This document shows, piece after piece, positions 1 to 64,000 of a stretch of 64,000 bases of DNA (position 1 is the stretch's first letter; each line of letters begins with the position of its first letter). The notes under the pieces were generated by a model. It ran no database searches. It worked only from the letters and a program-made list of their open reading frames with translations, and had not been told where the DNA came from. The position numbers were made by a program, and so were the translations under genes. The stretch is taken from the sequence record LR745206.1; one strand, 5' to 3'.

Positions 1-2
1 AG

Positions 3-152
3 ATAGATATTGATTTATTAATAATATTCGCTTGGAACTATTCTAAAATGATTATAGATAAAACAAAATTCAAAAACTTTAATTATATGGTGGCTTTCCC
101 AGAGATTAAATACTTTAAAGAATCATCCAATATAAAATTAAATACACTTTAA
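3..152 (+). CDS. partial (5'-truncated) NDP-hexose C-methyltransferase, C-terminal domain
   Basis: Frame from nt 3 reads IDIDLLIIFAWNYSKMIIDKTKFKNFNYMVAFPEIK..., matching the D-x-L-I-L-A-W-N-[YF]...F-x-x-P-x-P tail of sugar C-methyltransferases. The stop overlaps the next ATG. Not in the ORF track. Confidence 0.55.
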   Translation: MDIDLLIIFAWNYSKMIIDKTKFKNFNYMVAFPEIKYFKESSNIKLNTL

Positions 153-1159
153 TGGAAATAGGATTCTTAATAACATCATATACACAAAAAACAATTAATA
201 ATGTTAATACTTGTTTATCATCTATAAGAAATTTCTATGATGATGTGAAGGTCGTTATAGTTGATAATTATAGTGGTGGTCCAGATATAAATTTACCAGG
301 AAATACATTCTATTATAAAAATGAGAATAATAGTTATGAAATGGGTGCTATATGGTATGCTATTGAGAAACATCCTGAGGTAGATAGATGGGTTATAATA
401 CACGATTCTTGTAAATTTATTAGTGAAATACCGGTTGATTTACAGAACGATAATAATAATTTCACACCATTTTGGTGTGATATACCAGAACATTACGCAC
501 CGACAATACCATTATTGATTAATCACCTAAAAAGTATTGGAATAGAATATGATGATGTTAAAACTGAAATTTGGAGATCTGTTTGTGGATTAATGTGTGT
601 TATAGATAAAAGTTTACTATCTAACTTATGTGATATTGGTCTTGATAAAATAAAACCTAATTCTAAGATAGATGCGGTTTGTTCGGAAATATTATTTGGA
701 TTAATCATAACCTATATAAATAAAGAGTCAATGAGACCAATACATGATAATCAAATATCAACATATATAAATAAAGAAAAAGATTGGGTATTTATTGAAA
801 AATATACAGGTGGGTTAAAGGCTGTTGATAATGGAACATATATTATATCAACTGGATCTATCTTACACCCAAGTAATAACTTTGAATATAATTATAAAGA
901 TAAAAGTTATAGTAATCTAGTTAATGATTATTTTGATATCGAAGATTTTTATAATCATATACTAAAAAGGGTAATAAGTGATGAAAATGCTATTAATGAA
1001 ATGGTTAATACATTCCCTAAATACTTGAGAATATCCGATGTGGATAGTAAAATATCAAAATTTGATCTTGTTAATTTATATTCTAGGGTAAGACATGAGG
1101 TATTTAATTTTATTTATTTTAAGGATTACTTTAATAAAAAATATAAAGAAATAATATGA
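152..1159 (+). CDS. putative glycosyltransferase (GT-A/GT2-like)
   Basis: N-terminal FLITSY...VVIVDN strand pattern, IIHDS DxD-like motif, position in a glycan cluster. Confidence 0.5.
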   Translation: MEIGFLITSYTQKTINNVNTCLSSIRNFYDDVKVVIVDNYSGGPDINLPGNTFYYKNENNSYEMGAIWYAIEKHPEVDRWVIIHDSCKFISEIPVDLQNDNNNFTPFWCDIPEHYAPTIPLLINHLKSIGIEYDDVKTEIWRSVCGLMCVIDKSLLSNLCDIGLDKIKPNSKIDAVCSEILFGLIITYINKESMRPIHDNQISTYINKEKDWVFIEKYTGGLKAVDNGTYIISTGSILHPSNNFEYNYKDKSYSNLVNDYFDIEDFYNHILKRVISDENAINEMVNTFPKYLRISDVDSKISKFDLVNLYSRVRHEVFNFIYFKDYFNKKYKEII

Positions 1160-1998
1160 AAAGTTTTGGATTCATAATACCAAGTTATTGTGATAGTGAC
1201 ATACACCTATCACAACTTAGAAGATGTTTAAAATCTATTAGAAATCATCATTCGGAAAAAATAATTATAATTGATGATTATTCAACAAAGGATATAAATT
1301 TGGTTGTTGTTGATTTTGATAATATTGAAATAATGAAATCACCAGTGAAAGGGGCTGGTGATATGGTTACATATCATCTTATGAAAGAACATCACCTTTT
1401 TGATAAAGCTATTATTATACAAGATAGTATGACTTTGGAGAAAAAGTTAGATAGGTTAGATGAAATAGACACTATTAGTTATTTATGGTACTTTACTAAT
1501 CACAGACACCATTGGGATCATATAGAGGAACCACAAGATGATTATAATATAAAACACGGGATAAAAGTACATGATGATTTACTTGTACATTGTATAGATA
1601 CCTTAATAGAGAAAGAAGAATTTAAGAAGTTTGCACAAGATATCTATTTTCAAAAAAATAAATGGTGTGGTTGTTTCGGGTGTCTTAGTATTGTCAATTA
1701 TGATTTTCTAGAGACTCTAAATAATAAAACTGGTATAATTGATATTATGTTAAAGATGAATAATAATAGACTCAGAAGGGCAGCTGAAAGTATGTTTGGA
1801 TTGGCATGTTTATTTACTTTAGGTGATAGTTTTTTAGAAACAGCTTATGATGGGCTTTACTATGATGGTGTTAATTTAGCTAGAGGTAGAAAGATATTAA
1901 ATTCAAAAGATATTGGATTAGACGAGTATAATGTTACTATCGACCAACATAGCAAAACAGAATATTTCTCTAAAATAGTTTTTTATAGAAATTTATAA
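1156..1998 (+). CDS. putative glycosyltransferase (GT2-like), paralog of upstream ORF
   Basis: FIIPSY...IIIIDD...IIIQDS. Shares W-x-x-[CV]-[FC]-G-x-[ML] and [AS]-E-x-[LM]-F-G-L motifs with 152..1159. Confidence 0.55.
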   Translation: MKSFGFIIPSYCDSDIHLSQLRRCLKSIRNHHSEKIIIIDDYSTKDINLVVVDFDNIEIMKSPVKGAGDMVTYHLMKEHHLFDKAIIIQDSMTLEKKLDRLDEIDTISYLWYFTNHRHHWDHIEEPQDDYNIKHGIKVHDDLLVHCIDTLIEKEEFKKFAQDIYFQKNKWCGCFGCLSIVNYDFLETLNNKTGIIDIMLKMNNNRLRRAAESMFGLACLFTLGDSFLETAYDGLYYDGVNLARGRKILNSKDIGLDEYNVTIDQHSKTEYFSKIVFYRNL

Positions 1999-2013
1999 AA
2001 TTAAATAATAAGT

Positions 2014-2859
2014 ATGAATGTATTAATAATAGGATCAACTGGGATGTTGGGTAACACACTTAAAAAATATCTAACTAAGATAAATATAGATTTTAAAACT
2101 CTGGATAGAAATGATATAGACTTATCTAAGTGTGGGTTTATTGAAATTGAAGAAAGTATAGTTAAATCCAATTGTGATGTTGTTATAAATTGCGCTGGTA
2201 TTGTTAAACAAAGAAAAAAAACACCAACTGCTGATTTTATTCATGTCAATTCATTAATACCACACTGGGTTGCTGATATATGTGAGAAAAAGGGTATTAA
2301 GATGATACATATAACAACGGATTGTGTATTTGATGGTCAATTAGGTGATTATAAAGAAAATGATATACATAACACATATGATGATTATGGAAGAAGTAAG
2401 TCTATGGGCGAACCTAACAATTGTACAGTTATTAGAACATCTATAATCGGTGAGGAGGAAAAAAACAAACTATCTTTATTAGAGTGGGTTAAATCAAATA
2501 AAAATGGTAATATAAATGGTTATAAAAATCATATATGGAATGGAGTAACTTGTCTTCAATTATCAAAAATAATGATGGATATAGCTAATAATATGAGTTA
2601 TTGGGAAGGTGTTAAGCATATATTTTCTAATAAAGTAAGCAAATATGATTTATCCAAAATGATAAATGAGATATATGATTTAAATATTAAAATAACTCCA
2701 ATTGATGATGTATATTCTGTTAATAGAACTATTGATACTATATATGATGTTGATGTATTTAACATACCAAATTTATATAAGCAGATAAAGGAAACAAAAG
2801 ACTTTCACAATGATATAAAAAATGAAGAATTAAAAAAATATTATGATAATCTATTATGA
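2014..2859 (+). CDS. rmlD: dTDP-4-dehydrorhamnose reductase-like SDR
   Basis: IGSTGMLG Rossmann motif, INCAG, HITTDCVFDG, YGRSK (YxxxK). Confidence 0.85.
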   Translation: MNVLIIGSTGMLGNTLKKYLTKINIDFKTLDRNDIDLSKCGFIEIEESIVKSNCDVVINCAGIVKQRKKTPTADFIHVNSLIPHWVADICEKKGIKMIHITTDCVFDGQLGDYKENDIHNTYDDYGRSKSMGEPNNCTVIRTSIIGEEEKNKLSLLEWVKSNKNGNINGYKNHIWNGVTCLQLSKIMMDIANNMSYWEGVKHIFSNKVSKYDLSKMINEIYDLNIKITPIDDVYSVNRTIDTIYDVDVFNIPNLYKQIKETKDFHNDIKNEELKKYYDNLL

Positions 2860-3962
2860 AAATAGCAATAGTAACTGGGTCAGCAGGACTCATAGGATCA
2901 CAAACATGTGATTTCCTTCATGAAAAGGGATATAAAATTATAGGAATTGATAATGATATGAGAGCTTACTTTTTTGGAGAAGACTCATCAACTAATGATT
3001 CTAGAATTTCATTAGAGAAAAAGCTTAATAACTATGAGCACAAAAATATTGATATACGTAATTATGATGATATAACAAAATTATTTGAAGAACATTCTAC
3101 CAATATTGATATTGTCATACATACAGCCGCTCAACCATCACATGACTGGGCAGCAAATGAACCATTAACTGACTTTGGAATAAATGCTACTGGTACAATG
3201 AATATGTTAGAAGCAACGAGATTAAATTGCCCTAAAGCAACATTTATTTTCACATCAACTAACAAAGTATATGGTGATAGACCAAATAATTCATATTATA
3301 ATAATATACCTGATGGTGATTATAATGGTATGATGATCAAAGAAGAAGAAAAAAGATGGGAATCCTACTTTATGTGTGGATCATTAGCAGCTATCGATGA
3401 GAATATGTCGATTGATAATTCAAAACATTCAATATTTGGGGCTTCTAAAGTAGCAGCCGATGTTATGTGTCAGGAATATGGTAAATATTTCGGAATGAAT
3501 GTTGTCGTTTTCAGAGGTGGATGTCTTACTGGACCAAATCACGCTGGTGCTGAATTACATGGATTTTTATCTTATCTAGTTAAATGTATAGTACACAATA
3601 AACACTATACTATATTTGGATACAAAGGTAAACAAGTTAGAGATAATATACATTCTTTGGATTTGGTTAATATGTTTTGGGAATATCATAAAAATCCGAA
3701 ACCTGGTAAAGTTTATAATGCTGGTGGAGGTAGAGATAATTCAACATCTATATTAGAAGCTATTGATAAGATCAATGAAATAGCTGGTACTAATTGGGAC
3801 AACTATACATTATCTGATGATAATAGGGTTGGTGATCATATTTGGTATATATCAGACTTATCTAAATTTAAAAATGATTACCCTAATTGGGATATAACAA
3901 TTGATTTAGATGAGACAATTAGACAAATGGTTGATTTTGAAAAAAATAAATTACAAAAATGA
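2856..3962 (+). CDS. NAD-dependent sugar epimerase/dehydratase (CDP-paratose 2-epimerase-like)
   Basis: TGSAGLIG, HTAAQPSHD, STNKVYGD, FGASK, FRGGCLTGP, GKQVRDNIH. Confidence 0.85.
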   Translation: MKIAIVTGSAGLIGSQTCDFLHEKGYKIIGIDNDMRAYFFGEDSSTNDSRISLEKKLNNYEHKNIDIRNYDDITKLFEEHSTNIDIVIHTAAQPSHDWAANEPLTDFGINATGTMNMLEATRLNCPKATFIFTSTNKVYGDRPNNSYYNNIPDGDYNGMMIKEEEKRWESYFMCGSLAAIDENMSIDNSKHSIFGASKVAADVMCQEYGKYFGMNVVVFRGGCLTGPNHAGAELHGFLSYLVKCIVHNKHYTIFGYKGKQVRDNIHSLDLVNMFWEYHKNPKPGKVYNAGGGRDNSTSILEAIDKINEIAGTNWDNYTLSDDNRVGDHIWYISDLSKFKNDYPNWDITIDLDETIRQMVDFEKNKLQK

Positions 3963-4807
3963 TTATAGTTACATTGATGGGTGGTATGGGTAATCAGATG
4001 TTCCAATATGCTTTGGCTAGAAACTTATCACTAAGATATAATGTTCCTCTTAAAATAGATTTATCATTTCTTAAAAATAGAAATATGGGTCATAATTTTG
4101 TTTATAGGGATTATGATTTAGATATATTTAATGTTCATGAGGATTTTGAAATAGGTCAATTGGATGTTGCTATTAAGATTACCGAGCCACATTTTCACTA
4201 CTCTCAAAATCTAATAGATTCGTTAGATAAATCATATGATAATAGTATGGATGTATCGGGTAATATTATATTAAATGGATATTGGCAAACTCCAAAGTAT
4301 TTTGGAGATTTTGAAGAACAAATAAGAAAAGATTTTATATTCCGGGATAAGGTTGAGGAATCTGATGATTATATAAAAGGTATGTTAAATAAAATAACAT
4401 CAACTAATTCCGTTCTTTTGAATGTTCGAAGAGCTGATTATCTAAATACAAATTATCATGGTGTTATGGGTATGGAATATATAAATGATGCTGTTAAAAT
4501 AATAGAATCTAAAGTAGAAAATCCACATTACTTTGTTTTTTCTGATGATGTTGATTGGTGTAAAGAGAATATTAAATTGGATAATATGACTGTTGTTGAT
4601 CATTCTTATAAGGGTGATAGATTCAGTTATTATTTACAATTGATGAAGAATTGTAAACACTTTATAATACCAAATAGCTCATTCGCTTGGTGGGCAGCTT
4701 GGTTAAATGAGGATAGTAATAAAATAGTAATAACACCAAAAAATTGGTTTACTGATAGTAATATCAATACAAATGATTTAATACCAGCTAATTGGATAAG
4801 AATATAA
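3959..4807 (+). CDS. GT11 alpha-1,2-fucosyltransferase-like glycosyltransferase
   Basis: GGMGNQMFQYA, GYWQ, NVRRADY, VFSDD, IIPNSSFAWWAAWL. Confidence 0.9.
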   Translation: MIIVTLMGGMGNQMFQYALARNLSLRYNVPLKIDLSFLKNRNMGHNFVYRDYDLDIFNVHEDFEIGQLDVAIKITEPHFHYSQNLIDSLDKSYDNSMDVSGNIILNGYWQTPKYFGDFEEQIRKDFIFRDKVEESDDYIKGMLNKITSTNSVLLNVRRADYLNTNYHGVMGMEYINDAVKIIESKVENPHYFVFSDDVDWCKENIKLDNMTVVDHSYKGDRFSYYLQLMKNCKHFIIPNSSFAWWAAWLNEDSNKIVITPKNWFTDSNINTNDLIPANWIRI

Positions 4808-4820
4808 AATAAATTAAGAT

Positions 4821-5390
4821 ATGGCGCATAAAGAACAAGATGATTATGTAAATAAAATAAAAGATAAATTTCCACAATTCTTTAAGAATAAAAAGGTGTT
4901 GGGTATAGGAACATTCAATGTTTGTGGTACAGAAGACCAATATTTCAGTGAATGTGATTATCAAGGATTAGATCTTGGTCCAGGTGAGGGTGTTGATATT
5001 GTTTGTCCAGCACAGGAGTATGATGCTCCTGATGAGACATTTGATGTTATTATTTCTTGTGAGTGTTGGGAACATAATCCTTATTATAAAGAAAGCATAC
5101 AAAATGCAGTTAGGATGTTAAAAAGTGGTGGATTTTTCATATTCACTTGTGCTACAACTGGTAGAGCTGTACATGGTGTTAAATATTTAGAAGAGGAGTG
5201 TAAATTACAATATAATAATTGGAAAACTATGCCAAATGTATCCAGGGAGAATTGGGATAATGATTACTATAAAAATTTAACAGAAGATGATATAAGAGAA
5301 TGTATAGATATCGATAATTCATTTAGTTCTTATGAATTTGAGGTTGAGGAAAATCATTTTGATTTATTTTTCTGGGGGATAAAAAAATAA
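4821..5390 (+). CDS. class I SAM-dependent methyltransferase
   Basis: KVLGIGT, GLDLGPGEGVD, FDVIISCECWEH, LKSGG. Confidence 0.75.
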   Translation: MAHKEQDDYVNKIKDKFPQFFKNKKVLGIGTFNVCGTEDQYFSECDYQGLDLGPGEGVDIVCPAQEYDAPDETFDVIISCECWEHNPYYKESIQNAVRMLKSGGFFIFTCATTGRAVHGVKYLEEECKLQYNNWKTMPNVSRENWDNDYYKNLTEDDIRECIDIDNSFSSYEFEVEENHFDLFFWGIKK

Positions 5391-5397
5391 ATGTAAT

Positions 5398-6192
5398 ATG
5401 ATAGAAGAAAAGGATATTGTTTTTGTAACTAATTCATTATATACGAAATGGATGGATTATCAATCAAAAATAATTAAAAAACTATTTCCGGAAAGTGAAC
5501 ATGTTATTATTAATGGTGGTACACCATATTTTAGATCCAAATGGCCAAATTCTTGGTTCTTTTGGATAGATGAGGTTAAAAAATCAGACAAAAAATATTA
5601 TATTCATATAGATGAAGATTTCTTTTTAACATCTAAAATAGAATTATTGAAAGCTATTGAGAAATTTGAAAATAACAATATAGATTTGATGGGCTGTCCA
5701 GATGGATATCACCATTTTAGAGGAGCTAATCCAGTTGCTATAAATACATTCCTAATGATTGGTAGAGTAAGTGATTTAAAAAGATTGGATAATGATATTT
5801 TAAGAAATGCTAAATATAATTTAGTATCTTATGATGGTAGTTCATACTCTTGGGTAAATGATATAGGTATAAAATTTAGAGAAGAATATAAAAATGATTT
5901 TAATTATCCATTTGAGGACCAAGGTGGATCTAATTTTATAAATGATCATGAACCTTATTATGCTTTCTTATGGTCTATGAAGGAGCTGGGTTGTAAGTTT
6001 GATTATTTATATCCTTTTTTCGATAATAGATTCAAATCTACTAATCCTAGATTAGAAAAAGATTCAGAAGATATCGGAATACATATGTGGTATACAAGAC
6101 AATGGGATAACACAATGGATGTTTGGGGATTACCAAATGTTGAAAGATATAATTTAGTTGAAAAGTATCTTAATGAATTATATGAAATCTAA
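5398..6192 (+). CDS. putative glycosyltransferase
   Basis: YYIHIDEDFF DxD motif, C-terminal IHMWY, cluster context. Confidence 0.45.
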   Translation: MIEEKDIVFVTNSLYTKWMDYQSKIIKKLFPESEHVIINGGTPYFRSKWPNSWFFWIDEVKKSDKKYYIHIDEDFFLTSKIELLKAIEKFENNNIDLMGCPDGYHHFRGANPVAINTFLMIGRVSDLKRLDNDILRNAKYNLVSYDGSSYSWVNDIGIKFREEYKNDFNYPFEDQGGSNFINDHEPYYAFLWSMKELGCKFDYLYPFFDNRFKSTNPRLEKDSEDIGIHMWYTRQWDNTMDVWGLPNVERYNLVEKYLNELYEI

Positions 6193-6361
6193 AAAACATA
6201 TTAGTTCATCTTATGGTATTGATGTAGAGGATAAATTAACTTCTATGTTATCAGAAGAATTGGCTAAGGAAATTGATAAGAGTATTCTAAGTGGTCTTGG
6301 TATTGAACCAGATAGATATAAACGTAGAAAGAATTCTATTAATAAGATATTTAAACAATAG
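6182..6361 (+). CDS. small protein with major-capsid-like helix and C-terminal R-x-x-K tag
   Basis: Likely start ATG 6182. YGIDVEDKLTSMLSEELAKEIDKSIL, ends RRKNSINKIFKQ. Confidence 0.6.
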   Translation: MKSKKHISSSYGIDVEDKLTSMLSEELAKEIDKSILSGLGIEPDRYKRRKNSINKIFKQ

Positions 6362-6869
6362 CAAATTCTATTTTAGCAAAAAGATATTCATCAGAGGAAT
6401 ATCCATTATCATTTAAATAAGATTTATAATCCATTTCACCTATCCCGGTGAATTTATATAAAGGAATTCGGTAACTATCAGGGTTTTGAACTTGTTGAGC
6501 TTTTCCATTAAAGTATATGATGAATTTAGAATCAAATCCTTGATCAACTAATCTATCTCTAGTTTCACTCATTCTATCAAGTATATTTTCGAATTCTTGT
6601 TCGATACCTTCTTTTTTAAGACACTTTTTTAGTTGTATTATTGTATAAAATTCTGGACCACTCCCAATATAATATGACCAATCTTCATCTTGGATCAAAT
6701 CAGCAAAATAAGGTTTGAATTCATCTGATATATCTCTATTTCCTTGATATAATCTTTGTCTATTCTTATATTGAGTATAAGATTTTAAACGTCCTAAATT
6801 ATGACTGATATCTTTCAAAGATTTTAATAAATCATCTTCGTCAGATTCAAACATTTTTAAATATTTCAT
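6351..6869 (-). CDS. hypothetical protein with N-terminal capsid-targeting-like (CTS-like) motif
   Basis: True start likely ATG 6869 (MKYLKMFESD), directly after TAATATATA. Confidence 0.7.
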   Translation of the reverse strand: MKYLKMFESDEDDLLKSLKDISHNLGRLKSYTQYKNRQRLYQGNRDISDEFKPYFADLIQDEDWSYYIGSGPEFYTIIQLKKCLKKEGIEQEFENILDRMSETRDRLVDQGFDSKFIIYFNGKAQQVQNPDSYRIPLYKFTGIGEMDYKSYLNDNGYSSDEYLFAKIEFAIV

Positions 6870-6873
6870 AAAG

Positions 6874-6882
6874 TATATATTA
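6874..6882 (-). promoter_or_regulatory. putative phage late promoter TAATATATA
   Basis: Exact motif just upstream of ATG 6869, recurrent across the window. Confidence 0.55.
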
Positions 6883-7479
6883 AATCTTCTGAATAATAAC
6901 CGGTAGAGTACCAAGTTCAAGAACTTTACTTTTATTAAGTAAGAACTCAATGTCGTAGAAGTTGAAGTGGAAAGTCATTGTAAATTCTTTAGCATTTACT
7001 TTTTGTTGAGAATAGTTAAAATCATTATCTGATAAAGATTTCAATACAATTTCGTAAAATTTTATAACATAAATAGCATCTCGATGTATGTCAAGAGCTG
7101 TTATCGTAAATGGATTTAAGAAAGAGTTTTCAACGTCTAAATAATGTTTATTAATTATATCAAACATTAACCAATAATTTAAATCAGAATCAACAGATCT
7201 AAAAGTAACTTGTAATTCACGAGTCGTTATTATATCCTGTATATTAGTAGCTGGTTTAAATTGTCTTTCTTTACCTCTCATAGTAATTTGTTTTGGCATA
7301 TCAAAAGAAATACCAGGGAAGTTAACACTCTTCATAGTTGAGTTTATATAATCTATTACATTCTCATACTGTATCCAATTCTTTTCTAGAATTGGAGTAT
7401 AAGTCTCAAGTATTTCTGATGGTAAGAAATCACCTGGTAGGTTAAATATAAACTGACTGGATTGGCTACTTAATCTCAT
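6880..7479 (-). CDS. putative tail tube/baseplate-type structural protein
   Basis: Beta-rich pattern LQVTFRSVDSDLNYWLMFD...FTMTFHFNFYD, reminiscent of T4 gp19/gp54-fold proteins, in a late operon. Confidence 0.4.
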   Translation of the reverse strand: MRLSSQSSQFIFNLPGDFLPSEILETYTPILEKNWIQYENVIDYINSTMKSVNFPGISFDMPKQITMRGKERQFKPATNIQDIITTRELQVTFRSVDSDLNYWLMFDIINKHYLDVENSFLNPFTITALDIHRDAIYVIKFYEIVLKSLSDNDFNYSQQKVNAKEFTMTFHFNFYDIEFLLNKSKVLELGTLPVIIQKI

Positions 7480-7481
7480 TA

Positions 7482-9443
7482 TTAACTATCTCCTTTTTTT
7501 AAATTATTTCCTAATTTACTTTGTAAATCTTTTATTTCATTCGGTTTAGCTATTGGTTTACTAGTAATTGGTTTTCTTGTTACAATTGCTGTTTCTTTTA
7601 TAGCACTTGGATCTGGTATAATAGATGGTTTTGAAGTTTCTTTATCTGCTTGGTTATTAAGAGCAGTTACATTGTTCTTATCATCATATATTTTGAATAA
7701 ACCAGTATAAATAACAGATGTTGATGTTTGATTAGTACCAACTATATAAAAAACGTTCACACCCGCAGTATAAACTCTCTTTATTTCTGCAAATTTACCC
7801 TGTGTAAGTTTAAATGCTACCTGACCAATAGCTAAATTAATATCACCACTTTCTATGAAAAGTGGGAATGATATTTGATTTTTATCATTTCTTATAACAA
7901 ATTTAATTTCACTAAATCCTGTTAAATCAAAATATTCCGGAATTTCATTAGTTCCTCTTGCTATAGAAAACTTAACAATATTATCAAATGGATATAGTAA
8001 TATTTGAATCTTACCCAAACCAAAGAAGTTTTTACTATCAAATAACGCATTTTCTGATTTACCAATAATATTAAATCTATCTATTAATACTGGGAAAGGA
8101 ACATTAACAGTCTCAACAATAACATTACCGTTACCACCATTACCAAATCCATTACCTGAACCATTTCCAAACCCATTGCCGTTAGCACCATTACCAGATC
8201 CGTTACCGAACCCATCTAATCCATTACCAAGACCATTTGGTATTTTACCATCAATTGCTAGCATACCTTGTGAATTAGCAAGACCAACTAATGATGGATT
8301 AATTGAATTTTTAATATTATAAATTTTAGGCTTAAAAGCATTTTTCAAATTTATCTTCATTAACTTTAAAGAATACTTAGATACTTCATCTTGTAACATA
8401 CCATAGGATGCCCTTCTAACAATATAAGAATCATCAACAGCATCTATTAATCTCATCTCAACATCTATAATAGCTGTTGTGGTTGAATATTTAATTATTG
8501 GTCGATACTCAATAGTTTCATTAAAAGAATCTGTAACTGTAACTGTTGTTGTTTTACCCCTTATATTTTGCTCATACATTGTTATATTATATTGTACATA
8601 ATATCTATGATCCTGCACAACAGAGTCGTCAATAAATTTCTTAAATCCTGATATCGTATCATTATAAGTACCAAAAATTTCAAAGAAATCTCCATTTGTA
8701 GAATGTTCTACCACCAATCCTAATTTTTCAAATTCAGGTGATTGTGGAACAGTTGTCGTTACTTTAGGAGCTGTTAAATAGGTTGTTATCCCATTTATAG
8801 TTTGTATATTTGTTACAAAATGAAAATCAATAAATATTGGGGTCGTTGAACTTAACCCAGCACCATTTGTTAAATTAGCATTAATACTATTCTCTTTAGG
8901 TAAGCTATTTTCTAATTGAGCAGCTATTTCACTAACAGCTGGTATTTCAATTGTTATATTCTTACCCCATAATTTCTCTTGAAAAAGTAATGGTGGTGAT
9001 GTAAAATTCATTAGATATTGCTGACTAACATCAGTCATATCAAAATAAAAATTAGATAGTTCGTAAGTATTTTGATTTAATGAATCATATGTGTAAACTT
9101 TTACATAAAATCCTAAATATTCACCAAATGTCCAATTTACCGGAAGGTGGAATTTAAGAACATCGTGTCTAATTGGTGGTGTTGATGAATAATTCTTTAC
9201 TTGTAGAAAAGTATAATAATCTGGATTAACTTTACCATATCTACCAGAAACAGCGTCAATTCTAAATAGTTGATTGATCTGTGTATTACCTGTACCACTT
9301 GTCTCAGTAGCTATATAAGATTGATTCTTATCTTTTGAATTAACAAGTATATCATAAGGTTCACTTATTAAGTTTCCTTCGTTATATACATACTCTAGTA
9401 GAATATTCTTATCGAGTTTTATAAACTTAGATATCTTCGCCAT
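7482..9443 (-). CDS. large putative virion structural protein with Gly-Asn repeat linker
   Basis: 653 aa beta-rich ORF under TAATATATA (9466..9474), with a GNG repeats segment. Confidence 0.5.
   Translation of the reverse strand: MAKISKFIKLDKNILLEYVYNEGNLISEPYDILVNSKDKNQSYIATETSGTGNTQINQLFRIDAVSGRYGKVNPDYYTFLQVKNYSSTPPIRHDVLKFHLPVNWTFGEYLGFYVKVYTYDSLNQNTYELSNFYFDMTDVSQQYLMNFTSPPLLFQEKLWGKNITIEIPAVSEIAAQLENSLPKENSINANLTNGAGLSSTTPIFIDFHFVTNIQTINGITTYLTAPKVTTTVPQSPEFEKLGLVVEHSTNGDFFEIFGTYNDTISGFKKFIDDSVVQDHRYYVQYNITMYEQNIRGKTTTVTVTDSFNETIEYRPIIKYSTTTAIIDVEMRLIDAVDDSYIVRRASYGMLQDEVSKYSLKLMKINLKNAFKPKIYNIKNSINPSLVGLANSQGMLAIDGKIPNGLGNGLDGFGNGSGNGANGNGFGNGSGNGFGNGGNGNVIVETVNVPFPVLIDRFNIIGKSENALFDSKNFFGLGKIQILLYPFDNIVKFSIARGTNEIPEYFDLTGFSEIKFVIRNDKNQISFPLFIESGDINLAIGQVAFKLTQGKFAEIKRVYTAGVNVFYIVGTNQTSTSVIYTGLFKIYDDKNNVTALNNQADKETSKPSIIPDPSAIKETAIVTRKPITSKPIAKPNEIKDLQSKLGNNLKKGDS
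8126..8238 (-). repeat. low-complexity Gly-Asn-Gly coding repeat
   Basis: Encodes NGLGNGLDGFGNGSGNGANGNGFGNGSGNGFGNGGNG. Confidence 0.8.
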
Positions 9444-9465
9444 TTAGTATTAAGAGATTTTGAAT

Positions 9466-9474
9466 TATATATTA
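9466..9474 (-). promoter_or_regulatory. putative late promoter TAATATATA
   Basis: Exact motif upstream of 7482..9443. Confidence 0.55.
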
Positions 9475-9510
9475 AAAAGAAAAACCTTTCTATTATGAAA
9501 GGTTCTCTTT
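9475..9510 (-). terminator. intrinsic terminator
   Basis: AACCTTTC/GAAAGGTT stem followed by a T-rich run on the minus strand, at the end of 9493..9906. Confidence 0.55.
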
Positions 9511-9906
9511 TATTAGTCTTTGTTTGACAGATTCTATTATTTGTTCATCAGTCAAGTTATGATGTTTCTCTTTTATCTGTCTATATAATTCTTGTTCTTC
9601 TAATGCTAATTTTTCAATTTCTTTATTTAGTGGATCAACTAAATCCTCTAACATTTTTCCTTCGTTTTCAACTTCTTTTAATACCTCAAGCATTTCATTC
9701 AGTGATCCTTCTGCTGAAAAATGAATATTTTTATCCTTCTTACTATTTTCAGCATTTTCTTGGATTTTTTCAACCTTCTTGATTGTTTCATCAAGCTTCT
9801 CCACAACTTTCTCAGCTGATTTTTTGTAAAAGTCCATACTATTAGACATCTTCAAATAGGTTCTTCTGATTCTTACAGCACTTTGTAAAAATATCTCATC
9901 TATCAT
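9493..9906 (-). CDS. hypothetical coiled-coil protein
   Basis: E/K/L-rich heptad pattern. Confidence 0.6.
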   Translation of the reverse strand: MIDEIFLQSAVRIRRTYLKMSNSMDFYKKSAEKVVEKLDETIKKVEKIQENAENSKKDKNIHFSAEGSLNEMLEVLKEVENEGKMLEDLVDPLNKEIEKLALEEQELYRQIKEKHHNLTDEQIIESVKQRLIKENLS

Positions 9907-9915
9907 ATCATTTTA

Positions 9916-10908
9916 TTATTTTTTAGATAGTTCTTTAATTCTTTTAGAACCAGCATCTTTTACACTTTTAGCAGTCTCATCTTTCAAAGCTTTTTCAACC
10001 TCTTCAATAGTTCCTAATGAGTATATGTCTTTTATTCTTTGGGACGCATGCTTTTTCCGAATAGAATTTTTCTCAACTTGATTTTTCTTGTCAATAATCT
10101 TTTCTTCTGTTCGAACATCTTCCTGTATTGGTTTGATGTTAGGGGCTCCATAAACTAATTGTTTAATTTTATCAGTTATAGTATCTTTTATAATACTTGG
10201 ATTTTTTAATATTTTATTAGTAAATTCATCAGCTAAAAACTCTATTAAACTAGTATCATATGAATCTTCCATCATCTCGATAAAATCCAATCTAGGAATT
10301 TTATCAGATATCTCAATATTTATATCAAATTTTACATTTCGTTTAACACCTTTGAACATTGTTAAAATTGGATCATCAACTGTAATTCTTTGAACTGGTG
10401 GTTCATCACGATTAACCTCAACTCTCTGAACATTGTTATCCACATCAATTGTTTGTGTTCTTTTCTGAGGAACGGGTGGTAAATCTTCTTCATCTAATAA
10501 TTTAGAAAATGCTTCATTTTGTTTTGATAGAGCATCATTATTATTATTTTCCACTCCGTATTTTCTAGCCAATTCAGCCATTTCATCTTCCTCGGTTGTC
10601 ATAATAACAGCACTTTCATTGGTTGTTGGTTGTAATCCACCACCAACATCAATAGATACAACACCATCATCATCAACTATTTGACTTGTTGGTATATTCT
10701 TGATTTTATCAGCTAATGAATTATAAGCATTTTGATTATTAAAGAATGAACTAGGATCTATTTGTTCTGTATATTGGTTAATATCTAGTAAACTACTAAC
10801 ATCCAATTTTTGCTTATTTTCTAAAATAGCAATATTTTCAAATGAATCAATTACTTTAACAGTCTCTCCTGTCTTATTGTGTTTGAAAACTTTATTCGCT
10901 AAACTCAT
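9916..10908 (-). CDS. hypothetical protein
   Basis: 330 aa ORF with natural codon usage, no recognised motif. Confidence 0.6.
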   Translation of the reverse strand: MSLANKVFKHNKTGETVKVIDSFENIAILENKQKLDVSSLLDINQYTEQIDPSSFFNNQNAYNSLADKIKNIPTSQIVDDDGVVSIDVGGGLQPTTNESAVIMTTEEDEMAELARKYGVENNNNDALSKQNEAFSKLLDEEDLPPVPQKRTQTIDVDNNVQRVEVNRDEPPVQRITVDDPILTMFKGVKRNVKFDINIEISDKIPRLDFIEMMEDSYDTSLIEFLADEFTNKILKNPSIIKDTITDKIKQLVYGAPNIKPIQEDVRTEEKIIDKKNQVEKNSIRKKHASQRIKDIYSLGTIEEVEKALKDETAKSVKDAGSKRIKELSKK

Positions 10909-10992
10909 ATTTTATTTATTATTTTTATAGCCGTCTGTATATAACTTGACTTTATCTTTATATAACCAGATTTTAAATAGTTTATAAAAAAC

Positions 10993-11027
10993 AAAAAAAT
11001 CCTATATTATTAGTATAGGATTTTTTT
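10993..11027. terminator. intrinsic terminator (bidirectional-type)
   Basis: AAAAAAATCCTATA-loop-TATAGGATTTTTTT, downstream of the SSB gene. Confidence 0.8.
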
Positions 11028-11043
11028 TATGATTTTTTATTGA

Positions 11044-12018
11044 TTATAAATCAGCGAAGAAATCATCTTCTTCTTCTGCCGCTCCTGATGTAGCTGGTTG
11101 GCTATTTGATTCCGAGAAATTATTCTCAAAGTCAAAATCATCAGATGATGGACTTGATTTAGTGTTTGAGTTAAAGCTTCCAGAAGATTTACCTGTTAAG
11201 AAGTTACTAATTTCTGTAATTTTAGCTTGTTGCTCATCGTTCAATGGTTTTGGAGAAAAGTCTTCTAAATTATGACCTCGGTCTAATAAGAATTCTTTAA
11301 TCTTGCTTTGAACTTTACCATCAATCTTACCTTCTTCATTAAGAGGAGCGTTTTTGAATTCACCCTTTTCTTTGAAATAAATAGGTAGTGATGTTGCCTC
11401 TGGTCTGAACATACTCATCTTGTAGTCAGGATAAGTTTCATCACCAGTTTGGATTTCTTTAACTACAAGAACAAAATCTTTACCAGCAGATAAGTCAAAT
11501 ACGTTACATTGAACTCCAGAAATTTCTCCATTTCTTTCTGCTGAAATTTTATCTTTAATAGTTTTACCATACTGCATAATCATTATCTGACCAACTAGTT
11601 CTGGTTGTTGTTCGTCTTCAAGAACAAGTACATAAGAGTAATACTTCTTAGAATACTTTAACATTTTTGATTTTTCAATCAAAATTGCATTCTTTGAATT
11701 TTGCATTGAGTAATAAAGATCTGTAAGAGGACATTTTTCACCAAAATTCTTTGGACTATCGAACCAACCTCTTAGTTCTTTTGGATTTTTAATATCAACA
11801 TAATGAGTTATTTTCTCAATTGCTGATTGACCCACTTTACCATCTTGAGTCAAGTTAGGTAGAAATCTAACTACTGATCTCCATCCTTTTTTCTTATCTT
11901 TCGCTTTTGAAAGATCAACACGGTAGATACCGTCATTGTTTGTTGCTTTTTGTTCATTTAAGAAGTCCATCTTTGAGTCAAGACCACCATTAAATAAATC
12001 ATCTAATTCTTCTGCCAT
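11044..12018 (-). CDS. gp32: single-stranded DNA-binding protein, T4 gp32-like
   Basis: VVRFLPN, CP, KKYYSYVLV, YGKTIKDKI, FDLSAGKDF, YPDYKMSMF, acidic tail ending DDFFADL. Confidence 0.85.
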   Translation of the reverse strand: MAEELDDLFNGGLDSKMDFLNEQKATNNDGIYRVDLSKAKDKKKGWRSVVRFLPNLTQDGKVGQSAIEKITHYVDIKNPKELRGWFDSPKNFGEKCPLTDLYYSMQNSKNAILIEKSKMLKYSKKYYSYVLVLEDEQQPELVGQIMIMQYGKTIKDKISAERNGEISGVQCNVFDLSAGKDFVLVVKEIQTGDETYPDYKMSMFRPEATSLPIYFKEKGEFKNAPLNEEGKIDGKVQSKIKEFLLDRGHNLEDFSPKPLNDEQQAKITEISNFLTGKSSGSFNSNTKSSPSSDDFDFENNFSESNSQPATSGAAEEEDDFFADL

Positions 12019-12064
12019 TATTGCCGTTTTTTTTTTAATTATTCGAGTTTTTGACTCGATATAT

Positions 12065-12092
12065 GTTATATTAATTGTGATTGATAAAGTTT
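12065..12092 (-). promoter_or_regulatory. putative phage middle promoter AAACTT-N16-TATAAC
   Basis: Same bipartite motif and spacing seen at five other sites. Confidence 0.45.
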
Positions 12093-12129
12093 AAGAAATG
12101 TTTGTTTTATTTAACTTTTTTTTCTTATC

Positions 12130-12621
12130 TTATAAGAATTTTTTCACCAACTCTTTATTATACTCCCCGTTTGGATCCGAAACGAGTTCTGATGTTATTA
12201 AATTCTGGTATTGTATATCATTAACTTTATAAAGTTTTATATCCATAATAAATAAAGGTACAAGATCACCAGTTTCTTCATCCACAAAATCCTCCTTACG
12301 TATATCACCAATTGGTCTGAATCCTGTAGCATCATAAAGCCTTTCCAAACATTCATAGAAAGTATCCATATCTTCTATATCCAATACGAAATTACTAAGA
12401 TTAATATATGGTAAACCAATTAGATTATTTGGAGCATGTCCACCCATTGATGTAGTATATCCAAATTCTTTAACACTTAATGTTGTATTGTATTGATAAT
12501 TATCAGTTATATCATAGAAAAATTCAGATATATCCAATTCACTTGGGAATCTTTTTATTTCTGAATCTGTCATATCATTAGATGTTAATTCAAACACTTT
12601 ATATTTCTTTAGATATTTCAA
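12130..12621 (-). CDS. hypothetical protein, CTS-like N-terminus
   Basis: MKYLKKYKVFE. Confidence 0.7.
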   Translation of the reverse strand: MKYLKKYKVFELTSNDMTDSEIKRFPSELDISEFFYDITDNYQYNTTLSVKEFGYTTSMGGHAPNNLIGLPYINLSNFVLDIEDMDTFYECLERLYDATGFRPIGDIRKEDFVDEETGDLVPLFIMDIKLYKVNDIQYQNLITSELVSDPNGEYNKELVKKFL

Positions 12622-13850
12622 AATTTTAATAATATTTTAACTGTATAATCATAGATATCTCTATTGTCATCAAATCTTCTATCCTCTCTACTCATGTCAA
12701 ATATGACATCATCATATTCCAATGTTGGTAATATACTCGGTAGCACTTCATCCAAATCAGATTCTAATTTTTTAAGATTCATAGTTCCTGATGTGTGTGT
12801 ATCTCTATGACCACCTATATCAATCAATACACATGGAACATACATATCTAAAATATTTATAGGACTATATTTTTGTAGTTTTTGTATAGCATATTTATGT
12901 TTAGATAAAACATCACTATTAACAACTTCATAATCCATTATGTTAAAATTAACACATTGATATTTTTTATCTGTTACATATTCTTCGGATTCATCTTGTC
13001 TAATATAAATTTCATCTTTCCAACTACCAAGTTTAAATGTTGGTGCAAGAATATCTCTTATAATTTCATTCATTATCATTAAATACCTTTTCTCATCCGT
13101 TAAATTTGAAACTGGCATTGTGCCATTATATTTTCTTTTATTTGGTTCATCAATTTTTTCATAATCACCATATATTATAGATGTTGTTACCCATTTATCT
13201 TTATCGGTTGGTATATCATCCCAGATTTCATAAAGTCTATCATTAACATAATCAATATCTACCTTTTTCATAGCTTCCCAAGCTTTTGATAAGTGTCTAT
13301 TTATTATATCAAACCAACCATCCCCAATAAAATGATCTACCCAATGCTTTATCTCTGATTGATCAAGTTTATTATCACTATTATAATGTATGTCATTATA
13401 AAAATCATAAATGCTATATTTTTGTTTAATAGATTCATTCAAATCTTTCTCATCTAATAATCTACCATAATCATCTTCTGAGTAAATTAGTAAAGATATA
13501 CCACTTGAACCAAATTCCTCATCACCATAAACATAAATAAATCTATCCAATTCCATCCAATCACCACCACTAATTTCAACATCAATACCATAACCAGCAT
13601 CTTTTCTAAAACAATATTCTTCTATTCTCTCAACAGTTTCTTTTATATCATTATATGTGAAAAACTCAGTTGAAATTTGAACATCCAATGCTTTAATAGA
13701 ATCCGTAAACATAGGTGGTGTATAATTAACTTCTTTAATATTTATATCAAACCCAGAATCAGACAATTCTAGTGTCATATCTCTTACATCCTCAATTAAA
13801 TTTGAAAAAGAGGAAGATTCAAATAATTTATATTTGGTTAAATATTTCAT
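12618..13850 (-). CDS. hypothetical protein, CTS-like N-terminus and internal LNES site
   Basis: MKYLTKYKLFES...DLNESIKQK. Confidence 0.7.
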   Translation of the reverse strand: MKYLTKYKLFESSSFSNLIEDVRDMTLELSDSGFDINIKEVNYTPPMFTDSIKALDVQISTEFFTYNDIKETVERIEEYCFRKDAGYGIDVEISGGDWMELDRFIYVYGDEEFGSSGISLLIYSEDDYGRLLDEKDLNESIKQKYSIYDFYNDIHYNSDNKLDQSEIKHWVDHFIGDGWFDIINRHLSKAWEAMKKVDIDYVNDRLYEIWDDIPTDKDKWVTTSIIYGDYEKIDEPNKRKYNGTMPVSNLTDEKRYLMIMNEIIRDILAPTFKLGSWKDEIYIRQDESEEYVTDKKYQCVNFNIMDYEVVNSDVLSKHKYAIQKLQKYSPINILDMYVPCVLIDIGGHRDTHTSGTMNLKKLESDLDEVLPSILPTLEYDDVIFDMSREDRRFDDNRDIYDYTVKILLKF

Positions 13851-14260
13851 GGTCTTATTAATAATCTTATGATACTATCATCACCATTTTCAAAAAATAT
13901 CTCTGATGGTTTATAAATAGTTTTAAATCTATCAACATCCTCTTTTAATTGATTAACTATATTATAATAACTATCAAAATCTTCCATCTTTGCTTTATCA
14001 TAAAAATCATGGTGAAAAGATAATTCAAAACCCTCAACACAAGTTAGTAATTGTCTTTGATCACATTTTGCACCCAAAAGTTTCATACCACTGAAATCAT
14101 TATGTGCCCAATCCATCTTACTATTAGGATTAAAATAAACAATATCAATAACAGTAGCTGATCCAGATTCACAAAGGTCAAATGTATGGGCAAAGAAGTT
14201 TTGCAAATCATCTTTAGATAACTCTTGATTATTTTCATTAAATCTTCTTAAATGATTCAT
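13847..14260 (-). CDS. hypothetical protein, CTS-like N-terminus
   Basis: MNHLRRFNEN. Confidence 0.7.
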   Translation of the reverse strand: MNHLRRFNENNQELSKDDLQNFFAHTFDLCESGSATVIDIVYFNPNSKMDWAHNDFSGMKLLGAKCDQRQLLTCVEGFELSFHHDFYDKAKMEDFDSYYNIVNQLKEDVDRFKTIYKPSEIFFENGDDSIIRLLIRP

Positions 14261-15573
14261 TTTTTTCTAATAACTTTTATTCTCTCAGTTTGATATTCCA
14301 TTATATCTACCTCTTGGTGTTGTTTCAATAAATCAACCATACCTTGATACATCTGAACTGTTATTCGACAATCAGTAATAGCATCGTGATATCCAGACAT
14401 ATTAATACCAAGAGCAGGTCCTATTTTTGACATTGATGATGATATTAAACCACCATCTCTTGGTGACTTACCGATAGCATCAATCATCTCTTTATATTTA
14501 ACATCACTTTCAGCTAGTTTCTGTAATAATGGTAAAAAATATAATTGTATTAGCATTTTAGTATCAAATACCTCATTTTTAATTTTATGTCCATATCTAC
14601 CAGCTAACATAGCCATATCAAAGGCAGCATTTTGTGCAATTAATAAACAAGGCTCATAATCAGAGATGAATTGAAAAAAGTCATTAATAACTTGTTCTTC
14701 ATCTTTATATTTATAACCACCAGATCCATATCTGTTAAATCCTAGAACCCATTTAGTCCTATCTTCTGGTTCGTTATATTTAGACTTTGTATCTTTTGTT
14801 AGTTTTATTTTCTCATCAAATTTACCAAGTTCGCTAAATTTATTATTATTAAAATCACACTCAGTTACTAAACATGAAACTTGTGTTAGTTGTTCATTCC
14901 TAGGACCATTTAATCCAGTAGTTTCTGTATCTAACCAAACCCAAGGCATATCAGTTTTAGAATCTAACCAAGATAGTATTTCTGGTATAGTTTTATACCA
15001 CATCTTATTTTCATTTATCGATTCTGATATCTTATTAATATCAAATTTATATTCTTTACCAATAGCATCAGAATATGTTATTTTATTTATGTTTTTAACT
15101 GTATATTTATAGTCTGGTTTAATATATTTCTTACCAGTGCCCTTTTTAACATAAGCAATTGTTAAGTGTGGTTTATAATCAGGATATTCATTTGAATTTG
15201 GTAACTCAGATAATTTATCAAACAAATATTGTAATGATCCCTTTGGTTCTACATTGAACTTAACAACATCAAATTTAGAATTCTCAAATATATCAACACC
15301 ATTAACCTCAATATCTATATCACCATCAAAGGAGTCGAATACAGACTTAACTTCTTCTATTGATACTTCCTTATGTAAACCATATAATAATGTAAGGTGT
15401 GGTCTCTTTTGTATACCATAAGTCGAATCACCATCTTCCTCATAGATATCTTCTGGATCAATCCAAGATGTAATTTCTTCCCAGTTTGAAACTGGGACAT
15501 CAATCATAACACAACCATATTTGTGTCCGTTTATAGATTCTTTTATAAATTGCTTGTATTTCTTTAATTTCAT
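14257..15573 (-). CDS. Acb1/gp57B-like 2H phosphodiesterase fused to DEDDh (DnaQ-like) exonuclease, CTS-like N-terminus
   Basis: MKLKKYKQFIKES. Two HxT motifs (RPHLTLLYG, KPHLTIAY), then LDTETTG, QNAAFD, HDAITD. Confidence 0.85.
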   Translation of the reverse strand: MKLKKYKQFIKESINGHKYGCVMIDVPVSNWEEITSWIDPEDIYEEDGDSTYGIQKRPHLTLLYGLHKEVSIEEVKSVFDSFDGDIDIEVNGVDIFENSKFDVVKFNVEPKGSLQYLFDKLSELPNSNEYPDYKPHLTIAYVKKGTGKKYIKPDYKYTVKNINKITYSDAIGKEYKFDINKISESINENKMWYKTIPEILSWLDSKTDMPWVWLDTETTGLNGPRNEQLTQVSCLVTECDFNNNKFSELGKFDEKIKLTKDTKSKYNEPEDRTKWVLGFNRYGSGGYKYKDEEQVINDFFQFISDYEPCLLIAQNAAFDMAMLAGRYGHKIKNEVFDTKMLIQLYFLPLLQKLAESDVKYKEMIDAIGKSPRDGGLISSSMSKIGPALGINMSGYHDAITDCRITVQMYQGMVDLLKQHQEVDIMEYQTERIKVIRKK

Positions 15574-15596
15574 ACTCTATATATTTTATTTCTATG

Positions 15597-15626
15597 TTGG
15601 AAATTAAAAAAGATTCCTTATATTTG
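15597..15626 (+). promoter_or_regulatory. Bacteroidota-type primary sigma promoter TTG-N19-TATATTTG
   Basis: TTG 15597..15599, TAnnTTTG 15619..15626. Confidence 0.65.
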
Positions 15627-15657
15627 TTGGAAGTCAAATAAAATAAAAACTATCAAT

Positions 15658-15819
15658 ATGGAAAGATTCTCAATGAAAGAAGTATTAAAGAATAAGTTTG
15701 GTGAGTCTGAAAAGAACATCAAAACAAGTAGATCTACAAAAAGAGCTACTAATAAAGCTTCTGATGGAAAATATATCGTTAAAATTGTTGATGGTATTAA
15801 ATACATGATATTAAAATAA
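15658..15819 (+). CDS. small basic hypothetical protein (53 aa)
   Basis: MERFSMKEVLKNKFG...YMILK. Follows a host-type promoter and abuts the next ORF. Not in the ORF track. Confidence 0.6.
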   Translation: MERFSMKEVLKNKFGESEKNIKTSRSTKRATNKASDGKYIVKIVDGIKYMILK

Positions 15820-15820
15820 T

Positions 15821-16105
15821 ATGTTTAATAAAAACAGTGTGGATAGAAATCATATTCTCACTTTTCTAAATTATAGAGAAAGGGGTGGGGTTTCAATAAC
15901 TTGTACTTGTGGTAAGGAGATTATAACATTAGATGATTTTGAAATATCTGATGGTAGAATGCACAATGACCAACATACTGTTAATATTGAACCAATCACA
16001 GGTAAATTTATCCCATTTCAACTAACCGAAGTTTACTACAATGATGTTGTTTTACATATAGCATCAATTGAAAGAAACGATAAAATCAATAAAATAATAA
16101 AATAA
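15821..16105 (+). CDS. small protein with CxC motif and C-terminal tag
   Basis: ITCTCGKE, ends ERNDKINKIIK. Confidence 0.65.
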   Translation: MFNKNSVDRNHILTFLNYRERGGVSITCTCGKEIITLDDFEISDGRMHNDQHTVNIEPITGKFIPFQLTEVYYNDVVLHIASIERNDKINKIIK

Positions 16106-16110
16106 AATAT

Positions 16111-16866
16111 ATGACAAAAGCAGATGTTTATAAAATGGTAATTGACATGCAAGTAAAAAGTGGTCAAGGATGTTCAGGAATTGTTAAATTGGGTAACGAA
16201 CCTATGGTTGGTCCTTATTTAGATGAATTGATTGAAGAAGGTCTTATAAAGGCTTGTGATACAGGTGGATCAATGGGTCACCCAGAGAGTAGAATTTTTT
16301 ATATGCCGACTAAGGGATATAATGTTTGGGAAGATGAAGATCCAAATGAATATTCTAGATTCAAGGGTAGAAATCTACACTTAGTTAGATTATATCTAGA
16401 TATTCTTCCAGAAGAACAAGGTAATAAATTTGACCTAACAAGAACTGTTATGTTAAGAGATCCTGAATGGATGAAAAAATACACCGAGTGGTTAGAAATT
16501 AACAAAGAGGAATTGGAAATTATGGTTAATCTTGATAATTTCTATGATGAACCAAATTTTGAATTCACACAAGAAGAAATTGATTATATCAAAACAAGAG
16601 GTTGGTATAAAGAAAATAAAACTATTAAAGAATGTCTTAAATCATCTAATAATTTCATTTCAGATAGAGAAGAAGTTATCTCAATTAATAAGAAACTAAT
16701 AAAACTTTATGAGTTGAAATCAGATGCTGAGAATATAGAAAATAGTAAGAAAGATATCGAAGATAATGAAAAACAAATTTTCGATAGAAAAAGAATTAAT
16801 AAGTGGTTGATGTCACAAGATGTTGATTCAAAAATACAAGATTTGTTACAAGAAGAATCTGTATAA
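16111..16866 (+). CDS. hypothetical protein
   Basis: 251 aa ORF ending before a bidirectional terminator. Confidence 0.65.
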   Translation: MTKADVYKMVIDMQVKSGQGCSGIVKLGNEPMVGPYLDELIEEGLIKACDTGGSMGHPESRIFYMPTKGYNVWEDEDPNEYSRFKGRNLHLVRLYLDILPEEQGNKFDLTRTVMLRDPEWMKKYTEWLEINKEELEIMVNLDNFYDEPNFEFTQEEIDYIKTRGWYKENKTIKECLKSSNNFISDREEVISINKKLIKLYELKSDAENIENSKKDIEDNEKQIFDRKRINKWLMSQDVDSKIQDLLQEESV

Positions 16867-16869
16867 AAC

Positions 16870-16897
16870 AAAAAAGAGACTTTAAAGTCTCTTTTTT
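16870..16897. terminator. bidirectional intrinsic terminator
   Basis: Palindrome AAAAAAGAGACTTTAAAGTCTCTTTTTT between convergent genes. Confidence 0.85.
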
Positions 16898-16899
16898 TA

Positions 16900-17175
16900 T
16901 TAGTTTAAGTTATAATTAATCATTCTTATATCTTCATCATCGTCATAATCTTCTTCATCATCGTCTCCATCAAAATCAAATCCCATATTTACTAAATAGG
17001 ACATAACTTCATCAGTTAACTCAAGATTTCCATCCCTCTCCTCCATAAAATTATCAAACATACTTGTTGTGAAGAATCCTTTTTCATCTTTGATTTTTTG
17101 TAATTTAGGTAATAAATCTTTAGCTATTTCCTCAGCCAATTTACCATACGATTCAAATGTTTTTAAATACTTCAT
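16900..17175 (-). CDS. acidic hypothetical protein, CTS-like N-terminus
   Basis: MKYLKTFES. Confidence 0.7.
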   Translation of the reverse strand: MKYLKTFESYGKLAEEIAKDLLPKLQKIKDEKGFFTTSMFDNFMEERDGNLELTDEVMSYLVNMGFDFDGDDDEEDYDDDEDIRMINYNLN

Positions 17176-17396
17176 TATCTTATTCCTTCATTTTTTAATG
17201 CCGCATTATGTGCATTGGAACCAATATAAGTTTCAACTCTCATTACATTAGGTTCACCCTCTTCAACATCCCAGGCTTCTTCTTCGGTCATAAACCATCT
17301 ATCACCAACATATCCATCACCAGCATCATATGCTCTACAATAGACAACGACTTTATCTGATTCATTACTCTCATTAAATTTATTTAAGTGTTTCAT
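17175..17396 (-). CDS. hypothetical protein, CTS-like N-terminus
   Basis: MKHLNKFNES. Paralog of the C-terminal half of 17399..17902. Confidence 0.7.
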   Translation of the reverse strand: MKHLNKFNESNESDKVVVYCRAYDAGDGYVGDRWFMTEEEAWDVEEGEPNVMRVETYIGSNAHNAALKNEGIR

Positions 17397-17398
17397 TA

Positions 17399-17902
17399 TT
17401 ATTTACTATTTCTTCTTGCTTTTCTATGTATATCTGATCCAATGAATGTCTCTACACTACCATTACAATGTTCACCCCATCCTTCATCTTGATTATCTTC
17501 CGCGGCTTCGGCTTCTTCATCTGTTAAATACCATTCTAAACTAACAGAACCATCACCATTATTCATACAAGCGTAATAAACAACAATCTTTTCAAGTGTG
17601 TTACCTGGTTTACTTACAATATTTGATGTATCTGATTCACTTCTGACATCATCCGCTATTATTTTCAAAAATCCATCTACATCACTAACTCTACCTGAGT
17701 TTATTACCATATCAAGATCTTCGATTGTCATATCAATATCATCATAAAGTTCACCTAATTCGGATAGAATATCAACACTAGCAGGTTCATCACCTTGCTC
17801 ATATTCAGATTCGTCATAATTTATAATAGAGTTGGATCTTGTTATAAAATCATTAACCTTATTATGGTTTACTGATTCATTAAATTTCTTTAAGTGTTTC
17901 AT
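17399..17902 (-). CDS. acidic hypothetical protein, CTS-like N-terminus
   Basis: MKHLKKFNES. Confidence 0.7.
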   Translation of the reverse strand: MKHLKKFNESVNHNKVNDFITRSNSIINYDESEYEQGDEPASVDILSELGELYDDIDMTIEDLDMVINSGRVSDVDGFLKIIADDVRSESDTSNIVSKPGNTLEKIVVYYACMNNGDGSVSLEWYLTDEEAEAAEDNQDEGWGEHCNGSVETFIGSDIHRKARRNSK

Positions 17903-18537
17903 TATTTCTTCTTCTTATTTTCACCACTAAAAGGACTTAGTAAATGTTTTAAATTCCAAGATGGAACAAACTTCTTATTATGTTTCTCAAAATCTTCATA
18001 TGATTCAATTCCTGTATCAATTGGATTTTGAGCATATTGTATATTAGCTCCTTGTTTAGATAAATCAGATATTCTATCACCAATATCAGTACCTTTAGTA
18101 AGTTTTCTTAATTTTTTAAGTTGATCAACTGTTTGTTGTCTAGGCAGTGATTCATTAATATTATCTTCTGAACCCCAAGTTTCGGTACCATCACCATTAT
18201 CAGTCTTTTTAAGTTTAAATCTTTTCTTCAAGTCATTCATTTGATCAAGAGCAGCATCCATATCTTCTGGTGATAAATTTGATAACATACTTCTTAATTC
18301 TTCCTCTGTATATGTATTCATCAAATCAACAGCATTTTTCAATTGTAATAGTTCTTGATACTCATCATTTTTAAGTATATTTTCTCCACACTCCGGGCAA
18401 GAAGCATCAACATGATTTGGATAATCTTCGAATGGTATAGACATATCATTCCAATCACAACTAGGATTATCACATTTCAATCCATGTATATCTAAACTAG
18501 CATCATCATTTTCATTAAATTTCTTTAAGTGATTCAT
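17902..18537 (-). CDS. zinc-ribbon protein, CTS-like N-terminus, internal INES site
   Basis: MNHLKKFNEN, CDNPSC...CPEC, DNINESLP. Confidence 0.7.
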   Translation of the reverse strand: MNHLKKFNENDDASLDIHGLKCDNPSCDWNDMSIPFEDYPNHVDASCPECGENILKNDEYQELLQLKNAVDLMNTYTEEELRSMLSNLSPEDMDAALDQMNDLKKRFKLKKTDNGDGTETWGSEDNINESLPRQQTVDQLKKLRKLTKGTDIGDRISDLSKQGANIQYAQNPIDTGIESYEDFEKHNKKFVPSWNLKHLLSPFSGENKKKK

Positions 18538-18809
18538 ATTTCATCCATAAATAATTTATCTAGGTAATCCCAAGTCTCTTGGTAACCACCATGTAATCCC
18601 CACTTATCTTCTAAGTAAGATGTTATATCATCAGCTTTATCCTCAACACCTAATTCATCATTATTAGCAACTTCTAAGAATTTGTTCTTTAAGTCTTCAT
18701 GTCCATCATAAAGATCAAAGTCTTTATCACTTAACCATTGATTAAATTTAACCCAATGTGATTGATATCCATCTCTATCAAACTCTTCAAATATTTTAAT
18801 ATGCTTCAT
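18534..18809 (-). CDS. hypothetical protein, CTS-like N-terminus
   Basis: MKHIKIFEE. Confidence 0.7.
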   Translation of the reverse strand: MKHIKIFEEFDRDGYQSHWVKFNQWLSDKDFDLYDGHEDLKNKFLEVANNDELGVEDKADDITSYLEDKWGLHGGYQETWDYLDKLFMDEI

Positions 18810-18832
18810 AAAAGTATTATTATTTTATATAG

Positions 18833-18841
18833 TATATATTA
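18833..18841 (-). promoter_or_regulatory. putative late promoter TAATATATA
   Basis: Exact motif heading the five-gene CTS operon. Confidence 0.55.
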
Positions 18842-18843
18842 AA

Positions 18844-18874
18844 TTGTTTTTGTTAAAAAAATTATCTACCTTTG
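18844..18874 (+). promoter_or_regulatory. Bacteroidota-type promoter TTG-N20-TACCTTTG
   Basis: TTG 18844..18846, TAnnTTTG 18867..18874. Confidence 0.6.
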
Positions 18875-18891
18875 TGTGTAAAATCAATATA

Positions 18892-19437
18892 GTGTTAAGT
18901 AATAAAAAGCAAAAGTGGTCAAAAAATAGAAAGCGTCTAAGGGATGCTTTAGAAAGCAATGTGCATGAGAACCAAATAGAAAATCTGGTAGAAAATTTCA
19001 AACTTTTAAGACCAGATGAATTTGAAACTTGTAAAGGATCATTATTGTTAATATCCATCAAAAGTGGATCTAAAGAATGTTCTGAGTTTTTAATAGAAAA
19101 TGGTGCTATTTGTAATCCTAACCTTATATTATTTGAGTGTAAATATGATAACATACACATTGTGTATGACTTAATAGATAATTTAGTTGAAAAATATCCA
19201 AATGCTTTCACACAAAAATTTTCAATAAATAAGAAATCCTTAATATCAAGAGTTATTGATCCATCAAAAGTTAGTGATAATGATAAAAGGATTGATTATG
19301 TTTTTGATCAAATGTTATTCTTCGGATATAAAGAAGTAAGAGAAGTAATTGATGAAAACTATAAATCTAAACCTGAAAAATGGTCTAAATTAATATCAGT
19401 GATTAGGGAAATTAAATTAAGAGAATTAGGAATATGA
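18892..19437 (+). CDS. ankyrin-like repeat protein with C-terminal tag
   Basis: Probable GTG start 18892. LLISIKSGSKECSEFLIENGAICN resembles an ankyrin repeat. Ends IREIKLRELGI. Confidence 0.55.
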   Translation: MLSNKKQKWSKNRKRLRDALESNVHENQIENLVENFKLLRPDEFETCKGSLLLISIKSGSKECSEFLIENGAICNPNLILFECKYDNIHIVYDLIDNLVEKYPNAFTQKFSINKKSLISRVIDPSKVSDNDKRIDYVFDQMLFFGYKEVREVIDENYKSKPEKWSKLISVIREIKLRELGI

Positions 19438-19832
19438 AATTAGTATATAAAAACGATAAATATCCTTGTGTTTTAAAAAGTGAAATGGAACCAAACATGT
19501 GGTATAATATGGAACCTATTAAACTAACAGTGACCATACCAATGACTGATTACTTTAATATTAGAACAGATATTAAAGATTGTAATGATCAGTTCCATTT
19601 CAAACTACTTGTTGATAAAAGAGATAGGGTGAATAACTTTAGCAATGAGTTTGTTGCCGGCCTTTGGTCAATAGATTCAAACTTTGAAAGATCAACAATT
19701 ACATCTAGCTTTAGTAAGGGTGTGGTTAATGTAATATTCAAATTACACATAGTTGATAGAGAGCTTAATGATAAAAGTGAATTAAGGGATTTAATAATAA
19801 ATGATTTATTTAAAAGTGAAAAAGCCGAGTAG
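19434..19832 (+). CDS. hypothetical protein with C-terminal tag variant
   Basis: Ends LRDLIINDLFKSEKAE. Confidence 0.6.
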   Translation: MKLVYKNDKYPCVLKSEMEPNMWYNMEPIKLTVTIPMTDYFNIRTDIKDCNDQFHFKLLVDKRDRVNNFSNEFVAGLWSIDSNFERSTITSSFSKGVVNVIFKLHIVDRELNDKSELRDLIINDLFKSEKAE

Positions 19833-19848
19833 CGAATTCGGCTTTTTC
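19818..19848. terminator. bidirectional intrinsic terminator
   Basis: GAAAAAGCCGA-loop-TCGGCTTTTTC. Confidence 0.8.
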
Positions 19849-19900
19849 TATTAGTCCTACCCAGTTGGGGCGAAACTACACCGGTCCTAAAGACGGTTCT
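19849..19900 (-). ncRNA. candidate small non-coding RNA
   Basis: GC-rich non-coding island between TAATATATA (19908..19916, minus) and the terminator at 19818..19848. Confidence 0.3.
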
Positions 19901-19935
19901 TATATCTTATATATTAATATAAATACTTTTGTTAT

Positions 19936-19963
19936 AAACTTTTTGAATAATATTTACTAAAAT
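19936..19963 (+). promoter_or_regulatory. putative middle promoter AAACTT-N16-TAAAAT
   Basis: Bipartite motif upstream of 19986. Confidence 0.45.
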
Positions 19964-19985
19964 CAAAGTAAATTAAACTAGAAAC

Positions 19986-20300
19986 ATGATAAAACACGAA
20001 ATTAAAGTAGAACTACTAAAATCAAAAGAGCTTAAAGAAATTATTGAAAAAGCTTATTATAAAGATGGTTTTGGTGGGAAAATAACCAATAAGAAAAAAC
20101 ACTTCATCGTAATAGATGAATCGGATGATATAAATTATACAATTTTTAAGGGTCTTAATAATGGAACTGTTAAAGTGTTAAATGAGGAAATTATCGATGG
20201 TCCATTGAGATTTCTTATCGATGAAACTCAAGGTGAGATAAGACTTTATCCAATATCCATCTATTGTATAATAGATGAGGGTAAATATTCATTCTATTAA
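19986..20300 (+). CDS. hypothetical protein
   Basis: 104 aa ORF. Confidence 0.6.
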   Translation: MIKHEIKVELLKSKELKEIIEKAYYKDGFGGKITNKKKHFIVIDESDDINYTIFKGLNNGTVKVLNEEIIDGPLRFLIDETQGEIRLYPISIYCIIDEGKYSFY

Positions 20301-20304
20301 AAAA

Positions 20305-20421
20305 ATGAAAAAAATATACGAATACTTCTTTAAAGTTAAAGATGGTGGAACTATACCACTCGCTTACATAATACTATTTGGTGTTGCTTTGATAACAGCT
20401 CTTATGTATTTCAAAAATTAA
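20305..20421 (+). CDS. small single-pass membrane protein (38 aa)
   Basis: MKKIYEYFFKVKDGGTIPLAYIILFGVALITALMYFKN, fills the gap between two ORFs. Not in the ORF track. Confidence 0.5.
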   Translation: MKKIYEYFFKVKDGGTIPLAYIILFGVALITALMYFKN

Positions 20422-20429
20422 ATTAAAAT

Positions 20430-21491
20430 ATGAGTATTAAATTAGATTGGAATGATATTTCAATAGTGCCCGCTGAATTGAGTTCGGTTGATTCAAGATC
20501 AGAGATAAACCCATTAAAAGATGGTAAGTTACCACTATTTACAGCACCAATGGATACGGTAATTGATGATCAGTCTATACGTCATTTCGAACACAATATA
20601 AATCTTTGCTTACCTCGTAATGTAAAATATAATGAATTAAGTGATTGGTGTGAAACAAGACAATCCCATTGGATGGATAATGGTTGTGATTCATTTTTCT
20701 TCTCTTATGGATTAGATGAAATAATAGAACTTTTTGAAAATAATTCTAAATTACCACCAAGGGTTTTGATTGATGTGGCTAACGGTCATATGCAAAAGCT
20801 TTATGATATATCTAAACGAATTAAGGAAAAGTTCGGTAGTGATATCGAATTGATGGTTGGTAACATTGCTAATCCACATACTTATAGAAAGTATTGTGAA
20901 ATTGGTGTTGATTATATTAGAGTTGGTATTGGTGGTGGATCTGCTTGTACTACATCAGCAAATGTTTCTATACATTTTCCTATGGCTTCTTTGATAGATG
21001 AGTGTGCTAAGATAAAAAGTGAATTTGATAAACCAACCAAGATAATTGCAGATGGTGGGTTCAGAAACTTCTCAGATATAATAAAAGCTTTGGCTATAGG
21101 TGCTGATTATGTTATGTTGGGTGGTATTCTTAATAAATCACTTGAGAGTTGTGGTACTACTTTTATGAAGGATAAAGATGGTCAATATAATGAAGTTAAT
21201 TTTGATATAGCTAATACAGCTTTACAAACAGGAGCACCGGTCTATAAATATTATAGAGGTATGTCAACTAAGGAAGTGCAAAAATCTTGGAATAGAGTTG
21301 AGTTAAAAACCGGAGAGGGTATAACTAAGTATAATTTGGTCGAATATACCATCGATGGGTGGTGTGAAAACTTTACAGATTATTTAAAGTCAGCTATGTC
21401 ATATGCTGGTTGTAGGACATTAGATGAATTTATAGGTGGTCCAGAGTTTGTGCAAATAAGCCCAATGGCTTTTAATAGATTCAATAAATGA
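20430..21491 (+). CDS. IMP dehydrogenase/GMP reductase family oxidoreductase
   Basis: APMDTV, IDVANGH, GNIA, VGIGGGSACTT (catalytic Cys), IADGG, DYVMLG, YRGMST. IMPDH vs GMPR not resolved. Confidence 0.85.
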   Translation: MSIKLDWNDISIVPAELSSVDSRSEINPLKDGKLPLFTAPMDTVIDDQSIRHFEHNINLCLPRNVKYNELSDWCETRQSHWMDNGCDSFFFSYGLDEIIELFENNSKLPPRVLIDVANGHMQKLYDISKRIKEKFGSDIELMVGNIANPHTYRKYCEIGVDYIRVGIGGGSACTTSANVSIHFPMASLIDECAKIKSEFDKPTKIIADGGFRNFSDIIKALAIGADYVMLGGILNKSLESCGTTFMKDKDGQYNEVNFDIANTALQTGAPVYKYYRGMSTKEVQKSWNRVELKTGEGITKYNLVEYTIDGWCENFTDYLKSAMSYAGCRTLDEFIGGPEFVQISPMAFNRFNK

Positions 21492-21892
21492 GTTATATAA
21501 GCACATATAAGATATTAAAATCATTAAAACCAATCGAATTATACGATATAATTACAGGAGGATATTGTTCTGAATATAGAGAGGAGTTTAAAAGAGAGGT
21601 TATTTCTTTGAAAGGTGAATGGTATCTAAATAATTGGCATAATAATAAAATAGAATTGGATATATTATGTGCTTATATATCTGATACAGGATTTACACTA
21701 TATACCACAAAAGAAGAGGCTAAAAGAATTGAAGAGGAATTTAAAAGTTGGAATTTATTTACTGAGGTTTGGTCAAAATGGTATGGTGGTAAAACTTATG
21801 TAGTTGGATTTAATTACTCATATGAGGCATTTAGTAAATTATATTTAGAATATAAAAGAGATAAGAAAATTAATCAATTGGTTAATTTATAA
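21488..21892 (+). CDS. hypothetical protein with C-terminal tag
   Basis: Ends YKRDKKINQLVNL. Confidence 0.65.
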   Translation: MSYISTYKILKSLKPIELYDIITGGYCSEYREEFKREVISLKGEWYLNNWHNNKIELDILCAYISDTGFTLYTTKEEAKRIEEEFKSWNLFTEVWSKWYGGKTYVVGFNYSYEAFSKLYLEYKRDKKINQLVNL

Positions 21893-22327
21893 ACTATTTG
21901 AGTGTTCTCCCCACTCAATAAATATAGTTATATAAGATAATATCTTATCCCTATAAATTTCATCAGATTCTTTATCTATTTTATATCTTATATCTGGATA
22001 TTTATCTTTAATCCTGTTGATACAAGTTTCAACATCCTTATATATCTCTAATATTTCATTGGTATTTTTTAAGAAATATTCTATACTCCCAGAAGCTACT
22101 CCAATTGAGTATCCGTCCATTTTTTTATTCGATTTGTGTATGGTTGGTAGGTTAATATTAATAGAACATTCAGCAAATGGTAAACCAGAACCAAATTTAG
22201 CATCAGAGACACCCTCATCAAATTCAAATTCTGATCCATCGTCTATAAAATCAGAGAATACTAATTTTATATAATCGGATACTTCTGAATTATCAACAGA
22301 TTCGTTATATTTTTTTAAATATTTCAT
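21887..22327 (-). CDS. hypothetical protein, CTS-like N-terminus
   Basis: Start ATG 22327, MKYLKKYNES. Paralog of 23489 and 23944. Confidence 0.7.
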   Translation of the reverse strand: MKYLKKYNESVDNSEVSDYIKLVFSDFIDDGSEFEFDEGVSDAKFGSGLPFAECSININLPTIHKSNKKMDGYSIGVASGSIEYFLKNTNEILEIYKDVETCINRIKDKYPDIRYKIDKESDEIYRDKILSYITIFIEWGEHSNSL

Positions 22328-22842
22328 CTTTTTCCTATCCATAACTGTATATATTTTTTGCTAGCAAAAAAGTCAAAAGGAAAATCTAGATTATCTTTCC
22401 TATAATCCTTTGGTAATAAATCTCTTATGGTTAGATTATAATCAGATAATCTAGAATCTATTTCTTCCAAGAATGGTAGATATTCATCAGACTCTTTACC
22501 ACCAGGCATTTTGTTATATAACCATTTTACAAAATTAAGATCATCATCATATAATTTATCAATATTAACATTTGGAAATAATTCTATCATTAGTAATTTT
22601 TTATCATTCTCATTCTTTAATTCACACCGATAACACAAATCAAACCTTTCTATAAAATCAACGATGATATATCCAATCTCATCATATTTTATTCCAAAAT
22701 TAGATTCTATCTCATCATAAATATCAATTGATCTATCATATGGTCTCCATTCATGTTCAAATCTATTACTAAAGGGAAACATATTACTATGATCTCTTTT
22801 ATCAAATCTTTTATTTTCATCAAATCTTTTAAGATATTTCAT
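22324..22842 (-). CDS. hypothetical protein, CTS-like N-terminus
   Basis: Start ATG 22842, MKYLKRFDEN. Confidence 0.7.
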   Translation of the reverse strand: MKYLKRFDENKRFDKRDHSNMFPFSNRFEHEWRPYDRSIDIYDEIESNFGIKYDEIGYIIVDFIERFDLCYRCELKNENDKKLLMIELFPNVNIDKLYDDDLNFVKWLYNKMPGGKESDEYLPFLEEIDSRLSDYNLTIRDLLPKDYRKDNLDFPFDFFASKKYIQLWIGKR

Positions 22843-23492
22843 CAATATTCACTGTTATCTTTTTCAAATAAATCATTATCAACTATATCTTCTAACAACT
22901 TTTCAATACTATCTTTTTTCGTAGCTCTTCCATATCCGGATGTATAGTATATTTCACTTTCACTTATATATTTTGCTTTATCATTATAACTATGATCATC
23001 ATAATAATATGAAATACCAAATTCAACACCACCATCATATCTTTTAAGATTTTCGCCTAAAAATTTAATACTTTTAACTATATCCGGTCTTAATTCAAAC
23101 CCATCTTCCGCATCATTAAAACAGTAACTACTACCAATTGTGAAATAAAATTGATTTGTGTTCTGATTGAATCCAGTTTGATGAACTCCATGTAACTCCC
23201 TAATATATTTCTGAGCAATTTCATAATGTTTTTGTGTTGTTCCGTGTCCATGTTGGAATATCCATTCCAATTGTTCTTTGTTAAAATCAAAAATACTACC
23301 TGGTAAACTTTCTGAATACTTAGATTCTATATCCTCTCTTCTAGAAATTAGTAATCTATTAATATCACCTATCTCCTTATTAACTTCTTCTTGTTCTATG
23401 CGTAACCATTTTAATCTCTCCTTTAGCTCATCATCTGATAAAGATCCAAGTGTTACTATTTTAGATTCGTTATATTTTCTTAAATACTTCAT
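22842..23492 (-). CDS. hypothetical protein, CTS-like N-terminus
   Basis: Start ATG 23492, MKYLRKYNES. Confidence 0.7.
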   Translation of the reverse strand: MKYLRKYNESKIVTLGSLSDDELKERLKWLRIEQEEVNKEIGDINRLLISRREDIESKYSESLPGSIFDFNKEQLEWIFQHGHGTTQKHYEIAQKYIRELHGVHQTGFNQNTNQFYFTIGSSYCFNDAEDGFELRPDIVKSIKFLGENLKRYDGGVEFGISYYYDDHSYNDKAKYISESEIYYTSGYGRATKKDSIEKLLEDIVDNDLFEKDNSEY

Positions 23493-23941
23493 CTTCTCCA
23501 AGTTTCAGTTTTATTTCTACTTGAATACCAAAAATAAAGAAAAACATCACTCTCTCTCATATCATCTCTTAATGAAAAGGCAGCTGAATCGAAATCACTA
23601 TTAACATTACTCTTCTTAGTGACCAAATAATGTTCCAATCCTGGAAATTCATCTTCTATCCTTTTAATACATGAATTAATATCTAACATAATTTCTTTAT
23701 AATTATCAATTTCTTTTAAATAGCTGTCAATATAATGTGTAGTGGGTAAAGCCTTTATTAAAACTAATATTCCACCCTCTGAACCTTTTCTATCTAAATA
23801 AAATTTATTAAAAAAGTTAAAATCATATTTTATGTCTAAAACAACACCATCTTCAATAAGATCATCAAATATCATATCAAAGAATTCCTTATCTAATTCT
23901 TTCTTATCAACAGATTCGTTATATTTTCTTAAATAATTCAT
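23489..23941 (-). CDS. hypothetical protein, CTS-like N-terminus
   Basis: Start ATG 23941, MNYLRKYNES. Confidence 0.7.
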   Translation of the reverse strand: MNYLRKYNESVDKKELDKEFFDMIFDDLIEDGVVLDIKYDFNFFNKFYLDRKGSEGGILVLIKALPTTHYIDSYLKEIDNYKEIMLDINSCIKRIEDEFPGLEHYLVTKKSNVNSDFDSAAFSLRDDMRESDVFLYFWYSSRNKTETWRR

Positions 23942-23943
23942 AA

Positions 23944-24342
23944 TCACCATTTAAAATAAACATAGACATATGAAAACGATTTACCATCTGATTGAAAATC
24001 AGCTTCTTTAGTTATCACATGTTTAATATTTGGATATTTATCCAATACTTTATTTATACAAGATTTAATATCTTCATACCTCTCCACAACCTCTTTTGCG
24101 TTATTTAGAAATATATCTATATCTCCTTCACTCCACAAGTCATGTCCACCTTCGGATTTGTGTTCTAATATTGGTAAAGTTATAATAATACTTACCTCAT
24201 TAACACCTTCTTCAAAATCATTCTCATCAGCGCTAATAAATTTAAATTCAGATCCTTCATCTATAAAGTCAATAAATACCAATTTGATATAATTAGGATC
24301 TATTTTCCCAATTGATTCATTATATCTTTTCAAATGTTTCAT
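23944..24342 (-). CDS. hypothetical protein, CTS-like N-terminus
   Basis: MKHLKRYNES. Confidence 0.7.
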   Translation of the reverse strand: MKHLKRYNESIGKIDPNYIKLVFIDFIDEGSEFKFISADENDFEEGVNEVSIIITLPILEHKSEGGHDLWSEGDIDIFLNNAKEVVERYEDIKSCINKVLDKYPNIKHVITKEADFQSDGKSFSYVYVYFKW

Positions 24343-25400
24343 TTCAATATATCCTCAATTTTATTACCATCTTTATCAGACAATTGTAATTTTTTTATCT
24401 TTTGGAATTTACCATTTCTCTTATTACCACTAAAAGTATCATCATCTAATATAATATCATTACCAGTATATTTTCTAAGTACACCTTTATAGTGTTCACC
24501 TTCATAATCAAAATCAGCTATTATTTCACCATTCTTTATTCTTTCTTTAAATAAAGTCTTTTTATAGATTAGATCAGGATTTTGTAAATATTTCATTCTA
24601 GCTTCTGATTTAGCTAATTTATTTTTATGTTTTTCTGTTGGTAATGATAATAATATTTTATAAGTATTTGTATCTTTACTATATTGACCTATTGATATGT
24701 GTGTATTATTCGGAACACTATCATCAGTAACACAATGTTTATTTCCTTGGGTAGTGAAGTTCCAATGATCAGAAACTCTATAAGATTTATCTGGTTTATG
24801 ACCCCAATCAATATCGGTTGAACTATAAAATGTGTCACTATAAGGAGACCTATTAATAACCTCCCAAGTTGACATCATTTTTATAATATCATCTGGAATA
24901 CCATAATCTTTCAATTCATCAACAGACACAATCTTATTAGTTAACTCCTTATGATATTTTAACCTTTTAAGCTCTTTTTTACTTAAAGGCTTTGATTCCT
25001 CTGTTTCTGTGAACTTCTCAAATATATCACCATATATTTTTCGGTTAATCATTTCTATTTTTATACGATAGGCTGGTTTGGTTATGGATTTAACATTAAT
25101 ATTAAATCCATTATTATCTAAATAGATTTTTAGTCTATCAATACTATCTAATATCTCTGAATCAATTTCAAATTTAACAGATCCCTTATCCCATTTCTGA
25201 ATAGTTATATGTGGATATTTATCATTTGGGTAGTTTGGTGAATATCTTTCATATGGTGGCCACCATTGATATGAGACATCAAATCCGAGATCTTTCAATT
25301 CAAGAAAAATATCAAATATATCATTTTGTAAATTACTTGGTATAGTTTCTGCTTGCCAATTAGTTGCCTCAAATACTTTAAATTCTATTAGATGATTCAT
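24339..25400 (-). CDS. two-domain hypothetical protein, CTS-like N-terminus
   Basis: MNHLIEFKVFEA, internal IFEKFTE, second domain with RVSDHWNF. Confidence 0.7.
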   Translation of the reverse strand: MNHLIEFKVFEATNWQAETIPSNLQNDIFDIFLELKDLGFDVSYQWWPPYERYSPNYPNDKYPHITIQKWDKGSVKFEIDSEILDSIDRLKIYLDNNGFNINVKSITKPAYRIKIEMINRKIYGDIFEKFTETEESKPLSKKELKRLKYHKELTNKIVSVDELKDYGIPDDIIKMMSTWEVINRSPYSDTFYSSTDIDWGHKPDKSYRVSDHWNFTTQGNKHCVTDDSVPNNTHISIGQYSKDTNTYKILLSLPTEKHKNKLAKSEARMKYLQNPDLIYKKTLFKERIKNGEIIADFDYEGEHYKGVLRKYTGNDIILDDDTFSGNKRNGKFQKIKKLQLSDKDGNKIEDILK

Positions 25401-25410
25401 TATTATACAA

Positions 25411-26190
25411 TTATTTCTTAACCATGTAAAACCATGAACTATTACTTTGTCCTTTTACTTCCTCTTCAACTTCTTTCACTTCCTCTTTACCTTGTGAAAC
25501 TAAATCAGCAGCTTGTATCTTAACACCACCCGGTAATGTGAAATCGTATCTTCCAACCAAGTTACCTAGTTGAATTTTAGAATACCCAGTAATATACTTA
25601 AAGAATAAGTCATCCTTGAATAAATTCTCGGCGGGTATATTAGCATAAGCTTCCATAATAACGTGATGATCTACATTAGTTAATATGTTTAATCTATGAT
25701 TTAATTGATTAAAATGGTATTTTAATGTGTATTTATTCAATTGGTTTAACATATCAGACATCGAATCTAATATAGTTTTATAAACACCCAATTCACCTAT
25801 TGTAGTCACATATGATGATAGATATGGTTGGTTAGTCACACCAAGGTTAACTGATAAATTTGGCGTGTTTATACCTAATTGGAACAAAGATGCTCCTCTC
25901 ATCTCATATAAATAAACAACTGATTGTATCTCACATGGGACCTGAACAAAATTATATTTGGTAAATTCCTCTGCGGTAAATGCTTCTTTGTTTATAAAAA
26001 AGTACATCTTTTGTACGGCATACTGATAATTACGATAAAACCAAGGAAGTGCTCTAGATTCAATTATTTGCCTAATTGCGGCATCTGGTAAAGTTTTTGG
26101 TAGGGCACAAGCTACGTTCAATTCAAATTGAACCATATCAATCAATTCATCAATTGTGTATCCACCTTGGTAAGGAATATAATCAGCCAT
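25411..26190 (-). CDS. gp13: head-tail neck protein, T4 gp13-like
   Basis: FKYITGYSKIQLGNLVGRYDFTLPGGVKIQAADLVSQGKEE matches the gp13 LPGGV-x-I motif. Confidence 0.75.
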   Translation of the reverse strand: MADYIPYQGGYTIDELIDMVQFELNVACALPKTLPDAAIRQIIESRALPWFYRNYQYAVQKMYFFINKEAFTAEEFTKYNFVQVPCEIQSVVYLYEMRGASLFQLGINTPNLSVNLGVTNQPYLSSYVTTIGELGVYKTILDSMSDMLNQLNKYTLKYHFNQLNHRLNILTNVDHHVIMEAYANIPAENLFKDDLFFKYITGYSKIQLGNLVGRYDFTLPGGVKIQAADLVSQGKEEVKEVEEEVKGQSNSSWFYMVKK

Positions 26191-26211
26191 AATATAAGGT
26201 TAAATTTCCTT

Positions 26212-26220
26212 TATATATTA
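26212..26220 (-). promoter_or_regulatory. putative late promoter TAATATATA
   Basis: Exact motif upstream of the neck gene. Confidence 0.6.
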
Positions 26221-26258
26221 ATTTGGTGATTTCAGTTATTTTTCTTATATTTACTATT

Positions 26259-26438
26259 ATGAAAACATCTAAGATACATATTGGTACAATAACTAAAGAT
26301 CAAATTCTTACATCAAATAGGAAGATATCTAGAGAGATTGAATTGGAAAATTCAATTGGGTGGGTGTCTATGAATAAAGTTCATAAGTCTAAGAAAACAT
26401 ACACAAGAAAACCTAAATACAAAGAAACCTACTCTTAA
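26259..26438 (+). CDS. small basic protein (possible ArfA-like ribosome rescue factor)
   Basis: Start ATG 26259, C-terminal VHKSKKTYTRKPKYK. Confidence 0.45.
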   Translation: MKTSKIHIGTITKDQILTSNRKISREIELENSIGWVSMNKVHKSKKTYTRKPKYKETYS

Positions 26439-26635
26439 TTGAATAGGTTTTTTATTTTCTTTTTTCTTGATTCCACTTTCCCGTCTTTTAGATAATCACT
26501 ATATCTTATATTTTTATTTAAATTTTCACATAAGTAATCACAATAAGCACTTTGTAGATTCAAATTTTCAGATATATATTCAGAATAAGATATATTCTTT
26601 TCTAGGCTTTCGGCTATATAATCCTCATAATTCAT
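26435..26635 (-). CDS. small 14-residue-repeat protein with C-terminal tag
   Basis: Start ATG 26635. Y-x-[DE]-Y-[IL]-x-E-[SN]-L repeats, ends [11 protein letters not shown]. Confidence 0.65.
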   Translation of the reverse strand: MNYEDYIAESLEKNISYSEYISENLNLQSAYCDYLCENLNKNIRYSDYLKDGKVESRKKKIKNLFN

Positions 26636-26831
26636 AAATATTTTTAATTTTTTTCTTTCTACTACCAGACCTATCAGTCCAAACATCAGAATGGAAGGTT
26701 AATTGCATCCATTTGTTATTTTGATAAATATAATTCACACAATCAATAGTATTATAATAAATATCACCTTCTATTGGTTCTGATGGTACAGAAGTTGAAA
26801 CACTTAACTGATATTTAAATGGATCTATCAC
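26625..26831 (-). CDS. small protein with tail-fibre-like motif and C-terminal tag
   Basis: [13 protein letters not shown]...YIYQNNKW, ends [12 protein letters not shown]. Confidence 0.6.
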
Positions 26832-27910
26832 ACCTCAAAGTTTTTAGATTTTTTAAGCTTCTCAAGTAGATATTTTTCATCCATTGAAATGTTTTGTGGT
26901 ATTTTAACATTAACAACAACAAAAAGATCACCAAGACCTAAGTTTATATCAGGAATACCTTTACCTGAAACACGTATTGTCTTACCGTGTTGTGTTCCAA
27001 CATCAATAGTTATTGGTAATTCACCATGTGGTGTTCTTACTTTAAGATGAGCACCTAAAATAGCATCAACTACTGATATATCCTTTTCAACAATCAAGTT
27101 ATTACCATCTCTCTTAAAGTAAAATTCTCTTATTTCATCTATCATTATATGTAAATCACCAGGAACACCATCTCTAATATTATTTCCATAACTTCTCATA
27201 TTGAGTTGCATTCCATTAGAAACTCCTTTTGGTATATCAACCTCCACAACCTCTTCTTTAACATTAGTACCTGATCCATGGCAAACACCACATTTGTTTA
27301 ATATTTGTTTACCAGTTCCTTGACAATCACTACAATGAGCTTGTTGTCTTATTTGACCGAATGCTGTATTTTGTACAACTATTCTTTGACCAGTACCATT
27401 ACAAGGTAGACAATCCTTTACATCAGTTCCACCTTTACCAGAACAACTATTACAAGAATCTTGTCTTTTATATTTTATCTTTTTAGTAGTTCCGTTTAAT
27501 ATTTCTTCAATGGATAAAGATACTTTTATTCTTAAATCAGATCCTCTTTTCTGCCTTTTCTGTTGTCCATATTTCTGACCAAATGCACCACCAAAAACAT
27601 CACCAAACTGACTGAATATATCTTCCATATTAAACCCATGACCATATCCACCAGCACCACCATTACTAAATGGATTACCTTGTCCAAATGGACTACCACC
27701 AGTTCCGAATCTGTCATAATTCTCTCTCTTATCTTTTGAAGATAAAGTATCATAAGCCTCCGCTGCTTCCTTAAATTTAGATTCTGCTTCTGCATTATCT
27801 GGATTTTTATCTGGGTGATATTGCATTGCTTTTTTTCGATAAGCCTTTTTAATCTGTTCCTCAGATGCTTTCCTATCTACTCCTAATATGTCATAATAAT
27901 CTTTCGCCAT
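26828..27910 (-). CDS. dnaJ: chaperone DnaJ
   Basis: J-domain with HPD, G/F region, four CxxCxGxG repeats, C-terminal domain. Confidence 0.95.
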
Positions 27911-28242
27911 TATCTTAATATCTTTGTTAATTTTATTTCTCTATATATTTGTTTAGTTGTATCTGTTAACTTTATATACACATATCTATTATAAACTATA
28001 ACAAACTCACGCTCACCATTTATCGGTGATAACATTGTTCTGTAATTCATAATAGGCATTTCATCAACTATTTCACAAAATATATCCTCAACATTTTCAA
28101 TTTTACAATCTTCTATCATTGATAACCTCTCACAAAAATAATTCATAAATGGTGTTGAGGTTTCTATAACTTGGTTAAGTAATTTATCGGTCTTAAAACT
28201 ATCAGGAGCCCATTCTGATATTTCAACATACCAATCAATCAC
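27910..28242 (-). CDS. hypothetical protein with C-terminal tag
   Basis: Ends [11 protein letters not shown]. Confidence 0.65.
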
Positions 28243-28780
28243 TTGTAATACTTTTAATTTTAATATCCCTATCGTTTCGTTTTTTTAATCTCAAAATTTC
28301 ACTTTTAACATCATAACATTCTAAAACTTTCTCAATAAGACCAGCGATATAATTATCCACGATTAAACTCAGTGTTTCCGCTGTTCTATCAATTTTATCA
28401 AAATATTTTAATGTTTCTTTTGAATTTATCAACATATCAACCAGATAAATATTGAACTCATCAATATCAAAGAGTAATTGAAATAATTCCAATCTTATAC
28501 CCTCATCATAATTACCTTGAAATAGTGGTGGTGGTTTTATAAATATTTTATTAAAAACTCTAATAACTGCTGGTAAAATAAGATCAAGTGTCTCATCTTC
28601 ACCGTCATACAAACAACCCTTCAATTCTTTTTTATTGAAAGTATCTGTGTTGTTTATAACATACTCTAATAAATTAGTAACACCTTCCTTATTTTTATCA
28701 ATTAAATTTGTTGATAAAGAATCAATTAAAGATTTTTTATATTTTATATTTGATTTAATATCAAAAAAATCTACTTTCAT
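28235..28780 (-). CDS. hypothetical protein (possible capsid N-terminal-like segment) with C-terminal tag
   Basis: NKEGVTNLLE...ETLDLILPAVIRVFNK, ends [12 protein letters not shown]. Confidence 0.6.
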   Translation of the reverse strand: MKVDFFDIKSNIKYKKSLIDSLSTNLIDKNKEGVTNLLEYVINNTDTFNKKELKGCLYDGEDETLDLILPAVIRVFNKIFIKPPPLFQGNYDEGIRLELFQLLFDIDEFNIYLVDMLINSKETLKYFDKIDRTAETLSLIVDNYIAGLIEKVLECYDVKSEILRLKKRNDRDIKIKSITSD

Positions 28781-29475
28781 TTACCTAATACAATTTTTGG
28801 ATATCTAAATGGTTTGCCGTTTAATGTATAGCCTTTACTAACAACATCTATAACTTTTGACTCACCAATCTCCATAACACTTATAACCTCATGTAATTCT
28901 TCATTGTAATTATCAGTGGGTATAGATTCTATACCTTGTGATTTTAGAAAATTACTAACCTTAGAAGCTATCAAAGAAAAACCCTCTCTTGCTTCTTCAC
29001 TAGTTATCGATTTTATAGCAAGAGATATATCACTATCCATATCTAATACAGATGATAACATTTTAACCTTGGTATTATTAACTAAACTTTCTTTATCTTT
29101 TGATGATCTTTTTTTATAGTTTTCGAACTCAGCAGCTAGGCTTAAGAATTTTTCATCATATAGTTCTGGTGAATTTGGTATAGGCTCGACACCAAATCCT
29201 AATTTATCTATTCTTTGTTTATTTCTAGTCTTGATTTCACTATCTATAAACTCCTTTTTAGATTTAAACTTATCTTTACGACCATCATCTGAGTTATTTA
29301 TATCATAATAAATACCCTCATCGTCTGATCTATAATCCCATATATTACTCAACTTCTCATTACCATTATCATCTACTGTTATTTCTAATGCGAGTCCTAA
29401 TGGGTGTAAAAATCTTCTGTTGAGTTCTTGTAGATAACCCTTTTCTCTAAACTCTTTTATATCAATGTATTCCAT
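28777..29475 (-). CDS. grpE: GrpE nucleotide exchange factor with unrelated N-terminal domain
   Basis: C-terminal FLKSQGIESI...ELHEVI...VIDVVSKGYTLNGKPFRYPKIVL is GrpE-like. N-terminal ~100 aa (YLQELNRRFLHPLGLALE) is not. Confidence 0.75.
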   Translation of the reverse strand: MEYIDIKEFREKGYLQELNRRFLHPLGLALEITVDDNGNEKLSNIWDYRSDDEGIYYDINNSDDGRKDKFKSKKEFIDSEIKTRNKQRIDKLGFGVEPIPNSPELYDEKFLSLAAEFENYKKRSSKDKESLVNNTKVKMLSSVLDMDSDISLAIKSITSEEAREGFSLIASKVSNFLKSQGIESIPTDNYNEELHEVISVMEIGESKVIDVVSKGYTLNGKPFRYPKIVLGK

Positions 29476-29478
29476 ATT

Positions 29479-29964
29479 TTAATAATTAAATTTAAGCATT
29501 TTTCTTATATTGTTTGAATTATATAATTCAAACGTAATGTTTTTATCCACTATCTTGTGAACTTCTAAATTTTCCAATTGTGATTTGAAATTATCTATAT
29601 AATCAACTAAATCTTTCAATGAGCTTGTCCATAATTTACTTGGTTCCCAATAATCTGGAAATTTATCAAGAAATTTATCAACAGTTGTATCAAATGATTT
29701 TTTATTGACAAGAAGTAAATCATCTTCTTTTTTAGTTTTGTTTGCTATAAACTCAGCTACATGTGTGTTGAATTTATGAATCAGATTGTCAGTTTCTATT
29801 ACTTTTAATAGACCAATTACTAAAGCATCTCTTTCTAAAATTTCAAATTCCTCGTTTTCTTCTAAGATTCTTTGTCCTTCCTTGTCTGATCCCAATATGT
29901 AATATACATATGAATCCCATACACATCTTCTGATTAAATCTTCTGGTGTTACTTTTATTTGCAT
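29479..29964 (-). CDS. hypothetical protein
   Basis: Likely start ATG 29964 (MQIKVTPEDL) within ORF 29479..30003. Confidence 0.6.
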   Translation of the reverse strand: MQIKVTPEDLIRRCVWDSYVYYILGSDKEGQRILEENEEFEILERDALVIGLLKVIETDNLIHKFNTHVAEFIANKTKKEDDLLLVNKKSFDTTVDKFLDKFPDYWEPSKLWTSSLKDLVDYIDNFKSQLENLEVHKIVDKNITFELYNSNNIRKMLKFNY

Positions 29965-30006
29965 GTAAACTTTTTTCTTTTTTATAGGCTGATATCTAAT
30001 CAAAGT

Positions 30007-30801
30007 TTAGTAATTAAACCAAAGAGATTCAACCTTATATTTACCTTCACGGTTATTGTTTTGTGTTTTTATTTTCATATCTACTCTCTTCCAACCATTA
30101 TTTTCCAGTATCGAATACCTATCACAGTTATATCCACTTAATAATATATTTGCTGATTTTATAGATAATATAGACTTTAAATATTCATCTTGTTGTTCAT
30201 CATCCATATCATATTTATATCTACCAGATGATCTTGTTTCATTAGCATATGGACTATCACAATACATAAATGTATTTTCTTTATCCCATTTATTAATTAA
30301 CCTAATAGCATCTGTATTATGAACAACGACACCACTTAATCTATTATGTACATTATATAATCCATCTATAGCTGATAAATAATCAGAAACAGATTTGGAC
30401 ATATTTCTACGGATAACCCCGGATGTTGAAAAGCCACCTAACCCATTATATGATGTTCGATTACAATAAAAAAACTTATAAGCCCTTTCTATTATAGATA
30501 ATTCTCCTTTTAACTCTTGTGTATATTCCTTTAATAATTGCTCGGAATATGGTGTTAGGTCACACATATCTTTAAATTGTGAAAACAAATCCTCATCAAT
30601 TAAAATTTTAAATAGAGAATAGATATTATTGTCTAAATCATTTATTATTTCAACAGAAGATCTTTCTTTATGAAATAGCATAGCAGCACTACCACAAAAT
30701 GGTTCTATATAATTCATTTTTTGGTAGTTTTCTGGGAAATATTCTAGTATTTTATTAGCAAAACCATTCTTACCACCAAAATATTTAATTGGACTTTTCA
30801 T
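30007..30801 (-). CDS. Dam/D12-class N6-adenine DNA methyltransferase
   Basis: YFGGK, EPFCGSAA, INDLD, YCDSPY, SGY. Target sequence unknown. Confidence 0.85.
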   Translation of the reverse strand: MKSPIKYFGGKNGFANKILEYFPENYQKMNYIEPFCGSAAMLFHKERSSVEIINDLDNNIYSLFKILIDEDLFSQFKDMCDLTPYSEQLLKEYTQELKGELSIIERAYKFFYCNRTSYNGLGGFSTSGVIRRNMSKSVSDYLSAIDGLYNVHNRLSGVVVHNTDAIRLINKWDKENTFMYCDSPYANETRSSGRYKYDMDDEQQDEYLKSILSIKSANILLSGYNCDRYSILENNGWKRVDMKIKTQNNNREGKYKVESLWFNY

Positions 30802-30854
30802 ATTTGATTTATATAAAAAAATAAAAAAGTTTTAATAATTCGAATATATATAAC

Positions 30855-30862
30855 TATATTTG
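30855..30862 (+). promoter_or_regulatory. Bacteroidota-type -7 element TATATTTG
   Basis: Immediately upstream of ATG 30867. No clear -33 element. Confidence 0.5.
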
Positions 30863-30866
30863 CAAA

Positions 30867-31136
30867 ATGAATATAGTTTTTCTAAATAAATGGAGAGTGA
30901 TATCTGAGAATATTTTATCAGATGAAGATCTTAATGTGTTTGTGTTAAAATATGAACTGAGAAAATTTGGAACTGCTGAGATTATACTACTATTTGAACA
31001 TTTCTATAAAATAGATATTAATGAATATACAATAAGTGATATAATCTTTGATGGATCAAATATTAGAGTAAACTTGAAGGACGAAGATATAATAAAAATA
31101 AGAGAACGAAAAATTAATACTATACTAAGTGAGTAA
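30867..31136 (+). CDS. hypothetical protein with C-terminal tag
   Basis: Ends IRERKINTILSE. Confidence 0.65.
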   Translation: MNIVFLNKWRVISENILSDEDLNVFVLKYELRKFGTAEIILLFEHFYKIDINEYTISDIIFDGSNIRVNLKDEDIIKIRERKINTILSE

Positions 31137-31773
31137 ATATAATCGAACATATCATTTACCCTGGTCACCTGGTACAACAAGTGATGATAAAATCTCTAAT
31201 GATATAAGTTCATTAATAGGTAATGAAATTGTTATTACTGAAAAATTAGATGGTGAAAATACCGGAATGACAAATGATGGTGTTTATGCTAGAAGTCATG
31301 CTACATTTACAACCTCTGATTGGAGTAGAGAAGTAAGACAACTACATAATATTAAAGTAAGAGGTAATTTATCTCAAAATGAATTTATATTTGGTGAAAA
31401 CATGGAAGGTATTCATTCAATCGAATACTCTAATCTAAAATCATACTTTTATATTTTTGGAGTAAGAGATAACAATATTTGGGTTCCTTGGAAATCAGTT
31501 GAGGAATATTCTTACTTATTGGATATACCAACTGTACCAGTTTTATTCAAAGGTATTATTAACTCCGAAAAGGAATTAAAAGAATTGGTTGAGAAATTAG
31601 TTTCTGAAACATCCGAATTGGGTGGTGAGAGAGAAGGTATTGTCGTTAGAAGTGCTGGTATGTTCCATAATGATGATTTCGCGGAGAATGTTTCTAAATG
31701 GGTGCGTGCTAATCACGTTCAGACAGATGAACATTGGACAAGAAATTGGAAAAAAGCTAAGTTAAATGGGTAA
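31129..31773 (+). CDS. ATP-dependent RNA ligase family protein (compact)
   Basis: EKLDGEN motif I, FGEN, FGVRD, REGIVVR, KWVR. Confidence 0.8.
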   Translation: MSKYNRTYHLPWSPGTTSDDKISNDISSLIGNEIVITEKLDGENTGMTNDGVYARSHATFTTSDWSREVRQLHNIKVRGNLSQNEFIFGENMEGIHSIEYSNLKSYFYIFGVRDNNIWVPWKSVEEYSYLLDIPTVPVLFKGIINSEKELKELVEKLVSETSELGGEREGIVVRSAGMFHNDDFAENVSKWVRANHVQTDEHWTRNWKKAKLNG

Positions 31774-32086
31774 GAAAGAAATAAGACAAAATTTTAGAGA
31801 TTCTGTCTTTAATAGAGATAAGATGTGTTTGATTTGTGAAAAACCAATATCTAATATAAATGATATGGATGCTCATCACATAACAGATAGGAGTGAAATG
31901 CCTAATGGTGGTTATGTAAAGGAAAATGGTGTAACTGTTTGTAAAAAGGATTGTCATTTTAAGGTTGAGTTGTTCCATATAACAGAGGGTGAAGAATGGA
32001 ATGAGGGGTTACACCCAGATGATTTATATAAAATGATAAACAGTTCTAAAGAGTTAGCAATAATAAAAAGTGAAAAAATAAAATAA
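31766..32086 (+). CDS. HNH endonuclease-like protein
   Basis: CLIC...DAHHI...NGVTVCKKDCH. Confidence 0.7.
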   Translation: MGKKEIRQNFRDSVFNRDKMCLICEKPISNINDMDAHHITDRSEMPNGGYVKENGVTVCKKDCHFKVELFHITEGEEWNEGLHPDDLYKMINSSKELAIIKSEKIK

Positions 32087-32496
32087 TGCACAGAGAAGAC
32101 AATTCAAAATATTTACTTTATATAGAGCCAAGTGCTTATGATAAGTTAAAAGAACCAGTAAATGATGAACTGGTTGAGTTAATGGAAATGGCTTTATCTA
32201 AGTCAAAAAGTGGAGCTGCTCAATATTCAAAAATTGAAGATACTGGTGATGGTTATGATTGGACACATAACGGACAAACAAGAAGAGTTCCATCTTTCCG
32301 TGAAAATAGTATGTATAAAGGAAGACATAGAACCGATTGTGGTGAATCATCAACCAATTGTGACTATTTATTAGAAAATGGTATGATTACAAATTCATTA
32401 GCACCTTTTTATTTAAAATGGTATAGATATTCAATACCTGAGACAGAAATGAATAAGATATTAAAATTACAAAAGTTTTATGGGGAGAAATTATAA
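32086..32496 (+). CDS. hypothetical protein
   Basis: YKGRHRTDCG...DYLL...TNSL motif block. Confidence 0.6.
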   Translation: MHREDNSKYLLYIEPSAYDKLKEPVNDELVELMEMALSKSKSGAAQYSKIEDTGDGYDWTHNGQTRRVPSFRENSMYKGRHRTDCGESSTNCDYLLENGMITNSLAPFYLKWYRYSIPETEMNKILKLQKFYGEKL

Positions 32497-32776
32497 ACTA
32501 GAAAGGTTAGAAAATGGTGAAAGTTTTCTAACAAGTGAAAAAGGAAATTCAATGGTTCCTTTAATAAAATCTAAACAAGAACATAGATTATCACCAATTA
32601 ATTGGGAGGATTGTAATGAAGGTGATATTGTTTATTGTAAAGTAAAAGGAAATTTTTATACACACTTGGTTAAAGCCAAAAATCTAGACAAAGGATTACT
32701 TATAGGAAATAACAAAGGTGGTATAAATGGTTGGACAAAACAGGTTTTTGGTAAAGTGATAGAAATAATAAAATAA
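32480..32776 (+). CDS. S24/S26 peptidase-like small protein
   Basis: KGNSMVPLI...GDIVYCK...H. Confidence 0.4.
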   Translation: MGRNYKLERLENGESFLTSEKGNSMVPLIKSKQEHRLSPINWEDCNEGDIVYCKVKGNFYTHLVKAKNLDKGLLIGNNKGGINGWTKQVFGKVIEIIK

Positions 32777-32777
32777 A

Positions 32778-32966
32778 ATGGAATTAGAAGAAAAAATTGA
32801 ATTAAATAAGCTTATAAGAAAATATGATGGTGATAACTCATTCTTACTTTCTTTGCAGAAAAGTCTAAAAACATCTAAGTATTTAGAAAAGGTTGTGGTT
32901 GGTAATAAAACACTTAAAATATTAAGTGAAAAGCAATATTTAGCGGCTAAGAGTTCTCTAGATTAA
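32778..32966 (+). CDS. hypothetical protein
   Basis: 62 aa ORF in operon. Confidence 0.55.
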   Translation: MELEEKIELNKLIRKYDGDNSFLLSLQKSLKTSKYLEKVVVGNKTLKILSEKQYLAAKSSLD

Positions 32967-34290
32967 ATCTAGATGATAATCTAAATATTTTTCTCTCCCA
33001 GGTTTTAGCCTTTGAATGAAATCTATTTTCAAATACACCAAGGAAGGATTTAGGATTATTTAATGTATGTTTACTTAGTTTACTCATACCACCATCTTTA
33101 TATAGTTCATTAGTCTGATCTATATTTTTATCCCACATTTTTACTAACTCCTTTATTATAAGATGTTTAATATCAGAATTTTCCAACTCTTCCTTGGAAT
33201 AGATACCCAGTTCTAAAAAAGCATCCTTAATATCATCATCAGATGATTTATAACTAAAATTATTATAGAACTCTTCAGCATTGAAATTCTTCAAACTAAC
33301 CATTTCATCCCAAACACTATTCTGTTTAACATATTCAAAAAATTCTTGTTTGGTTTTTGGTTCTAATTCCACAAGAGAATAAAATAATTGTGATATTCTT
33401 GCATTTATTTCAAAATCTAATGATAGATAAATTAATCTTAGGAATTCTTTCCAATCATCAGAAATATTAGCTAGTACCTCTTGTTCAGCTATAAATTTAT
33501 TTGTATTTAATAATCTATCTTTCCATATACCTGATTTACTTAACTCTCTTTGATAATATTCATACATGTGTGTTAACTCATGTGATAGAAGTCCAATAAT
33601 TTTCCTACTTATACCCATTTTATCAAATAGTTTATTTATATCTTTCTTCTCCAAACTCAATATACTCTCTGGTATAAAGATATCAAAATCAAGACCAACA
33701 TTCGTATAAATACCATCCTCAACTTTAGAGTCACTATCTATAAATGCAGCATTCCAAGGATCAAACGTGAACATATTATCTGGTATTGTTGATATTTCTA
33801 AATTTATTTGTAAATTTTTAATTTTCATTTTATTATCCTTAGGTATGTGGTTTTTAATATACTTATCAAACTCACCATCTTTTACCTCTATTATCATAGA
33901 CTTTGTTTTAAAATTAACTCCACCTATTTCAGCTTGTGTATCATAAATATCAGAATTAGAAACATTTTCTTTGAAAAGATATATTTGACTAATAACAAAT
34001 GAGTATAGTAGGTCTATCCAAGGATCTATTTCATCTGGAACGCCTAATTTTTCATTCAAGACTATTGCCTTATGTTGCTTTGATGCTTTTGTATATGATA
34101 AATTAATTGCTCCTGGTAAAGGTTTTCCTATCTCACCTTCTTTATGTCCATGTACAATCTTAAACTTTTTACCTGGATGGTCTTCATGATACTTCTTTGC
34201 AGTCATTCCATTTTTCTGCATATCTTTCCATTTATCAAACCCAATACCCATTGGTACAACAAACTCATATATAGATTTTAGATATTTCAT
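32947..34290 (-). CDS. putative zinc metallopeptidase (HExxH) with CTS-like N-terminus
   Basis: MKYLKSIYEF, internal VLNEK, SHELTHMYE, downstream EINA. Confidence 0.6.
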   Translation of the reverse strand: MKYLKSIYEFVVPMGIGFDKWKDMQKNGMTAKKYHEDHPGKKFKIVHGHKEGEIGKPLPGAINLSYTKASKQHKAIVLNEKLGVPDEIDPWIDLLYSFVISQIYLFKENVSNSDIYDTQAEIGGVNFKTKSMIIEVKDGEFDKYIKNHIPKDNKMKIKNLQINLEISTIPDNMFTFDPWNAAFIDSDSKVEDGIYTNVGLDFDIFIPESILSLEKKDINKLFDKMGISRKIIGLLSHELTHMYEYYQRELSKSGIWKDRLLNTNKFIAEQEVLANISDDWKEFLRLIYLSLDFEINARISQLFYSLVELEPKTKQEFFEYVKQNSVWDEMVSLKNFNAEEFYNNFSYKSSDDDIKDAFLELGIYSKEELENSDIKHLIIKELVKMWDKNIDQTNELYKDGGMSKLSKHTLNNPKSFLGVFENRFHSKAKTWERKIFRLSSRFNLENS

Positions 34291-34877
34291 ATCTCATCAA
34301 ATCTTTTAATTTTAAATAAAGAACTAATATTATCCAATTTAGCATTTATCTCTGTTATTATCTGTTTATGAACTCTATTCATTGGTCTGTTTTTCTCAAG
34401 ATCAGATATTATATTAACAGTTTCTCTGAAATATTTATTCCTAAACCTCTCAGGTGCGGTAAAAGCATCCGATATATTTTGAAGTCTATCAGCTAATTTT
34501 ATAATAAGAGCATCTTCTGACATAAGATTCATTTTATCAATTAGATAATTTGTTTTACTTCCATCATAATCATGATCTATTTCATCACCAATAGATGTAA
34601 CTTCAATTACTAAATCAGCTACTCTTTTACCAAATCTAGATTTTATTTCTTCATATCCAACATCTTGGTCTTCATAACAATCCTCCAATACATCATGTAA
34701 TAAAGAAGCACATAATATATCTTCATCTTGATTATATCTTTTAACAATCCCATTAACCTTTTGAACATGAGCATCAAAATAAGGTTGATTTATAAATTTC
34801 CTAATCTGTTTTATATGTGCTTCTTTAGCAAAATTCCAGGCTAACTTTTCTTTATATGTTATTGGTCTGTTCGCCAT
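34287..34877 (-). CDS. HD-domain (p)ppGpp hydrolase-like protein (Mesh1/SAH family)
   Basis: PYFDAH, ASLLHDVLED, VADLVIEVT, IKLADRLQNI. Confidence 0.8.
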   Translation of the reverse strand: MANRPITYKEKLAWNFAKEAHIKQIRKFINQPYFDAHVQKVNGIVKRYNQDEDILCASLLHDVLEDCYEDQDVGYEEIKSRFGKRVADLVIEVTSIGDEIDHDYDGSKTNYLIDKMNLMSEDALIIKLADRLQNISDAFTAPERFRNKYFRETVNIISDLEKNRPMNRVHKQIITEINAKLDNISSLFKIKRFDEI

Positions 34878-34893
34878 AAATTCTATTGGTTTC

Positions 34894-34924
34894 TTGTATA
34901 TATTAAATATAATTAGTATATTTG
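34894..34924 (+). promoter_or_regulatory. Bacteroidota-type promoter TTG-N20-TATATTTG
   Basis: TTG 34894..34896, TAnnTTTG 34917..34924. Confidence 0.65.
34897..34905 (-). promoter_or_regulatory. putative late promoter TAATATATA
   Basis: Exact motif upstream of the HD gene. Confidence 0.55.
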
Positions 34925-34952
34925 TTTATTGATTAACCACTAAAAATAAAAT

Positions 34953-35366
34953 ATGATAACAGACGCGAAAATACAAAAAGTACAAAATAGAATTAAAGCA
35001 GCAATTGTTGAAATATCAAAAGAAGAAAATGTTAGTATAAACTTTTCATCTTGTAGATATAATAGTGCATACTACACCACAACCATGAAAGTATCCACAC
35101 TTGACAAAAATGAAAAAGTTAAGGGTATTTATGAATCAATTTGTAAAAGATTGGGGTTTACACAGGATGTTATCGGTATGAAATTTCAAAGTGATAGAAA
35201 TGGTATTTGTGAAATAATTGAGATTAAAACTAGAAATAGGAAATATCCAGTTATCGCAAAAACCGTTAGTGGTAAGCAATATAAATATTCAGTAAGTCAA
35301 ATAAAGAGATTAATTGGTGGTGATAAAATTATAAATAGAAATGCTAACATAGATAAGTTAATCTAA
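34953..35366 (+). CDS. hypothetical protein with C-terminal tag variant
   Basis: Ends INRNANIDKLI. Confidence 0.65.
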   Translation: MITDAKIQKVQNRIKAAIVEISKEENVSINFSSCRYNSAYYTTTMKVSTLDKNEKVKGIYESICKRLGFTQDVIGMKFQSDRNGICEIIEIKTRNRKYPVIAKTVSGKQYKYSVSQIKRLIGGDKIINRNANIDKLI

Positions 35367-35683
35367 TGACTAGAAAGGATATAGAATTACTAGTATCAAA
35401 TATAGGTTTAAATAATCCCGATACTCTAACAGAAGATATTTTACATATTTCTAATATGCTAGAAGGTATACAAGAATATATAATGACAAGAAAACCAACA
35501 TCAAAGTTTATGGAATTATGTGGTGATGAAAATTGGGAATATGCGTCTAGTATTGGTGATAGACTCAATAAGGAAGTTTTGGAAAAGACTCAAACATTTC
35601 AAGATTTTGTTAAAAAAATTAAAACTTCCCCTGAATATATTTGTAAAATCAGAAGTGAAAAATTAAATGTTATAGGAATATGA
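35366..35683 (+). CDS. hypothetical protein with C-terminal tag
   Basis: Ends IRSEKLNVIGI. Confidence 0.65.
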   Translation: MTRKDIELLVSNIGLNNPDTLTEDILHISNMLEGIQEYIMTRKPTSKFMELCGDENWEYASSIGDRLNKEVLEKTQTFQDFVKKIKTSPEYICKIRSEKLNVIGI

Positions 35684-36243
35684 ATTTAGTCATAATGGGA
35701 CCACCTGGAGCAGGGAAGGGAACTATTTGTAAAAGAATACTAAGTGAGTTTAAATATAAACTTATTTGTGCTGGTGATCTTCTAAGATCAGAAAAATCAT
35801 CTGGGAGTGAACTAGGTAAAAAAATAGCTTCTATTATTGATGATGGGAATCTAGTTTCTGATGAAATGATTACAAAAATTATCTTTAATGAGTTTAGAAA
35901 ACCTGTTTTACATGGAACATTCTATCTAATCGATGGATATCCAAGGACTATTAAACAAGCTAATAGTCTAGATAGAATGACAAATATAACTACCGTTATA
36001 TGGTTAGACGTTAGTGAAGAAACAACAATCAAGAGAAATTTAGAGAGGGGTAAAACATCCGGTAGACCAGATGATGCTAATGTAGAAATTATCAAACAAA
36101 GAATAAAAAACTATAATGAAGTGTCTTATCCATTGAAGAAATTTTATGGTAAAAGAATATTAGAGGTTAATGGAGAAGGTACTCCTGATGAAGTTTATAG
36201 TGATATAATTGATAAAATTATTAATCGAAATGGTAGAGTATAA
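35680..36243 (+). CDS. adk: adenylate kinase (short-LID type)
   Basis: GPPGAGKGT, GDLLR, GNLVSDE, IDGYPRT, GRPDD. Confidence 0.9.
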   Translation: MNLVIMGPPGAGKGTICKRILSEFKYKLICAGDLLRSEKSSGSELGKKIASIIDDGNLVSDEMITKIIFNEFRKPVLHGTFYLIDGYPRTIKQANSLDRMTNITTVIWLDVSEETTIKRNLERGKTSGRPDDANVEIIKQRIKNYNEVSYPLKKFYGKRILEVNGEGTPDEVYSDIIDKIINRNGRV

Positions 36244-36442
36244 GGTTGGTGATATTGTTAGATGGTGTTGGACAGAAATTCACCAGAGCACTTATATAAT
36301 CTTAGATATTAATCAAACAAGTGTTTTATTAAAGCAAAATTTTGGAATGGGTCAAACACTAACTGGTAGGGTTCCAATATCCGAATTGAATATTTCGAAA
36401 GATAAATTTCGAGATTATTATCTACGAAAAATAGGATTATAG
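36230..36442 (+). CDS. small SH3/KOW-like protein with C-terminal tag variant
   Basis: Start ATG 36230, YKVGDIVRW, ends FRDYYLRKIGL. Confidence 0.55.
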   Translation: MVEYKVGDIVRWCWTEIHQSTYIILDINQTSVLLKQNFGMGQTLTGRVPISELNISKDKFRDYYLRKIGL

Positions 36443-36445
36443 AAG

Positions 36446-36470
36446 AAACCAGATTAATTATCTGGTTTTT
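36446..36470 (+). terminator. intrinsic terminator
   Basis: AAACCAGAT-loop-ATCTGGTTTTT. Confidence 0.75.
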
Positions 36471-36479
36471 TAATATATA
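36471..36479 (+). promoter_or_regulatory. putative late promoter TAATATATA
   Basis: Exact motif 5 nt before the Rnl1 ATG. Confidence 0.55.
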
Positions 36480-36484
36480 AAAAA

Positions 36485-37747
36485 ATGAAATTATTTAAAT
36501 ACATAGAATTTATAAATGAAAACTCAAAGAATGAGTATTCAATTCCTTCTTATGAAGAAGCTGTGGAGTTATGCTCAAAAGATGATGCTCCTTTTTATGA
36601 ATCAAAAATGATTGTTGATGGATATAATGTATCTGTCTTTAATTATAGACTTGCTCAATATAAAGATTTTGCTAATCCATTAGAACACAAACCAGAATTA
36701 AAAGGTTATGAAATGAGGGGGTTAACATTTGTATTCAATGAGGATGGTTCATTATTCAATAGATATGTTTTACTTGAGAAATTCTTTAACATAAACCAAG
36801 TTCCAGAATCAATGTATTCTATTGTTAAAAACTACAAAATAAAGTATGTTAATAATAAGGAAGATGGTTCTATTGCTTCATTTATTAAATTACCAAATGG
36901 TAAAATTGTTGGAAAGTCTAAAATGGGATTTGATAATGATCAATCAAATGGTATTAATAGAATTTATAATATAAATAAAGATGTTAAGAACTTAGTTAAT
37001 TGGTGTTTAGATAATGATATAGTTTCTATATTCGAATATGTTGCTCCTCACAATAGAATTGTTTTGAGATATACTACCGAAGACTTAATACTTTTAAGAT
37101 TAAGAAATAATAAAACTGGTAAACATATTGATATACAAGACCACTTAGATAAGATTGGTTCTATAAAGATTGCTCCTTTTGAGGATGATCACCAAGGGGA
37201 TTTAGATAAGTTGATTGAGTTGGTTGCTAAACAAATTGATAAAGAGGGTTGTATTGTACAAGCTGAGGATGCTAAAGGAAGAGATTTTTTCTTTAAGTTA
37301 AAAACTCCTTGGTACTGTGAACGACACGGTCTACTCACAGATGATATTTACAGAGAGCATATCATTATAGGATATATCCTAGATGATAAGATTGATGATA
37401 TTCTTGGTCAAATACCAGAAGAAGAGTTTGAAGCGCATGAAAGAATAAATAAGATTATACAAATAGTTAAAAAAGCTATATCTGACAAAATGACAGACAT
37501 AGAGAAATCTTATGAAGTTTTTGTCAGTATGGGTGAAAATAGAAAGGAATATGCTTTAAAATATATGGGTGTTGAACCAAACTTTGGTTATGTGATGAAT
37601 TTGGCTAATGGTAAAGATGTATATGATTTAGCTAAGGATTATATAAGAGATCATACTAAGAGGTTAATGATAGCTAGAGATTGGTTACAAGAAATTGATC
37701 CAACACTGTTTTTCCAAGACCCAGAGGAAGATGAAGAAGATAATTAA
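36485..37747 (+). CDS. rnlA: RNA ligase 1 (T4 Rnl1 family) with CTS-like N-terminus
   Basis: MKLFKYIEFINEN, YEMRGLTF, LEKFFN, NKEDGS motif I, FEYVAPHNRIVLRY, EGCIV, KLKT. Confidence 0.85.
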   Translation: MKLFKYIEFINENSKNEYSIPSYEEAVELCSKDDAPFYESKMIVDGYNVSVFNYRLAQYKDFANPLEHKPELKGYEMRGLTFVFNEDGSLFNRYVLLEKFFNINQVPESMYSIVKNYKIKYVNNKEDGSIASFIKLPNGKIVGKSKMGFDNDQSNGINRIYNINKDVKNLVNWCLDNDIVSIFEYVAPHNRIVLRYTTEDLILLRLRNNKTGKHIDIQDHLDKIGSIKIAPFEDDHQGDLDKLIELVAKQIDKEGCIVQAEDAKGRDFFFKLKTPWYCERHGLLTDDIYREHIIIGYILDDKIDDILGQIPEEEFEAHERINKIIQIVKKAISDKMTDIEKSYEVFVSMGENRKEYALKYMGVEPNFGYVMNLANGKDVYDLAKDYIRDHTKRLMIARDWLQEIDPTLFFQDPEEDEEDN

Positions 37748-37770
37748 GAGAGTTTTTAACTCTCTTTTTT
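37746..37770 (+). terminator. intrinsic terminator
   Basis: AAGAGAGTT-TTT-AACTCTCTTTTTT. Confidence 0.75.
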
Positions 37771-37783
37771 TATATATACTATA

Positions 37784-38146
37784 ATGAAATATTTAGATAC
37801 ATATAGACTATTCGAAGGTCAAGAATTGGATAGTAACATTGAGAATATTGAAGAGATATGTGATGTTTGTATTGATATTATGCAAGAATTGGAAGATTCT
37901 GGATTTAGAATAGGTACATCAGTATCAAGACAGGATGATAGTTTGAAGTTAAGACTTACTTGTAACATAGCAAAACCAACTGCATTTAGATGGGGTAAAC
38001 ATTATGTTATAGATGTTTATGATAGATTAAATGATTACCTATCAACAGAGGGTTTTATAGAGTTTGATAGAAGCCTTGGTAGTGTGGCTAATTTCCCAGT
38101 TGTTGATGGTATGTATCAAGCTTCTATTATATTTGATGAAAAATGA
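37784..38146 (+). CDS. hypothetical protein, CTS-like N-terminus
   Basis: MKYLDTYRLFEG, ELEDSGF paralog family. Confidence 0.7.
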   Translation: MKYLDTYRLFEGQELDSNIENIEEICDVCIDIMQELEDSGFRIGTSVSRQDDSLKLRLTCNIAKPTAFRWGKHYVIDVYDRLNDYLSTEGFIEFDRSLGSVANFPVVDGMYQASIIFDEK

Positions 38147-38156
38147 TTTAATAAAA

Positions 38157-38678
38157 ATGAGATTAATTAAAAAGTTTGAGAATTTTAATGATATTGGAGA
38201 TATTGAATTATCTGATTATTTTATGGGTGAGCCAGATAAACAATATGTTGATTTTGAATCTACACACGATCCATTTGAAACTTCAAATGGTAAGATAGTT
38301 GGATTAAACCACAATTCACATTCATCATTTAGAAAAGGTAATAGAAGTATAAAACCAACAGAAGATATGGTAAGTGGTGTGGTTGATATATTTAGTGAAG
38401 TTTTAGGTGATTCGATTAATCATCATGAATATTACCCAGAGTATAAACAAATATACTTTTATACATGGTCAAATAAACAAATGAGTTATGGTGAAAGTTC
38501 AAAGGCAAATAAAAAGCAAATAATTATCGATTTTTATAAAAATGATTGGATATTTGTGAGTCTAATTGATGAGAATAGTTATAAACAATCAAATAGAGAG
38601 AAACATAGTATATGTAAGGGTCTAGGTGGATTAATAGAATTTCTTAATGATAAAAAAGAATATATTAGTAATAAATGA
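38157..38678 (+). CDS. hypothetical protein, CTS-like N-terminus
   Basis: Start ATG 38157, MRLIKKFENF. Confidence 0.65.
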   Translation: MRLIKKFENFNDIGDIELSDYFMGEPDKQYVDFESTHDPFETSNGKIVGLNHNSHSSFRKGNRSIKPTEDMVSGVVDIFSEVLGDSINHHEYYPEYKQIYFYTWSNKQMSYGESSKANKKQIIIDFYKNDWIFVSLIDENSYKQSNREKHSICKGLGGLIEFLNDKKEYISNK

Positions 38679-39343
38679 AACATTTAAAATCATATCAATT
38701 ATTTGAGTCTTCTACTAGACCAGAATTATCTAATCAAGAAATAGATAATGATAGAATTTATAGTGATATAAATGATATATGCCAAGATGTTATTGATACT
38801 GGATTAGAAGTTAAGATAGATATTAGTGATTATAAAAAAGTGGATAATGCTTTATGTACTGATGTTGTGCTTATAGGAATACACATACCATCCGAAAACT
38901 TTCTAACTGATAAGGGTTCTTTTGTATATGGTGATATAAAAGAAACCTTTGATAGAATAATTGATTATCTTAAAATATTTGGATATGATAATCATAAATT
39001 TAAAGTTTTTAATTTTGGTGGAAATACACTATTCAAAGATTTTGATGGTGATGTCAAGGAATCATCTTCATCCTTTAGATTAATACTTTATAAATCAATT
39101 GATCATATTATAGAATCTAAAACAACACCTAAATTGAAATTCAACAAACAACCTAGAAAGAAAGGTGCTAAGACTGACGTTTATAATGTGGTAAAGAACG
39201 GTACTATAATAGGTCAAGTTAAATGGTATAGTAGATTGCGTGGTTATGGTTTCTTACCACCATCTGGTGATGAATCTGAGGTGAAAGAATTTGTTAAAGA
39301 AATTTCTAGATTACGTAGAGAAGAAAAGAAAAAGAGTAAGTAA
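38675..39343 (+). CDS. two-domain hypothetical protein, CTS-like N-terminus
   Basis: MKHLKSYQLFES, internal HIIES before a basic domain. Confidence 0.7.
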   Translation: MKHLKSYQLFESSTRPELSNQEIDNDRIYSDINDICQDVIDTGLEVKIDISDYKKVDNALCTDVVLIGIHIPSENFLTDKGSFVYGDIKETFDRIIDYLKIFGYDNHKFKVFNFGGNTLFKDFDGDVKESSSSFRLILYKSIDHIIESKTTPKLKFNKQPRKKGAKTDVYNVVKNGTIIGQVKWYSRLRGYGFLPPSGDESEVKEFVKEISRLRREEKKKSK

Positions 39344-39531
39344 TGGCTATATTAGGTAGAAAAGAATATCTTAAAAAGATGGAAGCTAAGAGGAAGAAAT
39401 CTAATAGAAGAGTTAAAAAATTCAGAGATTTCAAAAAGAAAAATCCTAATCCATTTGAATTTAAATCAGTAGCTAGTACCGCTATACCAGGACCACTTTC
39501 CATAGTTACAACTCCAGCTAATATTTCCTAA
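39343..39531 (+). CDS. small highly basic protein
   Basis: K/R-rich N-terminal half. Confidence 0.55.
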   Translation: MAILGRKEYLKKMEAKRKKSNRRVKKFRDFKKKNPNPFEFKSVASTAIPGPLSIVTTPANIS

Positions 39532-39590
39532 ACTTTTATAAATTATTTTATAAAAGAAATATCAATCAGTCAAATTGTTATTTAAAACTT

Positions 39591-39605
39591 TGGCACGAAT
39601 ATTGA
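39591..39605 (+). promoter_or_regulatory. sigma54-type -24/-12 promoter upstream of dnaK
   Basis: TGGCACG-AATA-TTGA vs consensus TGGCACG-N4-TTGC. Confidence 0.6.
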
Positions 39606-39635
39606 TATAACCAAAATAAAATAAAAAATAAATTT

Positions 39636-41510
39636 ATGGCGAAAGACGTAATTATAGGAATTGACCTTGGGACCACAAATTCATGTGTTGCAGTGGTAGA
39701 AGGTGGAGAACCTATTGTAATCACAAATTCAGAGGGTAGAAGAACAACCCCATCAGTTGTCGGATTCACAGACAATGACAGAAAAATTGGAGATCCTGCT
39801 AAAAGACAAGCAGTTACTAATCCAACAAAAACAGTTTATTCGATTAAACGTTTCATTGGTAAGGACTTCTCAGTTTGTAAAGATGAAATTGGAAAGGTTC
39901 CTTATAAAGTAGTTAAAACAGGATCTAACGTACCTGGTGTTCAAATAGATGATAGAGTTTATACACCACAAGAAATATCAGCTATGATTCTACAAAAGAT
40001 GAAGAAGACAGCCGAAGAATATTTAGGACATGAAGTAACCAGAGCGGTTATTACTGTTCCAGCTTACTTTGGTGATGCTGAAAGAACTGCAACTATTGAA
40101 GCTGGTGAGATAGCTGGTTTGAAAGTTGAGAGAATTATAAATGAACCAACTGCCGCAGCTCTAGCATACGGACTAGATAAGAAAAATACAGATTCTAAGA
40201 TTCTTGTATTTGATTGTGGTGGTGGTACACATGACGTTTCTGTTTTAGAAATCGGTGATGGTGTTTTTGAAGTAAAATCTACTGATGGTGATACTCACTT
40301 AGGTGGTGATGATTTCGATAACGCAATTATTGATTGGATGGTATCAGAATTCAAATCAGACCATGATATGGATTTATCAAAAGATGCTATGGCTCTTCAA
40401 AGATTGAAGGAAGCTGGTGAGAAGGCAAAAATTGAACTATCATCTTCAACACAAACTGAGATTAATTTACCTTACATCACCGCTAAAGATGGTGTTCCTT
40501 TACACTTTGTTAAGAAATTGACAAGTGCTAAATTCGAACAAATGACTTCTAAGTTAGTAGATAGAACTATCGCTTGTGCGAAAAGTGCTCTTAAAAACGC
40601 AGGGTTAAAACCATCTGATATTGATGAAGTAATTCTTGTGGGTGGTTCTACTAGAATTCCAGCTATCCAAAATGCTATCGAGAAGTATATTGGTAAATCC
40701 CCAAATAAATCAGTAAACCCTGATGAAGTTGTTGCTCTTGGAGCCGCTATTCAAGGAGCTGTTTTATCCGGAGGAATTACAGATGTTTTACTTCTTGATG
40801 TTACACCACTTTCACTTGGTATTGAAACAATGGGGTCAGTAATGACCAGATTGATTGAGGCTAATACTACGATTCCGACCCGTAAGTCAGAAACGTTCTC
40901 AACAGCTTCAGATAATCAACCATCTGTTGAGATTCATGTTTTACAAGGTGAAAGACCAATGGCTAAAGATAACCGTTCACTAGGTAGATTCCATCTTGAT
41001 GGGATAATGCCAGCACCAAGAGGTATTCCTCAGGTTGAAGTGACATTGGATATTGATGCTAATGGTATACTTTCTGTATCCGCTAAAGATAAAGCTACTG
41101 GAAAAGAGAATAAGATTCGAATTGAAGGTGGTTCTCAATTATCTAAAGAAGAGATAGAAAGAATGAAGGCTGAGGCTGAAGCAAATTCAGAATCAGATAA
41201 ACTCGAAAGAGAAAAAGTTGACAAGGTTAATATGGCAGATAATTTAATCTTCCAAACAGAGAAACAAATGAAAGAATTTTCTGAGAAATTAACAGAAGAT
41301 GATAGGTCTTCTCTTAATTCAGACCTTGAGGAGTTGAGAAAGGCTCATTCTGAACAAGACGTTGATAAAATAGACGAAACATCTAATAAGTTAAACGAAA
41401 CTTGGTCAGCTATTAGCACTAGACTATATCAACAAACAAACGAATCAGAATCTACTGATGATGGTGATCCTGATGGTGGTGTGGAAGACACTTCTTATGA
41501 AGAAGTGTAA
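39636..41510 (+). CDS. dnaK: chaperone DnaK (Hsp70)
   Basis: [52 protein letters not shown]. Confidence 0.97.
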
Positions 41511-41515
41511 TAATG

Positions 41516-41544
41516 AAAAAACCCAGTCATTGACTGGGTTTTTT
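41516..41544. terminator. bidirectional intrinsic terminator
   Basis: AAAAAACCCAGTCA-T-TGACTGGGTTTTTT between convergent genes. Confidence 0.85.
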
Positions 41545-41546
41545 GT

Positions 41547-42803
41547 TTAATTACCTTCTGTGTAACTACCTTCTGTATCTCTAAAAACTCTAAAGTCCTT
41601 GTCTTCGAGTGAGTCATCATCATTTGTTAATGTATCAGTCTCAGTGTCTAAATAACAAACAGTATCCATATATGGATAATAATCCCAATCACCATCATCC
41701 AATTTAACAGTTATTATAGCTGATTTTGTTGTTGATCCATCAGTTATACTCTCATTCGGTGACATACTCTGTGATTTCTTATACCACCATCCATTTTTCT
41801 CAGCGAATTGTTTAAATAATTCAACATCGGAATCATGTGTGGTATATATTCTGTCCATAAAATTAGCAGCTTGTCCACCTATTTTAGCGTCCCATAATAA
41901 AGCTCTCCCCTTTATCATCTTACTAACATATCTACCATCTTTAATCTCACCATCATCATCATATAAAATTACTAAACTAACTTGTTTATTAAAACAATAA
42001 ATATCAAAATAGTCTGTATCAACTTCTGCCATACAAGAATTATTCAATGTACCACCACCATCAACATATGTATCTTCACCACTATTATCATACCAACGAG
42101 CAATTTCTTTACCCTTTACAATATCAAATTGTTTTAAGGCATCTTGTGCAAAATCATAAGTTGCTTTATATTGATTTGTAAATTCTTCAATTTCTTTATC
42201 AATAAATTTTATATCAGAAGCTTTTAAAATAGCTCTCACTAATCTACCAACCTTTATATTATTTCTTGATGTTGTCCATATTCTAGAATCATCAGCGTCC
42301 GTTGGTTCAATAGCTTCTTTATTTAAAACTGTTTTTTTCGGATCATCCACACCATATTCTTGAAACACAACATAAACTCTACCAGAGGTAGTACTAATTG
42401 TCTCTTTTAATACAAGTCCAATTATACCATGAGAAGGTGACCAAGGCTCTCCATTTGGCTTCTCATAATCTAAGGCTTCAAATATTCTATCATTACCTTT
42501 ACCATGTGTTAAGTATCTTTCAGAATCAATAACCTTCCAAGTTTCTGGTTTATCTTTTATAATTTCTTTAACTTTTCTATCTGGTGTGAAAGATACAGCG
42601 TCCTTCTCATCAGTGATATCAATATAATTATGAGTTATATTGATATCCTTTGAATAGGTGCTTAATAATTCAGATGCTATTCTATTGGTCTTCATCTTCG
42701 AAAGAAGACTAATGAATTTAGTAGAAAATACCACTTTTGATTCTAGTAATAGCTCATAAGCCATTTTCTCTGTGATATACTCATTATATTTTAATAAAAT
42801 CAT
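41547..42803 (-). CDS. conserved-looking phage protein with CTS-like N-terminus
   Basis: MILLKYNEYITE...LLES. C-terminal NSCM, GRALLW, FMDRIY, YPYMDT motifs. Confidence 0.65.
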   Translation of the reverse strand: MILLKYNEYITEKMAYELLLESKVVFSTKFISLLSKMKTNRIASELLSTYSKDINITHNYIDITDEKDAVSFTPDRKVKEIIKDKPETWKVIDSERYLTHGKGNDRIFEALDYEKPNGEPWSPSHGIIGLVLKETISTTSGRVYVVFQEYGVDDPKKTVLNKEAIEPTDADDSRIWTTSRNNIKVGRLVRAILKASDIKFIDKEIEEFTNQYKATYDFAQDALKQFDIVKGKEIARWYDNSGEDTYVDGGGTLNNSCMAEVDTDYFDIYCFNKQVSLVILYDDDGEIKDGRYVSKMIKGRALLWDAKIGGQAANFMDRIYTTHDSDVELFKQFAEKNGWWYKKSQSMSPNESITDGSTTKSAIITVKLDDGDWDYYPYMDTVCYLDTETDTLTNDDDSLEDKDFRVFRDTEGSYTEGN

Positions 42804-42828
42804 AAATTTTAAATTTAATTTCTCTGGT

Positions 42829-42837
42829 TATATATTA
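42829..42837 (-). promoter_or_regulatory. putative late promoter TAATATATA
   Basis: Exact motif upstream of 41547..42803. Confidence 0.55.
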
Positions 42838-42882
42838 TTTTAGGAAAATCAAAAGGTTATTTTATTATACAATTTCGAAAAA

Positions 42883-42891
42883 TAATATATA
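42883..42891 (+). promoter_or_regulatory. putative late promoter TAATATATA
   Basis: Exact motif upstream of 42897. Confidence 0.5.
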
Positions 42892-42896
42892 AATTA

Positions 42897-43157
42897 ATGA
42901 AGAAAATTCTATTTAAGGTTATGAAAAATAAAATAATAAATCTAATTAAGATATTAGGATTTGGACTTACTGAGATAGTAATAGATATTAAACTTTCAGT
43001 TGGGGACTTTCATTCAATTGAATGGGAGAAGTCAACTAATAAAGTATATTTACATATATTCAAATCAGGAGATCTAGATATTATGTTTGATTTTGAAGAA
43101 TTGGAAGAAGAAGATCAATTAAAAATCTATCAAAATTTAGCAATATTCTATAATTAA
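42897..43157 (+). CDS. hypothetical protein
   Basis: 86 aa ORF. Confidence 0.55.
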   Translation: MKKILFKVMKNKIINLIKILGFGLTEIVIDIKLSVGDFHSIEWEKSTNKVYLHIFKSGDLDIMFDFEELEEEDQLKIYQNLAIFYN

Positions 43158-44167
43158 AGACTATTCAACATTTGTATCATTTCCTTTTGTGGAAAAATAT
43201 CAAATTTACCTGTTCTAACTTGAGTGTGACTTCTTAAACCACCTAATTCGAACCATTTGTTATCATATTCAAACCAATCCTCATTATATATACCCTTATC
43301 TATCTCAATATCCCACCTATTTTGTAAATATAGTATTAATTTTCTAGTGCTTTCAAGTTGAGCATCTGTGTATTTTTCATAATGTTTAAATCCTCTAAAT
43401 GGTTTGTCTAACTCAACAACATCTGAATCATTAATAGGTCTATTAACATAATTATAAAACATACCATCTCTACCAAGTGTCAATGGACCATAATTACATA
43501 TCTCAATACCTATTGATTTTGAGTTTAAATCTTCACTATTTTTATGATTTATACCCAAGTGGTAAGCCCAGTATCTATCATCAAATGTTCGTAAAACTTT
43601 CCCATCCCATAAGGTATCATTCTTGGATGATGATTTTCTACCTATAAGGTAAGGAGTAGCAACTCTTAATGGTTTTGGATTACCATCTTTATCTAAGACA
43701 GGATTACCTTTCTTATCTTTTACATAGTCTCTTTCCCATCCACCAATAGTCCAATCTGGTCTAGATCCACCAGCAGTGTGATGTAACCATATTGTATCTT
43801 TTTTAGTTTCTGTTTTATAATATTCATCATCTTCTAGAAAACAATCATATATTGTTAAAGAATCCTCTCCAATATATGATATCTTAAATGGTATATCTAT
43901 TATTGGATCTGGTCTAAATTCTGGTGTTTCAACCGCTTCTGATTTATTACTATTATAATTGGTAATCTGACTCCATGTTTGTGGACCAACCACACCATCA
44001 GACTTTATACCAACACCTCTTTGGAAGTTAGTAACTGATACTAATGTATTTTGTCCAAAATTACCATCTATTTTACCTTTGTGGTATCCGTATTCCTTTA
44101 ATTTTGTTTGCATCCAACGAACATCCTCACCAGACATCCTTAACATTATAATTCTTTGGAGTTTCAT
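43154..44167 (-). CDS. endolysin-like: peptidoglycan-binding domain plus N-acetylmuramoyl-L-alanine amidase (Amidase_2)
   Basis: DGNFGQNTLVSVTNFQRGVGIKSDGVVGPQTW, WLHHTAG, SIGIEICN, SHTQVRTGKFD. Confidence 0.85.
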   Translation of the reverse strand: MKLQRIIMLRMSGEDVRWMQTKLKEYGYHKGKIDGNFGQNTLVSVTNFQRGVGIKSDGVVGPQTWSQITNYNSNKSEAVETPEFRPDPIIDIPFKISYIGEDSLTIYDCFLEDDEYYKTETKKDTIWLHHTAGGSRPDWTIGGWERDYVKDKKGNPVLDKDGNPKPLRVATPYLIGRKSSSKNDTLWDGKVLRTFDDRYWAYHLGINHKNSEDLNSKSIGIEICNYGPLTLGRDGMFYNYVNRPINDSDVVELDKPFRGFKHYEKYTDAQLESTRKLILYLQNRWDIEIDKGIYNEDWFEYDNKWFELGGLRSHTQVRTGKFDIFPQKEMIQMLNSL

Positions 44168-44682
44168 AGACTGTTATTATTTTTATATCTTTCTTTATGT
44201 TTTAGATCTAAATAAGCTTTTAGATCGGCATATGTAACATTACCTGGATTATTTAAGATATTATCAGCATTACCATCTGGTTGCACTTCTAACTTCCTCA
44301 ATTCCTCATTCTTAACCCTTTCCTCATATTGCTCTTCAACATTTTTTAAAATGTGTCCAAGATAGAAATCTATACCCTTTTCATGTACAATTTTATTATC
44401 GAATTTGAATAGAAATTCTTCAAAATTATGATCATAATAAACAGCAAAAGTTGAATCCTTAATAAAATGGTCAGCGTAGAATTTTATATCACCAACATTA
44501 CCTTGTCCATAAATTGTTGTTTTATATTGATTGCTGTAGAAAAAACTAAATTGATCCTTATCATTATACGCTCTTTTACCATTTTTTTCAACGGTAGCAA
44601 CTAATCCAAGATTTACTTTAAAATATCTTGATTTTTTGAATTCTAGAACTGTTTGATATGATGAAACTACATGTAAAGCCAT
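44164..44682 (-). CDS. hypothetical protein
   Basis: 172 aa ORF coupled to the amidase. Confidence 0.6.
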   Translation of the reverse strand: MALHVVSSYQTVLEFKKSRYFKVNLGLVATVEKNGKRAYNDKDQFSFFYSNQYKTTIYGQGNVGDIKFYADHFIKDSTFAVYYDHNFEEFLFKFDNKIVHEKGIDFYLGHILKNVEEQYEERVKNEELRKLEVQPDGNADNILNNPGNVTYADLKAYLDLKHKERYKNNNSL

Positions 44683-44710
44683 ACATTATTTATTAAATAA
44701 AATGTGCTTC

Positions 44711-45412
44711 CTATGGTCTATTTACTCTTTCTATGAAATTGATATGAATTTTATTATCTTTTAATTCTATATCATATTTCCATCTCCAATTTTGACCACC
44801 AAGATATCTAAACTTTGGCTCAAATAATTTTCTGATGAATGTTTTAACATCACTTAGTAATGTTTTGGATTCAAAACCATCTTCTATTGGTAATAGAACA
44901 ACACCATTTCTATCTTGTGAATATTTAAATGCTCTGGTTACCTTTGTATACCTATGATCTAAGTTTCTTTTTATAACATCTAGAAATTCATAGAATCCTT
45001 CTTTTTCAACAGGAACCTCTTCATTGGATTCTTCATCTATTAAATGATAAACTATATTAATTTTATTATTAGATGATATATCAATTCTTTCAATGTAAGT
45101 TTCTCCAAATTCAGAAAGCCTATCATTAGACTCTTCTAACTCTTCAAAAATATTTTTAATTAAATTTATATCAACAAAGTCTGTTATTTTCTTATTAAGT
45201 GTTGCTATATAACCAGGTTTTCTATAATATTGGTTTGGATTATCTGATGTTGTATAAGCTCTTCTTGATTCATCTGTATTAGTATTACGATCAGAAAAAT
45301 ATACCTTTTTAATATCCAATTCTAAACCAAAATCAATTAAGTGTATAAATATATCATTGAAATCATGATATTCTTTGGTATGTGATTCATTAAATGATTT
45401 AAGATGTTTCAT
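44711..45412 (-). CDS. hypothetical protein, CTS-like N-terminus
   Basis: MKHLKSFNES. Confidence 0.7.
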   Translation of the reverse strand: MKHLKSFNESHTKEYHDFNDIFIHLIDFGLELDIKKVYFSDRNTNTDESRRAYTTSDNPNQYYRKPGYIATLNKKITDFVDINLIKNIFEELEESNDRLSEFGETYIERIDISSNNKINIVYHLIDEESNEEVPVEKEGFYEFLDVIKRNLDHRYTKVTRAFKYSQDRNGVVLLPIEDGFESKTLLSDVKTFIRKLFEPKFRYLGGQNWRWKYDIELKDNKIHINFIERVNRP

Positions 45413-45969
45413 TACTCAGTTTCAATTTCGAATTCTTCGTCCTCACCGCCAAATTTCTCATCCATCTCTATTTTAAGATCGATGAGGAATTCCTCATCTA
45501 TGTTTTTAACTTCAATGTTTTTAGAGATTTGACCAAGCACTTCAAATGTATCCAAATCATATTTTTTTAGTTTGATATAACACTTCTCTATATCCTCTAT
45601 ACTAAAATCCTTTTCTTTATCTTTTGGGATAGCTTCTTTTATATCCACCATGATTATAAGAGCATAAGTATTAGTATCATCTGAAAATTTAATAGTTAAT
45701 GTATCATACATCTTAGAATATTTAGAAACCTCAGAACTTTCCAACCTAACACCTAAATCCTTAAATGTCATTTTATCTCCATTTTGATTTAATTTTTTAA
45801 TTTTTGTTGGATCTTCTTCTGCTTCTGGTGGATTATCTATATCACCTTCTTGAAACTCAAACATCTTATCAACTTTTACTTTAATTTGTTGTAATAATGT
45901 TGATATATAAGACTCTGGGGTCTCATGTAAGTCTTCTGTTATAAATTCTATATACTTTCTAATCTTCAT
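45412..45969 (-). CDS. acidic hypothetical protein, CTS-like N-terminus
   Basis: MKIRKYIEFITE. Confidence 0.7.
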   Translation of the reverse strand: MKIRKYIEFITEDLHETPESYISTLLQQIKVKVDKMFEFQEGDIDNPPEAEEDPTKIKKLNQNGDKMTFKDLGVRLESSEVSKYSKMYDTLTIKFSDDTNTYALIIMVDIKEAIPKDKEKDFSIEDIEKCYIKLKKYDLDTFEVLGQISKNIEVKNIDEEFLIDLKIEMDEKFGGEDEEFEIETE

Positions 45970-45973
45970 ACAA

Positions 45974-45982
45974 TATATATTA
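45974..45982 (-). promoter_or_regulatory. putative late promoter TAATATATA
   Basis: Exact motif 4 nt before the ATG. Confidence 0.55.
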
Positions 45983-46064
45983 AAATTAGATAGTCTTTTT
46001 TATTTTTAAGCAATAAATAGACAAATTAGAGAAATAGATAAGCAATATATAAACTATACAATCA

Positions 46065-46092
46065 AAACTTATCAATTAATAAAATGTATAAA
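46065..46092 (+). promoter_or_regulatory. putative middle promoter AAACTT-N16-TATAAA
   Basis: Upstream of prkA. Confidence 0.45.
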
Positions 46093-46111
46093 TAAAAAAT
46101 AAAGGATAAAT

Positions 46112-48034
46112 ATGAATCTATTAAACACCATTAAAAAAGATTTTACTCAATCTGAAAAGGATATTTCGATACAAGACTACTTAAAATTATGTAAAGAAGA
46201 TAAAAAAATATATGCAACACCGGCTGAACGTGTTTTAGACGTTATTGGTGAAGCAGAGATGGTTGATACAAAATCGGATGAAAGATTAAGTAGAATATAC
46301 TCTAATCGAATAATTAAAAGATATAAAACCTTCTCAGATTTCTATGGAATGGAAGATACAATCGAACAAATCGTATCCTTTTTCAGACATGCATCACAAG
46401 GACTCGAAGAAAAGAAACAAATTCTTTATCTATTGGGACCAGTAGGTGGTGGTAAATCATCATTAGCCGAAAGACTTAAACAATTAATAGAGAAAAGTCA
46501 TATTTATGTCCTTGTTGCTGATGGTGTGGTGTCACCAGTTTGGGAAAACCCATTAGGATTATTTTCAAATTATAGATCTGAATTGGAAGATGAATATGGT
46601 ATCTTAAAAAGATACATACCATCTTGTCCTTCACCTTGGGCTACTAAGAGATTAGCAGAGTTTGGTGGTGATATTTCCAAATTCACAGTAAGAAGAATTA
46701 AAATGTCTATTCAATCACAAATTGGTATCTCTAAAACAGAGCCAGGTGATGAGAATAACCAAGATATATCAGCACTTGTTGGTAAAATTGATATACGTAA
46801 ATTAGCTGAGTATCCACAAAATGATGCTGATGCTTATAACTACTCAGGAGCACTTTGTAGAGCAAATCAAGGACTTATGGAGTTTGTTGAGATGTTCAAA
46901 GCCCCGATTAAAATGTTAAATCCACTTTTAACTGCGACACAAGAAGGTAACTATAATGGTACTGAAAATTTACCAGCTATTCCTTTCCAAGGTATAATTT
47001 TGGCTCACTCAAATGAAAGCGAGTGGGAATCATTTTCTAATGATAGAAAGAATGAAGCTTTCTTAGATAGGGTTTATATTGTAAGAGTTCCTTATTGTCT
47101 TAGAATAGATGAGGAGGTTCAAATTTACGAAAAATTATTACAAAGTTCTTCATTATCCGAATCACCTTGTGCACCACAAACATTGGACTTATTAGCTCAA
47201 TTTTGTATAATGACAAGAATGAAAGATCCAGAAAATTCAATACTATATTCTAAAATGAGAATTTATAATGGTGAGAATTTGAAAGAATCTGACCCAAAAG
47301 CTAAATCTCTACAAGAGTATAAAGATAATGCTGGTATAACAGAAGGGATGGATGGTGTATCAACAAGATTCGCATTTAAAGTTCTTTCTAAGGTTTTTAA
47401 TCACGATACAGAAGAAGTTGCTGCTAATCCAGTTCATTTATTTTATGTTTTAGAACAAGAAATAATAAAAGCTCAATTACCTAGAGATGTTGAAGAATAT
47501 TATCTAAATATTCTAAAATCAACAATAACTACTAGATATGCTGATTTTATCGGAGATGAAATACAAAAAGCTTATGTTGATTCATATCAAGAATATGGTC
47601 AAAATCTATTTGAGAGATATATTACTTATGCTGACCATTGGTGTCAAGATAATGATTATCGTGATCCAGAAACAGGTCAACAGTTTGATAGACAAGCACT
47701 TAATGAAGAGCTTGAGAAAATTGAGAAACCAGCTGGTATTGCAAATCCTAAAGATTTCAGAAATGATGTTGTTCAATTTTATTTAAGACATAAAGCTAAA
47801 AATAGTAAAGCACCATCTTGGGATTCTTATGAGAAAATTAAAAATGTTATAGAAAAAAGAATATTCTCTAAAACAGAAGATCTTATTCCTGTTATATCAT
47901 TCACTAGTAAAGCGTCTAAGGATGATGAACATAAACATTCAGAATTTGTTAGTAGAATGAAGAAAAGAGGATATACTAATAAACAAATTCAATTATTAAC
48001 TGATTGGTATCTAAGAGTTAGAAAATCCAGTTAA
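46112..48034 (+). CDS. prkA: PrkA/YeaG family AAA+ serine kinase/ATPase
   Basis: GPVGGGKS, KTEPGDENNQDIS, ANQGLMEFVEMFKAPIK, AHSNESEW, GMDGVSTRF. Confidence 0.95.
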   Translation: MNLLNTIKKDFTQSEKDISIQDYLKLCKEDKKIYATPAERVLDVIGEAEMVDTKSDERLSRIYSNRIIKRYKTFSDFYGMEDTIEQIVSFFRHASQGLEEKKQILYLLGPVGGGKSSLAERLKQLIEKSHIYVLVADGVVSPVWENPLGLFSNYRSELEDEYGILKRYIPSCPSPWATKRLAEFGGDISKFTVRRIKMSIQSQIGISKTEPGDENNQDISALVGKIDIRKLAEYPQNDADAYNYSGALCRANQGLMEFVEMFKAPIKMLNPLLTATQEGNYNGTENLPAIPFQGIILAHSNESEWESFSNDRKNEAFLDRVYIVRVPYCLRIDEEVQIYEKLLQSSSLSESPCAPQTLDLLAQFCIMTRMKDPENSILYSKMRIYNGENLKESDPKAKSLQEYKDNAGITEGMDGVSTRFAFKVLSKVFNHDTEEVAANPVHLFYVLEQEIIKAQLPRDVEEYYLNILKSTITTRYADFIGDEIQKAYVDSYQEYGQNLFERYITYADHWCQDNDYRDPETGQQFDRQALNEELEKIEKPAGIANPKDFRNDVVQFYLRHKAKNSKAPSWDSYEKIKNVIEKRIFSKTEDLIPVISFTSKASKDDEHKHSEFVSRMKKRGYTNKQIQLLTDWYLRVRKSS

Positions 48035-48105
48035 GAGAATGGCGATCTCATTTAGATTATCCAGGTTTATAACCCCAGGTATTTGGGGGTATCCTGATGA
48101 CTTTA
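48035..48105 (+). other. GC-rich structured intergenic element
   Basis: GAGA/TCTC hairpin, then CAGG..ACCCC/GGGGGT..CCTG extended hairpin, between prkA and yeaH. Confidence 0.35.
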
Positions 48106-48156
48106 GTATTAAGCAAAAAATTGCGTTAAGAAAATCAAAAATTAAGAAAATATTCA

Positions 48157-49419
48157 ATGTCAATAAATATAGTAGATAGAAGAAAGAATACTAAAGGGAA
48201 ATCCTCTGAGAATCGTCAGAGGTTCCTTAAACGCGTTGAAGGTCAAATTAAAAAGGCATTACCGGATATTATAAAGGGTACTAATATTAAAGATATTACA
48301 TCATCTAAAGATAAAGTTAAGGTTCCAATAAAAGGAATAAAAGAACCACAATTTACATATGATAAAGATAGTGGTGATAAGAAAAATGTACATCCTGGTA
48401 ATAAGGAATTTACGGAAGGTGATAAAATAAAAAAGCCAGATGATGGTAAAGGTAAGGGAGGTCGAAAAGGATCTAATGATCCAGCTACATCCGAAGATGA
48501 TTTTACTATATCAATAAGTAGAGAAGAATTTCTTGATTATTTTTTCCAAGATTTGGAATTACCAGATATGGTAAAAAAACATTTAGACTCAATAGTTGAT
48601 TTCAAACAAAAGAGAGCAGGTTATTCAAACCAAGGAACTCCAAATAGATTAAATGTTGTTAGATCTTATAAAAACTCTATGGCTCGTAGAATGGCTACAG
48701 GTATATTCTTCGATAAAAGAATTAAAGAGATAGAAGAAAGTCTTAAAGATGATAAACTATCAGATGTTGATAGAATAATACTTGAAAAAGAATTAGATAA
48801 GTTCAAAAAAATGAAGCTATCTGTTTCTTTTATGGAAGAGGTTGATTTACAATATAATAATTTTGATAAAGTAGCTATACCAACTACATCAGCGGTAATG
48901 TTTTGTATAATGGATATTTCTGGATCAATGGGTGAAAAAGAAAAAGATATATCTAAAAGATTCTTTATGTTATTATATATGTTTTTAACCAAACAATATG
49001 AAAGAATTGAGATAGTTTTTATAAAACATCACACTCAAGCCAGTGAGGTTTCTGAGGAAGATTTTTTTAATTCAAAGGAATCAGGTGGGACAGTTGTTGC
49101 ACCAGCTCTTGAGTTAATGAGAGAAATAATTAAAGAAAGATATTCAAAAAGTTGGAATATTTATGCAGCTCAGGCATCCGATGGTGATGTTTGGAATAAA
49201 TCAGATGCTGATGATTGTTATAATCTATTAAATGGTGAGATATTAAATGATATTCAATATATGGTTTATATTGAAGTTTGTAGAGAAAATGATGGTGATT
49301 TGTGGAATAATTATAGATCTTTATCAGAGAGTAGAAAGAATTTTGAGGTTGGAAAAATATCAGATGTTAGTCAAATATGGCAAGTGTTTCAAGACTTCTT
49401 TAAAAAGAAATCAATATAA
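48157..49419 (+). CDS. yeaH: YeaH/YhbH family vWA-domain protein
   Basis: IVDRR...NRQRF, PGNKEF, LELPDM, CIMDISGSM, SGGTVVAPAL, QASDGD. Confidence 0.93.
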   Translation: MSINIVDRRKNTKGKSSENRQRFLKRVEGQIKKALPDIIKGTNIKDITSSKDKVKVPIKGIKEPQFTYDKDSGDKKNVHPGNKEFTEGDKIKKPDDGKGKGGRKGSNDPATSEDDFTISISREEFLDYFFQDLELPDMVKKHLDSIVDFKQKRAGYSNQGTPNRLNVVRSYKNSMARRMATGIFFDKRIKEIEESLKDDKLSDVDRIILEKELDKFKKMKLSVSFMEEVDLQYNNFDKVAIPTTSAVMFCIMDISGSMGEKEKDISKRFFMLLYMFLTKQYERIEIVFIKHHTQASEVSEEDFFNSKESGGTVVAPALELMREIIKERYSKSWNIYAAQASDGDVWNKSDADDCYNLLNGEILNDIQYMVYIEVCRENDGDLWNNYRSLSESRKNFEVGKISDVSQIWQVFQDFFKKKSI

Positions 49420-49420
49420 T

Positions 49421-50920
49421 ATGAATAAAGAAGAATTAAAGAAAATATTCAGTAAATCAGATTGGGATAACGATACGATAATTCAAGCTAATGATATTGT
49501 ATCAAGAATAGCTTCTGAATATCTTGGACTTGATACATATCCAAATCAATTTGAAATTATATCATCAGAACAGATGTTAGATGCTTATTCATTGATTGGA
49601 TTACCATTATCTTACAACCATTGGAAATTTGGAAAAGATTTCGTTATAAACGAGAATCGATATAAAAAGGGTAGAATGGGTTTAGCATATGAGTTGGTAA
49701 TTAATTCAAATCCTTGTATATCATACAATATGGAAGATAACACAACCTGTTTGATGTTATTAGTATTGGCACATGCTGCTTATGGACATAATCACTTTTT
49801 CAAAAATAATTATCTATTTAAACAATGGACTCAAGCTGACTCTATAATAGATTATATGTTATTTGCTAAGAAATTTATTGCTGAGTGTGAAGAAAAATAT
49901 GGATATGAAGAGGTTGAAATGGTTTTAGATTCTTGTCATGCATTAATGAATTATGGGGTTGATAAGTATAAAAAACCAAGAAAACTATCACCTATTGAGG
50001 AACATAGTAGATTGAAGAAGAAGATTGAGGATGATAGAATTCTTTTAAATGATATTTGGAGAACAATTCCTGATAAGAAAGATAAAAGGTCTAAAAGAAC
50101 TAGATTCCCATCTCAACCAGAGGAGAATATACTTTATTTTATAGAGAAGAATTCACCTAAATTAAAAGAATGGCAACGTGAAATTGTTAGAATAGTTAGA
50201 AAGATATCTCAATATTTTTACCCACAAGGACAAAGTAAAGTTATTAATGAAGGTTGTGCTACATTCTCACATTTTGAAATAATAAACAAGATGTATGATG
50301 AGGGATATTTGGATGGTGGCTTTATGTTGGAGTTTATGCACCACCATTCTAATGTTGTTAATCAACCAGGATTTGATTCTAAATATTATTCGGGATTAAA
50401 CCCATACACATTGGGATTTAATATATTCAAAGATTTGAAGAGAATGTCATTAGAACCAACAAAAGAAGATTTAGCATGGTTTCCTAATATAGCAGGAAAA
50501 GGCAATTGGCAAGAAACATTTAGATATATTGTTGAGAACTTCAAAGATGAAACCTTTGTTTTACAATATCTTTCACCTAAAGTGATGAGGGATATGAAAT
50601 TATTTGAAATAAGTGATGAGGAAGGAAGTAAACATTATGAAGTAACTTCTATACATAATGATAGAGGTTATAAAAAAGTTAGACAATCACTTTCAGAATC
50701 ATATAATAGAAGCAGATATGTTCCGGATATACAAGTTTATAAAGTAGATGTTTTTGGTACAAGATCATTAACACTTGAATATACACCAATAAACAATAGA
50801 GATTTGGATTTAAGTGATATTGATAATGTTTTACCACATGTTAAATATTTATGGGGATTTCCTGTAAGAATGGTAAGTCGTGAAGATGGTAAGCTTGTTA
50901 ATATATCATCAATAGATTAA
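49421..50920 (+). CDS. spoVR: SpoVR/YcgB family protein
   Basis: Start ATG 49421. GLDTYPNQFE, YNHWKFGK, LAYELVIN, AHAAYGHNHFF, NEGCAT, NPYTLG. Confidence 0.93.
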   Translation: MNKEELKKIFSKSDWDNDTIIQANDIVSRIASEYLGLDTYPNQFEIISSEQMLDAYSLIGLPLSYNHWKFGKDFVINENRYKKGRMGLAYELVINSNPCISYNMEDNTTCLMLLVLAHAAYGHNHFFKNNYLFKQWTQADSIIDYMLFAKKFIAECEEKYGYEEVEMVLDSCHALMNYGVDKYKKPRKLSPIEEHSRLKKKIEDDRILLNDIWRTIPDKKDKRSKRTRFPSQPEENILYFIEKNSPKLKEWQREIVRIVRKISQYFYPQGQSKVINEGCATFSHFEIINKMYDEGYLDGGFMLEFMHHHSNVVNQPGFDSKYYSGLNPYTLGFNIFKDLKRMSLEPTKEDLAWFPNIAGKGNWQETFRYIVENFKDETFVLQYLSPKVMRDMKLFEISDEEGSKHYEVTSIHNDRGYKKVRQSLSESYNRSRYVPDIQVYKVDVFGTRSLTLEYTPINNRDLDLSDIDNVLPHVKYLWGFPVRMVSREDGKLVNISSID

Positions 50921-50927
50921 ATGAAAA

Positions 50928-51140
50928 TTAAATACCGAGTGATTTTATTTTTAGGTGTCTATCTAATAGTTTATAATCCTCTTTACCCATTGATAGTGTT
51001 ATCTTTTTATCTTTATAATGATCACCTTTTATATAGTCTATAAAAACTGAGTTTGTATAGTAAGTAACTTCTAATATTTCAACATCATCAAAGAAGCTAA
51101 TATCAATATCATATAATTCACCATATATTCTAACAGTCAT
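50928..51140 (-). CDS. small protein with C-terminal tag
   Basis: Ends DRHLKIKSLGI. Confidence 0.6.
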   Translation of the reverse strand: MTVRIYGELYDIDISFFDDVEILEVTYYTNSVFIDYIKGDHYKDKKITLSMGKEDYKLLDRHLKIKSLGI

Positions 51141-51546
51141 ATTTTATAATCTCCACACCAGCTTCTTTTAGAAACTCCAAACCAGAAGCATCTTTATATT
51201 CTTTTATATAAACTAATCGTTTTATACCAGATTGTAAAATCAATTTAGAGCAGTCTTTACAAGGTGAATGTGTTTGATATAAAGTACCACCTTCACAAGA
51301 ATGTCCATGTCTAGCACATTTAAGAATAGCGTTAGCTTCTCCATGTATTACATACCAATTAGTGGTACCATCTTCTATCTCACAAGCGTTATCGAACCCT
51401 GTGGGTGTACCATTATATCCATCTGATATAATCATACCATTCTTAACTATAAGAGCTCCTACTTGTTTCCTATTACAATGTGAGAGTGTCGCCCACTCTT
51501 TAGCCATATTCAAATAGGTTCTATCGTATCTTTCTTGTTTATCCAC
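51130..51546 (-). CDS. dCMP deaminase (ComEB-like)
   Basis: Probable GTG start. VGALIV, GYNGTP, HGEANAI, PCKDC. Confidence 0.9.
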   Translation of the reverse strand: MDKQERYDRTYLNMAKEWATLSHCNRKQVGALIVKNGMIISDGYNGTPTGFDNACEIEDGTTNWYVIHGEANAILKCARHGHSCEGGTLYQTHSPCKDCSKLILQSGIKRLVYIKEYKDASGLEFLKEAGVEIIKYDC

Positions 51547-51694
51547 CAAAAATATTTTTAATTTTATATTTTCTAAATTCCTCTTTTGTTAATTGTAGTA
51601 TGTTTTTAAGAGCCCACTCAACACTAACCGCATTAGTACCACTCATAGCACTAAACATCTCTGCTCTCATTTTTGCTTTACTGATACTTCTCAT
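51539..51694 (-). CDS. 51-aa protein with portal-like segment and C-terminal tag
   Basis: MRSISKAKMRAEMFSAMSGTNAVSVEWALKNILQLTKEEFRKYKIKNIFGG. Fills the nusG-deaminase gap. Not in the ORF track. Confidence 0.6.
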   Translation of the reverse strand: MRSISKAKMRAEMFSAMSGTNAVSVEWALKNILQLTKEEFRKYKIKNIFGG

Positions 51695-51696
51695 TT

Positions 51697-52233
51697 TTAC
51701 AATTTATCTATTTGTAAAGAACTAACCTCTACTGGTGTTTTTCTACCAAAAATAGAAATACTTAGTTTAACTTTTTGACCTGATATATCATCAATAACAC
51801 CTTTCATTGTAGAGAAAGGTCCGTCAGTTATTCTAACTTCTTCACCTATTATGAATGGTGTTTCAACTTCAACTTCTTCACAGGATTTTTGATGACCTAT
51901 CTTATCGACTTCATTATCACGCATTGGTTTGATATCACCAGATCTAGATGTTAGAAATCCTGTTGCTCCATTACAACCCTTTAGGAAGTATTTCAATTCA
52001 CCAACAGCATTTGTCTCAACAAAAATATATCCTGGGTACATTATCTTTTCTCTTTTGACTTTCTTATTATTTTTTAAATAAAAAGTAGTCTCCATAGGAG
52101 CAAGAACTTGTCCAATTTTATTTTCTAAATCAGGATCTTTCTTTATTTTCTCTACAACACTTCTTTCTTTATTACCTTGTGTTCTAACAATATACCAATT
52201 CATTTCACTTTTTGTTTGATTTTCCATAATCAT
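51697..52233 (-). CDS. nusG: transcription termination/antitermination factor NusG
   Basis: WYIVRT..NKE, YPGYIFVE, KOW GEEVRITDGPF, ISIFGRKTPVEV. Confidence 0.92.
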   Translation of the reverse strand: MIMENQTKSEMNWYIVRTQGNKERSVVEKIKKDPDLENKIGQVLAPMETTFYLKNNKKVKREKIMYPGYIFVETNAVGELKYFLKGCNGATGFLTSRSGDIKPMRDNEVDKIGHQKSCEEVEVETPFIIGEEVRITDGPFSTMKGVIDDISGQKVKLSISIFGRKTPVEVSSLQIDKL

Positions 52234-52244
52234 TTTAATTTAAT

Positions 52245-52631
52245 TTATTTTTCAAGTTCTTTATAATACTTCAACTCTTCTTTTATAAAATCGAAGTTGT
52301 GTTCGATTAAGTATTCCAAATCAACTTTTTTTATTTTTAATTTTCTCAAAAGTAATTTGAAATCTTTTTCTGGGATAATAGGTTTATCCTTTGCTCCCTT
52401 TGACCAAAACCAATTTGGGTAACTTTTATTTAACATAAAATAATACCACAAATCCATAGATGATACCTTATTTATATTTTTAAGGTTAAGAAGTTGTGAT
52501 TTCTCTGGATACTTTTTACAGAAGTACCTATTGAAGATAAAGAAATTCTTTTCCTTATCTTCATTGGTTATATTTTTCCACTCACTTTTATTTCTAAACA
52601 TTGCATTAGCAACATCAATTAGTTCCGCCAT
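52245..52631 (-). CDS. possible clamp-loader small subunit (T4 gp62-like)
   Basis: Start ATG 52631. FFIFNRYF...LLN pattern and position next to RNase H. Weak. Confidence 0.35.
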   Translation of the reverse strand: MAELIDVANAMFRNKSEWKNITNEDKEKNFFIFNRYFCKKYPEKSQLLNLKNINKVSSMDLWYYFMLNKSYPNWFWSKGAKDKPIIPEKDFKLLLRKLKIKKVDLEYLIEHNFDFIKEELKYYKELEK

Positions 52632-53589
52632 GTATTTCTTCCATTTTATCAATTATCACCTTGGGTATATTAATCAATCTTAGATCCATTAATTTTACAT
52701 TAGATTCTATATTAGTGACAATATCAGATATTTTTGTTTTACTTAATTTCTTTTTCTCACAAATTAGGTCTGCTATATTTTCATGCATATCAGGATCATT
52801 ATGATTCATATCACCAAATTCGAGTAAATATTCATCATAAATAGATTGTGCTCCTTTTACACCAATACCTCTTTTCTTACCATTCTTAACAACTGACCAA
52901 ACGGATCCAATATTATCAGACTTATCACCCGATATAATCTTAACCATTAATGATTCCATAGAATCTATTTCATGTATTTCATACTTTTTCATAAATCCTT
53001 TCATAAGTCCTAAAAACTCAGAGTTATCATTGATATTGAAAATATCATTATTTGGTATTTTAGAAACCTTATTGATAAATATCTGGTAGTTTTTTGGTAA
53101 AAATAATTTTTCTTTATTATACATCTCATTGGACATCATATTTATCCATAATGGATCCATACTATATTTTACAATTTGTTTGATATCATAGTCATTTGAT
53201 ACAATCAAAGTAGATCTACCCTCATTGTTAGCTTTATCACATAAAAAAGCTATCCAATCATCTCCCTCTATATGAGGAGCTTCCATAACTTTAAATGTAT
53301 CTTTCATAGACTCCTTAAACTCACCATAAGCTTGGTAAACAAACTTCCAATCAATATCAGAATCTTTTTTACGTGTTCCTTTATATTCATCAATATAATC
53401 TTTTCTCCAAGATTTTTCTTTTGAATCAGATACTAAATAAACATTAGCAAAAGGATACCACTTTTTGTATTTCACTACCGCATTTTCCAATGCTTTGTGT
53501 AATGCTCCATAAAGTAGGTTATTTTTATGTAGAGTAAAAACTAAACGACTAAGAATATAATTTCCATCAATTATTAAATCACAATTCAT
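52615..53589 (-). CDS. rnh: 5'-3' exonuclease, T4 RNase H-like
   Basis: IIDGNY, SWRK..IDEYKGTR, EGDDWIA, VSNDYD, SGDKSDNI. Confidence 0.85.
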   Translation of the reverse strand: MNCDLIIDGNYILSRLVFTLHKNNLLYGALHKALENAVVKYKKWYPFANVYLVSDSKEKSWRKDYIDEYKGTRKKDSDIDWKFVYQAYGEFKESMKDTFKVMEAPHIEGDDWIAFLCDKANNEGRSTLIVSNDYDIKQIVKYSMDPLWINMMSNEMYNKEKLFLPKNYQIFINKVSKIPNNDIFNINDNSEFLGLMKGFMKKYEIHEIDSMESLMVKIISGDKSDNIGSVWSVVKNGKKRGIGVKGAQSIYDEYLLEFGDMNHNDPDMHENIADLICEKKKLSKTKISDIVTNIESNVKLMDLRLINIPKVIIDKMEEIHGGTN

Positions 53590-53609
53590 TAAATTCTCTT
53601 TATTTAGAA

Positions 53610-53637
53610 TTTATATAGTGTAATGTGTGTTAAGTTT
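53610..53637 (-). promoter_or_regulatory. putative middle promoter AAACTT-N16-TATAAA
   Basis: Upstream of the RNase H gene. Confidence 0.45.
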
Positions 53638-53641
53638 GATT

Positions 53642-54031
53642 TTATTTCTTTATAACTTCATCTATCTTTCTGTCTCTCTCTAATACAATGAATTTACTTT
53701 CTAAGAATTTTTCTATTTCTTTTGGTAATGAAACTTGCTGCTTTTTTAACTCATCATAATAAGGTTTACCTAAAACATTAATTATTGATATAATCATAGC
53801 AACATTAGAATCCAACCAACCTTCCACTTCTAGATCTTCCCCTAAAATATGGTAGGTTGTTTTTTGAGGTTGTATTGAATACCCAACAAAATTACCAGAA
53901 GAGTTTGATACAGTTATATTTGATCCACTTGAAATTGTTACATTTGATCCAGTTCCATAGATAGAGCTTGTTGTGCCTGTGTAGATAGAGCTTGTGTGTA
54001 CATTACTACCATTTATATTTACGAATCCCAT
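53642..54031 (-). CDS. hypothetical protein, S/T-rich N-terminus, C-terminal tag
   Basis: Ends ERDRKIDEVIKK. Confidence 0.65.
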   Translation of the reverse strand: MGFVNINGSNVHTSSIYTGTTSSIYGTGSNVTISSGSNITVSNSSGNFVGYSIQPQKTTYHILGEDLEVEGWLDSNVAMIISIINVLGKPYYDELKKQQVSLPKEIEKFLESKFIVLERDRKIDEVIKK

Positions 54032-54060
54032 GTCATTTATATTAAATATAAATGATTTGT

Positions 54061-54597
54061 TTAAAGTATCATATTAATTTGAATATCTCTATATAATGTT
54101 CTAAAATCATCCCTTATCTCATTATCATAATCTGATATATCTTTACCAGCATAATAATCAAAGTATGAATTATTAACCTTCTTTAGCACAACTTCATAAC
54201 AATCTTTTATTAAATCTGAGCAATTTTCTTTTATACACCAATCGACCATATTTTTAATTAAATCGAATTCCATTTTTTTAAATCCTATATAAAATGGTTT
54301 TTGCGCATATGAAAAAAGATAATGTGTGATTACCTTCTCGTTTAGATACTCAACACCTTTAGGGTTAGATAGTTCTGGTGTGGTGAAGTAGAATTTATAT
54401 CCTGAATCAATCACCCACTTTGTTAATTTTAATATTTGTCTTTGTATTTTATTCTCTAGAAATATATAAACAATATCATCATCTATAAAAGCTACTGGTA
54501 CATGCTCATATTTTTTATACATAAGGTAATTACCCTTAACTAACCAATCACAATCATGTGGTCTAAATTTAAGTGGTATCAAATCATTTAATTCCAT
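54061..54597 (-). CDS. hypothetical protein with C-terminal tag variant
   Basis: Ends YRDIQINMIL. Confidence 0.65.
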   Translation of the reverse strand: MELNDLIPLKFRPHDCDWLVKGNYLMYKKYEHVPVAFIDDDIVYIFLENKIQRQILKLTKWVIDSGYKFYFTTPELSNPKGVEYLNEKVITHYLFSYAQKPFYIGFKKMEFDLIKNMVDWCIKENCSDLIKDCYEVVLKKVNNSYFDYYAGKDISDYDNEIRDDFRTLYRDIQINMIL

Positions 54598-54910
54598 ATT
54601 CCTTTAGTATTTTAAAAAATTCAATTTTTTTAGCTTCCCTTGTTCCTTTTTTATTGTTATCCCTCCAATATGCTTTACCTTTATTTGGTGAATATTTAAC
54701 TTTATGTCTTGAATCCCATATACAAGTCTTATAAGTCTTATACATATGGTTATCCTTCGTTCCTATATAATCTTTTAATATAGGTGATTTGTGTATAATA
54801 CCATTTATATCAATAAAACTCCACCAAGAACCATGGTGATCAACTATTCGTTTAATTCTACGAATAACTATAATATCTTCCATATTTCTGCGCCAGGCAC
54901 GAGTTCTCAT
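54584..54910 (-). CDS. small basic hypothetical protein
   Basis: MRTRAWRR..., follows TATCTTTG. Confidence 0.65.
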   Translation of the reverse strand: MRTRAWRRNMEDIIVIRRIKRIVDHHGSWWSFIDINGIIHKSPILKDYIGTKDNHMYKTYKTCIWDSRHKVKYSPNKGKAYWRDNNKKGTREAKKIEFFKILKEYGIK

Positions 54911-54915
54911 AAACG

Positions 54916-54923
54916 CAAAGATA
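54916..54923 (-). promoter_or_regulatory. Bacteroidota-type -7 element TATCTTTG(C)
   Basis: CAAAGATA on the plus strand, 5 nt before ATG 54910. Confidence 0.6.
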
Positions 54924-54930
54924 CGGAATA

Positions 54931-55368
54931 TTAATCTAAAACCGAATTTAACTTGATATCTCTTTTATATGAATTTATTACACTTTCTAATGATTGTGTA
55001 TTTATATCCTTATCCAACATAGTTTTAATATTCTGTATTGAAAAACTACAATCTATATATGATAGATCATTTCCATCCCAAGAAAATGGTGATGTTTTAA
55101 ATAGTGTATTCTTTACTTGTAAAATATCAAATCTTATCACATCACCAACTCTATTTTGATGTGATATGATAAGTATATCAGTATTCACTATATCATCATA
55201 CCCAACATCAGGCATATCTTGAAATTTACAGTTTATTATATCATTTACAATTTCATATCTCTCAATATGTGCTGTTTTAGTCTCACCAGATTTTGTTATG
55301 AATCTAGCATCATAGAGACTTGTATAAATTGGCTCAATCGATTTATGTGCAAAGTGTGGTAATCCCAT
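54931..55368 (-). CDS. tail-tube-like protein with C-terminal tag
   Basis: MGLPHF...EPIYTSLYDARF...QNRVGDVIR, ends KRDIKLNSVLD. Confidence 0.5.
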   Translation of the reverse strand: MGLPHFAHKSIEPIYTSLYDARFITKSGETKTAHIERYEIVNDIINCKFQDMPDVGYDDIVNTDILIISHQNRVGDVIRFDILQVKNTLFKTSPFSWDGNDLSYIDCSFSIQNIKTMLDKDINTQSLESVINSYKRDIKLNSVLD

Positions 55369-57212
55369 TATTTCAATAGTTCTTTTTTTCTTAAATCCGA
55401 ATCTTTACCAAACCATATATTTAATGACTCTTCTGAAACATCATCCATTGTTATTTGTGTTAATCTAGGTGAGTTTATGATATCTTGGTACTCATCATCA
55501 ACAAGAGCAGCAAGACCTTTTTTATACTTAATTTCAAATTGCTTTAAGTCATTCTTCTCTTCCCATTCATTATATTCTGTTTGTGAATAGAATAATATCT
55601 TCTTACTACCTTTTTTCCTAGGTATAGCAACGACTATCGGAGTCTCTACTTTATATAACATTCTTCTCTCAAACATATCTGGCCAATATTTATAGAAGAA
55701 GTTTATCAGAAGAGCAGCAATTGAGTTACCATCAACATCAGCATCAACATATAATAAAACTCTACCATATCTAAGTGATTTAAGATCAATCTCTTGTCCT
55801 AGTTTTAGTCCAATTGATGCCATTAAATTAACGGCTTCGTTATTTTGTACTAATTTTTGATTAGATATCTCAGAAACATTAATAAATTTACCCTTTAGTG
55901 AGAAGGCTCCCATTGTCTGAGAGTCTCTATACTTTCTAACTGCTCCTGCAGCTGAATCACCCTCAAATATACCAAGTGAATATTTCCACCGTTCTTTACC
56001 TTTAGCATCAATTAACTTTTCAACTTTTATTTTAGATAATTTTTTATTTAAATCTCTTTGTAACTTATTATCATCAGCATTTTTCTTTTGTTGGATCCAG
56101 TCTAATATGGAATTAACTATTTCTGATTTCAATATAGATTGAACTAATTTTTTACTAACCTCAAATGTTGTTCCAAAATCTTTTATTTCTGTTATTAACT
56201 TTTCCTTTGTTTGTGATGAGAATGATGGATTAATGACAGTAGCATCAAGAAATATAAACATATGATTTTTTAATTCTGATGGTTTAATATCAACTTTATG
56301 TTTTTTTAAGAAATATTCTCTCATCTCAACTATTATCTGATTCATAACATAATCAAGATGTGTACCACCATCATATGTTTCTGTTGAGTTAGAAAAACTA
56401 ACTTGTTGGAACCCATTTTCTGATAAAGCAATACCAACTGACCAACTACTACCTTTTTTTGTCTCAAAGAAATATTCATCAACATAAAGTTTTATATAAT
56501 CTTCAAATGACTTGAAGTTAATAACTTTACCATTGAAGTATATTTTTATGGATGTGTTACAAGCAGCTAAATCATAAACACGTTTCTCAATCATTTTGAA
56601 GTGATCATCATCAATACCATCCATTTCAAATTTATCAAAATCTGTAAGAAATGATATTAAAGTATGTGCTCTTGTTGCTTTTTTTATTTTCGGAGAGGTT
56701 CTATCCCTCATGTTATTCTTGAATGTTTGATCAAATTGATTTTTACCATCACAAGTTGTTATTTTGAATTGTGTTGAATAGATATTGGTTAATGTAGAAC
56801 CTACACCATTAGTACCAGCCCAAGACCTCTCTTCACTATCATCAAAGTTTGATCCAGCTTTTAGATTAGAGAATATCATCTCTGGTATCCACTCTTTGTG
56901 TTCTGTGTGTTTTACAACTGGAATACCACCATTATCCCAAATAGATATTTCATTTGTTTTATTATCTATATTTACTTTTATTATATTTAGTTTAGAACCT
57001 TTTCTTTTACTTTCATCAACCGAGTTGGTTATAATCTCATCAAATATCTTTAGAAATCCTGGATTATAAGTTATTTCCTTTTGTTTCATTTTATCATCAT
57101 CAATCAACCATCTAGTTGATGTGTGTGGTTTTATAGACCCAATATACATACCTGGTCTAAGTATAACGTGGTCTATATCGTCTAATTTTTGGAATTTCTT
57201 ATCTACTGACAT
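55368..57212 (-). CDS. gp39: type II DNA topoisomerase large subunit (GHKL ATPase plus TOPRIM; T4 gp39/60-like)
   Basis: RPGMYIGS, DEIITNSVD, DNGGIP, GTNGVG, EGDSA, LKGK, DADVDG, YKKGL. Confidence 0.93.
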   Translation of the reverse strand: MSVDKKFQKLDDIDHVILRPGMYIGSIKPHTSTRWLIDDDKMKQKEITYNPGFLKIFDEIITNSVDESKRKGSKLNIIKVNIDNKTNEISIWDNGGIPVVKHTEHKEWIPEMIFSNLKAGSNFDDSEERSWAGTNGVGSTLTNIYSTQFKITTCDGKNQFDQTFKNNMRDRTSPKIKKATRAHTLISFLTDFDKFEMDGIDDDHFKMIEKRVYDLAACNTSIKIYFNGKVINFKSFEDYIKLYVDEYFFETKKGSSWSVGIALSENGFQQVSFSNSTETYDGGTHLDYVMNQIIVEMREYFLKKHKVDIKPSELKNHMFIFLDATVINPSFSSQTKEKLITEIKDFGTTFEVSKKLVQSILKSEIVNSILDWIQQKKNADDNKLQRDLNKKLSKIKVEKLIDAKGKERWKYSLGIFEGDSAAGAVRKYRDSQTMGAFSLKGKFINVSEISNQKLVQNNEAVNLMASIGLKLGQEIDLKSLRYGRVLLYVDADVDGNSIAALLINFFYKYWPDMFERRMLYKVETPIVVAIPRKKGSKKILFYSQTEYNEWEEKNDLKQFEIKYKKGLAALVDDEYQDIINSPRLTQITMDDVSEESLNIWFGKDSDLRKKELLK

Positions 57213-57236
57213 ACTTTTAAAAGTGTGATTTTAGTT

Positions 57237-57264
57237 TATATATAGTAAAATAAAAACTTTGTTT
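57237..57264 (-). promoter_or_regulatory. putative middle promoter AAACAA-N16-TATATA
   Basis: Upstream of the topoisomerase large subunit, identical architecture to 59019..59046. Confidence 0.5.
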
Positions 57265-57508
57265 AAGAGTTTAACAATTCTGATATCTTTCTATCTCTGT
57301 CTATACCCCTTAACACACCTACTATATTTGATTCATATCCAGAATAAATTGGGTGAAGATAATCTTCCTCATCAACATAAGATAATTGCCAATGATTTGG
57401 ATAATTTGGCTTTTCCCACAATATATGTTTACCATTGAAAGTTGGTTTAGACCACTCATCAAACTCTTCGCAATAAATAAAACCATATTTCTCAGGAAAT
57501 TCACTCAT
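57263..57508 (-). CDS. small protein with C-terminal tag
   Basis: Ends DRDRKISELLNS. Confidence 0.6.
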   Translation of the reverse strand: MSEFPEKYGFIYCEEFDEWSKPTFNGKHILWEKPNYPNHWQLSYVDEEDYLHPIYSGYESNIVGVLRGIDRDRKISELLNS

Positions 57509-58349
57509 CTTCTTTCACAAAGGATATTTGATATGATGTTGGGTTGTTAATGAACTCGAATTTACTTGGTTTATATTCCGCTCTATCATCATAAATATTC
57601 TTTATTTTATATCCACTTTCTTCCATATAGTTTAATATATCAGCGATATTAGAATCCAATAATTCTCTATTTTTAGCAAAATTACCATAAAAATCTTCAC
57701 GTTTGTTATTTTTAATATCTAAGAATAATTGTGGTTTGGATGCTGCTCCAGCAAATGTGTATGGTGTGTAGTTAACAGTTGTGTAGTAACCAATATCATT
57801 TATTTCCGATAGCTTATCTTCAATAAACTCAATATCTTTATTCATATCATATATAACATCACCATACTCCCAAACAAGGGTATCAATGACCTCTTTACTT
57901 GTGTTTGATATACCCTCAAATGTATAATATGTTGTGTTAGAAGTTGACCAAGTCATCTCAATACTTGATACACTAGGCCATCTCTCATCAATCCAAGCAA
58001 TATCTTCATCTCTCATCCTATCATCAGGTCTTATATAAAATTTCTTCTGAATGCTTGACTTGTTATATTTTAATTTAGAATACCAACCTAACTCTCTCAT
58101 ATATTGATATATTCTCAATAAAGATTCTGAGATATCTTCTGTGAAATTAAAATACCCACCTTCTCTCTTTTGTATCTTGATATTAATACTAGTTACTGGT
58201 TCAGTAATAGGAGAATATGAAATGGTTATAAAGAACCCAATATCTTCTAAATCAGTTGATATATCTTTTAATGTGTAAATAATATCACTATCTATATGAC
58301 TTGGAAATTCTGATTTCTCAAATATTTTATATGATTTTAGGTATTTCAT
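57501..58349 (-). CDS. hypothetical protein with internal duplication, CTS-like N-terminus
   Basis: MKYLKSYKIFE, two copies of [DS][LE][EI]xDIG[FY]. Confidence 0.7.
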   Translation of the reverse strand: MKYLKSYKIFEKSEFPSHIDSDIIYTLKDISTDLEDIGFFITISYSPITEPVTSINIKIQKREGGYFNFTEDISESLLRIYQYMRELGWYSKLKYNKSSIQKKFYIRPDDRMRDEDIAWIDERWPSVSSIEMTWSTSNTTYYTFEGISNTSKEVIDTLVWEYGDVIYDMNKDIEFIEDKLSEINDIGYYTTVNYTPYTFAGAASKPQLFLDIKNNKREDFYGNFAKNRELLDSNIADILNYMEESGYKIKNIYDDRAEYKPSKFEFINNPTSYQISFVKEDE

Positions 58350-59014
58350 TATTTCATTAATGGTATTTGTGGAGTAACCTCAAATCTCTCATTAATGTAC
58401 ATTTTCAATTCATTCTCTACATAATGATCTGGAACTTCCATCTCTGGATCCATAGTGCTCATTCTTTCTGATAAATCTATTGAGAATTCATGTAGAACAT
58501 TAGGTCTTATAGCCTCAACTAATCTATCAGAAACAACAAATGCTCTAGTAAATCTATCTTTTGTTGTGATTTCACCTTCTGCTAGTTTCATAGAACTATC
58601 TATTACCTTTTTTAGAAACCCATTATAATCATTACCTGGATCTTCAAGTATAGGCTTCATAATTTTATTAAATGCTCTAGTGGATCCAAGTATAAAACCA
58701 GCAATTGCTATTATTGGAAAAAACGGAGCAAGTGCCATTGGTGTCACTCTATGTAACATCTTAACAATACCAACTTTCAATCCACTTCTTTTCTTAGCAA
58801 CTTGAGCATCTTTGAATAAAGCATTTAACATACCAAATGTAAACGTCCTACCCTTCTCACTTAAATATTTACCTAAGTTTCCTCTGTGAGCATGATATAG
58901 ATACTTATTGATTTGCTTCTTGTCAGTAACACCCAATCTCTTTAATTCAGCTTTAATATTCTTATCATATTTCTCCTGTATTAAAAACTCATCATATTTC
59001 TTTATAGTATTCAT
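58349..59014 (-). CDS. hypothetical protein, CTS-like N-terminus and hydrophobic segment
   Basis: Start ATG 59014, MNTIKKYDEFLIQE, ALAPFFPIIAIAGFILGS. Confidence 0.65.
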   Translation of the reverse strand: MNTIKKYDEFLIQEKYDKNIKAELKRLGVTDKKQINKYLYHAHRGNLGKYLSEKGRTFTFGMLNALFKDAQVAKKRSGLKVGIVKMLHRVTPMALAPFFPIIAIAGFILGSTRAFNKIMKPILEDPGNDYNGFLKKVIDSSMKLAEGEITTKDRFTRAFVVSDRLVEAIRPNVLHEFSIDLSERMSTMDPEMEVPDHYVENELKMYINERFEVTPQIPLMK

Positions 59015-59018
59015 CAAA

Positions 59019-59046
59019 AAACAAAATATACTTTTTACTATATATA
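59019..59046 (+). promoter_or_regulatory. putative middle promoter AAACAA-N16-TATATA
   Basis: Upstream of the gp52-like gene. Confidence 0.5.
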
Positions 59047-59051
59047 AATCT

Positions 59052-60395
59052 ATGATGACAGAAAAAACAATTTCGGAATTTTTATCAGATGAATATAAAG
59101 AATTCGCCATGTATTCTATTGAAGGTAGAGCAATGCCTTCTGTTATTGATGGTTTTAAACCAACTCAACGAAAAATAATACACATATCCAATCAAATATG
59201 GAAAAGTGGGAATGAAAAAACTCTTAAAGTATTTCAACTGGCTGGTAAAGTAGCATCAGATGCTTTTTACCACCACGGTAATGCTTCTCTTGAGAATGCT
59301 ATTGTTACAATGGCTCAGAAATTTAAGAATAATGCTGCTCTTTTAGAAGAAGATGGTCAATATGGATCTTTAAGATCCCCACAACCTGGTGCTCCAAGAT
59401 ATATTGGTACTAAATTAAATGAAAATTTTAAATTACTTTATAAAGATTTTGAATTATTAAATTATAAAGAAGAAGAAGGTGAAATAATTGAGCCAGAATT
59501 CTTCCTACCTATAATACCAACTATTTTATTAAATGGATCTTCTGGTATTGCTGTTGGATTTGCTTCAAATATATTAAATAGAAATGTAGATCAATTAATA
59601 GAGTCTTGTACAAAAATACTCACTGGTAAGAAAATTAAAAGCATTAAACCATCATTAAATGAATTTACTGGTGAATATACACAAGATGAAGAAAACTCCA
59701 AGAGGTGGGTTATAAGAGGTAGATTTGAAAGGGTAAATACATCTACTGTCAGAATAACTGAATTACCACCATCAATGACTTATGAAAAATATGAAGAACA
59801 TCTAGATAAGTTATGTGATAATAAAGATATTGTATCATATGATGATAATTGTAGAGATAATATTGATTATACAATAAAGTTTACTAGGTCGGATCTATCT
59901 GAATTAGATGATACAAAATTAATAAAACTATTAAAATTGGAAGAATCATCAACTGAGATATTTTCAACACTAGATGAATTTGGTAAACTAAAAATATTTG
60001 AAACTGCTGAAGAGATAGTTGAATACTTTGTTAACTTTAGACTTACCTATTATCACAAAAGGAAGGAGTTTTTCCTCGATAGAATGGATAAGGAATTAAA
60101 AATTTTAAGTAATAGAGGTAGATTTATAAAAGCCATTCTTGATGTTAAGTTAAAAATAAACAATGTTGCTAAACTTCAAATAATATCACAAATAGAAGAA
60201 ATGGGTTTAGAAAAAATAGATGATTCTTTTGACTATCTTTTGAGAATGCCAATATACTCTTTAACTAAAGAATTATTTGATAAACTTAAATCTGATTTTA
60301 TTTCCAAAAAAGAAGAAATAAAAAGATTGGAAGAAACCAATCCAAAGGATATGTATATTGATGATCTTAGTGAATTGAAAAAGAAGTTCAAATAG
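59052..60395 (+). CDS. gp52: type II DNA topoisomerase medium subunit (GyrA/ParC-like; T4 gp52)
   Basis: Start ATG 59052. RAMPSVIDGFKPTQRK, YHHG, GAPRYI (catalytic Tyr), NGSSGIAVGF. Confidence 0.93.
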   Translation: MMTEKTISEFLSDEYKEFAMYSIEGRAMPSVIDGFKPTQRKIIHISNQIWKSGNEKTLKVFQLAGKVASDAFYHHGNASLENAIVTMAQKFKNNAALLEEDGQYGSLRSPQPGAPRYIGTKLNENFKLLYKDFELLNYKEEEGEIIEPEFFLPIIPTILLNGSSGIAVGFASNILNRNVDQLIESCTKILTGKKIKSIKPSLNEFTGEYTQDEENSKRWVIRGRFERVNTSTVRITELPPSMTYEKYEEHLDKLCDNKDIVSYDDNCRDNIDYTIKFTRSDLSELDDTKLIKLLKLEESSTEIFSTLDEFGKLKIFETAEEIVEYFVNFRLTYYHKRKEFFLDRMDKELKILSNRGRFIKAILDVKLKINNVAKLQIISQIEEMGLEKIDDSFDYLLRMPIYSLTKELFDKLKSDFISKKEEIKRLEETNPKDMYIDDLSELKKKFK

Positions 60396-60420
60396 ACTTC
60401 ATTAATTTGTAATTAATTGT

Positions 60421-60428
60421 TATATTTG
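60421..60428 (+). promoter_or_regulatory. Bacteroidota-type -7 element TATATTTG
   Basis: 4 nt before ATG 60433. Confidence 0.5.
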
Positions 60429-60432
60429 TAAA

Positions 60433-61569
60433 ATGAAAGAAGAATTGCTAAAGCTTATTGAGGAAAAATCACCAGGAGCAAGACCACTATATCTTGTTAT
60501 ACGTGGTTCACATGCTTATGGAACTAATATAGAAACATCTGATACTGATTATGCTGGTGTTTTTATACAATCAATAGAAGATATTTTTGGTCTAAACTAT
60601 AAAGAACAGATAAATGATGATACTAACGATACCGTTATTTATGAACTTCGTAGATTTCTAGGATTACTCGCTAGCAATAACCCAACTGTATTAGAATTAC
60701 TTAATACTCCAGAAGATTGTATTATCTACAAAGATCCTATTTTTGATTTGATTTTAAAGAATAGAGATATATTTATTACCAAAGTTTGTGATAATTCATT
60801 TGGTGGATATGCACGACAACAAATTGGTAAAGCAAAGGGTCAAAATAAAAAACAAAACTGGGAGCAGTCCAAAGTAATACGTAAAACTCCATTGGATTTT
60901 TGCTATCTATTACAAAATGAAAAATCTATACCATTAGTTGATTATCTAGATAAACATAAGATGGATCAAAGATTCTGTGGATTATCAAATGTGCCACATA
61001 GTAGAGATACTTATGCTTTATTTTATGATTATAACTTATCAAAGTTACCATTCCCACATTTAGTAGGTAAGGTAAATCAAGGATTTAGAGGAATTGTATT
61101 TGAAGATTCAAATGAGGTTAGGCTAAGTTCTATACCATTTAACTGCCCTGTTGAATATTTCATTGGTCATATCTCTTATAATAAAGATGGATATTCACAA
61201 CATTGTAAAGATTATAATTCTTATCAAACTTGGATAAATGAAAGAAATGAGGCTAGATGGGTTGATGTTAAATCACATGGTCAAAAAATAGATGGTAAGA
61301 ATATGATGCACTGTGTTAGATTAATTGGAATGGCTCGTGAGATTGGTGAAGGTAAGGGTATTTTAGTAAGAAGAGATAACGCAAAAGAACTTATTTCGAT
61401 TAGAAGAGGTGAAGTTGACTTACAAACATTAATTGATAATGTTGAATCTGATATTCGAGAAATTGATCAAATTTTCAAAAATTCCAATCTACCAGATAAA
61501 GTTGATGAAAATTTTGTACATGAATTATTGGTTAAAGTTAGAAAAGAAGTTTATAAATTAAATAGATAG
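60433..61569 (+). CDS. Pol-beta superfamily nucleotidyltransferase (RlaP/NrdC.11-like)
   Basis: RGSHAYGTNIETSDTDYAGVF (GS...DxD), NNPTVLELL, KNMMHCVRL. Confidence 0.8.
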   Translation: MKEELLKLIEEKSPGARPLYLVIRGSHAYGTNIETSDTDYAGVFIQSIEDIFGLNYKEQINDDTNDTVIYELRRFLGLLASNNPTVLELLNTPEDCIIYKDPIFDLILKNRDIFITKVCDNSFGGYARQQIGKAKGQNKKQNWEQSKVIRKTPLDFCYLLQNEKSIPLVDYLDKHKMDQRFCGLSNVPHSRDTYALFYDYNLSKLPFPHLVGKVNQGFRGIVFEDSNEVRLSSIPFNCPVEYFIGHISYNKDGYSQHCKDYNSYQTWINERNEARWVDVKSHGQKIDGKNMMHCVRLIGMAREIGEGKGILVRRDNAKELISIRRGEVDLQTLIDNVESDIREIDQIFKNSNLPDKVDENFVHELLVKVRKEVYKLNR

Positions 61570-61573
61570 TATT

Positions 61574-62191
61574 ATGGGTATTTTGGAGATTATGATTATA
61601 TTTTTTATGGGTATTTTGATTGGTGGTTTTACAACAAAACTATTATCAAAATATTCTGATAAATTACAAAGGGAGAAATTAATTGATAACATAAATTCAC
61701 AATACAAACAGATTCTTAGAAGTGTTTCTAAAGGTGAGGCTAAATTTAAGAATAGGGTAAATAATACTGTATTCATTTCATCTAATCTAAAAGAACATGG
61801 TGATGTTGATGTTATTTACATGATGGATAATAAAGATATAGCCATATTTAAAAATAATAAATGTATTTATACATCTGAATCAGTTAACAGTGAAGTTGTA
61901 AAGGATATAACAGTAACTATTGATAATAGATATCAAAATCAAATAAATGATGTTGTTGATATTCTTGGATTCAAATTTTATAGAGAAGAGTTTGAAAAGT
62001 CATTCAAAGGTGAAATAAAATCTCTTGATATGACTAAATTGGATTTATCAGATATTGATAAAATTAAAAATGAAAATGACTCCAAGTTCACGATAAATGA
62101 TGTATTGGATAAGATAAGTAAAAGTGGGATGGATAGTCTTACATTTGAAGAAAGAATATTTCTTGATGAATATAGTAAAAACAATGGATAG
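61574..62191 (+). CDS. membrane-anchored protein with DUF6576-like C-terminal motif
   Basis: N-terminal hydrophobic helix, C-terminal INDVLDKISKSGMDSLTFEERIFL. Confidence 0.55.
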   Translation: MGILEIMIIFFMGILIGGFTTKLLSKYSDKLQREKLIDNINSQYKQILRSVSKGEAKFKNRVNNTVFISSNLKEHGDVDVIYMMDNKDIAIFKNNKCIYTSESVNSEVVKDITVTIDNRYQNQINDVVDILGFKFYREEFEKSFKGEIKSLDMTKLDLSDIDKIKNENDSKFTINDVLDKISKSGMDSLTFEERIFLDEYSKNNG

Positions 62192-62534
62192 GATAGTAAA
62201 TCTAACTCCATTCTCTATACTTTCTCAAGTAAATGAAATAGAACATCACACTTTATTAGAGATTACCACTATCGTAATAGAAAATAGTGGTAATTTTTTT
62301 TACATAAAAGATGAAGTTGAAAAGATATTAGATGTCTCTAATATGCCTCAGTATATTAAAGAAGATTGGATTAATTATAACAAAAAAGAATTAAATATTG
62401 CTTTATTGAATCACCAGATAAAGAATCTCGAAAATATTCTTGAATATAAAAGACCATATGATGAAAAGGATGAAGAAGCTCTTATTTTATTGAAATCTTT
62501 GAGAAGGGATTTAATTATCAACGGGCTTATCTAA
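62184..62534 (+). CDS. hypothetical protein with C-terminal tag variant
   Basis: Start ATG 62184, ends LRRDLIINGLI. Confidence 0.6.
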   Translation: MDRIVNLTPFSILSQVNEIEHHTLLEITTIVIENSGNFFYIKDEVEKILDVSNMPQYIKEDWINYNKKELNIALLNHQIKNLENILEYKRPYDEKDEEALILLKSLRRDLIINGLI

Positions 62535-62966
62535 ACTAAAAACAATATCAATAAATAAAATAAAACTAGTATTGATTTTATTTTCCTTAGTGTATTCTCT
62601 TAGTGTATCAACATCACTAAACCATTGTCCACCAGTAACCCTAACAAATAGTGAGTTTAATTTACAAACACATCTGCTTTCGAAGTGTTCAATAGAACTT
62701 TGTAAATCATCAAAAAAATCATCAGTGAAGTTGAAATTTTTATTACTTAATCTAACACAAAGACCCTTGAATGATTTTTTATTATTGAAATCATTTGGAT
62801 TGTCTATAATTTTTTTACCATCCATTGGTGAAAAATTACCAACAAAACAATCATTTACTGATAATCCGTGATCTGCTACGGGAAGAAATATATCACGTAC
62901 CTCATCAAATGAGATGCTTTTTTCAAAGTTCTCAATAAAGTTCTCAAACAATTTAACATACTTCAT
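62511..62966 (-). CDS. hypothetical protein, CTS-like N-terminus
   Basis: Start ATG 62966, MKYVKLFENF. Confidence 0.7.
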   Translation of the reverse strand: MKYVKLFENFIENFEKSISFDEVRDIFLPVADHGLSVNDCFVGNFSPMDGKKIIDNPNDFNNKKSFKGLCVRLSNKNFNFTDDFFDDLQSSIEHFESRCVCKLNSLFVRVTGGQWFSDVDTLREYTKENKINTSFILFIDIVFSLDKPVDN

Positions 62967-62970
62967 AGTG

Positions 62971-62979
62971 TATATATTA
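62971..62979 (-). promoter_or_regulatory. putative late promoter TAATATATA
   Basis: Exact motif 4 nt before ATG 62966. Confidence 0.55.
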
Positions 62980-62990
62980 ATATAATTCCT

Positions 62991-62998
62991 TATATTTG
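62991..62998 (+). promoter_or_regulatory. Bacteroidota-type -7 element TATATTTG(C)
   Basis: 4 nt before ATG 63003. Confidence 0.55.
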
Positions 62999-63002
62999 CT
63001 TC

Positions 63003-63164
63003 ATGGATAATATAACTACACATAAAGACCCAACAGAAAACTACACACCAGTAGGTCAAACATTCTGTAAGGGTAAATGCGATACGAAAGCTATAAGAAC
63101 GAAAGAAGGTCTTGTTGTTCTTTGTGATGGATGTAAAAGGGTTGTTATTGATAATAGAGATTAG
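63003..63164 (+). CDS. 53-aa Cys-rich (possible zinc-binding) protein
   Basis: FCKGKC...LCDGC. Not in the ORF track. Confidence 0.55.
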   Translation: MDNITTHKDPTENYTPVGQTFCKGKCDTKAIRTKEGLVVLCDGCKRVVIDNRD

Positions 63165-63529
63165 TGGAATATTTACCAGGTATAATAGATGAAAGTCTTC
63201 AAAAATTAAATTATTTTGAAATATTAAATGATTTTAATGTACCATTGTACCCTAATAGATTCGATGATGATATTTCAAACAATGATATTACGGATTCAAT
63301 AGAATTTAAAGGTGGTGAAATATTAATTCTTAGATGGTTTAAACCAAAAACAACAAGAACACTTTATAGTTTTGTGGTTGGATATTATAAATCAGATAAG
63401 TACCATGAGGTTAAAAGAGAATGTCCTATGAGTATGGATTTTGTTTCTATCAATACTGCTATACTTAATAATATAACCAATTCATTTGTAAGAGAATTGA
63501 AGATAGATTCTATATTATATGGTTTGTAG
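63164..63529 (+). CDS. hypothetical protein with C-terminal tag
   Basis: Ends VRELKIDSILYGL. Confidence 0.65.
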   Translation: MEYLPGIIDESLQKLNYFEILNDFNVPLYPNRFDDDISNNDITDSIEFKGGEILILRWFKPKTTRTLYSFVVGYYKSDKYHEVKRECPMSMDFVSINTAILNNITNSFVRELKIDSILYGL

Positions 63530-63791
63530 ATGTAAGTTAAATTTTATGATGAAGGATTTTCACTTTATTGATGGTGAAATCTATGATTATGATTATGATA
63601 GTCATGAAGAAACTGGAATTTTGATTTTTTATATAAAAGGTAGAAGATTATCATTTTCAACAGGTCTTCCATTTGTTGATGGTAAGCTTCCGATGGTAGA
63701 AGATAAATTCCGGAAGTATTTCGATGATTTACAATATTTAAGAGAAGAAAAATTAAAACAATTATTTGATGATATTAGCGAAAACAGTTAA
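63519..63791 (+). CDS. hypothetical protein with C-terminal tag
   Basis: Ends LREEKLKQLFDDISENS. Confidence 0.6.
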   Translation: MVCRCKLNFMMKDFHFIDGEIYDYDYDSHEETGILIFYIKGRRLSFSTGLPFVDGKLPMVEDKFRKYFDDLQYLREEKLKQLFDDISENS

Positions 63792-64000
63792 ACAGATTAC
63801 ATTATTAAATGTAATCATATTTATATTAGCATATATGACGGATTTTTCATTCTATGATCAATTCGCACTTTTTCCTGGTGATGGTCAACCACACCAATAT
63901 ATAACACATATGTTTCTACATGCTGGATTCACACACATCTTATTTAATATGTTAGCTTTTCTGTCATTTGGATCAGATGTTGAGAATTACTTTGGTAGAA
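63769..64000 (+). CDS. rhomboid family intramembrane serine protease (partial, runs off window)
   Basis: MILAKTVKQITLLNVIIFILAY...QYITHMFLHAGFTHILFNMLAFLSFGSDVENYFGR. Not in the ORF track. Confidence 0.8.
   Translation, partial: MILAKTVKQITLLNVIIFILAYMTDFSFYDQFALFPGDGQPHQYITHMFLHAGFTHILFNMLAFLSFGSDVENYFGR

What the first reader, a model, noticed from the sequence alone, without database searches (positions are those of the whole stretch)
14257..15573. Putatively virion-packaged Acb1-like 2H phosphodiesterase fused to a DEDDh exonuclease
Seen: CTS-like start, a 2H domain with two HLT motifs, the linker DINKISESINENK, then a DEDDh nuclease. Established: T4 Acb1 (gp57B) is a 2H phosphodiesterase that destroys CBASS cyclic oligonucleotides, and DEDDh enzymes trim short linear nucleic acids. 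Inference: a two-step, pre-loaded signal-destruction module (ring opening then degradation) against CBASS or type III CRISPR messengers. I do not know of this fusion being described.
Basis: partly seen in the sequence, partly recalled or inferred. Interest (0 to 1): 0.8.

Follow-up and report, generated by a model that had tools for sequence, protein, structure and literature searches.

The report
Megaphage 2H phosphodiesterase–exonuclease fusion with leader
A giant bacteriophage encodes one protein that joins an intact RNA/nucleotide phosphodiesterase to an intact 3'-5' exonuclease behind a short N-terminal tag shared by dozens of its other genes; the enzyme pair probably counters host defence or repairs RNA, but it is not a true Acb1, and virion packaging is only a plausible guess.

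Summary
ORF 14257-15573 (-) encodes 438 aa with four parts: a 13-aa leader, a 2H phosphoesterase (H59-L-T61, H136-L-T138), the disordered linker DINKISESINENK, and a DEDDh exonuclease (D215, E217, D319, H396, D401). All catalytic residues are invariant in 35 homologues.

The window is part of the 634,780-bp uncultured megaphage LR745206.1.

"Acb1-like" holds only loosely. The best Pfam match is the generic 2_5_RNA_ligase2 family, and Acb1 falls below its cut-off. The closest fold is Maribacter phage Colly_1 gp180, not Acb1.

The fusion is not rare. Hundreds of metagenomic clusters carry it, and relatives show 2H alone, exonuclease alone, or both with an extra module between them. A 2025 preprint table lists a huge-phage 2H enzyme with a comparable extra nuclease domain.

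The serial "ring opening then degradation" model is chemically doubtful, because Acb1 products end in a 3'-phosphate.

The "CTS-like start" is a real lead. At least 43 of about 907 genes share the leader, which ends in hydrophobic-x-Glu, and the phage has a T4-type head module. Packaging remains untested.

RNA-end repair is a strong rival explanation.

The parts
14257..15573 (-). Whole ORF, 438 aa plus stop: leader, 2H phosphoesterase, linker, DEDDh exonuclease
15535..15573 (-). N-terminal leader MKLKKYKQFIKES (aa 1-13). It lies outside the 2H fold and ends in I-K-E|S.
   Evidence: pLDDT is below 50 for aa 1-15. The closest cultured homologue, Colly_1 gp180, lacks it. The leader family has 43 strict and about 68 loose members genome-wide.
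15040..15522 (-). 2H phosphoesterase domain (about aa 18-178)
   Evidence: PF13563 above its cut-off. AF2 model with pLDDT about 85-95. Foldseek matches to LigT, phage PDE-9, Acb1 and Colly_1 gp180.
15391..15399 (-). First HxT motif, H59-L-T61
   Evidence: Read from the sequence; invariant in alignments A1 and A2.
15160..15168 (-). Second HxT motif, H136-L-T138
   Evidence: Read from the sequence; invariant in alignments A1 and A2.
15004..15042 (-). Inter-domain linker DINKISESINENK (aa 178-190). It carries two hydrophobic-x-Glu motifs, I-S-E|S and I-N-E|N.
   Evidence: pLDDT is below 50 for aa 181-190. E188, K190 and M191 are invariant. Stand-alone exonucleases carry the same ...(I/L)NE|NKMWYK as the end of their own leader.
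14260..15003 (-). DEDDh (DnaQ/RNase T-like) 3'-5' exonuclease domain (aa 191-438)
   Evidence: PF00929 above its cut-off. phrog_192 at E 6e-11. Best Foldseek match is RNase T, E 1e-6, TM 0.60-0.65.
14923..14931 (-). Exo I motif, D215-T-E217
14617..14619 (-). Exo II aspartate, D319 (in NAAFD)
14371..14388 (-). Exo III motif, H396-x4-D401 (the 'h' of DEDDh)

Best explanation
This is an intact gene of a ~635-kb T4-related megaphage. It encodes two independent enzymes on one chain.

Shown:
- A metal-independent 2H phosphoesterase with a complete HxT/HxT tetrad.
- A two-metal DEDDh 3'-5' exonuclease with an RNase T/DnaQ-like fold.
- A disordered linker between them and a 13-aa leader in front.

Inferred: the protein is an accessory counter-defence enzyme that removes short RNA-like signalling molecules.
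- The 2H module cuts 3'-5' or 2'-5' phosphodiester bonds, or 2',3'-cyclic phosphates, in cyclic or linear oligonucleotide messengers from CBASS, type III CRISPR or related systems.
- The exonuclease removes nucleotides from species that have a free 3'-OH, such as linear precursors or intermediates of nucleotidyltransferases, linear oligonucleotides and nanoRNAs.
- The two modules most likely act in parallel on different species. An obligatory 'open the ring, then chew it' pipeline is less likely. It would work only if this 2H leaves a 2'-phosphate/3'-OH end, as LigT-type enzymes do, rather than the 3'-phosphate that Acb1 leaves.

Delivery is a separate claim of lower confidence. The leader may be a T4-style capsid-targeting and cleavage tag.
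For: Active sites and folds:
- All catalytic residues are intact and invariant.
- Both Pfam domains pass their curated cut-offs.
- The AF2 models are confident: pLDDT 84.5 for the whole protein and 84.9 for the 2H domain alone.

Links to anti-signalling enzymes:
- The top PDB fold match of the 2H domain is phage BCSR5 PDE-9 (9q2y). This enzyme degrades cGAMP and shares a structural group with T4 Acb1 (bioRxiv 10.1101/2025.08.21.671373).
- All 39 stand-alone homologues also hit Pfam Acb1, with a best E-value of 2e-9.
- Viral 2H PDEs of several structural groups cleave CBASS and type III CRISPR messengers.
- 2H domains of phage polyvalent proteins were predicted to destroy nucleotide signals (PMC5512222).
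- A DEDDh exonuclease has been shown to block cGAS-type signalling by degrading the released linear dinucleotide intermediate (bioRxiv 10.1101/2025.03.04.641389).

Linkage of the two modules:
- Fusion recurs and the module order is conserved in relatives: 2H, then an optional unknown module, then the exonuclease.
- In one relative the two are separate genes at the same locus.

Genomic context:
- The window also carries an HD_4 alarmone-type phosphodiesterase.
- The gene sits among fast-evolving ORFans that carry the leader.
Against: - There is no biochemical evidence for this protein or any close homologue. The nearest cultured relative, Colly_1 gp180, was assayed as 2H PDE-11, but its result appears only in a figure I could not read.
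- Two of the seven viral 2H structural groups that Doherty et al. tested cleaved none of the tested messengers.
- Sequence and fold do not separate this domain from LigT-type RNA 2',3'-cyclic phosphodiesterases.
- The exonuclease is facultative at this locus.
- In one relative an RNA ligase lies next to the 2H operon. The window itself holds an Rnl1-type ligase and an RlaP nucleotidyltransferase. Both favour RNA repair.
- The gene lies in a ribonucleotide-reductase-to-gp32 block.
- The host and its defence systems are unknown (PMC9723777).
Confidence: 0.38

Rival explanations
1. RNA end-healing and trimming (tRNA/RNA repair). The 2H module acts as a LigT/Trl1-type 2',3'-cyclic phosphodiesterase. 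It opens the >p ends left by host anticodon nucleases or other metal-independent RNases. The RNase T-like exonuclease then trims the damaged 3' end so that a ligase or a nucleotidyltransferase can restore the RNA.
For: - The best sequence-profile match among solved structures is the Pyrococcus LigT-like protein (E 4.5e-5), against 0.073 for Acb1.
- The best NCBIfam match is RNA 2',3'-cyclic phosphodiesterase, although far below its cut-off.
- E. coli LigT ranks 2nd to 7th among fold matches.
- The exonuclease's best fold match is RNase T, a tRNA 3'-end trimming enzyme.
- The window carries an Rnl1-type RNA ligase (36485-37747) and an RlaP RNA-repair nucleotidyltransferase (60433-61569).
- The genome has about 59 tRNA genes.
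- In a 481-kb relative, an RNA ligase (PF09414) lies divergently next to the 2H operon.
- Jumbo-phage 2H enzymes were proposed to clear cyclic ends for ligases (PMC7824862).
- A 2'-phosphate/3'-OH product would be a more plausible substrate for a DEDDh enzyme than a 3'-phosphate product (inference).
Against: - The ligase and RlaP in the window lie 21 kb and 45 kb away and are not in the same operon.
- Ligase adjacency was seen in only 1 of 6 related gene arrangements.
- No polynucleotide kinase or phosphatase was found nearby; the kinase at 35680-36243 is an adenylate kinase.
- Iyer et al. 2017 noted that phage polyvalent-type 2H domains are not associated with ligases.
Confidence: 0.3
2. Nucleic-acid scavenging. 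The exonuclease, like T4 DexA, and the 2H module acting as a Usb1-like RNase degrade host RNA or DNA fragments to mononucleotides for phage replication.
For: - The gene lies between ribonucleotide reductase and gp32 in all relatives examined.
- Human Usb1 is among the fold matches.
- The exonuclease matches generic DnaQ/RNase T models.
Against: - Nothing is specific to this reading.
- The exonuclease is dispensable in relatives.
- The leader and the ORFan context fit accessory or conflict genes better.
Confidence: 0.1
3. The exonuclease is a DnaQ-like proofreading subunit of the replisome and became fused by chance to an unrelated 2H gene.
For: - phrog_192 'DNA polymerase exonuclease subunit' at E 6e-11 and phrog_17 'DNA polymerase'.
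- A match to the PolC exonuclease domain, 2p1j.
- gp32 lies in the same gene string.
Against: - The exonuclease is absent from this locus in several relatives.
- In the sister megaphage it sits among leader-bearing ORFans next to a methyltransferase.
- Fusion to the 2H domain, or to the unknown middle module, recurs.
- RNase T is the best fold match.
Confidence: 0.07
4. The leader is not a capsid-targeting signal. It is some other shared N-terminal element, for example a recognition tag for the phage's own DnaK/DnaJ chaperones or the first helix of a large paralogous family. In that case the protein acts only in the cytoplasm after synthesis.
For: - The phage encodes DnaK and DnaJ in this window.
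- The leader has hydrophobic residues flanked by lysines.
- Leader proteins are acidic (19% D+E), unlike the basic T4 internal proteins.
- The gene lies in a replication and nucleotide-metabolism block.
- The match to the T4-type protease family is below its cut-off: Pfam S77 at 16.8 bits against 27.
Against: - The leader is conserved at the amino-acid level while synonymous codons vary.
- It sits on otherwise unrelated proteins.
- The first Glu falls at position 8-12 in 41 of 43 leaders and is followed by Ser or Asn in 28 of 43.
- The same hydrophobic-x-E-(N/S/H) motif occurs 22 times in the protease-scaffold protein, where 2 are expected.
Confidence: 0.55

Closest known systems
Maribacter phage Colly_1 gp180 (YP_010357429; '2H PDE-11' of Doherty et al. 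2025, bioRxiv 10.1101/2025.08.21.671373)
   Same: It is the closest cultured-phage relative of the 2H domain: 37% identity over aa 10-151, and Foldseek TM 0.81, rmsd 2.5 A, E 8e-12. It has the same HxT/HxT core.
   Different: It is a stand-alone protein of about 174 aa with no leader (it starts MSDSKNNRRFGCLM) and no exonuclease. Its substrate profile appears only in a figure not available to me.
T4 Acb1 (gp57B) and phage FBB1 Acb1 (PDB 7T26/7T27)
   Same: It belongs to the 2H superfamily, has the HxT/HxT tetrad, and is phage-encoded. Its Pfam Acb1 model is the second-best Pfam hit.
   Different: - The Pfam score is below the curated cut-off.
- The fold match is no better than to E. coli LigT (TM about 0.55, ranks 8 and 16; Acb1-named models rank 31 or lower).
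- The Acb1 C-terminal lid is replaced here by a linker and a second enzyme.
- The Acb1 product carries a 3'-phosphate.
E. coli LigT/ThpR and archaeal LigT-like PH0099 (RNA 2',3'-cyclic phosphodiesterases)
   Same: These give the best sequence-profile match among solved structures and top-ranking fold matches.
   Different: TIGR02258 scores 27 bits against a cut-off of 65.7. The cellular enzymes have no leader and no fused exonuclease.
RNase T and the DnaQ/PolC proofreading domains (DEDDh exonucleases)
   Same: The DEDDh motifs and the fold match: RNase T at E 1e-6, TM 0.60-0.65. PF00929 is above its cut-off.
   Different: - Identity is only 15-18%.
- Two insertions are present (about aa 255-295 and 355-390).
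- No curated NCBIfam family is reached.
- Oligomeric state and substrate are unknown.
CBASS-associated DEDDh 'Exo' (bioRxiv 10.1101/2025.03.04.641389)
   Same: It is a DEDDh enzyme whose substrate is a short linear intermediate of a cGAS-like nucleotidyltransferase. This sets a precedent for a DEDDh enzyme acting on immune nucleotide signalling.
   Different: It is host-encoded and specific for 2'-5' linkages. I did not test sequence relatedness to the megaphage domain.
T4 internal proteins with the capsid-targeting sequence MKTYQEFIAE
   Same: - Both have a short conserved N-terminal leader on otherwise unrelated, fast-evolving accessory proteins.
- The pattern is MK..Y..FI.E, ending in hydrophobic-x-Glu.
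- Both phages have a T4-type portal, gp23 capsid protein and a candidate S77 protease.
   Different: - The leader here is longer and more lysine-rich.
- It is carried by about 5-8% of all genes.
- The cargo proteins are acidic.
- Neither cleavage nor packaging has been shown.
Phage polyvalent proteins (Iyer, Burroughs, Anand, de Souza, Aravind 2017, PMC5512222)
   Same: Several conflict-related enzyme domains, including 2H, are joined on one chain and proposed to be processed into units and delivered at infection.
   Different: This protein has only two catalytic domains, no MuF, portal or peptidase domain, and is not encoded among virion genes.

Membership tests
2H phosphoesterase superfamily | Two H-x-T/S motifs forming the catalytic tetrad | tested here: met
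   H59-L-T61 and H136-L-T138 are present. They are invariant in 35 and 39 homologues.
2H phosphoesterase superfamily | Significant match to a curated 2H family model, and the 2H fold | tested here: met
   PF13563 scores 34.3-37 bits against a cut-off of 27. Foldseek gives probability 1.0 to LigT, PDE-9, Acb1, CPDase, Usb1 and VP3.
Acb1 (anti-CBASS protein 1, PF23474) | Score above Pfam's curated cut-off for the Acb1 family | tested here: not met
   The score is 23.1 bits for the whole protein and 25.8 bits for the domain alone, against a cut-off of 27. The generic PF13563 model scores higher.
Acb1 (anti-CBASS protein 1, PF23474) | Acb1 structures are the closest structural neighbours | tested here: not met
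   In the PDB search, 7T27 ranks 8th and 7T26 ranks 16th, no better than E. coli LigT. In BFVD, Acb1-named models rank 31st or lower, while Colly_1 gp180 ranks 1st.
Acb1 (anti-CBASS protein 1, PF23474) | Short C-terminal lid that closes over the ligand | tested here: inconclusive
   The 2H domain runs straight into a disordered linker and the exonuclease. Whether the linker can act as a lid cannot be told from the model.
Acb1 (anti-CBASS protein 1, PF23474) | Hydrolysis of 3'3'-cGAMP, cA3 and similar messengers, and rescue from CBASS | not testable with these tools
   This needs a biochemical or phage-infection assay.
LigT/ThpR RNA 2',3'-cyclic phosphodiesterase (TIGR02258) | Score above the curated equivalog cut-off | tested here: not met
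   27 bits against a cut-off of 65.7.
DEDDh (DnaQ-like) 3'-5' exonuclease superfamily | Exo I (DxE), Exo II (D) and Exo III (H-x4-D) motifs | tested here: met
   D215, E217, D319, H396 and D401 are all invariant.
DEDDh (DnaQ-like) 3'-5' exonuclease superfamily | Curated family model and fold | tested here: met
   PF00929 scores 31.8 bits against a cut-off of 24. RNase T is the best fold match at E 1e-6.
Oligoribonuclease (Orn/REXO2) and DNA polymerase III epsilon equivalogs | Score above the curated NCBIfam cut-offs | tested here: not met
   Oligoribonuclease scores 18.5 against 106, dnaQ 24-26 against 71.5, and epsilon about 20 against 196-223.
T4-type capsid-targeted internal proteins | A conserved ~10-aa N-terminal leader shared by otherwise unrelated proteins of the phage | tested here: met
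   43 of 907 genes match the strict pattern at the N-terminus, against 5 of 3662 internal Met positions and 0 of 300 rejected ORFs. About 68 genes match a looser pattern. Synonymous codons vary within the leader.
T4-type capsid-targeted internal proteins | The leader ends in a hydrophobic-x-Glu site of the kind the prohead protease cleaves | tested here: met
   At sequence level only. The first Glu lies at position 8-12 in 41 of 43 leaders. The residue two before the Glu is F, L, I or Y in 32 of 43. The residue after the Glu is S or N in 28 of 43. The target has I-K-E|S.
T4-type capsid-targeted internal proteins | The phage encodes a T4-type (S77/gp21) prohead protease and a scaffold core | tested here: inconclusive
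   The ORF L010:2546-4669 lies between the portal and the gp23-like capsid gene. Pfam S77 gives E 0.005 (16.8 bits against a cut-off of 27), and tblastn with T4 gp21 gives E 0.5. It is followed by scaffold-like 14-aa repeats.
T4-type capsid-targeted internal proteins | The protein is present in virions with its leader removed | not testable with these tools
   The phage is uncultured and no proteome is available.
Phage polyvalent proteins (Iyer et al. 2017) | Many-domain protein fused to, or encoded beside, MuF, portal or other virion genes, often with a processing peptidase | tested here: not met
   The protein has two catalytic domains only. Its neighbours are ORFans and gp32, and the head module lies about 250 kb away.

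The most novel reading that the evidence does not exclude
The leader is a capsid-targeting and cleavage tag, and this megaphage loads dozens of different accessory proteins (43-70 genes, about 5-8% of its coding capacity) into its giant head.

On this reading the 2H-exonuclease protein is a small polyprotein. The T4-type prohead protease would cut after E12 and within the linker (I-S-E184|S, I-N-E188|N). That would release separate 2H and exonuclease enzymes, which are injected with the DNA to disarm nucleotide-based defences before any phage gene is expressed.

Two observations would be signatures of this system:
- Every module boundary in relatives (2H, the unknown middle module, exonuclease) keeps a hydrophobic-x-E-(S/N) junction.
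- The protease-scaffold protein repeats the same motif every 14 residues.
Probability: 0.25. Interest if true: 0.8.

Novelty: new variant of a known kind. Interest (0 to 1): 0.5.

Why it matters
Phage 2H phosphodiesterases are an active topic in immune evasion (Acb1, the poxvirus cGAMP PDEs, and the 2025 virome survey). A widespread, uncharacterised lineage in which a 2H enzyme is repeatedly joined to a 3'-5' exonuclease offers a direct test of two questions:
- Do phages attack nucleotide signalling at more than one chemical step?
- Alternatively, do phages couple cyclic-phosphate opening to 3'-end trimming in RNA repair?

The leader may matter more. If it is a targeting tag, it would give a sequence-based way to read the injected proteome of uncultured megaphages, for which no virion data exist. 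It would also give a simple rule for finding their counter-defence cargo.

Tried and rejected
- Sigma-70 promoter and terminator scan of 10900-16200: 35 promoter-like sites against 40 expected, so it says nothing about timing or operon structure.
- Single-sequence search against PDB: only marginal hits.
- NCBIfam: no family reaches its cut-off.
- tblastn with T4 RnlB against the genome: no credible Rnl2-type ligase.
- Second copies of either domain in the genome: none, only two further leaders of the same subtype.
- Substrate result for 2H PDE-11 (Colly_1 gp180): it is only in figures, not in the text or tables held.
- Virion proteomics paper for Tenacibaculum phage PTm1, whose 2H protein is a fold neighbour: not in the library.
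- Conservation of the leader at nucleotide level (a translation or recombination signal): rejected as the main cause, because synonymous codons vary at every leader position.
- The N-terminal segment as a 2H-specific 'lid', as in PDE-9: rejected, because the same leader is found on dozens of unrelated proteins and is missing from Colly_1 gp180.
- Whether the T4 gp23 cleavage site aligns with the SINE|N of the megaphage capsid protein: only residues 6-22 versus 8-24 align (E 0.059), so no conclusion.
Full report
**Source of the window.** The window matches the uncultured megaphage LR745206.1 (634,780 bp). The target ORF maps at 100% identity to record positions 448260-449573, which places the window at record 434001-498000. 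Merging the window with the neighbouring record pieces gave no mismatches in the overlaps. Window GC is 28.5%. According to PMC9723777, the record comes from a subsurface sample in Japan. It clusters by terminase with the largest known phages, and no host could be predicted for its marine relative Mar_Mega_1.

ORF 14257-15573 (-) is open and encodes 438 aa. Read from the DNA, it contains:
- the start MKLKKYKQFIKES;
- H59-L-T61 (15391-15399) and H136-L-T138 (15160-15168);
- the linker DINKISESINENK (aa 178-190);
- the DEDDh residues D215/E217 (14923-14931), D319 (14617-14619) and H396...D401 (14371-14388).

Pfam places aa 30-146 in 2_5_RNA_ligase2 (34.3 bits, cut-off 27) and aa 212-409 in RNase_T (31.8 bits, cut-off 24). 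PHROGs gives 'DNA polymerase exonuclease subunit' and 'RNA ligase'. In 35 full-length homologues of 53-95% identity, all nine catalytic residues are invariant.

An AlphaFold2 model has mean pLDDT 84.5. Only aa 1-15 and 181-190 fall below 50, so the leader and the linker are flexible and two compact domains lie between them.

**What kind of 2H domain is it?**
- Pfam Acb1 scores 23.1 bits on the whole protein and 25.8 on the domain alone. Both are below the cut-off of 27 and below the generic 2H family.
- All 39 stand-alone homologues hit both models: 2_5_RNA_ligase2 with a best E-value of 1.7e-12 and Acb1 with 2.1e-9.
- A profile of the family finds archaeal LigT-like PH0099 (E 4.5e-5) ahead of Acb1 (E 0.073) among solved structures.
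- Foldseek with the domain-only model (pLDDT 84.9) gives a flat ranking. Phage BCSR5 PDE-9 scores 7e-6, E. coli LigT 9e-6, and Acb1 7T27 1.8e-5. D. radiodurans CPDase, Usb1 and rotavirus VP3 follow, all with TM about 0.5-0.6.
- Among predicted viral structures there is a clear nearest neighbour, Maribacter phage Colly_1 gp180 (TM 0.81, rmsd 2.5 A, E 8e-12). Other phage 2H proteins follow, including Tenacibaculum phage PTm1. Acb1-named models begin at rank 31.

The domain therefore belongs to a separate viral 2H lineage. 'Acb1-like' describes the superfamily and possibly the role, but not family membership.

Colly_1 gp180 is '2H PDE-11' in Doherty et al. 2025 (bioRxiv 10.1101/2025.08.21.671373). 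It was purified and tested on 14-18 messengers, but the outcome is only in figures I cannot read. That study shows that viral 2H groups differ sharply in substrate range and that two groups cleaved nothing in the panel.

**The exonuclease.** The best fold matches are E. coli and Pseudomonas RNase T (E about 1e-6, TM 0.60-0.65), followed by CRN-4. Sequence models give only generic DnaQ, PolC-exonuclease and oligoribonuclease similarity, far below curated cut-offs. It is a bona fide DEDDh enzyme of unassigned subfamily.

**The fusion is common and facultative.** The full-length search found 644 relatives. Many are about 437 aa with both domains, on contigs up to 215 kb. JGI names them '2'-5' RNA ligase/DNA polymerase III epsilon subunit-like protein'.

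The domain-only search found 456 relatives, mostly stand-alone 2H proteins of 177-183 aa, on contigs up to 481 kb.

I sorted the 240 retrieved proteins by module markers. Call the 2H module A, the exonuclease C, and an unknown ~120-aa module (YDSEWK...IYIHFDK) B. The architectures found are A, A-C, A-B-C, A-B, B-C and C, always in that order.

Gene neighbourhoods are syntenic: ribonucleotide reductase small subunit, then small ORFans, then the 2H gene (with or without B and C), then 2-8 ORFans, then gp32.
- The exonuclease is fused in some relatives.
- In one it is a separate gene, one gene away.
- In others it is absent from the locus.
- In the sister megaphage LR756502.1 it stands alone next to a methyltransferase.

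Doherty et al.'s Supplementary Table 2 lists a huge-phage 2H PDE (Ig8144_scaffold_2...00293) with an added domain matching CATH 2qxfA01, labelled 'ribonuclease'. From memory, 2QXF is E. coli exonuclease I. This may be the same protein, but I could not confirm the identity.

The architecture has therefore been noticed by automated annotation and in one supplementary table. I found no functional description.

**Mechanism.** T4 Acb1 converts 3'3'-cGAMP through a cyclic-phosphate intermediate to G[3'-5']pAp[3'], which has a 3'-phosphate end (PMC9117128). From general knowledge, DEDDh exonucleases act on 3'-OH ends. Linearisation alone also already inactivates the signal.

Two better-fitting readings remain.

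(a) Parallel attack on nucleotide signalling. The 2H domain acts on cyclic products, and the exonuclease acts on linear species with a 3'-OH. There is a direct precedent: a CBASS-associated DEDDh 'Exo' suppresses cGAS-type signalling by degrading the released linear pppA[2'-5']pG intermediate (bioRxiv 10.1101/2025.03.04.641389). Iyer et al. 2017 also predicted that phage 2H domains destroy defence nucleotides (PMC5512222).

(b) RNA end repair. A LigT-type 2H leaves a 2'-phosphate with a free 3'-OH, according to my recollection of the E. coli ThpR work (PMC4201822, listed). An RNase T-like enzyme could plausibly excise such an end. Supporting context:
- The window contains an Rnl1-type RNA ligase (36485-37747) and an RlaP nucleotidyltransferase (60433-61569).
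- The genome has about 59 tRNA genes.
- One relative has an RNA ligase beside the 2H operon.
- Iyer et al. 2021 assign jumbo-phage 2H enzymes partly to this role (PMC7824862).

I rank (a) slightly above (b), at 0.38 against 0.30. Three points favour (a):
- the gene is an accessory gene among ORFans;
- the top PDB fold match is a proven anti-CBASS phosphodiesterase;
- ligase linkage is weak (1 of 6 related gene arrangements).

The tools cannot separate the two readings.

**The leader.**
- The start is not part of the 2H fold. It is disordered in the model, and Colly_1 gp180 begins MSDSKNNRRFGCLM and lacks it.
- In the window, 18 ORFs begin M[KN][HY]L[KR]x[FY]..E[SN] or a close variant.
- Over the whole genome, 43 of about 907 predicted genes match a strict pattern at the N-terminus, against 5 of 3662 internal methionines and 0 of 300 discarded ORFs. 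Four of those five internal matches are probably true starts preceded by an upstream ATG.
- A looser pattern that includes the target's subtype (M.LKKY..FIKES) matches 68 genes.
- Synonymous codons vary at each leader position, so selection acts on the peptide.
- The first Glu lies at position 8-12 in 41 of 43 leaders, against 225 of 864 other genes. It is preceded two residues earlier by F, L, I or Y in 32 of 43 and followed by Ser or Asn in 28 of 43.
- All ten leader-bearing window ORFs that I scanned lack any Pfam domain. None of the recognisable housekeeping genes of the window read at their starts (gp32) or hit by the leader searches carries it; these include gp32, DnaK, DnaJ, PrkA, topoisomerase and the ligase.

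This is the pattern known from T4, where unrelated internal proteins share the capsid-targeting sequence MKTYQEFIAE and are cut once after it by the prohead protease (bioRxiv 10.1101/2021.01.19.427310; PMC3012670). The target's MKLKKYKQFIKE resembles that sequence.

The megaphage has a T4-type head module:
- portal (tblastn with T4 gp20, E 1e-20);
- terminase (E 7e-44);
- gp23-like capsid protein (Pfam E 1.8e-26);
- between portal and capsid gene, a 707-aa ORF whose N-terminus weakly matches the gp21/S77 protease (Pfam E 0.005, below its cut-off; tblastn E 0.5). The rest of this ORF consists of 14-residue repeats, YSEY(L/I)AENLDKNI.

That protein carries 22 [LIV]xE[NSH] sites where about 2 are expected. 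Every module junction in the 2H/B/exonuclease family has the same motif, for example ...INE|SIEY......IKE|NKMWYK... and the target's ISE|S-INE|N. In unfused relatives, that motif is simply the end of each gene's own leader.

Together this makes a capsid-targeting and cleavage reading plausible, and it suggests the fusion may be cut into two enzymes. Evidence against this reading:
- the protease match is sub-threshold;
- leader proteins are acidic, not basic;
- the gene is far from the head genes;
- there is no proteomic evidence;
- a chaperone tag or a paralogous N-terminal helix is not excluded.

**Verdict.** The protein is a new variant built from two well-known enzyme kinds. It is widespread in uncultured large phages and functionally untested. 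The most interesting lead is the genome-wide leader with its protease-like junction motif.

Noticed in passing
Window ORF starts, by strand. Minus strand: 6869, 12621 (TTG start), 13850, 14260, 17175, 17396, 17902, 18537, 22842, 23492, 24342, 25400, 45412, 58349. Plus strand: 37784, 38675.: A conserved N-terminal leader, M[KN][HY]L[KR]x[FY]..E[SN], sits on otherwise unrelated ORFan proteins. There are 43 strict and about 68 loose matches in the 635-kb genome, and the window holds 15 of the 43. It resembles the T4 capsid-targeting sequence.
   Followed up: partly
L010:2546-4669 (+), record LR745206.1 198546-200669, outside the window: A 707-aa ORF lies between the portal and the gp23-like capsid gene. 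It has a weak gp21/S77-protease-like N-terminus, then about 12 tandem 14-residue repeats (YSEYLAENLDKNI) and an acidic tail. It looks like a protease-scaffold fusion and carries 22 [LIV]xE[NSH] motifs where about 2 are expected.
   Followed up: partly
Relatives P0044, P0107, P0114 and P0138 (module B); no counterpart identified in the window: An unknown ~120-aa module (YDSEWKLP...IYIHFDK) is inserted between the 2H and exonuclease domains in many relatives. It also occurs fused to only one of them. It has no family assignment.
   Followed up: no
window 36485-37747 (+) and 60433-61569 (+): An Rnl1-type RNA ligase (PF09511, E 8e-21) and an RlaP RNA-repair nucleotidyltransferase (PF10127, E 2e-20) are present, so the phage has RNA-repair capacity. 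No polynucleotide kinase was found next to them.
   Followed up: partly
window 34287-34877 (-) and 35680-36243 (+): An HD_4 domain protein, of the alarmone/(p)ppGpp-hydrolase type of HD phosphodiesterase, and an adenylate kinase. The HD_4 protein is another candidate counter-nucleotide enzyme.
   Followed up: no
window 46112-50920 (+): A complete PrkA / DUF444 / SpoVR gene trio, the bacterial YeaG-YeaH-YcgB stress module, is encoded by the phage with very strong Pfam scores (E 1e-147 to 1e-169).
   Followed up: no
window 39636-41510 (+) and 26828-27910 (-): Phage-encoded DnaK (Hsp70, E 3e-250) and DnaJ chaperones.
   Followed up: no
L010:6508-6897 (+), just after the capsid gene, outside the window: A 129-aa protein with an NFACT-R RNA-binding domain (E 1.5e-16). 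It starts with a leader-like MIKKYKLFKEG.
   Followed up: no
L019:4411-4971 (+), sister megaphage LR756502.1: A protein with a SAM-methyltransferase-like motif carries the same type of leader (MIIKRYNEFVFE) and lies directly upstream of the stand-alone exonuclease. This shows that several enzyme types carry the tag.
   Followed up: no
Whole genome LR745206.1, clusters at 342-344, 365-369, 388-390 and 407-408 kb: About 59 tRNA genes by ARAGORN, none inside the window.
   Followed up: no

What the first reader, a model, noticed from the sequence alone, without database searches (positions are those of the whole stretch)
15597..63791. The two peptide labels segregate with two promoter classes in back-to-back cassettes
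Seen: all seven TAnnTTTG-headed units (15619, 18867, 30855, 34917, 54916, 60421, 62991) contain C-tagged ORFs, while CTS operons follow TAATATATA. At four loci (15578/15619, 18833/18867, 34897/34917, 62971/62991) a late-type motif and a TAnnTTTG element sit back to back within about 40 bp (15578 is an AAATATATA variant), and blocks converge on bidirectional terminators. Exceptions: tagged ORFs at 6182, 26435-28780 and 57263 lack a visible host-type promoter. Inference: C-tag marks an early host-takeover set and N-tag marks late-made packaged cargo.
Basis: partly seen in the sequence, partly recalled or inferred. Interest (0 to 1): 0.68.

Follow-up and report, generated by a model that had tools for sequence, protein, structure and literature searches.

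The report
Two peptide tags track two promoters
In a 635-kb uncultured phage of Bacteroidota, about 100 unrelated proteins carry a T4-like capsid-targeting N-terminal tag and are made only from late-type promoters, while about 137 unrelated small proteins carry a previously undescribed C-terminal tag and are made mostly from host-type (early) promoters.

Summary

**Source.** The window is bases 434,001-498,000 of LR745206.1, a 634,780-bp "Mahaphage"-clade huge phage predicted to infect Bacteroidetes.

**Genome-wide counts (my 934 gene calls).**
- TAATATATA is 90 times denser between genes than inside them. It sits 4-6 or 17-29 nt before start codons and heads the portal, major capsid, head protease, sheath, adaptor and endolysin genes.
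- A gp55-like late sigma factor is encoded.
- TAnnTTTG, the Bacteroidetes sigma-A -7 box with TTG about 20 nt upstream, heads 84 units.
- The N-tag (MK[YH]LKx[FY]NE) marks 77 proteins. 73 lie in late-type units and none in host-type units.
- The C-tag (h-R-D-x-K-[IL]-x-x-[IL]-[LG], at the C-terminus) marks 137 proteins. 86 lie in host-type units and 27 in late-type units (Fisher p = 5e-29; 0 of 904 circular shifts reach this).
- With the tags trimmed, the tagged proteins are almost all unrelated, so these are modular labels and not paralogy.

**Interpretation.**
- The N-tag resembles the T4 capsid targeting sequence MKTYQEFIAE.
- The function of the C-tag is unknown.
- Timing and packaging are inferred. 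No RNA data exist.

**Weak point.** Only two convergent junctions in the window have bidirectional terminators.

The parts
15597..15626 (+). Host-type (E) promoter: TTG, 19 nt, TATATTTG. It heads unit 15658-16866, which holds C-tag ORF 15821-16105.
15578..15586 (-). Late-type (L) motif, AAATATATA variant, 4 nt before the ATG at 15573. It heads 14257-15573 (N-tag variant; 2H phosphoesterase plus DEDDh exonuclease) and N-tag genes 13847-14260, 12618-13850 and 12130-12621.
18833..18841 (-). L motif TAATATATA, 23 nt before the ATG at 18809. It heads five N-tag genes in 16900-18809.
18844..18874 (+). E promoter (TTG, then TACCTTTG at 18867). It heads C-tag ORFs 18892-19437 and 19434-19832.
19924..19931 (+). 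It heads 19986-21892 (GMP reductase-like 20430-21491; C-tag ORF 21488-21892).
16870..16897 (.). Bidirectional intrinsic terminator between the convergent E unit (ends 16866) and the L unit (ends 16900).
26212..26220 (-). L motif. It heads the head-tail adaptor gene 25411-26190 and six N-tag genes in 21887-25400.
26435..30801 (-). Exception unit without a recognisable TAnnTTTG head: Dam methylase, GrpE, C-tag 28235-28780, C-tag 27910-28242, DnaJ, and C-tag 26625-26831 / 26435-26686.
30855..30862 (+). E -7 box TATATTTG, 4 nt before the ATG at 30867 (leaderless). It heads C-tag ORF 30867-31136, an Rnl2-type RNA ligase, an HNH gene and further genes.
34897..34905 (-). L motif, 19 nt before the ATG at 34877. 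It heads HD-domain gene 34287-34877 and N-tag gene 32947-34290.
34893..34924 (+). E promoter (CTTG, 20 nt, TATATTTG), back to back with the L motif. It heads 34953-36442 (C-tag 35366-35683, adenylate kinase). The pair is conserved at the orthologous site of LR756502.1.
36471..36479 (+). L motif directly after a terminator hairpin, 5 nt before the ATG of the Rnl1-type RNA ligase carrying an N-tag variant (36485-37747).
37770..37778 (+). L variant TTATATATA after terminator 37746-37766, 5 nt before N-tag gene 37784-38146. N-tag gene 38675-39343 lies downstream.
41516..41544 (.). Bidirectional intrinsic terminator between DnaK (39636-41510, +) and the N-tag-variant gene 41547-42803 (-).
42829..42837 (-). 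L motif heading 41547-42803 (N-tag variant MILLKYNEYITE). A second L motif at 42883-42891 (+) heads 42897-43157, making an L/L divergent pair.
45974..45982 (-). L motif, 4 nt before the ATG at 45969. It heads N-tag-variant gene 45412-45969, N-tag gene 44711-45412 and endolysin 43154-44167.
54916..54923 (-). E -7 box TATCTTTG, 5 nt before the ATG at 54910 (leaderless). It heads 54584-54910, C-tag 54061-54597, C-tag 53642-54031, RNase H-like gene, NusG, C-tag 51539-51694, dCMP deaminase and C-tag 50928-51140.
57263..57508 (-). Exception: a C-tag ORF that overlaps the 3' end of N-tag gene 57501-58349 inside an L-variant-headed unit (TTATATATA at 59039-59047, minus strand).
60421..60428 (+). E -7 box, 4 nt before the ATG at 60433 (leaderless). 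It heads the RlaP-family gene, 61574-62191 and C-tag ORF 62184-62534.
62971..62979 (-). L motif, 4 nt before the ATG at 62966 of N-tag gene 62511-62966.
62991..62998 (+). E -7 box, 20 nt from the L motif and 4 nt before the ATG at 63003. It heads 63003-63164, C-tag 63164-63529 and 63519-63791 (C-tag-like with a tail).
6874..6882 (-). L motif, 4 nt before N-tag gene 6351-6869.

Best explanation
The window belongs to a 635-kb huge phage of Bacteroidota. The phage runs a T4-like two-tier transcription programme on the host RNA polymerase.

**Tier 1 (inferred early).** Host sigma-A reads promoters of the Bacteroidetes type: TTG at -33 and TAnnTTTG at -7, here mostly ttcc[t/g]TATATTTGta.

**Tier 2 (inferred late).** A phage gp55-like sigma reads a single AT-rich element, TTTAATATATA, with no -35 box.

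**Shared features of both classes.**
- Both usually lie 4-5 nt before the ATG, so many of the mRNAs should be leaderless.
- They are often placed back to back in divergent gaps. The -33 TTG of the early promoter then abuts the late element on the other strand.

**N-terminal label.** MK[YH]LKx[FY]NE[SN], MKYLKxYKxFES and the variant MIKKYxxFIKES occur on about 100 otherwise unrelated late proteins. I read this label as a capsid-targeting propeptide of the T4 kind. It would dock the protein into the prohead core and be cut off after the Glu by the T4-like head protease, so these proteins would be packaged and injected cargo. They include an Rnl1 RNA ligase and a 2H-phosphoesterase/exonuclease.

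**C-terminal label.** h-R-[DEN]-x-K-[IL]-x-x-[ILV]-[LGIF], followed by 0-2 residues and the stop, occurs on about 137 unrelated small orphan proteins. They are made mainly from the early promoters. I read it as a short amphipathic recognition handle read by one shared partner. My best guess, held with low confidence, is a degron for the phage's own Clp protease that keeps early proteins short-lived.

**Shown:** the motifs, their positions, the tags, their modularity, and the segregation.

**Inferred:** timing, the sigma assignment, leaderless starts, packaging and cleavage, and the C-tag mechanism.
For: **Identity and host.**
- The window is LR745206.1.
- The clade is predicted to infect Bacteroidetes (PMC7162821).
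- Major-capsid relatives are phages of Tenacibaculum, Prevotella, Flavobacterium and Chryseobacterium.

**Late-type (L) motif.**
- 167 intergenic against 24 coding copies.
- Spacing to the ATG is bimodal, at 4-6 and 17-29 nt.
- No -35 element is conserved.
- It heads the portal gene, the gp23-type capsid gene, the head protease, adaptor and endolysin, and a sheath-like gene.
- A gp55-like sigma is encoded: phrog_234, E = 1.9e-7.
- No RNAP beta subunit is encoded.

**Host-type (E) motif.**
- It matches the F. johnsoniae -7 box, with the TSS 4-5 nt downstream (PMC6847099).
- E units carry a sigma-70-family factor, ClpP, NusG, nucleotide-metabolism and RNA-repair genes.

**Tags.**
- N-tag: 77 at N-termini against 0.29 expected.
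- C-tag: 137 of all 213 regex matches end within 6 residues of the C-terminus.
- With tags trimmed there are 64-72 N-tag families and 134-136 C-tag families.
- Synonymous codons vary at the conserved positions.

**Segregation.**

**Resemblance to the T4 capsid targeting sequence.** T4 has MKTYQEFIAE (PMC8442874). This phage has MIKKYLQFIKES and KYIEFINE.

**Conservation in relatives.**
- Searches show the motifs and tags in related genomes.
- Tags are more conserved than protein bodies in orthologues.

**Clp system.**
Against: - There are no expression, TSS or proteome data. No RNA run holds this phage.
- 27 of 136 C-tag genes lie in L-headed units, and 23 lie in units with no recognised head.
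- In the 100-kb sample of LR756504.1, C-tags fall 2 in E units against 8 in L units.
- No gp45-type clamp was found with Pfam, and gp33 was not sought.
- The late consensus differs from T4's TATAAATA.
- Most N-tags have F or Y, not L or I, two residues before the Glu.
- N-tagged proteins are acidic on average, whereas the T4 internal proteins are basic.
- The C-tag resembles no known degron.
- ClpP itself is in an early unit.
Confidence: 0.62

Rival explanations
1. The tags are only the conserved ends of two locally expanded paralogue families. On this view, co-location with one promoter type is inherited by tandem duplication and not functional.
For: - Tagged genes do cluster. The window holds 21 N-tag genes, several in tandem.
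- A few true paralogue pairs exist: phmmer families of 6, 4 and 3 members.
Against: - With tags trimmed, 76 N-tag genes fall into 64-72 families, and 135-136 C-tag genes fall into 134-136 families.
- Unit-level tests and the circular-shift test remain extreme.
- Tags occur all around the 635-kb genome.
Confidence: 0.05
2. TAATATATA is not a promoter. It would instead be an mRNA-level signal (a translation-initiation enhancer or an RNA-processing site), and the N-tag codons would be part of the same initiation region.
For: - The dominant spacing of 4-6 nt to the ATG is unusually tight for a promoter.
- Bacteroidetes lack Shine-Dalgarno sequences and use A-rich contexts (PMC6847099).
- N-tag codons are A/U-rich.
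Against: - The motif almost never occurs before internal genes of operons, including internal N-tag genes.
- It directly follows terminator hairpins.
- It has a second spacing class at 17-29 nt.
- It heads divergent units.
- It is conserved in relatives while its flanks diverge.
- A gp55-like sigma is present.
- The N-tag is conserved at the amino-acid level with synonymous variation.
Confidence: 0.08
3. The N-tag is not a capsid-targeting propeptide. It would be another kind of N-terminal handle, for example a docking helix for a late-expressed partner, or a sequence that favours translation of leaderless late mRNAs.
For: - Only a short motif links it to the T4 capsid targeting sequence.
- N-tagged proteins are acidic, unlike the T4 internal proteins.
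- About 100 packaged protein species would be unprecedented.
- 30 of 105 short-spacing L heads carry the tag or its variant.
Against: - Most N-tag genes are internal to operons and so not leaderless.
- A T4-type capsid, portal and head protease are present.
- The motif ends in Glu at position 8-11, followed by a small residue.
- Variants share YxxFIxE with the T4 sequence.
- N-tag-like genes flank the capsid gene.
Confidence: 0.2
4. The C-tag is a by-product of DNA or RNA-level constraints at gene 3' ends, such as an A-rich initiation region for the overlapping downstream gene or a recombination site. On this view it is not a protein signal.
For: - Many C-tag genes overlap the next start codon.
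- The tag's codons are A-rich.
Against: - Arg is present in 134 of 137 tags but is coded by AGA, AGG, CGT and CGA. Leu and Ile codons also vary.
- The distance from the tag to the stop codon varies from 0 to 6 residues.
- The tag also ends units at convergent junctions, for example 21488-21892 and 62184-62534.
Confidence: 0.04
5. The two promoter classes are real but are not early against late. For example, both could be active throughout infection, or the TATA class could be read by the ECF-like sigma in response to conditions rather than time.
For: - There are no expression data.
- A second sigma with regions r2 and r4 is encoded at 330037-330642.
- Some replication and chaperone genes lie behind L-like motifs by my crude propagation of unit class.
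Against: - All recognisable virion and lysis genes are L-headed, and none is E-headed.
- The L motif lacks the -35 box that an r4-bearing sigma would need.
- The E class matches the host housekeeping promoter.
Confidence: 0.1

Closest known systems
Bacteriophage T4 early/late transcription (host sigma-70 early promoters; gp55/gp33/gp45-dependent late promoters, TATAAATA at -10)
   Same: - There are two promoter classes on the host RNA polymerase.
- The late class is a single AT-rich 8-9-mer with no -35 box.
- The late class heads virion and lysis genes.
- A gp55-like sigma is encoded.
- gp23, gp20, gp32 and topoisomerase II homologues are present.
   Different: - The late consensus is TTTAATATATA, not TATAAATA.
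- The early class is the Bacteroidetes -33/-7 type.
- Both classes are mostly 4-5 nt from the ATG, implying leaderless mRNAs.
- No gp45-type clamp was detected with Pfam.
- No middle class was identified.
T4 capsid targeting sequence (CTS, MKTYQEFIAE) of internal proteins IPI-III and Alt, removed by prohead protease gp21
   Same: - It is an N-terminal tag of about 10 residues on otherwise unrelated proteins.
- It has the pattern M-K...Y/L..F..E, and the variants share YxxFIxE.
- It ends in Glu.
- The genes are late.
- A T4-like head protease is present.
   Different: - About 100 tagged proteins, against a handful in T4.
- The proteins are acidic on average.
- The main form has F or Y, not L or I, two residues before the Glu.
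- Neither cleavage nor packaging has been shown.
Bacteroidetes sigma-A (sigma-ABfr) promoter, -33 TTTG / -7 TAnnTTTG
   Same: - The -7 box is the same: T, A, TTTG invariant, with no G at the two n positions in most sites.
- TTG lies 19-20 nt upstream.
- The region between the two boxes is AT-rich.
   Different: - The flanks are strongly extended (ttcc[t/g]TATATTTGta).
- 39 of 84 heads are 3-7 nt from the ATG, whereas 87% of F. johnsoniae mRNAs have leaders longer than 10 nt (PMC6847099).
Ejection-protein propeptides of phiKZ-like giant phages (SPN3US, 201phi2-1)
   Same: - Many head-internal proteins are targeted by N-terminal propeptides.
- The propeptides are cleaved after Glu by a T4-related protease.
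   Different: - Those propeptides are mostly 100 or more residues long and are not a shared short motif (PMC5694885).
- Those phages carry their own RNA polymerases.
C-terminal recognition tags (ssrA/MuA-type Clp degrons; MinD/FtsA-type amphipathic membrane-targeting helices)
   Same: - It is a short signal at the extreme C-terminus, combining basic and hydrophobic residues.
- It sits on unrelated proteins.
- The phage encodes two ClpP homologues and a Clp-type ATPase.
- The shortest ORFs end like MinD (...RKYKIKNIFGG).
   Different: - The sequence (h-R-D-x-K-I-x-x-I-L) matches none of these.
- No function has been tested.
- I found nothing comparable described in Pfam, PHROGs or the paper library.

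Membership tests
Bacteroidetes sigma-A promoter | -7 element TAnnTTTG (TAHHTTTG) | tested here: met
   84 unit heads carry it. 39 have spacing of 3-7 nt to the ATG. The consensus is TATATTTG.
Bacteroidetes sigma-A promoter | -33 element TTTG/TTG about 19-21 nt upstream | tested here: met
   Among the 39 leaderless-type sites, G is raised 19-20 nt upstream and T in the two columns before it, giving a TTG-like signal. The window sites have TTG at 19-20 nt, except 62991, which has GTG.
Bacteroidetes sigma-A promoter | Transcription starts 4-5 nt after the -7 box and depends on host sigma-A | not testable with these tools
   No RNA run holds the phage.
T4-type late promoter / gp55 system | Single -10-like AT-rich element without a -35 box | tested here: met
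   Column composition of 218 sites shows no upstream element.
T4-type late promoter / gp55 system | Consensus TATAAATA | tested here: not met
   The consensus is TTTAATATATA. TATAAATA shows no positional peak.
T4-type late promoter / gp55 system | gp55-family late sigma encoded | tested here: met
   Gene 189151-189516 matches phrog_234 'late sigma transcription factor' at E = 1.9e-7, with a weak Sigma70_r2 match.
T4-type late promoter / gp55 system | gp45 sliding clamp and gp33 co-activator | tested here: inconclusive
   Pfam gp45-slide_C gives no match at E <= 0.1. gp33 was not searched for. Divergent homologues could be missed.
T4-type late promoter / gp55 system | Heads virion and lysis genes | tested here: met
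   The portal, gp23-type capsid, head protease, sheath-like, adaptor and endolysin genes are all L-headed.
T4 capsid targeting sequence | Shared N-terminal peptide of about 10 residues on unrelated proteins | tested here: met
   77 strict and 21 variant matches at N-termini, with 1 among 3,638 internal Met residues. The tagged proteins fall into 64-72 families.
T4 capsid targeting sequence | Sequence likeness to MKTYQEFIAE and a (L/I)-x-E cleavage site | tested here: inconclusive
   Variants share YxxFIxE. KxFE forms give L/I-F-E. The commonest form is F/Y-N-E. The motif is short, so no statistical test of homology is possible.
T4 capsid targeting sequence | T4-type prohead protease and gp23/gp20 head | tested here: met
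   Head protease: phrog_207, E = 3e-30, with a weak Peptidase_S77 match. Gp23: E = 7e-26. Portal_T4: E = 4e-58.
T4 capsid targeting sequence | Tagged proteins are packaged and the tag is cleaved | not testable with these tools
   The phage is uncultured and no proteome exists.
Clp-type C-terminal degron | Extreme C-terminal position on unrelated substrates | tested here: met
   137 of 213 matches end within 6 residues of the C-terminus. The tagged proteins fall into 134-136 families.
Clp-type C-terminal degron | Cognate protease available | tested here: met
   There are two ClpP homologues and a 701-aa AAA_2 ATPase in the phage. Strong ClpP matches also occur in the two relatives that have C-tags. 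With so few genomes, this co-occurrence is weak evidence.
Clp-type C-terminal degron | Resembles known degrons (LAA-COOH, RRKKAI-COOH) or confers instability | tested here: not met
   The logo h-R-D-x-K-[IL]-x-x-[IL]-[LG]-x matches neither degron. Instability cannot be tested here.

The most novel reading that the evidence does not exclude
The phage addresses about a quarter of its proteome with two mutually exclusive short peptide codes, each wired to one transcription class.

- The first is a greatly expanded T4-like capsid-targeting code. It would load on the order of 100 different proteins, including RNA-repair and nuclease enzymes, into the giant head for injection.
- The second is a previously undescribed C-terminal code on about 137 orphan early proteins. 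A dedicated phage-encoded machine would read it, most plausibly the phage's own ClpP/Clp-ATPase as a timer that clears the early proteome. A chaperone or hub are alternatives.
Probability: 0.25. Interest if true: 0.85.

Novelty: new variant of a known kind. Interest (0 to 1): 0.72.

Why it matters
Huge phages are known almost only from metagenomes, and most of their genes are orphans.

- **Sorting the orphans.** Two peptide labels that partition with two promoter types give a sequence-only way to sort hundreds of unknown genes. One group would be early and transient, the other late and packaged.
- **A large injected proteome.** If the N-tag is a capsid-targeting signal, this phage would inject far more protein species than any studied phage. 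That bears on how giant capsids are filled and on how such phages pre-empt host defences.
- **A new signal.** The C-tag sits on 15% of the proteins and has no match in Pfam, PHROGs or the paper library. It is a candidate new sorting or degradation signal, and it can be tested with simple fusions.
- **Leaderless mRNAs.** The tight motif-to-ATG spacing predicts widespread leaderless mRNAs in a phylum that lacks Shine-Dalgarno pairing.
- **Annotation tools.** The promoter models also offer annotation tools for the Mahaphage clade.

Tried and rejected
1. **E. coli-type promoters.** Sigma-70-type sites are not enriched: 135 against 151 expected, and 128 against 133. Raw window counts of either short motif are not above shuffles.
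2. **Paralogy.** Rejected as the source of the tags.
3. **DNA-level origin of the C-tag.** Rejected on codon diversity and variable tail length.
4. **Third (middle) promoter motif.** I looked among 142 unclassified heads. TAAACT[TA] is only 2.5-fold enriched and has no clear spacing peak. No claim is made.
5. **Expression evidence.** One DNA run holds 7% of the sampled words and no RNA run holds any.
6. **Known RNAs.** No tRNA or Rfam family is in the window. The GC-rich island behind the orphan L motif at 19908 does not fold better than shuffles.
7. **Cultured relative.** Tenacibaculum phage PTm1 (150 kb sampled) has neither tags nor the TAATATATA motif, so its biology cannot be transferred.
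8. **Domains and homologues of C-tag proteins.** There are no significant Pfam or PHROG matches for 13 distinct C-tag proteins (three marginal PHROG hits, E = 0.001-0.008). One C-tag protein has only one homologue among 5.8 billion proteins.
9. **Complex prediction.** The chaperone-docking idea is therefore untested.
10. **Other C-terminal readers.** The phage has no Lon and no S41 (Tsp) protease.
11. **Phage RNA polymerase.** No beta subunit is encoded. Single-subunit polymerases were not searched for.

Full report
**What the window is.** Window bases 7001-15000 are 100% identical to LR745206.1 positions 441001-449000. That record is an unannotated 634,780-bp 'uncultured phage', so the window is record positions 434,001-498,000. 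The window contains no N. The closest records are the other very large genomes of the same study: LR756502.1, LR756504.1, LR756501/3 and LR756500.1. Next come Tenacibaculum phage PTm1, the Prevotella Lak phages, and Flavobacterium and Chryseobacterium phages, ranked by major capsid protein tblastn. Al-Shayeb et al. 2020 state that the five genomes over 634 kb cluster in the 'Mahaphage' clade and are predicted to replicate in Bacteroidetes (PMC7162821). I fetched the whole record as L001-L013 and called 934 genes with a codon-usage ORF caller of my own. All genome-wide numbers below rest on those calls and on fixed regular expressions. The tag definitions made no reference to promoters.

**The two peptide labels are real.**

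*N-tag.* I searched for M[KN][YH][LIVF]..[FYI], which corresponds to MKYLKKFNES or MKYLKxYKxFES.
- It occurs at 77 of 934 N-termini. The internal frequency predicts 0.29.
- It occurs at 1 of 3,638 internal Met residues.
- A further 21 proteins start with a variant such as MIKKYLQFIKES, MKLFKYIEFINEN or MKIRKYIEFITED.

*C-tag.* The logo is h-R-[DEN]-x-K-[IL]-[NKD]-x-[ILV]-[LGIF], then 0-2 residues, then the stop codon.
- Arg is present in 134 of 137 cases.
- 137 of the 213 matches in the whole proteome end within 6 residues of a C-terminus. About 2.5 are expected.
- Only one protein matches both tag patterns, and that C-tag match is weak.

*The tags are modular.*
- With tags trimmed, the 76 N-tag proteins form 72 blastp families or 64 phmmer families.
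- The 135-136 C-tag proteins form 136 blastp or 134 phmmer families.
- The conserved tag positions use several synonymous codons.

The labels are therefore selected at the protein level on unrelated protein bodies.

**The two DNA motifs are real regulatory elements, but only by position.** In the window alone, TAATATATA (11 copies against 7.9 expected) and TAnnTTTG (114 against 106) are not over-represented.

*Late-type (L) motif.*
- Genome-wide, TAATATATA occurs 167 times in the 45 kb of intergenic DNA and 24 times in 589 kb of coding DNA, a 90-fold difference in density.
- It lies in sense orientation upstream of start codons. Spacing is sharply bimodal at 4-6 nt (84 genes) or 17-29 nt.
- The extended consensus is TTTAATATATA, and no upstream (-35-like) element is conserved.

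*Host-type (E) motif.*
- TAnnTTTG is only 2.6 times denser in intergenic DNA.
- It has a clear peak 3-7 nt before start codons (39 genes).
- Those sites share ttcc[t/g]TATATTTGta, and a TTG-like signal lies 19-20 nt upstream.
- This is the Bacteroidetes sigma-A promoter. In F. johnsoniae the -7 box occupies -12 to -5, and transcription starts 4-5 nt after it (PMC6847099).
- TAnnTTTG-N4-ATG therefore puts the A of the ATG at +1.

Both classes thus predict many leaderless mRNAs. In the host-like model organism, by contrast, 87% of mRNAs have leaders longer than 10 nt.

**Which class is which.**
- The L motif heads the T4-type portal gene (PF07230, E = 4e-58), the gp23-type major capsid gene (PF07068, E = 7e-26), the head maturation protease (phrog_207, E = 3e-30) and a 1,295-aa sheath-like gene. 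In the window it also heads the head-tail adaptor (25411-26190) and the endolysin operon.
- The phage encodes a gp55-like 'late sigma transcription factor' at 189151-189516 (phrog_234, E = 1.9e-7). It encodes no RNAP beta subunit.
- E-headed units carry a sigma-70-family factor (330037-330642) and ClpP. In the window they carry GMP reductase, adenylate kinase, dCMP deaminase, NusG, an RNase H-like exonuclease, an Rnl2-type RNA ligase, an HNH gene and an RlaP-family gene.
- From what is known of T4 (host-sigma early promoters; gp55-dependent late promoters made of a single -10-like TATAAATA), I assign E to early and L to late.
- This is an inference. No RNA run holds the phage.

**The segregation.** I assigned each gene to the nearest upstream head in its co-directional run.

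| Tag | In L units | In E units | No recognised head |
|---|---|---|---|
| N-tag genes | 73 | 0 | 3 |
| C-tag genes | 27 | 86 | 23 |

- Fisher p = 5e-29 at gene level.
- Per unit, 53 of 219 L units and 0 of 84 E units hold an N-tag gene (p = 1e-8).
- Per unit, 42 of 84 E units and 17 of 219 L units hold a C-tag gene (p = 4e-15).
- Sliding the tag labels around the gene order keeps clustering intact. None of 904 shifts reaches the observed values.
- All ten N-tag operons in the window follow the L motif or a one-base variant.
The third, 6182, is not an exception by my rules, because ORF 6173-6361 lies in a run assigned to an E head upstream of the window and misses my C-tag pattern. 57263-57508 overlaps the end of an N-tag gene inside an L-variant-headed unit.

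**Back-to-back arrangement.** The 116 divergent junctions in the genome divide as follows:

| Junction type | Count |
|---|---|
| E/L | 32 |
| L/L | 30 |
| L/none | 31 |
| E/none | 10 |
| none/none | 13 |
| E/E | 0 |

- The commonest offset from the antisense L motif to the -7 box is 20 nt. 12 cases fall at 19-22 nt.
- At that offset the -33 TTG of the early promoter abuts the late element, giving TTGTATATATTAA.
- The window pairs have offsets of 41, 34, 20 and 20 nt.
- The pairs at 34897/34917 and 15578/15619 recur at the orthologous junctions of LR756502.1, although the surrounding spacer has diverged.
- Only 7 of the 32 E/L junctions have an N-tag on the L side together with a C-tag on the E side. 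The architecture is therefore a general promoter arrangement and not a tag-specific 'cassette'.

**Terminators.** Clear bidirectional hairpins with A and T runs lie at 16870-16897 and 41516-41544. Most other convergent junctions are overlapping gene ends. Genome-wide, 85 of 115 have a gap under 15 nt. This clause of the finding is only partly right.

**What the N-tag most likely is.**
- T4 internal proteins carry a capsid targeting sequence of about 10 residues, MKTYQEFIAE. The prohead protease removes it, and it suffices to package foreign proteins (PMC8442874; PMC5694885).
- The tag here has the same length and position.
- Its first Glu is at position 8, 9 or 11 in 71 of 77 cases, usually followed by S, N or G.
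- The variants share YxxFIxE with T4.
- The KxFE forms give the (L/I)-x-E site that gp21 cuts. That specificity is from my own knowledge of T4.
- The commonest form, however, is F/Y-N-E.
- A T4-type capsid, portal and protease are present, and N-tag-like genes flank the capsid gene.
- Tagged enzymes include an Rnl1-type RNA ligase (36485-37747) and a protein combining a 2H phosphoesterase (weak Acb1 match) with a DEDDh exonuclease (14257-15573).
- On this evidence I hold 'late-made packaged cargo' as the best reading.
- Against it: N-tagged proteins are acidic on average, and about 100 packaged species would be unprecedented. The reading is unproven.

**What the C-tag might be.**
- Thirteen distinct C-tag proteins, in two overlapping batches, have no significant Pfam or PHROG match; three marginal PHROG hits have E = 0.001-0.008.
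- One of them has a single homologue among 5.8 billion proteins. The twelve tag residues are identical there, against 78% identity overall.
- In 7 orthologue pairs with relatives, tag identity is 55% against 33% for the body, and 6 of the 7 partners keep the tag.
- The pattern is a three-turn amphipathic helix with an invariant Arg and a near-invariant Lys. That suggests recognition by one partner.
- Two ClpP homologues are encoded. One heads a leaderless E unit. A 701-aa Clp-type ATPase is also encoded.
- Strong ClpP matches recur in the two relatives that have C-tags. They are absent from LR756501.1 and PTm1, where I saw no C-tags.
- There is no Lon and no S41 protease.
- A degron that keeps early proteins short-lived is my best guess, at roughly 0.2-0.25.
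- Docking to the phage Hsp70 system is an alternative. DnaJ and GrpE are interleaved with C-tag ORFs in the window. I could not test it because the complex predictor was unavailable.
- 'Host takeover' is not testable here.

**Breadth.**
- The L motif is enriched in intergenic DNA in all four related huge-phage genomes sampled.
- N-tags occur in LR756502.1 and LR756500.1. The latter has 10 in one 50-kb sample, all L-headed.
- C-tags occur only in LR756502.1 and LR756504.1.
- In the LR756504.1 sample, C-tags fall 2 in E units against 8 in L units. Either the rule is looser there or my promoter patterns fit that genome less well.
- PTm1 has neither the tags nor the L motif.

**Literature.** The library searches found no description of these tags or promoters in huge phages.

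**Verdict.**
- The promoter classes and the N-tag are new variants of known T4-type systems.
- The C-tag has no known counterpart.

Noticed in passing
window 30855-30869, 54908-54923, 60421-60435, 62964-62979, 62991-63005; genome-wide in LR745206.1: Both promoter classes usually end 4-5 nt before the ATG: 84 late-type heads and about 39 host-type heads. With the known TSS offset of the Bacteroidetes -7 box, this predicts leaderless mRNAs on a large scale, unlike F. johnsoniae host genes.
   Followed up: partly
window 26828-27910(-), 28777-29475(-), 39636-41510(+): The phage encodes a complete Hsp70 system: DnaJ with a zinc-finger domain, GrpE and DnaK. The DnaJ and GrpE genes are interleaved with C-tagged small ORFs in one operon that starts with a Dam-type methylase (30007-30801).
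   Followed up: partly
window 46112-50920(+): A PrkA / DUF444 (YeaH) / SpoVR triad with very strong Pfam matches (E = 1e-147 to 1e-169). This is a bacterial stress or sporulation-associated module that is unusual in a phage.
   Followed up: partly
window 14257-15573(-), 31129-31773(+), 36485-37747(+), 60433-61569(+): An RNA-repair and nucleotide-signal toolkit is split between the two classes. The Rnl1-type ligase and the 2H-phosphoesterase (weak Acb1 match) plus DEDDh exonuclease carry N-tag variants under late motifs. The Rnl2-type ligase and the RlaP-family gene lie in host-type units.
   Followed up: partly
window 19833-19916: An orphan antisense TAATATATA (19908-19916, minus strand) has no ORF behind it. 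It is followed by a 73-nt island much richer in G+C than the genome. There is no tRNA or Rfam match, and the fold z-score is -0.6.
   Followed up: yes
window 26435-26831(-): Two small overlapping ORFs in different frames (26435-26686 and 26625-26831) both end in a C-tag (RKKKIKNLFN and [11 protein letters not shown]). This may be a recent duplication or a frameshifted pair.
   Followed up: no
LR745206.1 123556-124221(-), 75119-75859(-), 423224-425329(+): There are two ClpP homologues and a 701-aa Clp-type AAA+ ATPase. The gene after the first ClpP ends in a C-tag-like YLRDYKIQKIME.
   Followed up: partly
LR745206.1, all 116 divergent junctions: No divergent junction pairs two host-type promoters: 0 E/E against about 3.8 expected. 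32 are E/L and 30 are L/L.
   Followed up: partly
window 12619-12621(-): N-tag gene 12130-12621 appears to start with TTG (read as M-KYLKKYKVFE), 4 nt inside the preceding gene. Two other N-tag genes elsewhere in the genome start with GTG.
   Followed up: no
window 152-6192(+): A run of seven ORFs whose sequences look like glycosyltransferase, NAD-dependent epimerase/dehydratase and methyltransferase genes. This is my reading of the translations and was not scanned. The run is assigned to a host-type unit whose head lies upstream of the window, and it ends in a small ORF (6173-6361) with a C-tag-like end, RRKNSINKIFKQ.
   Followed up: no
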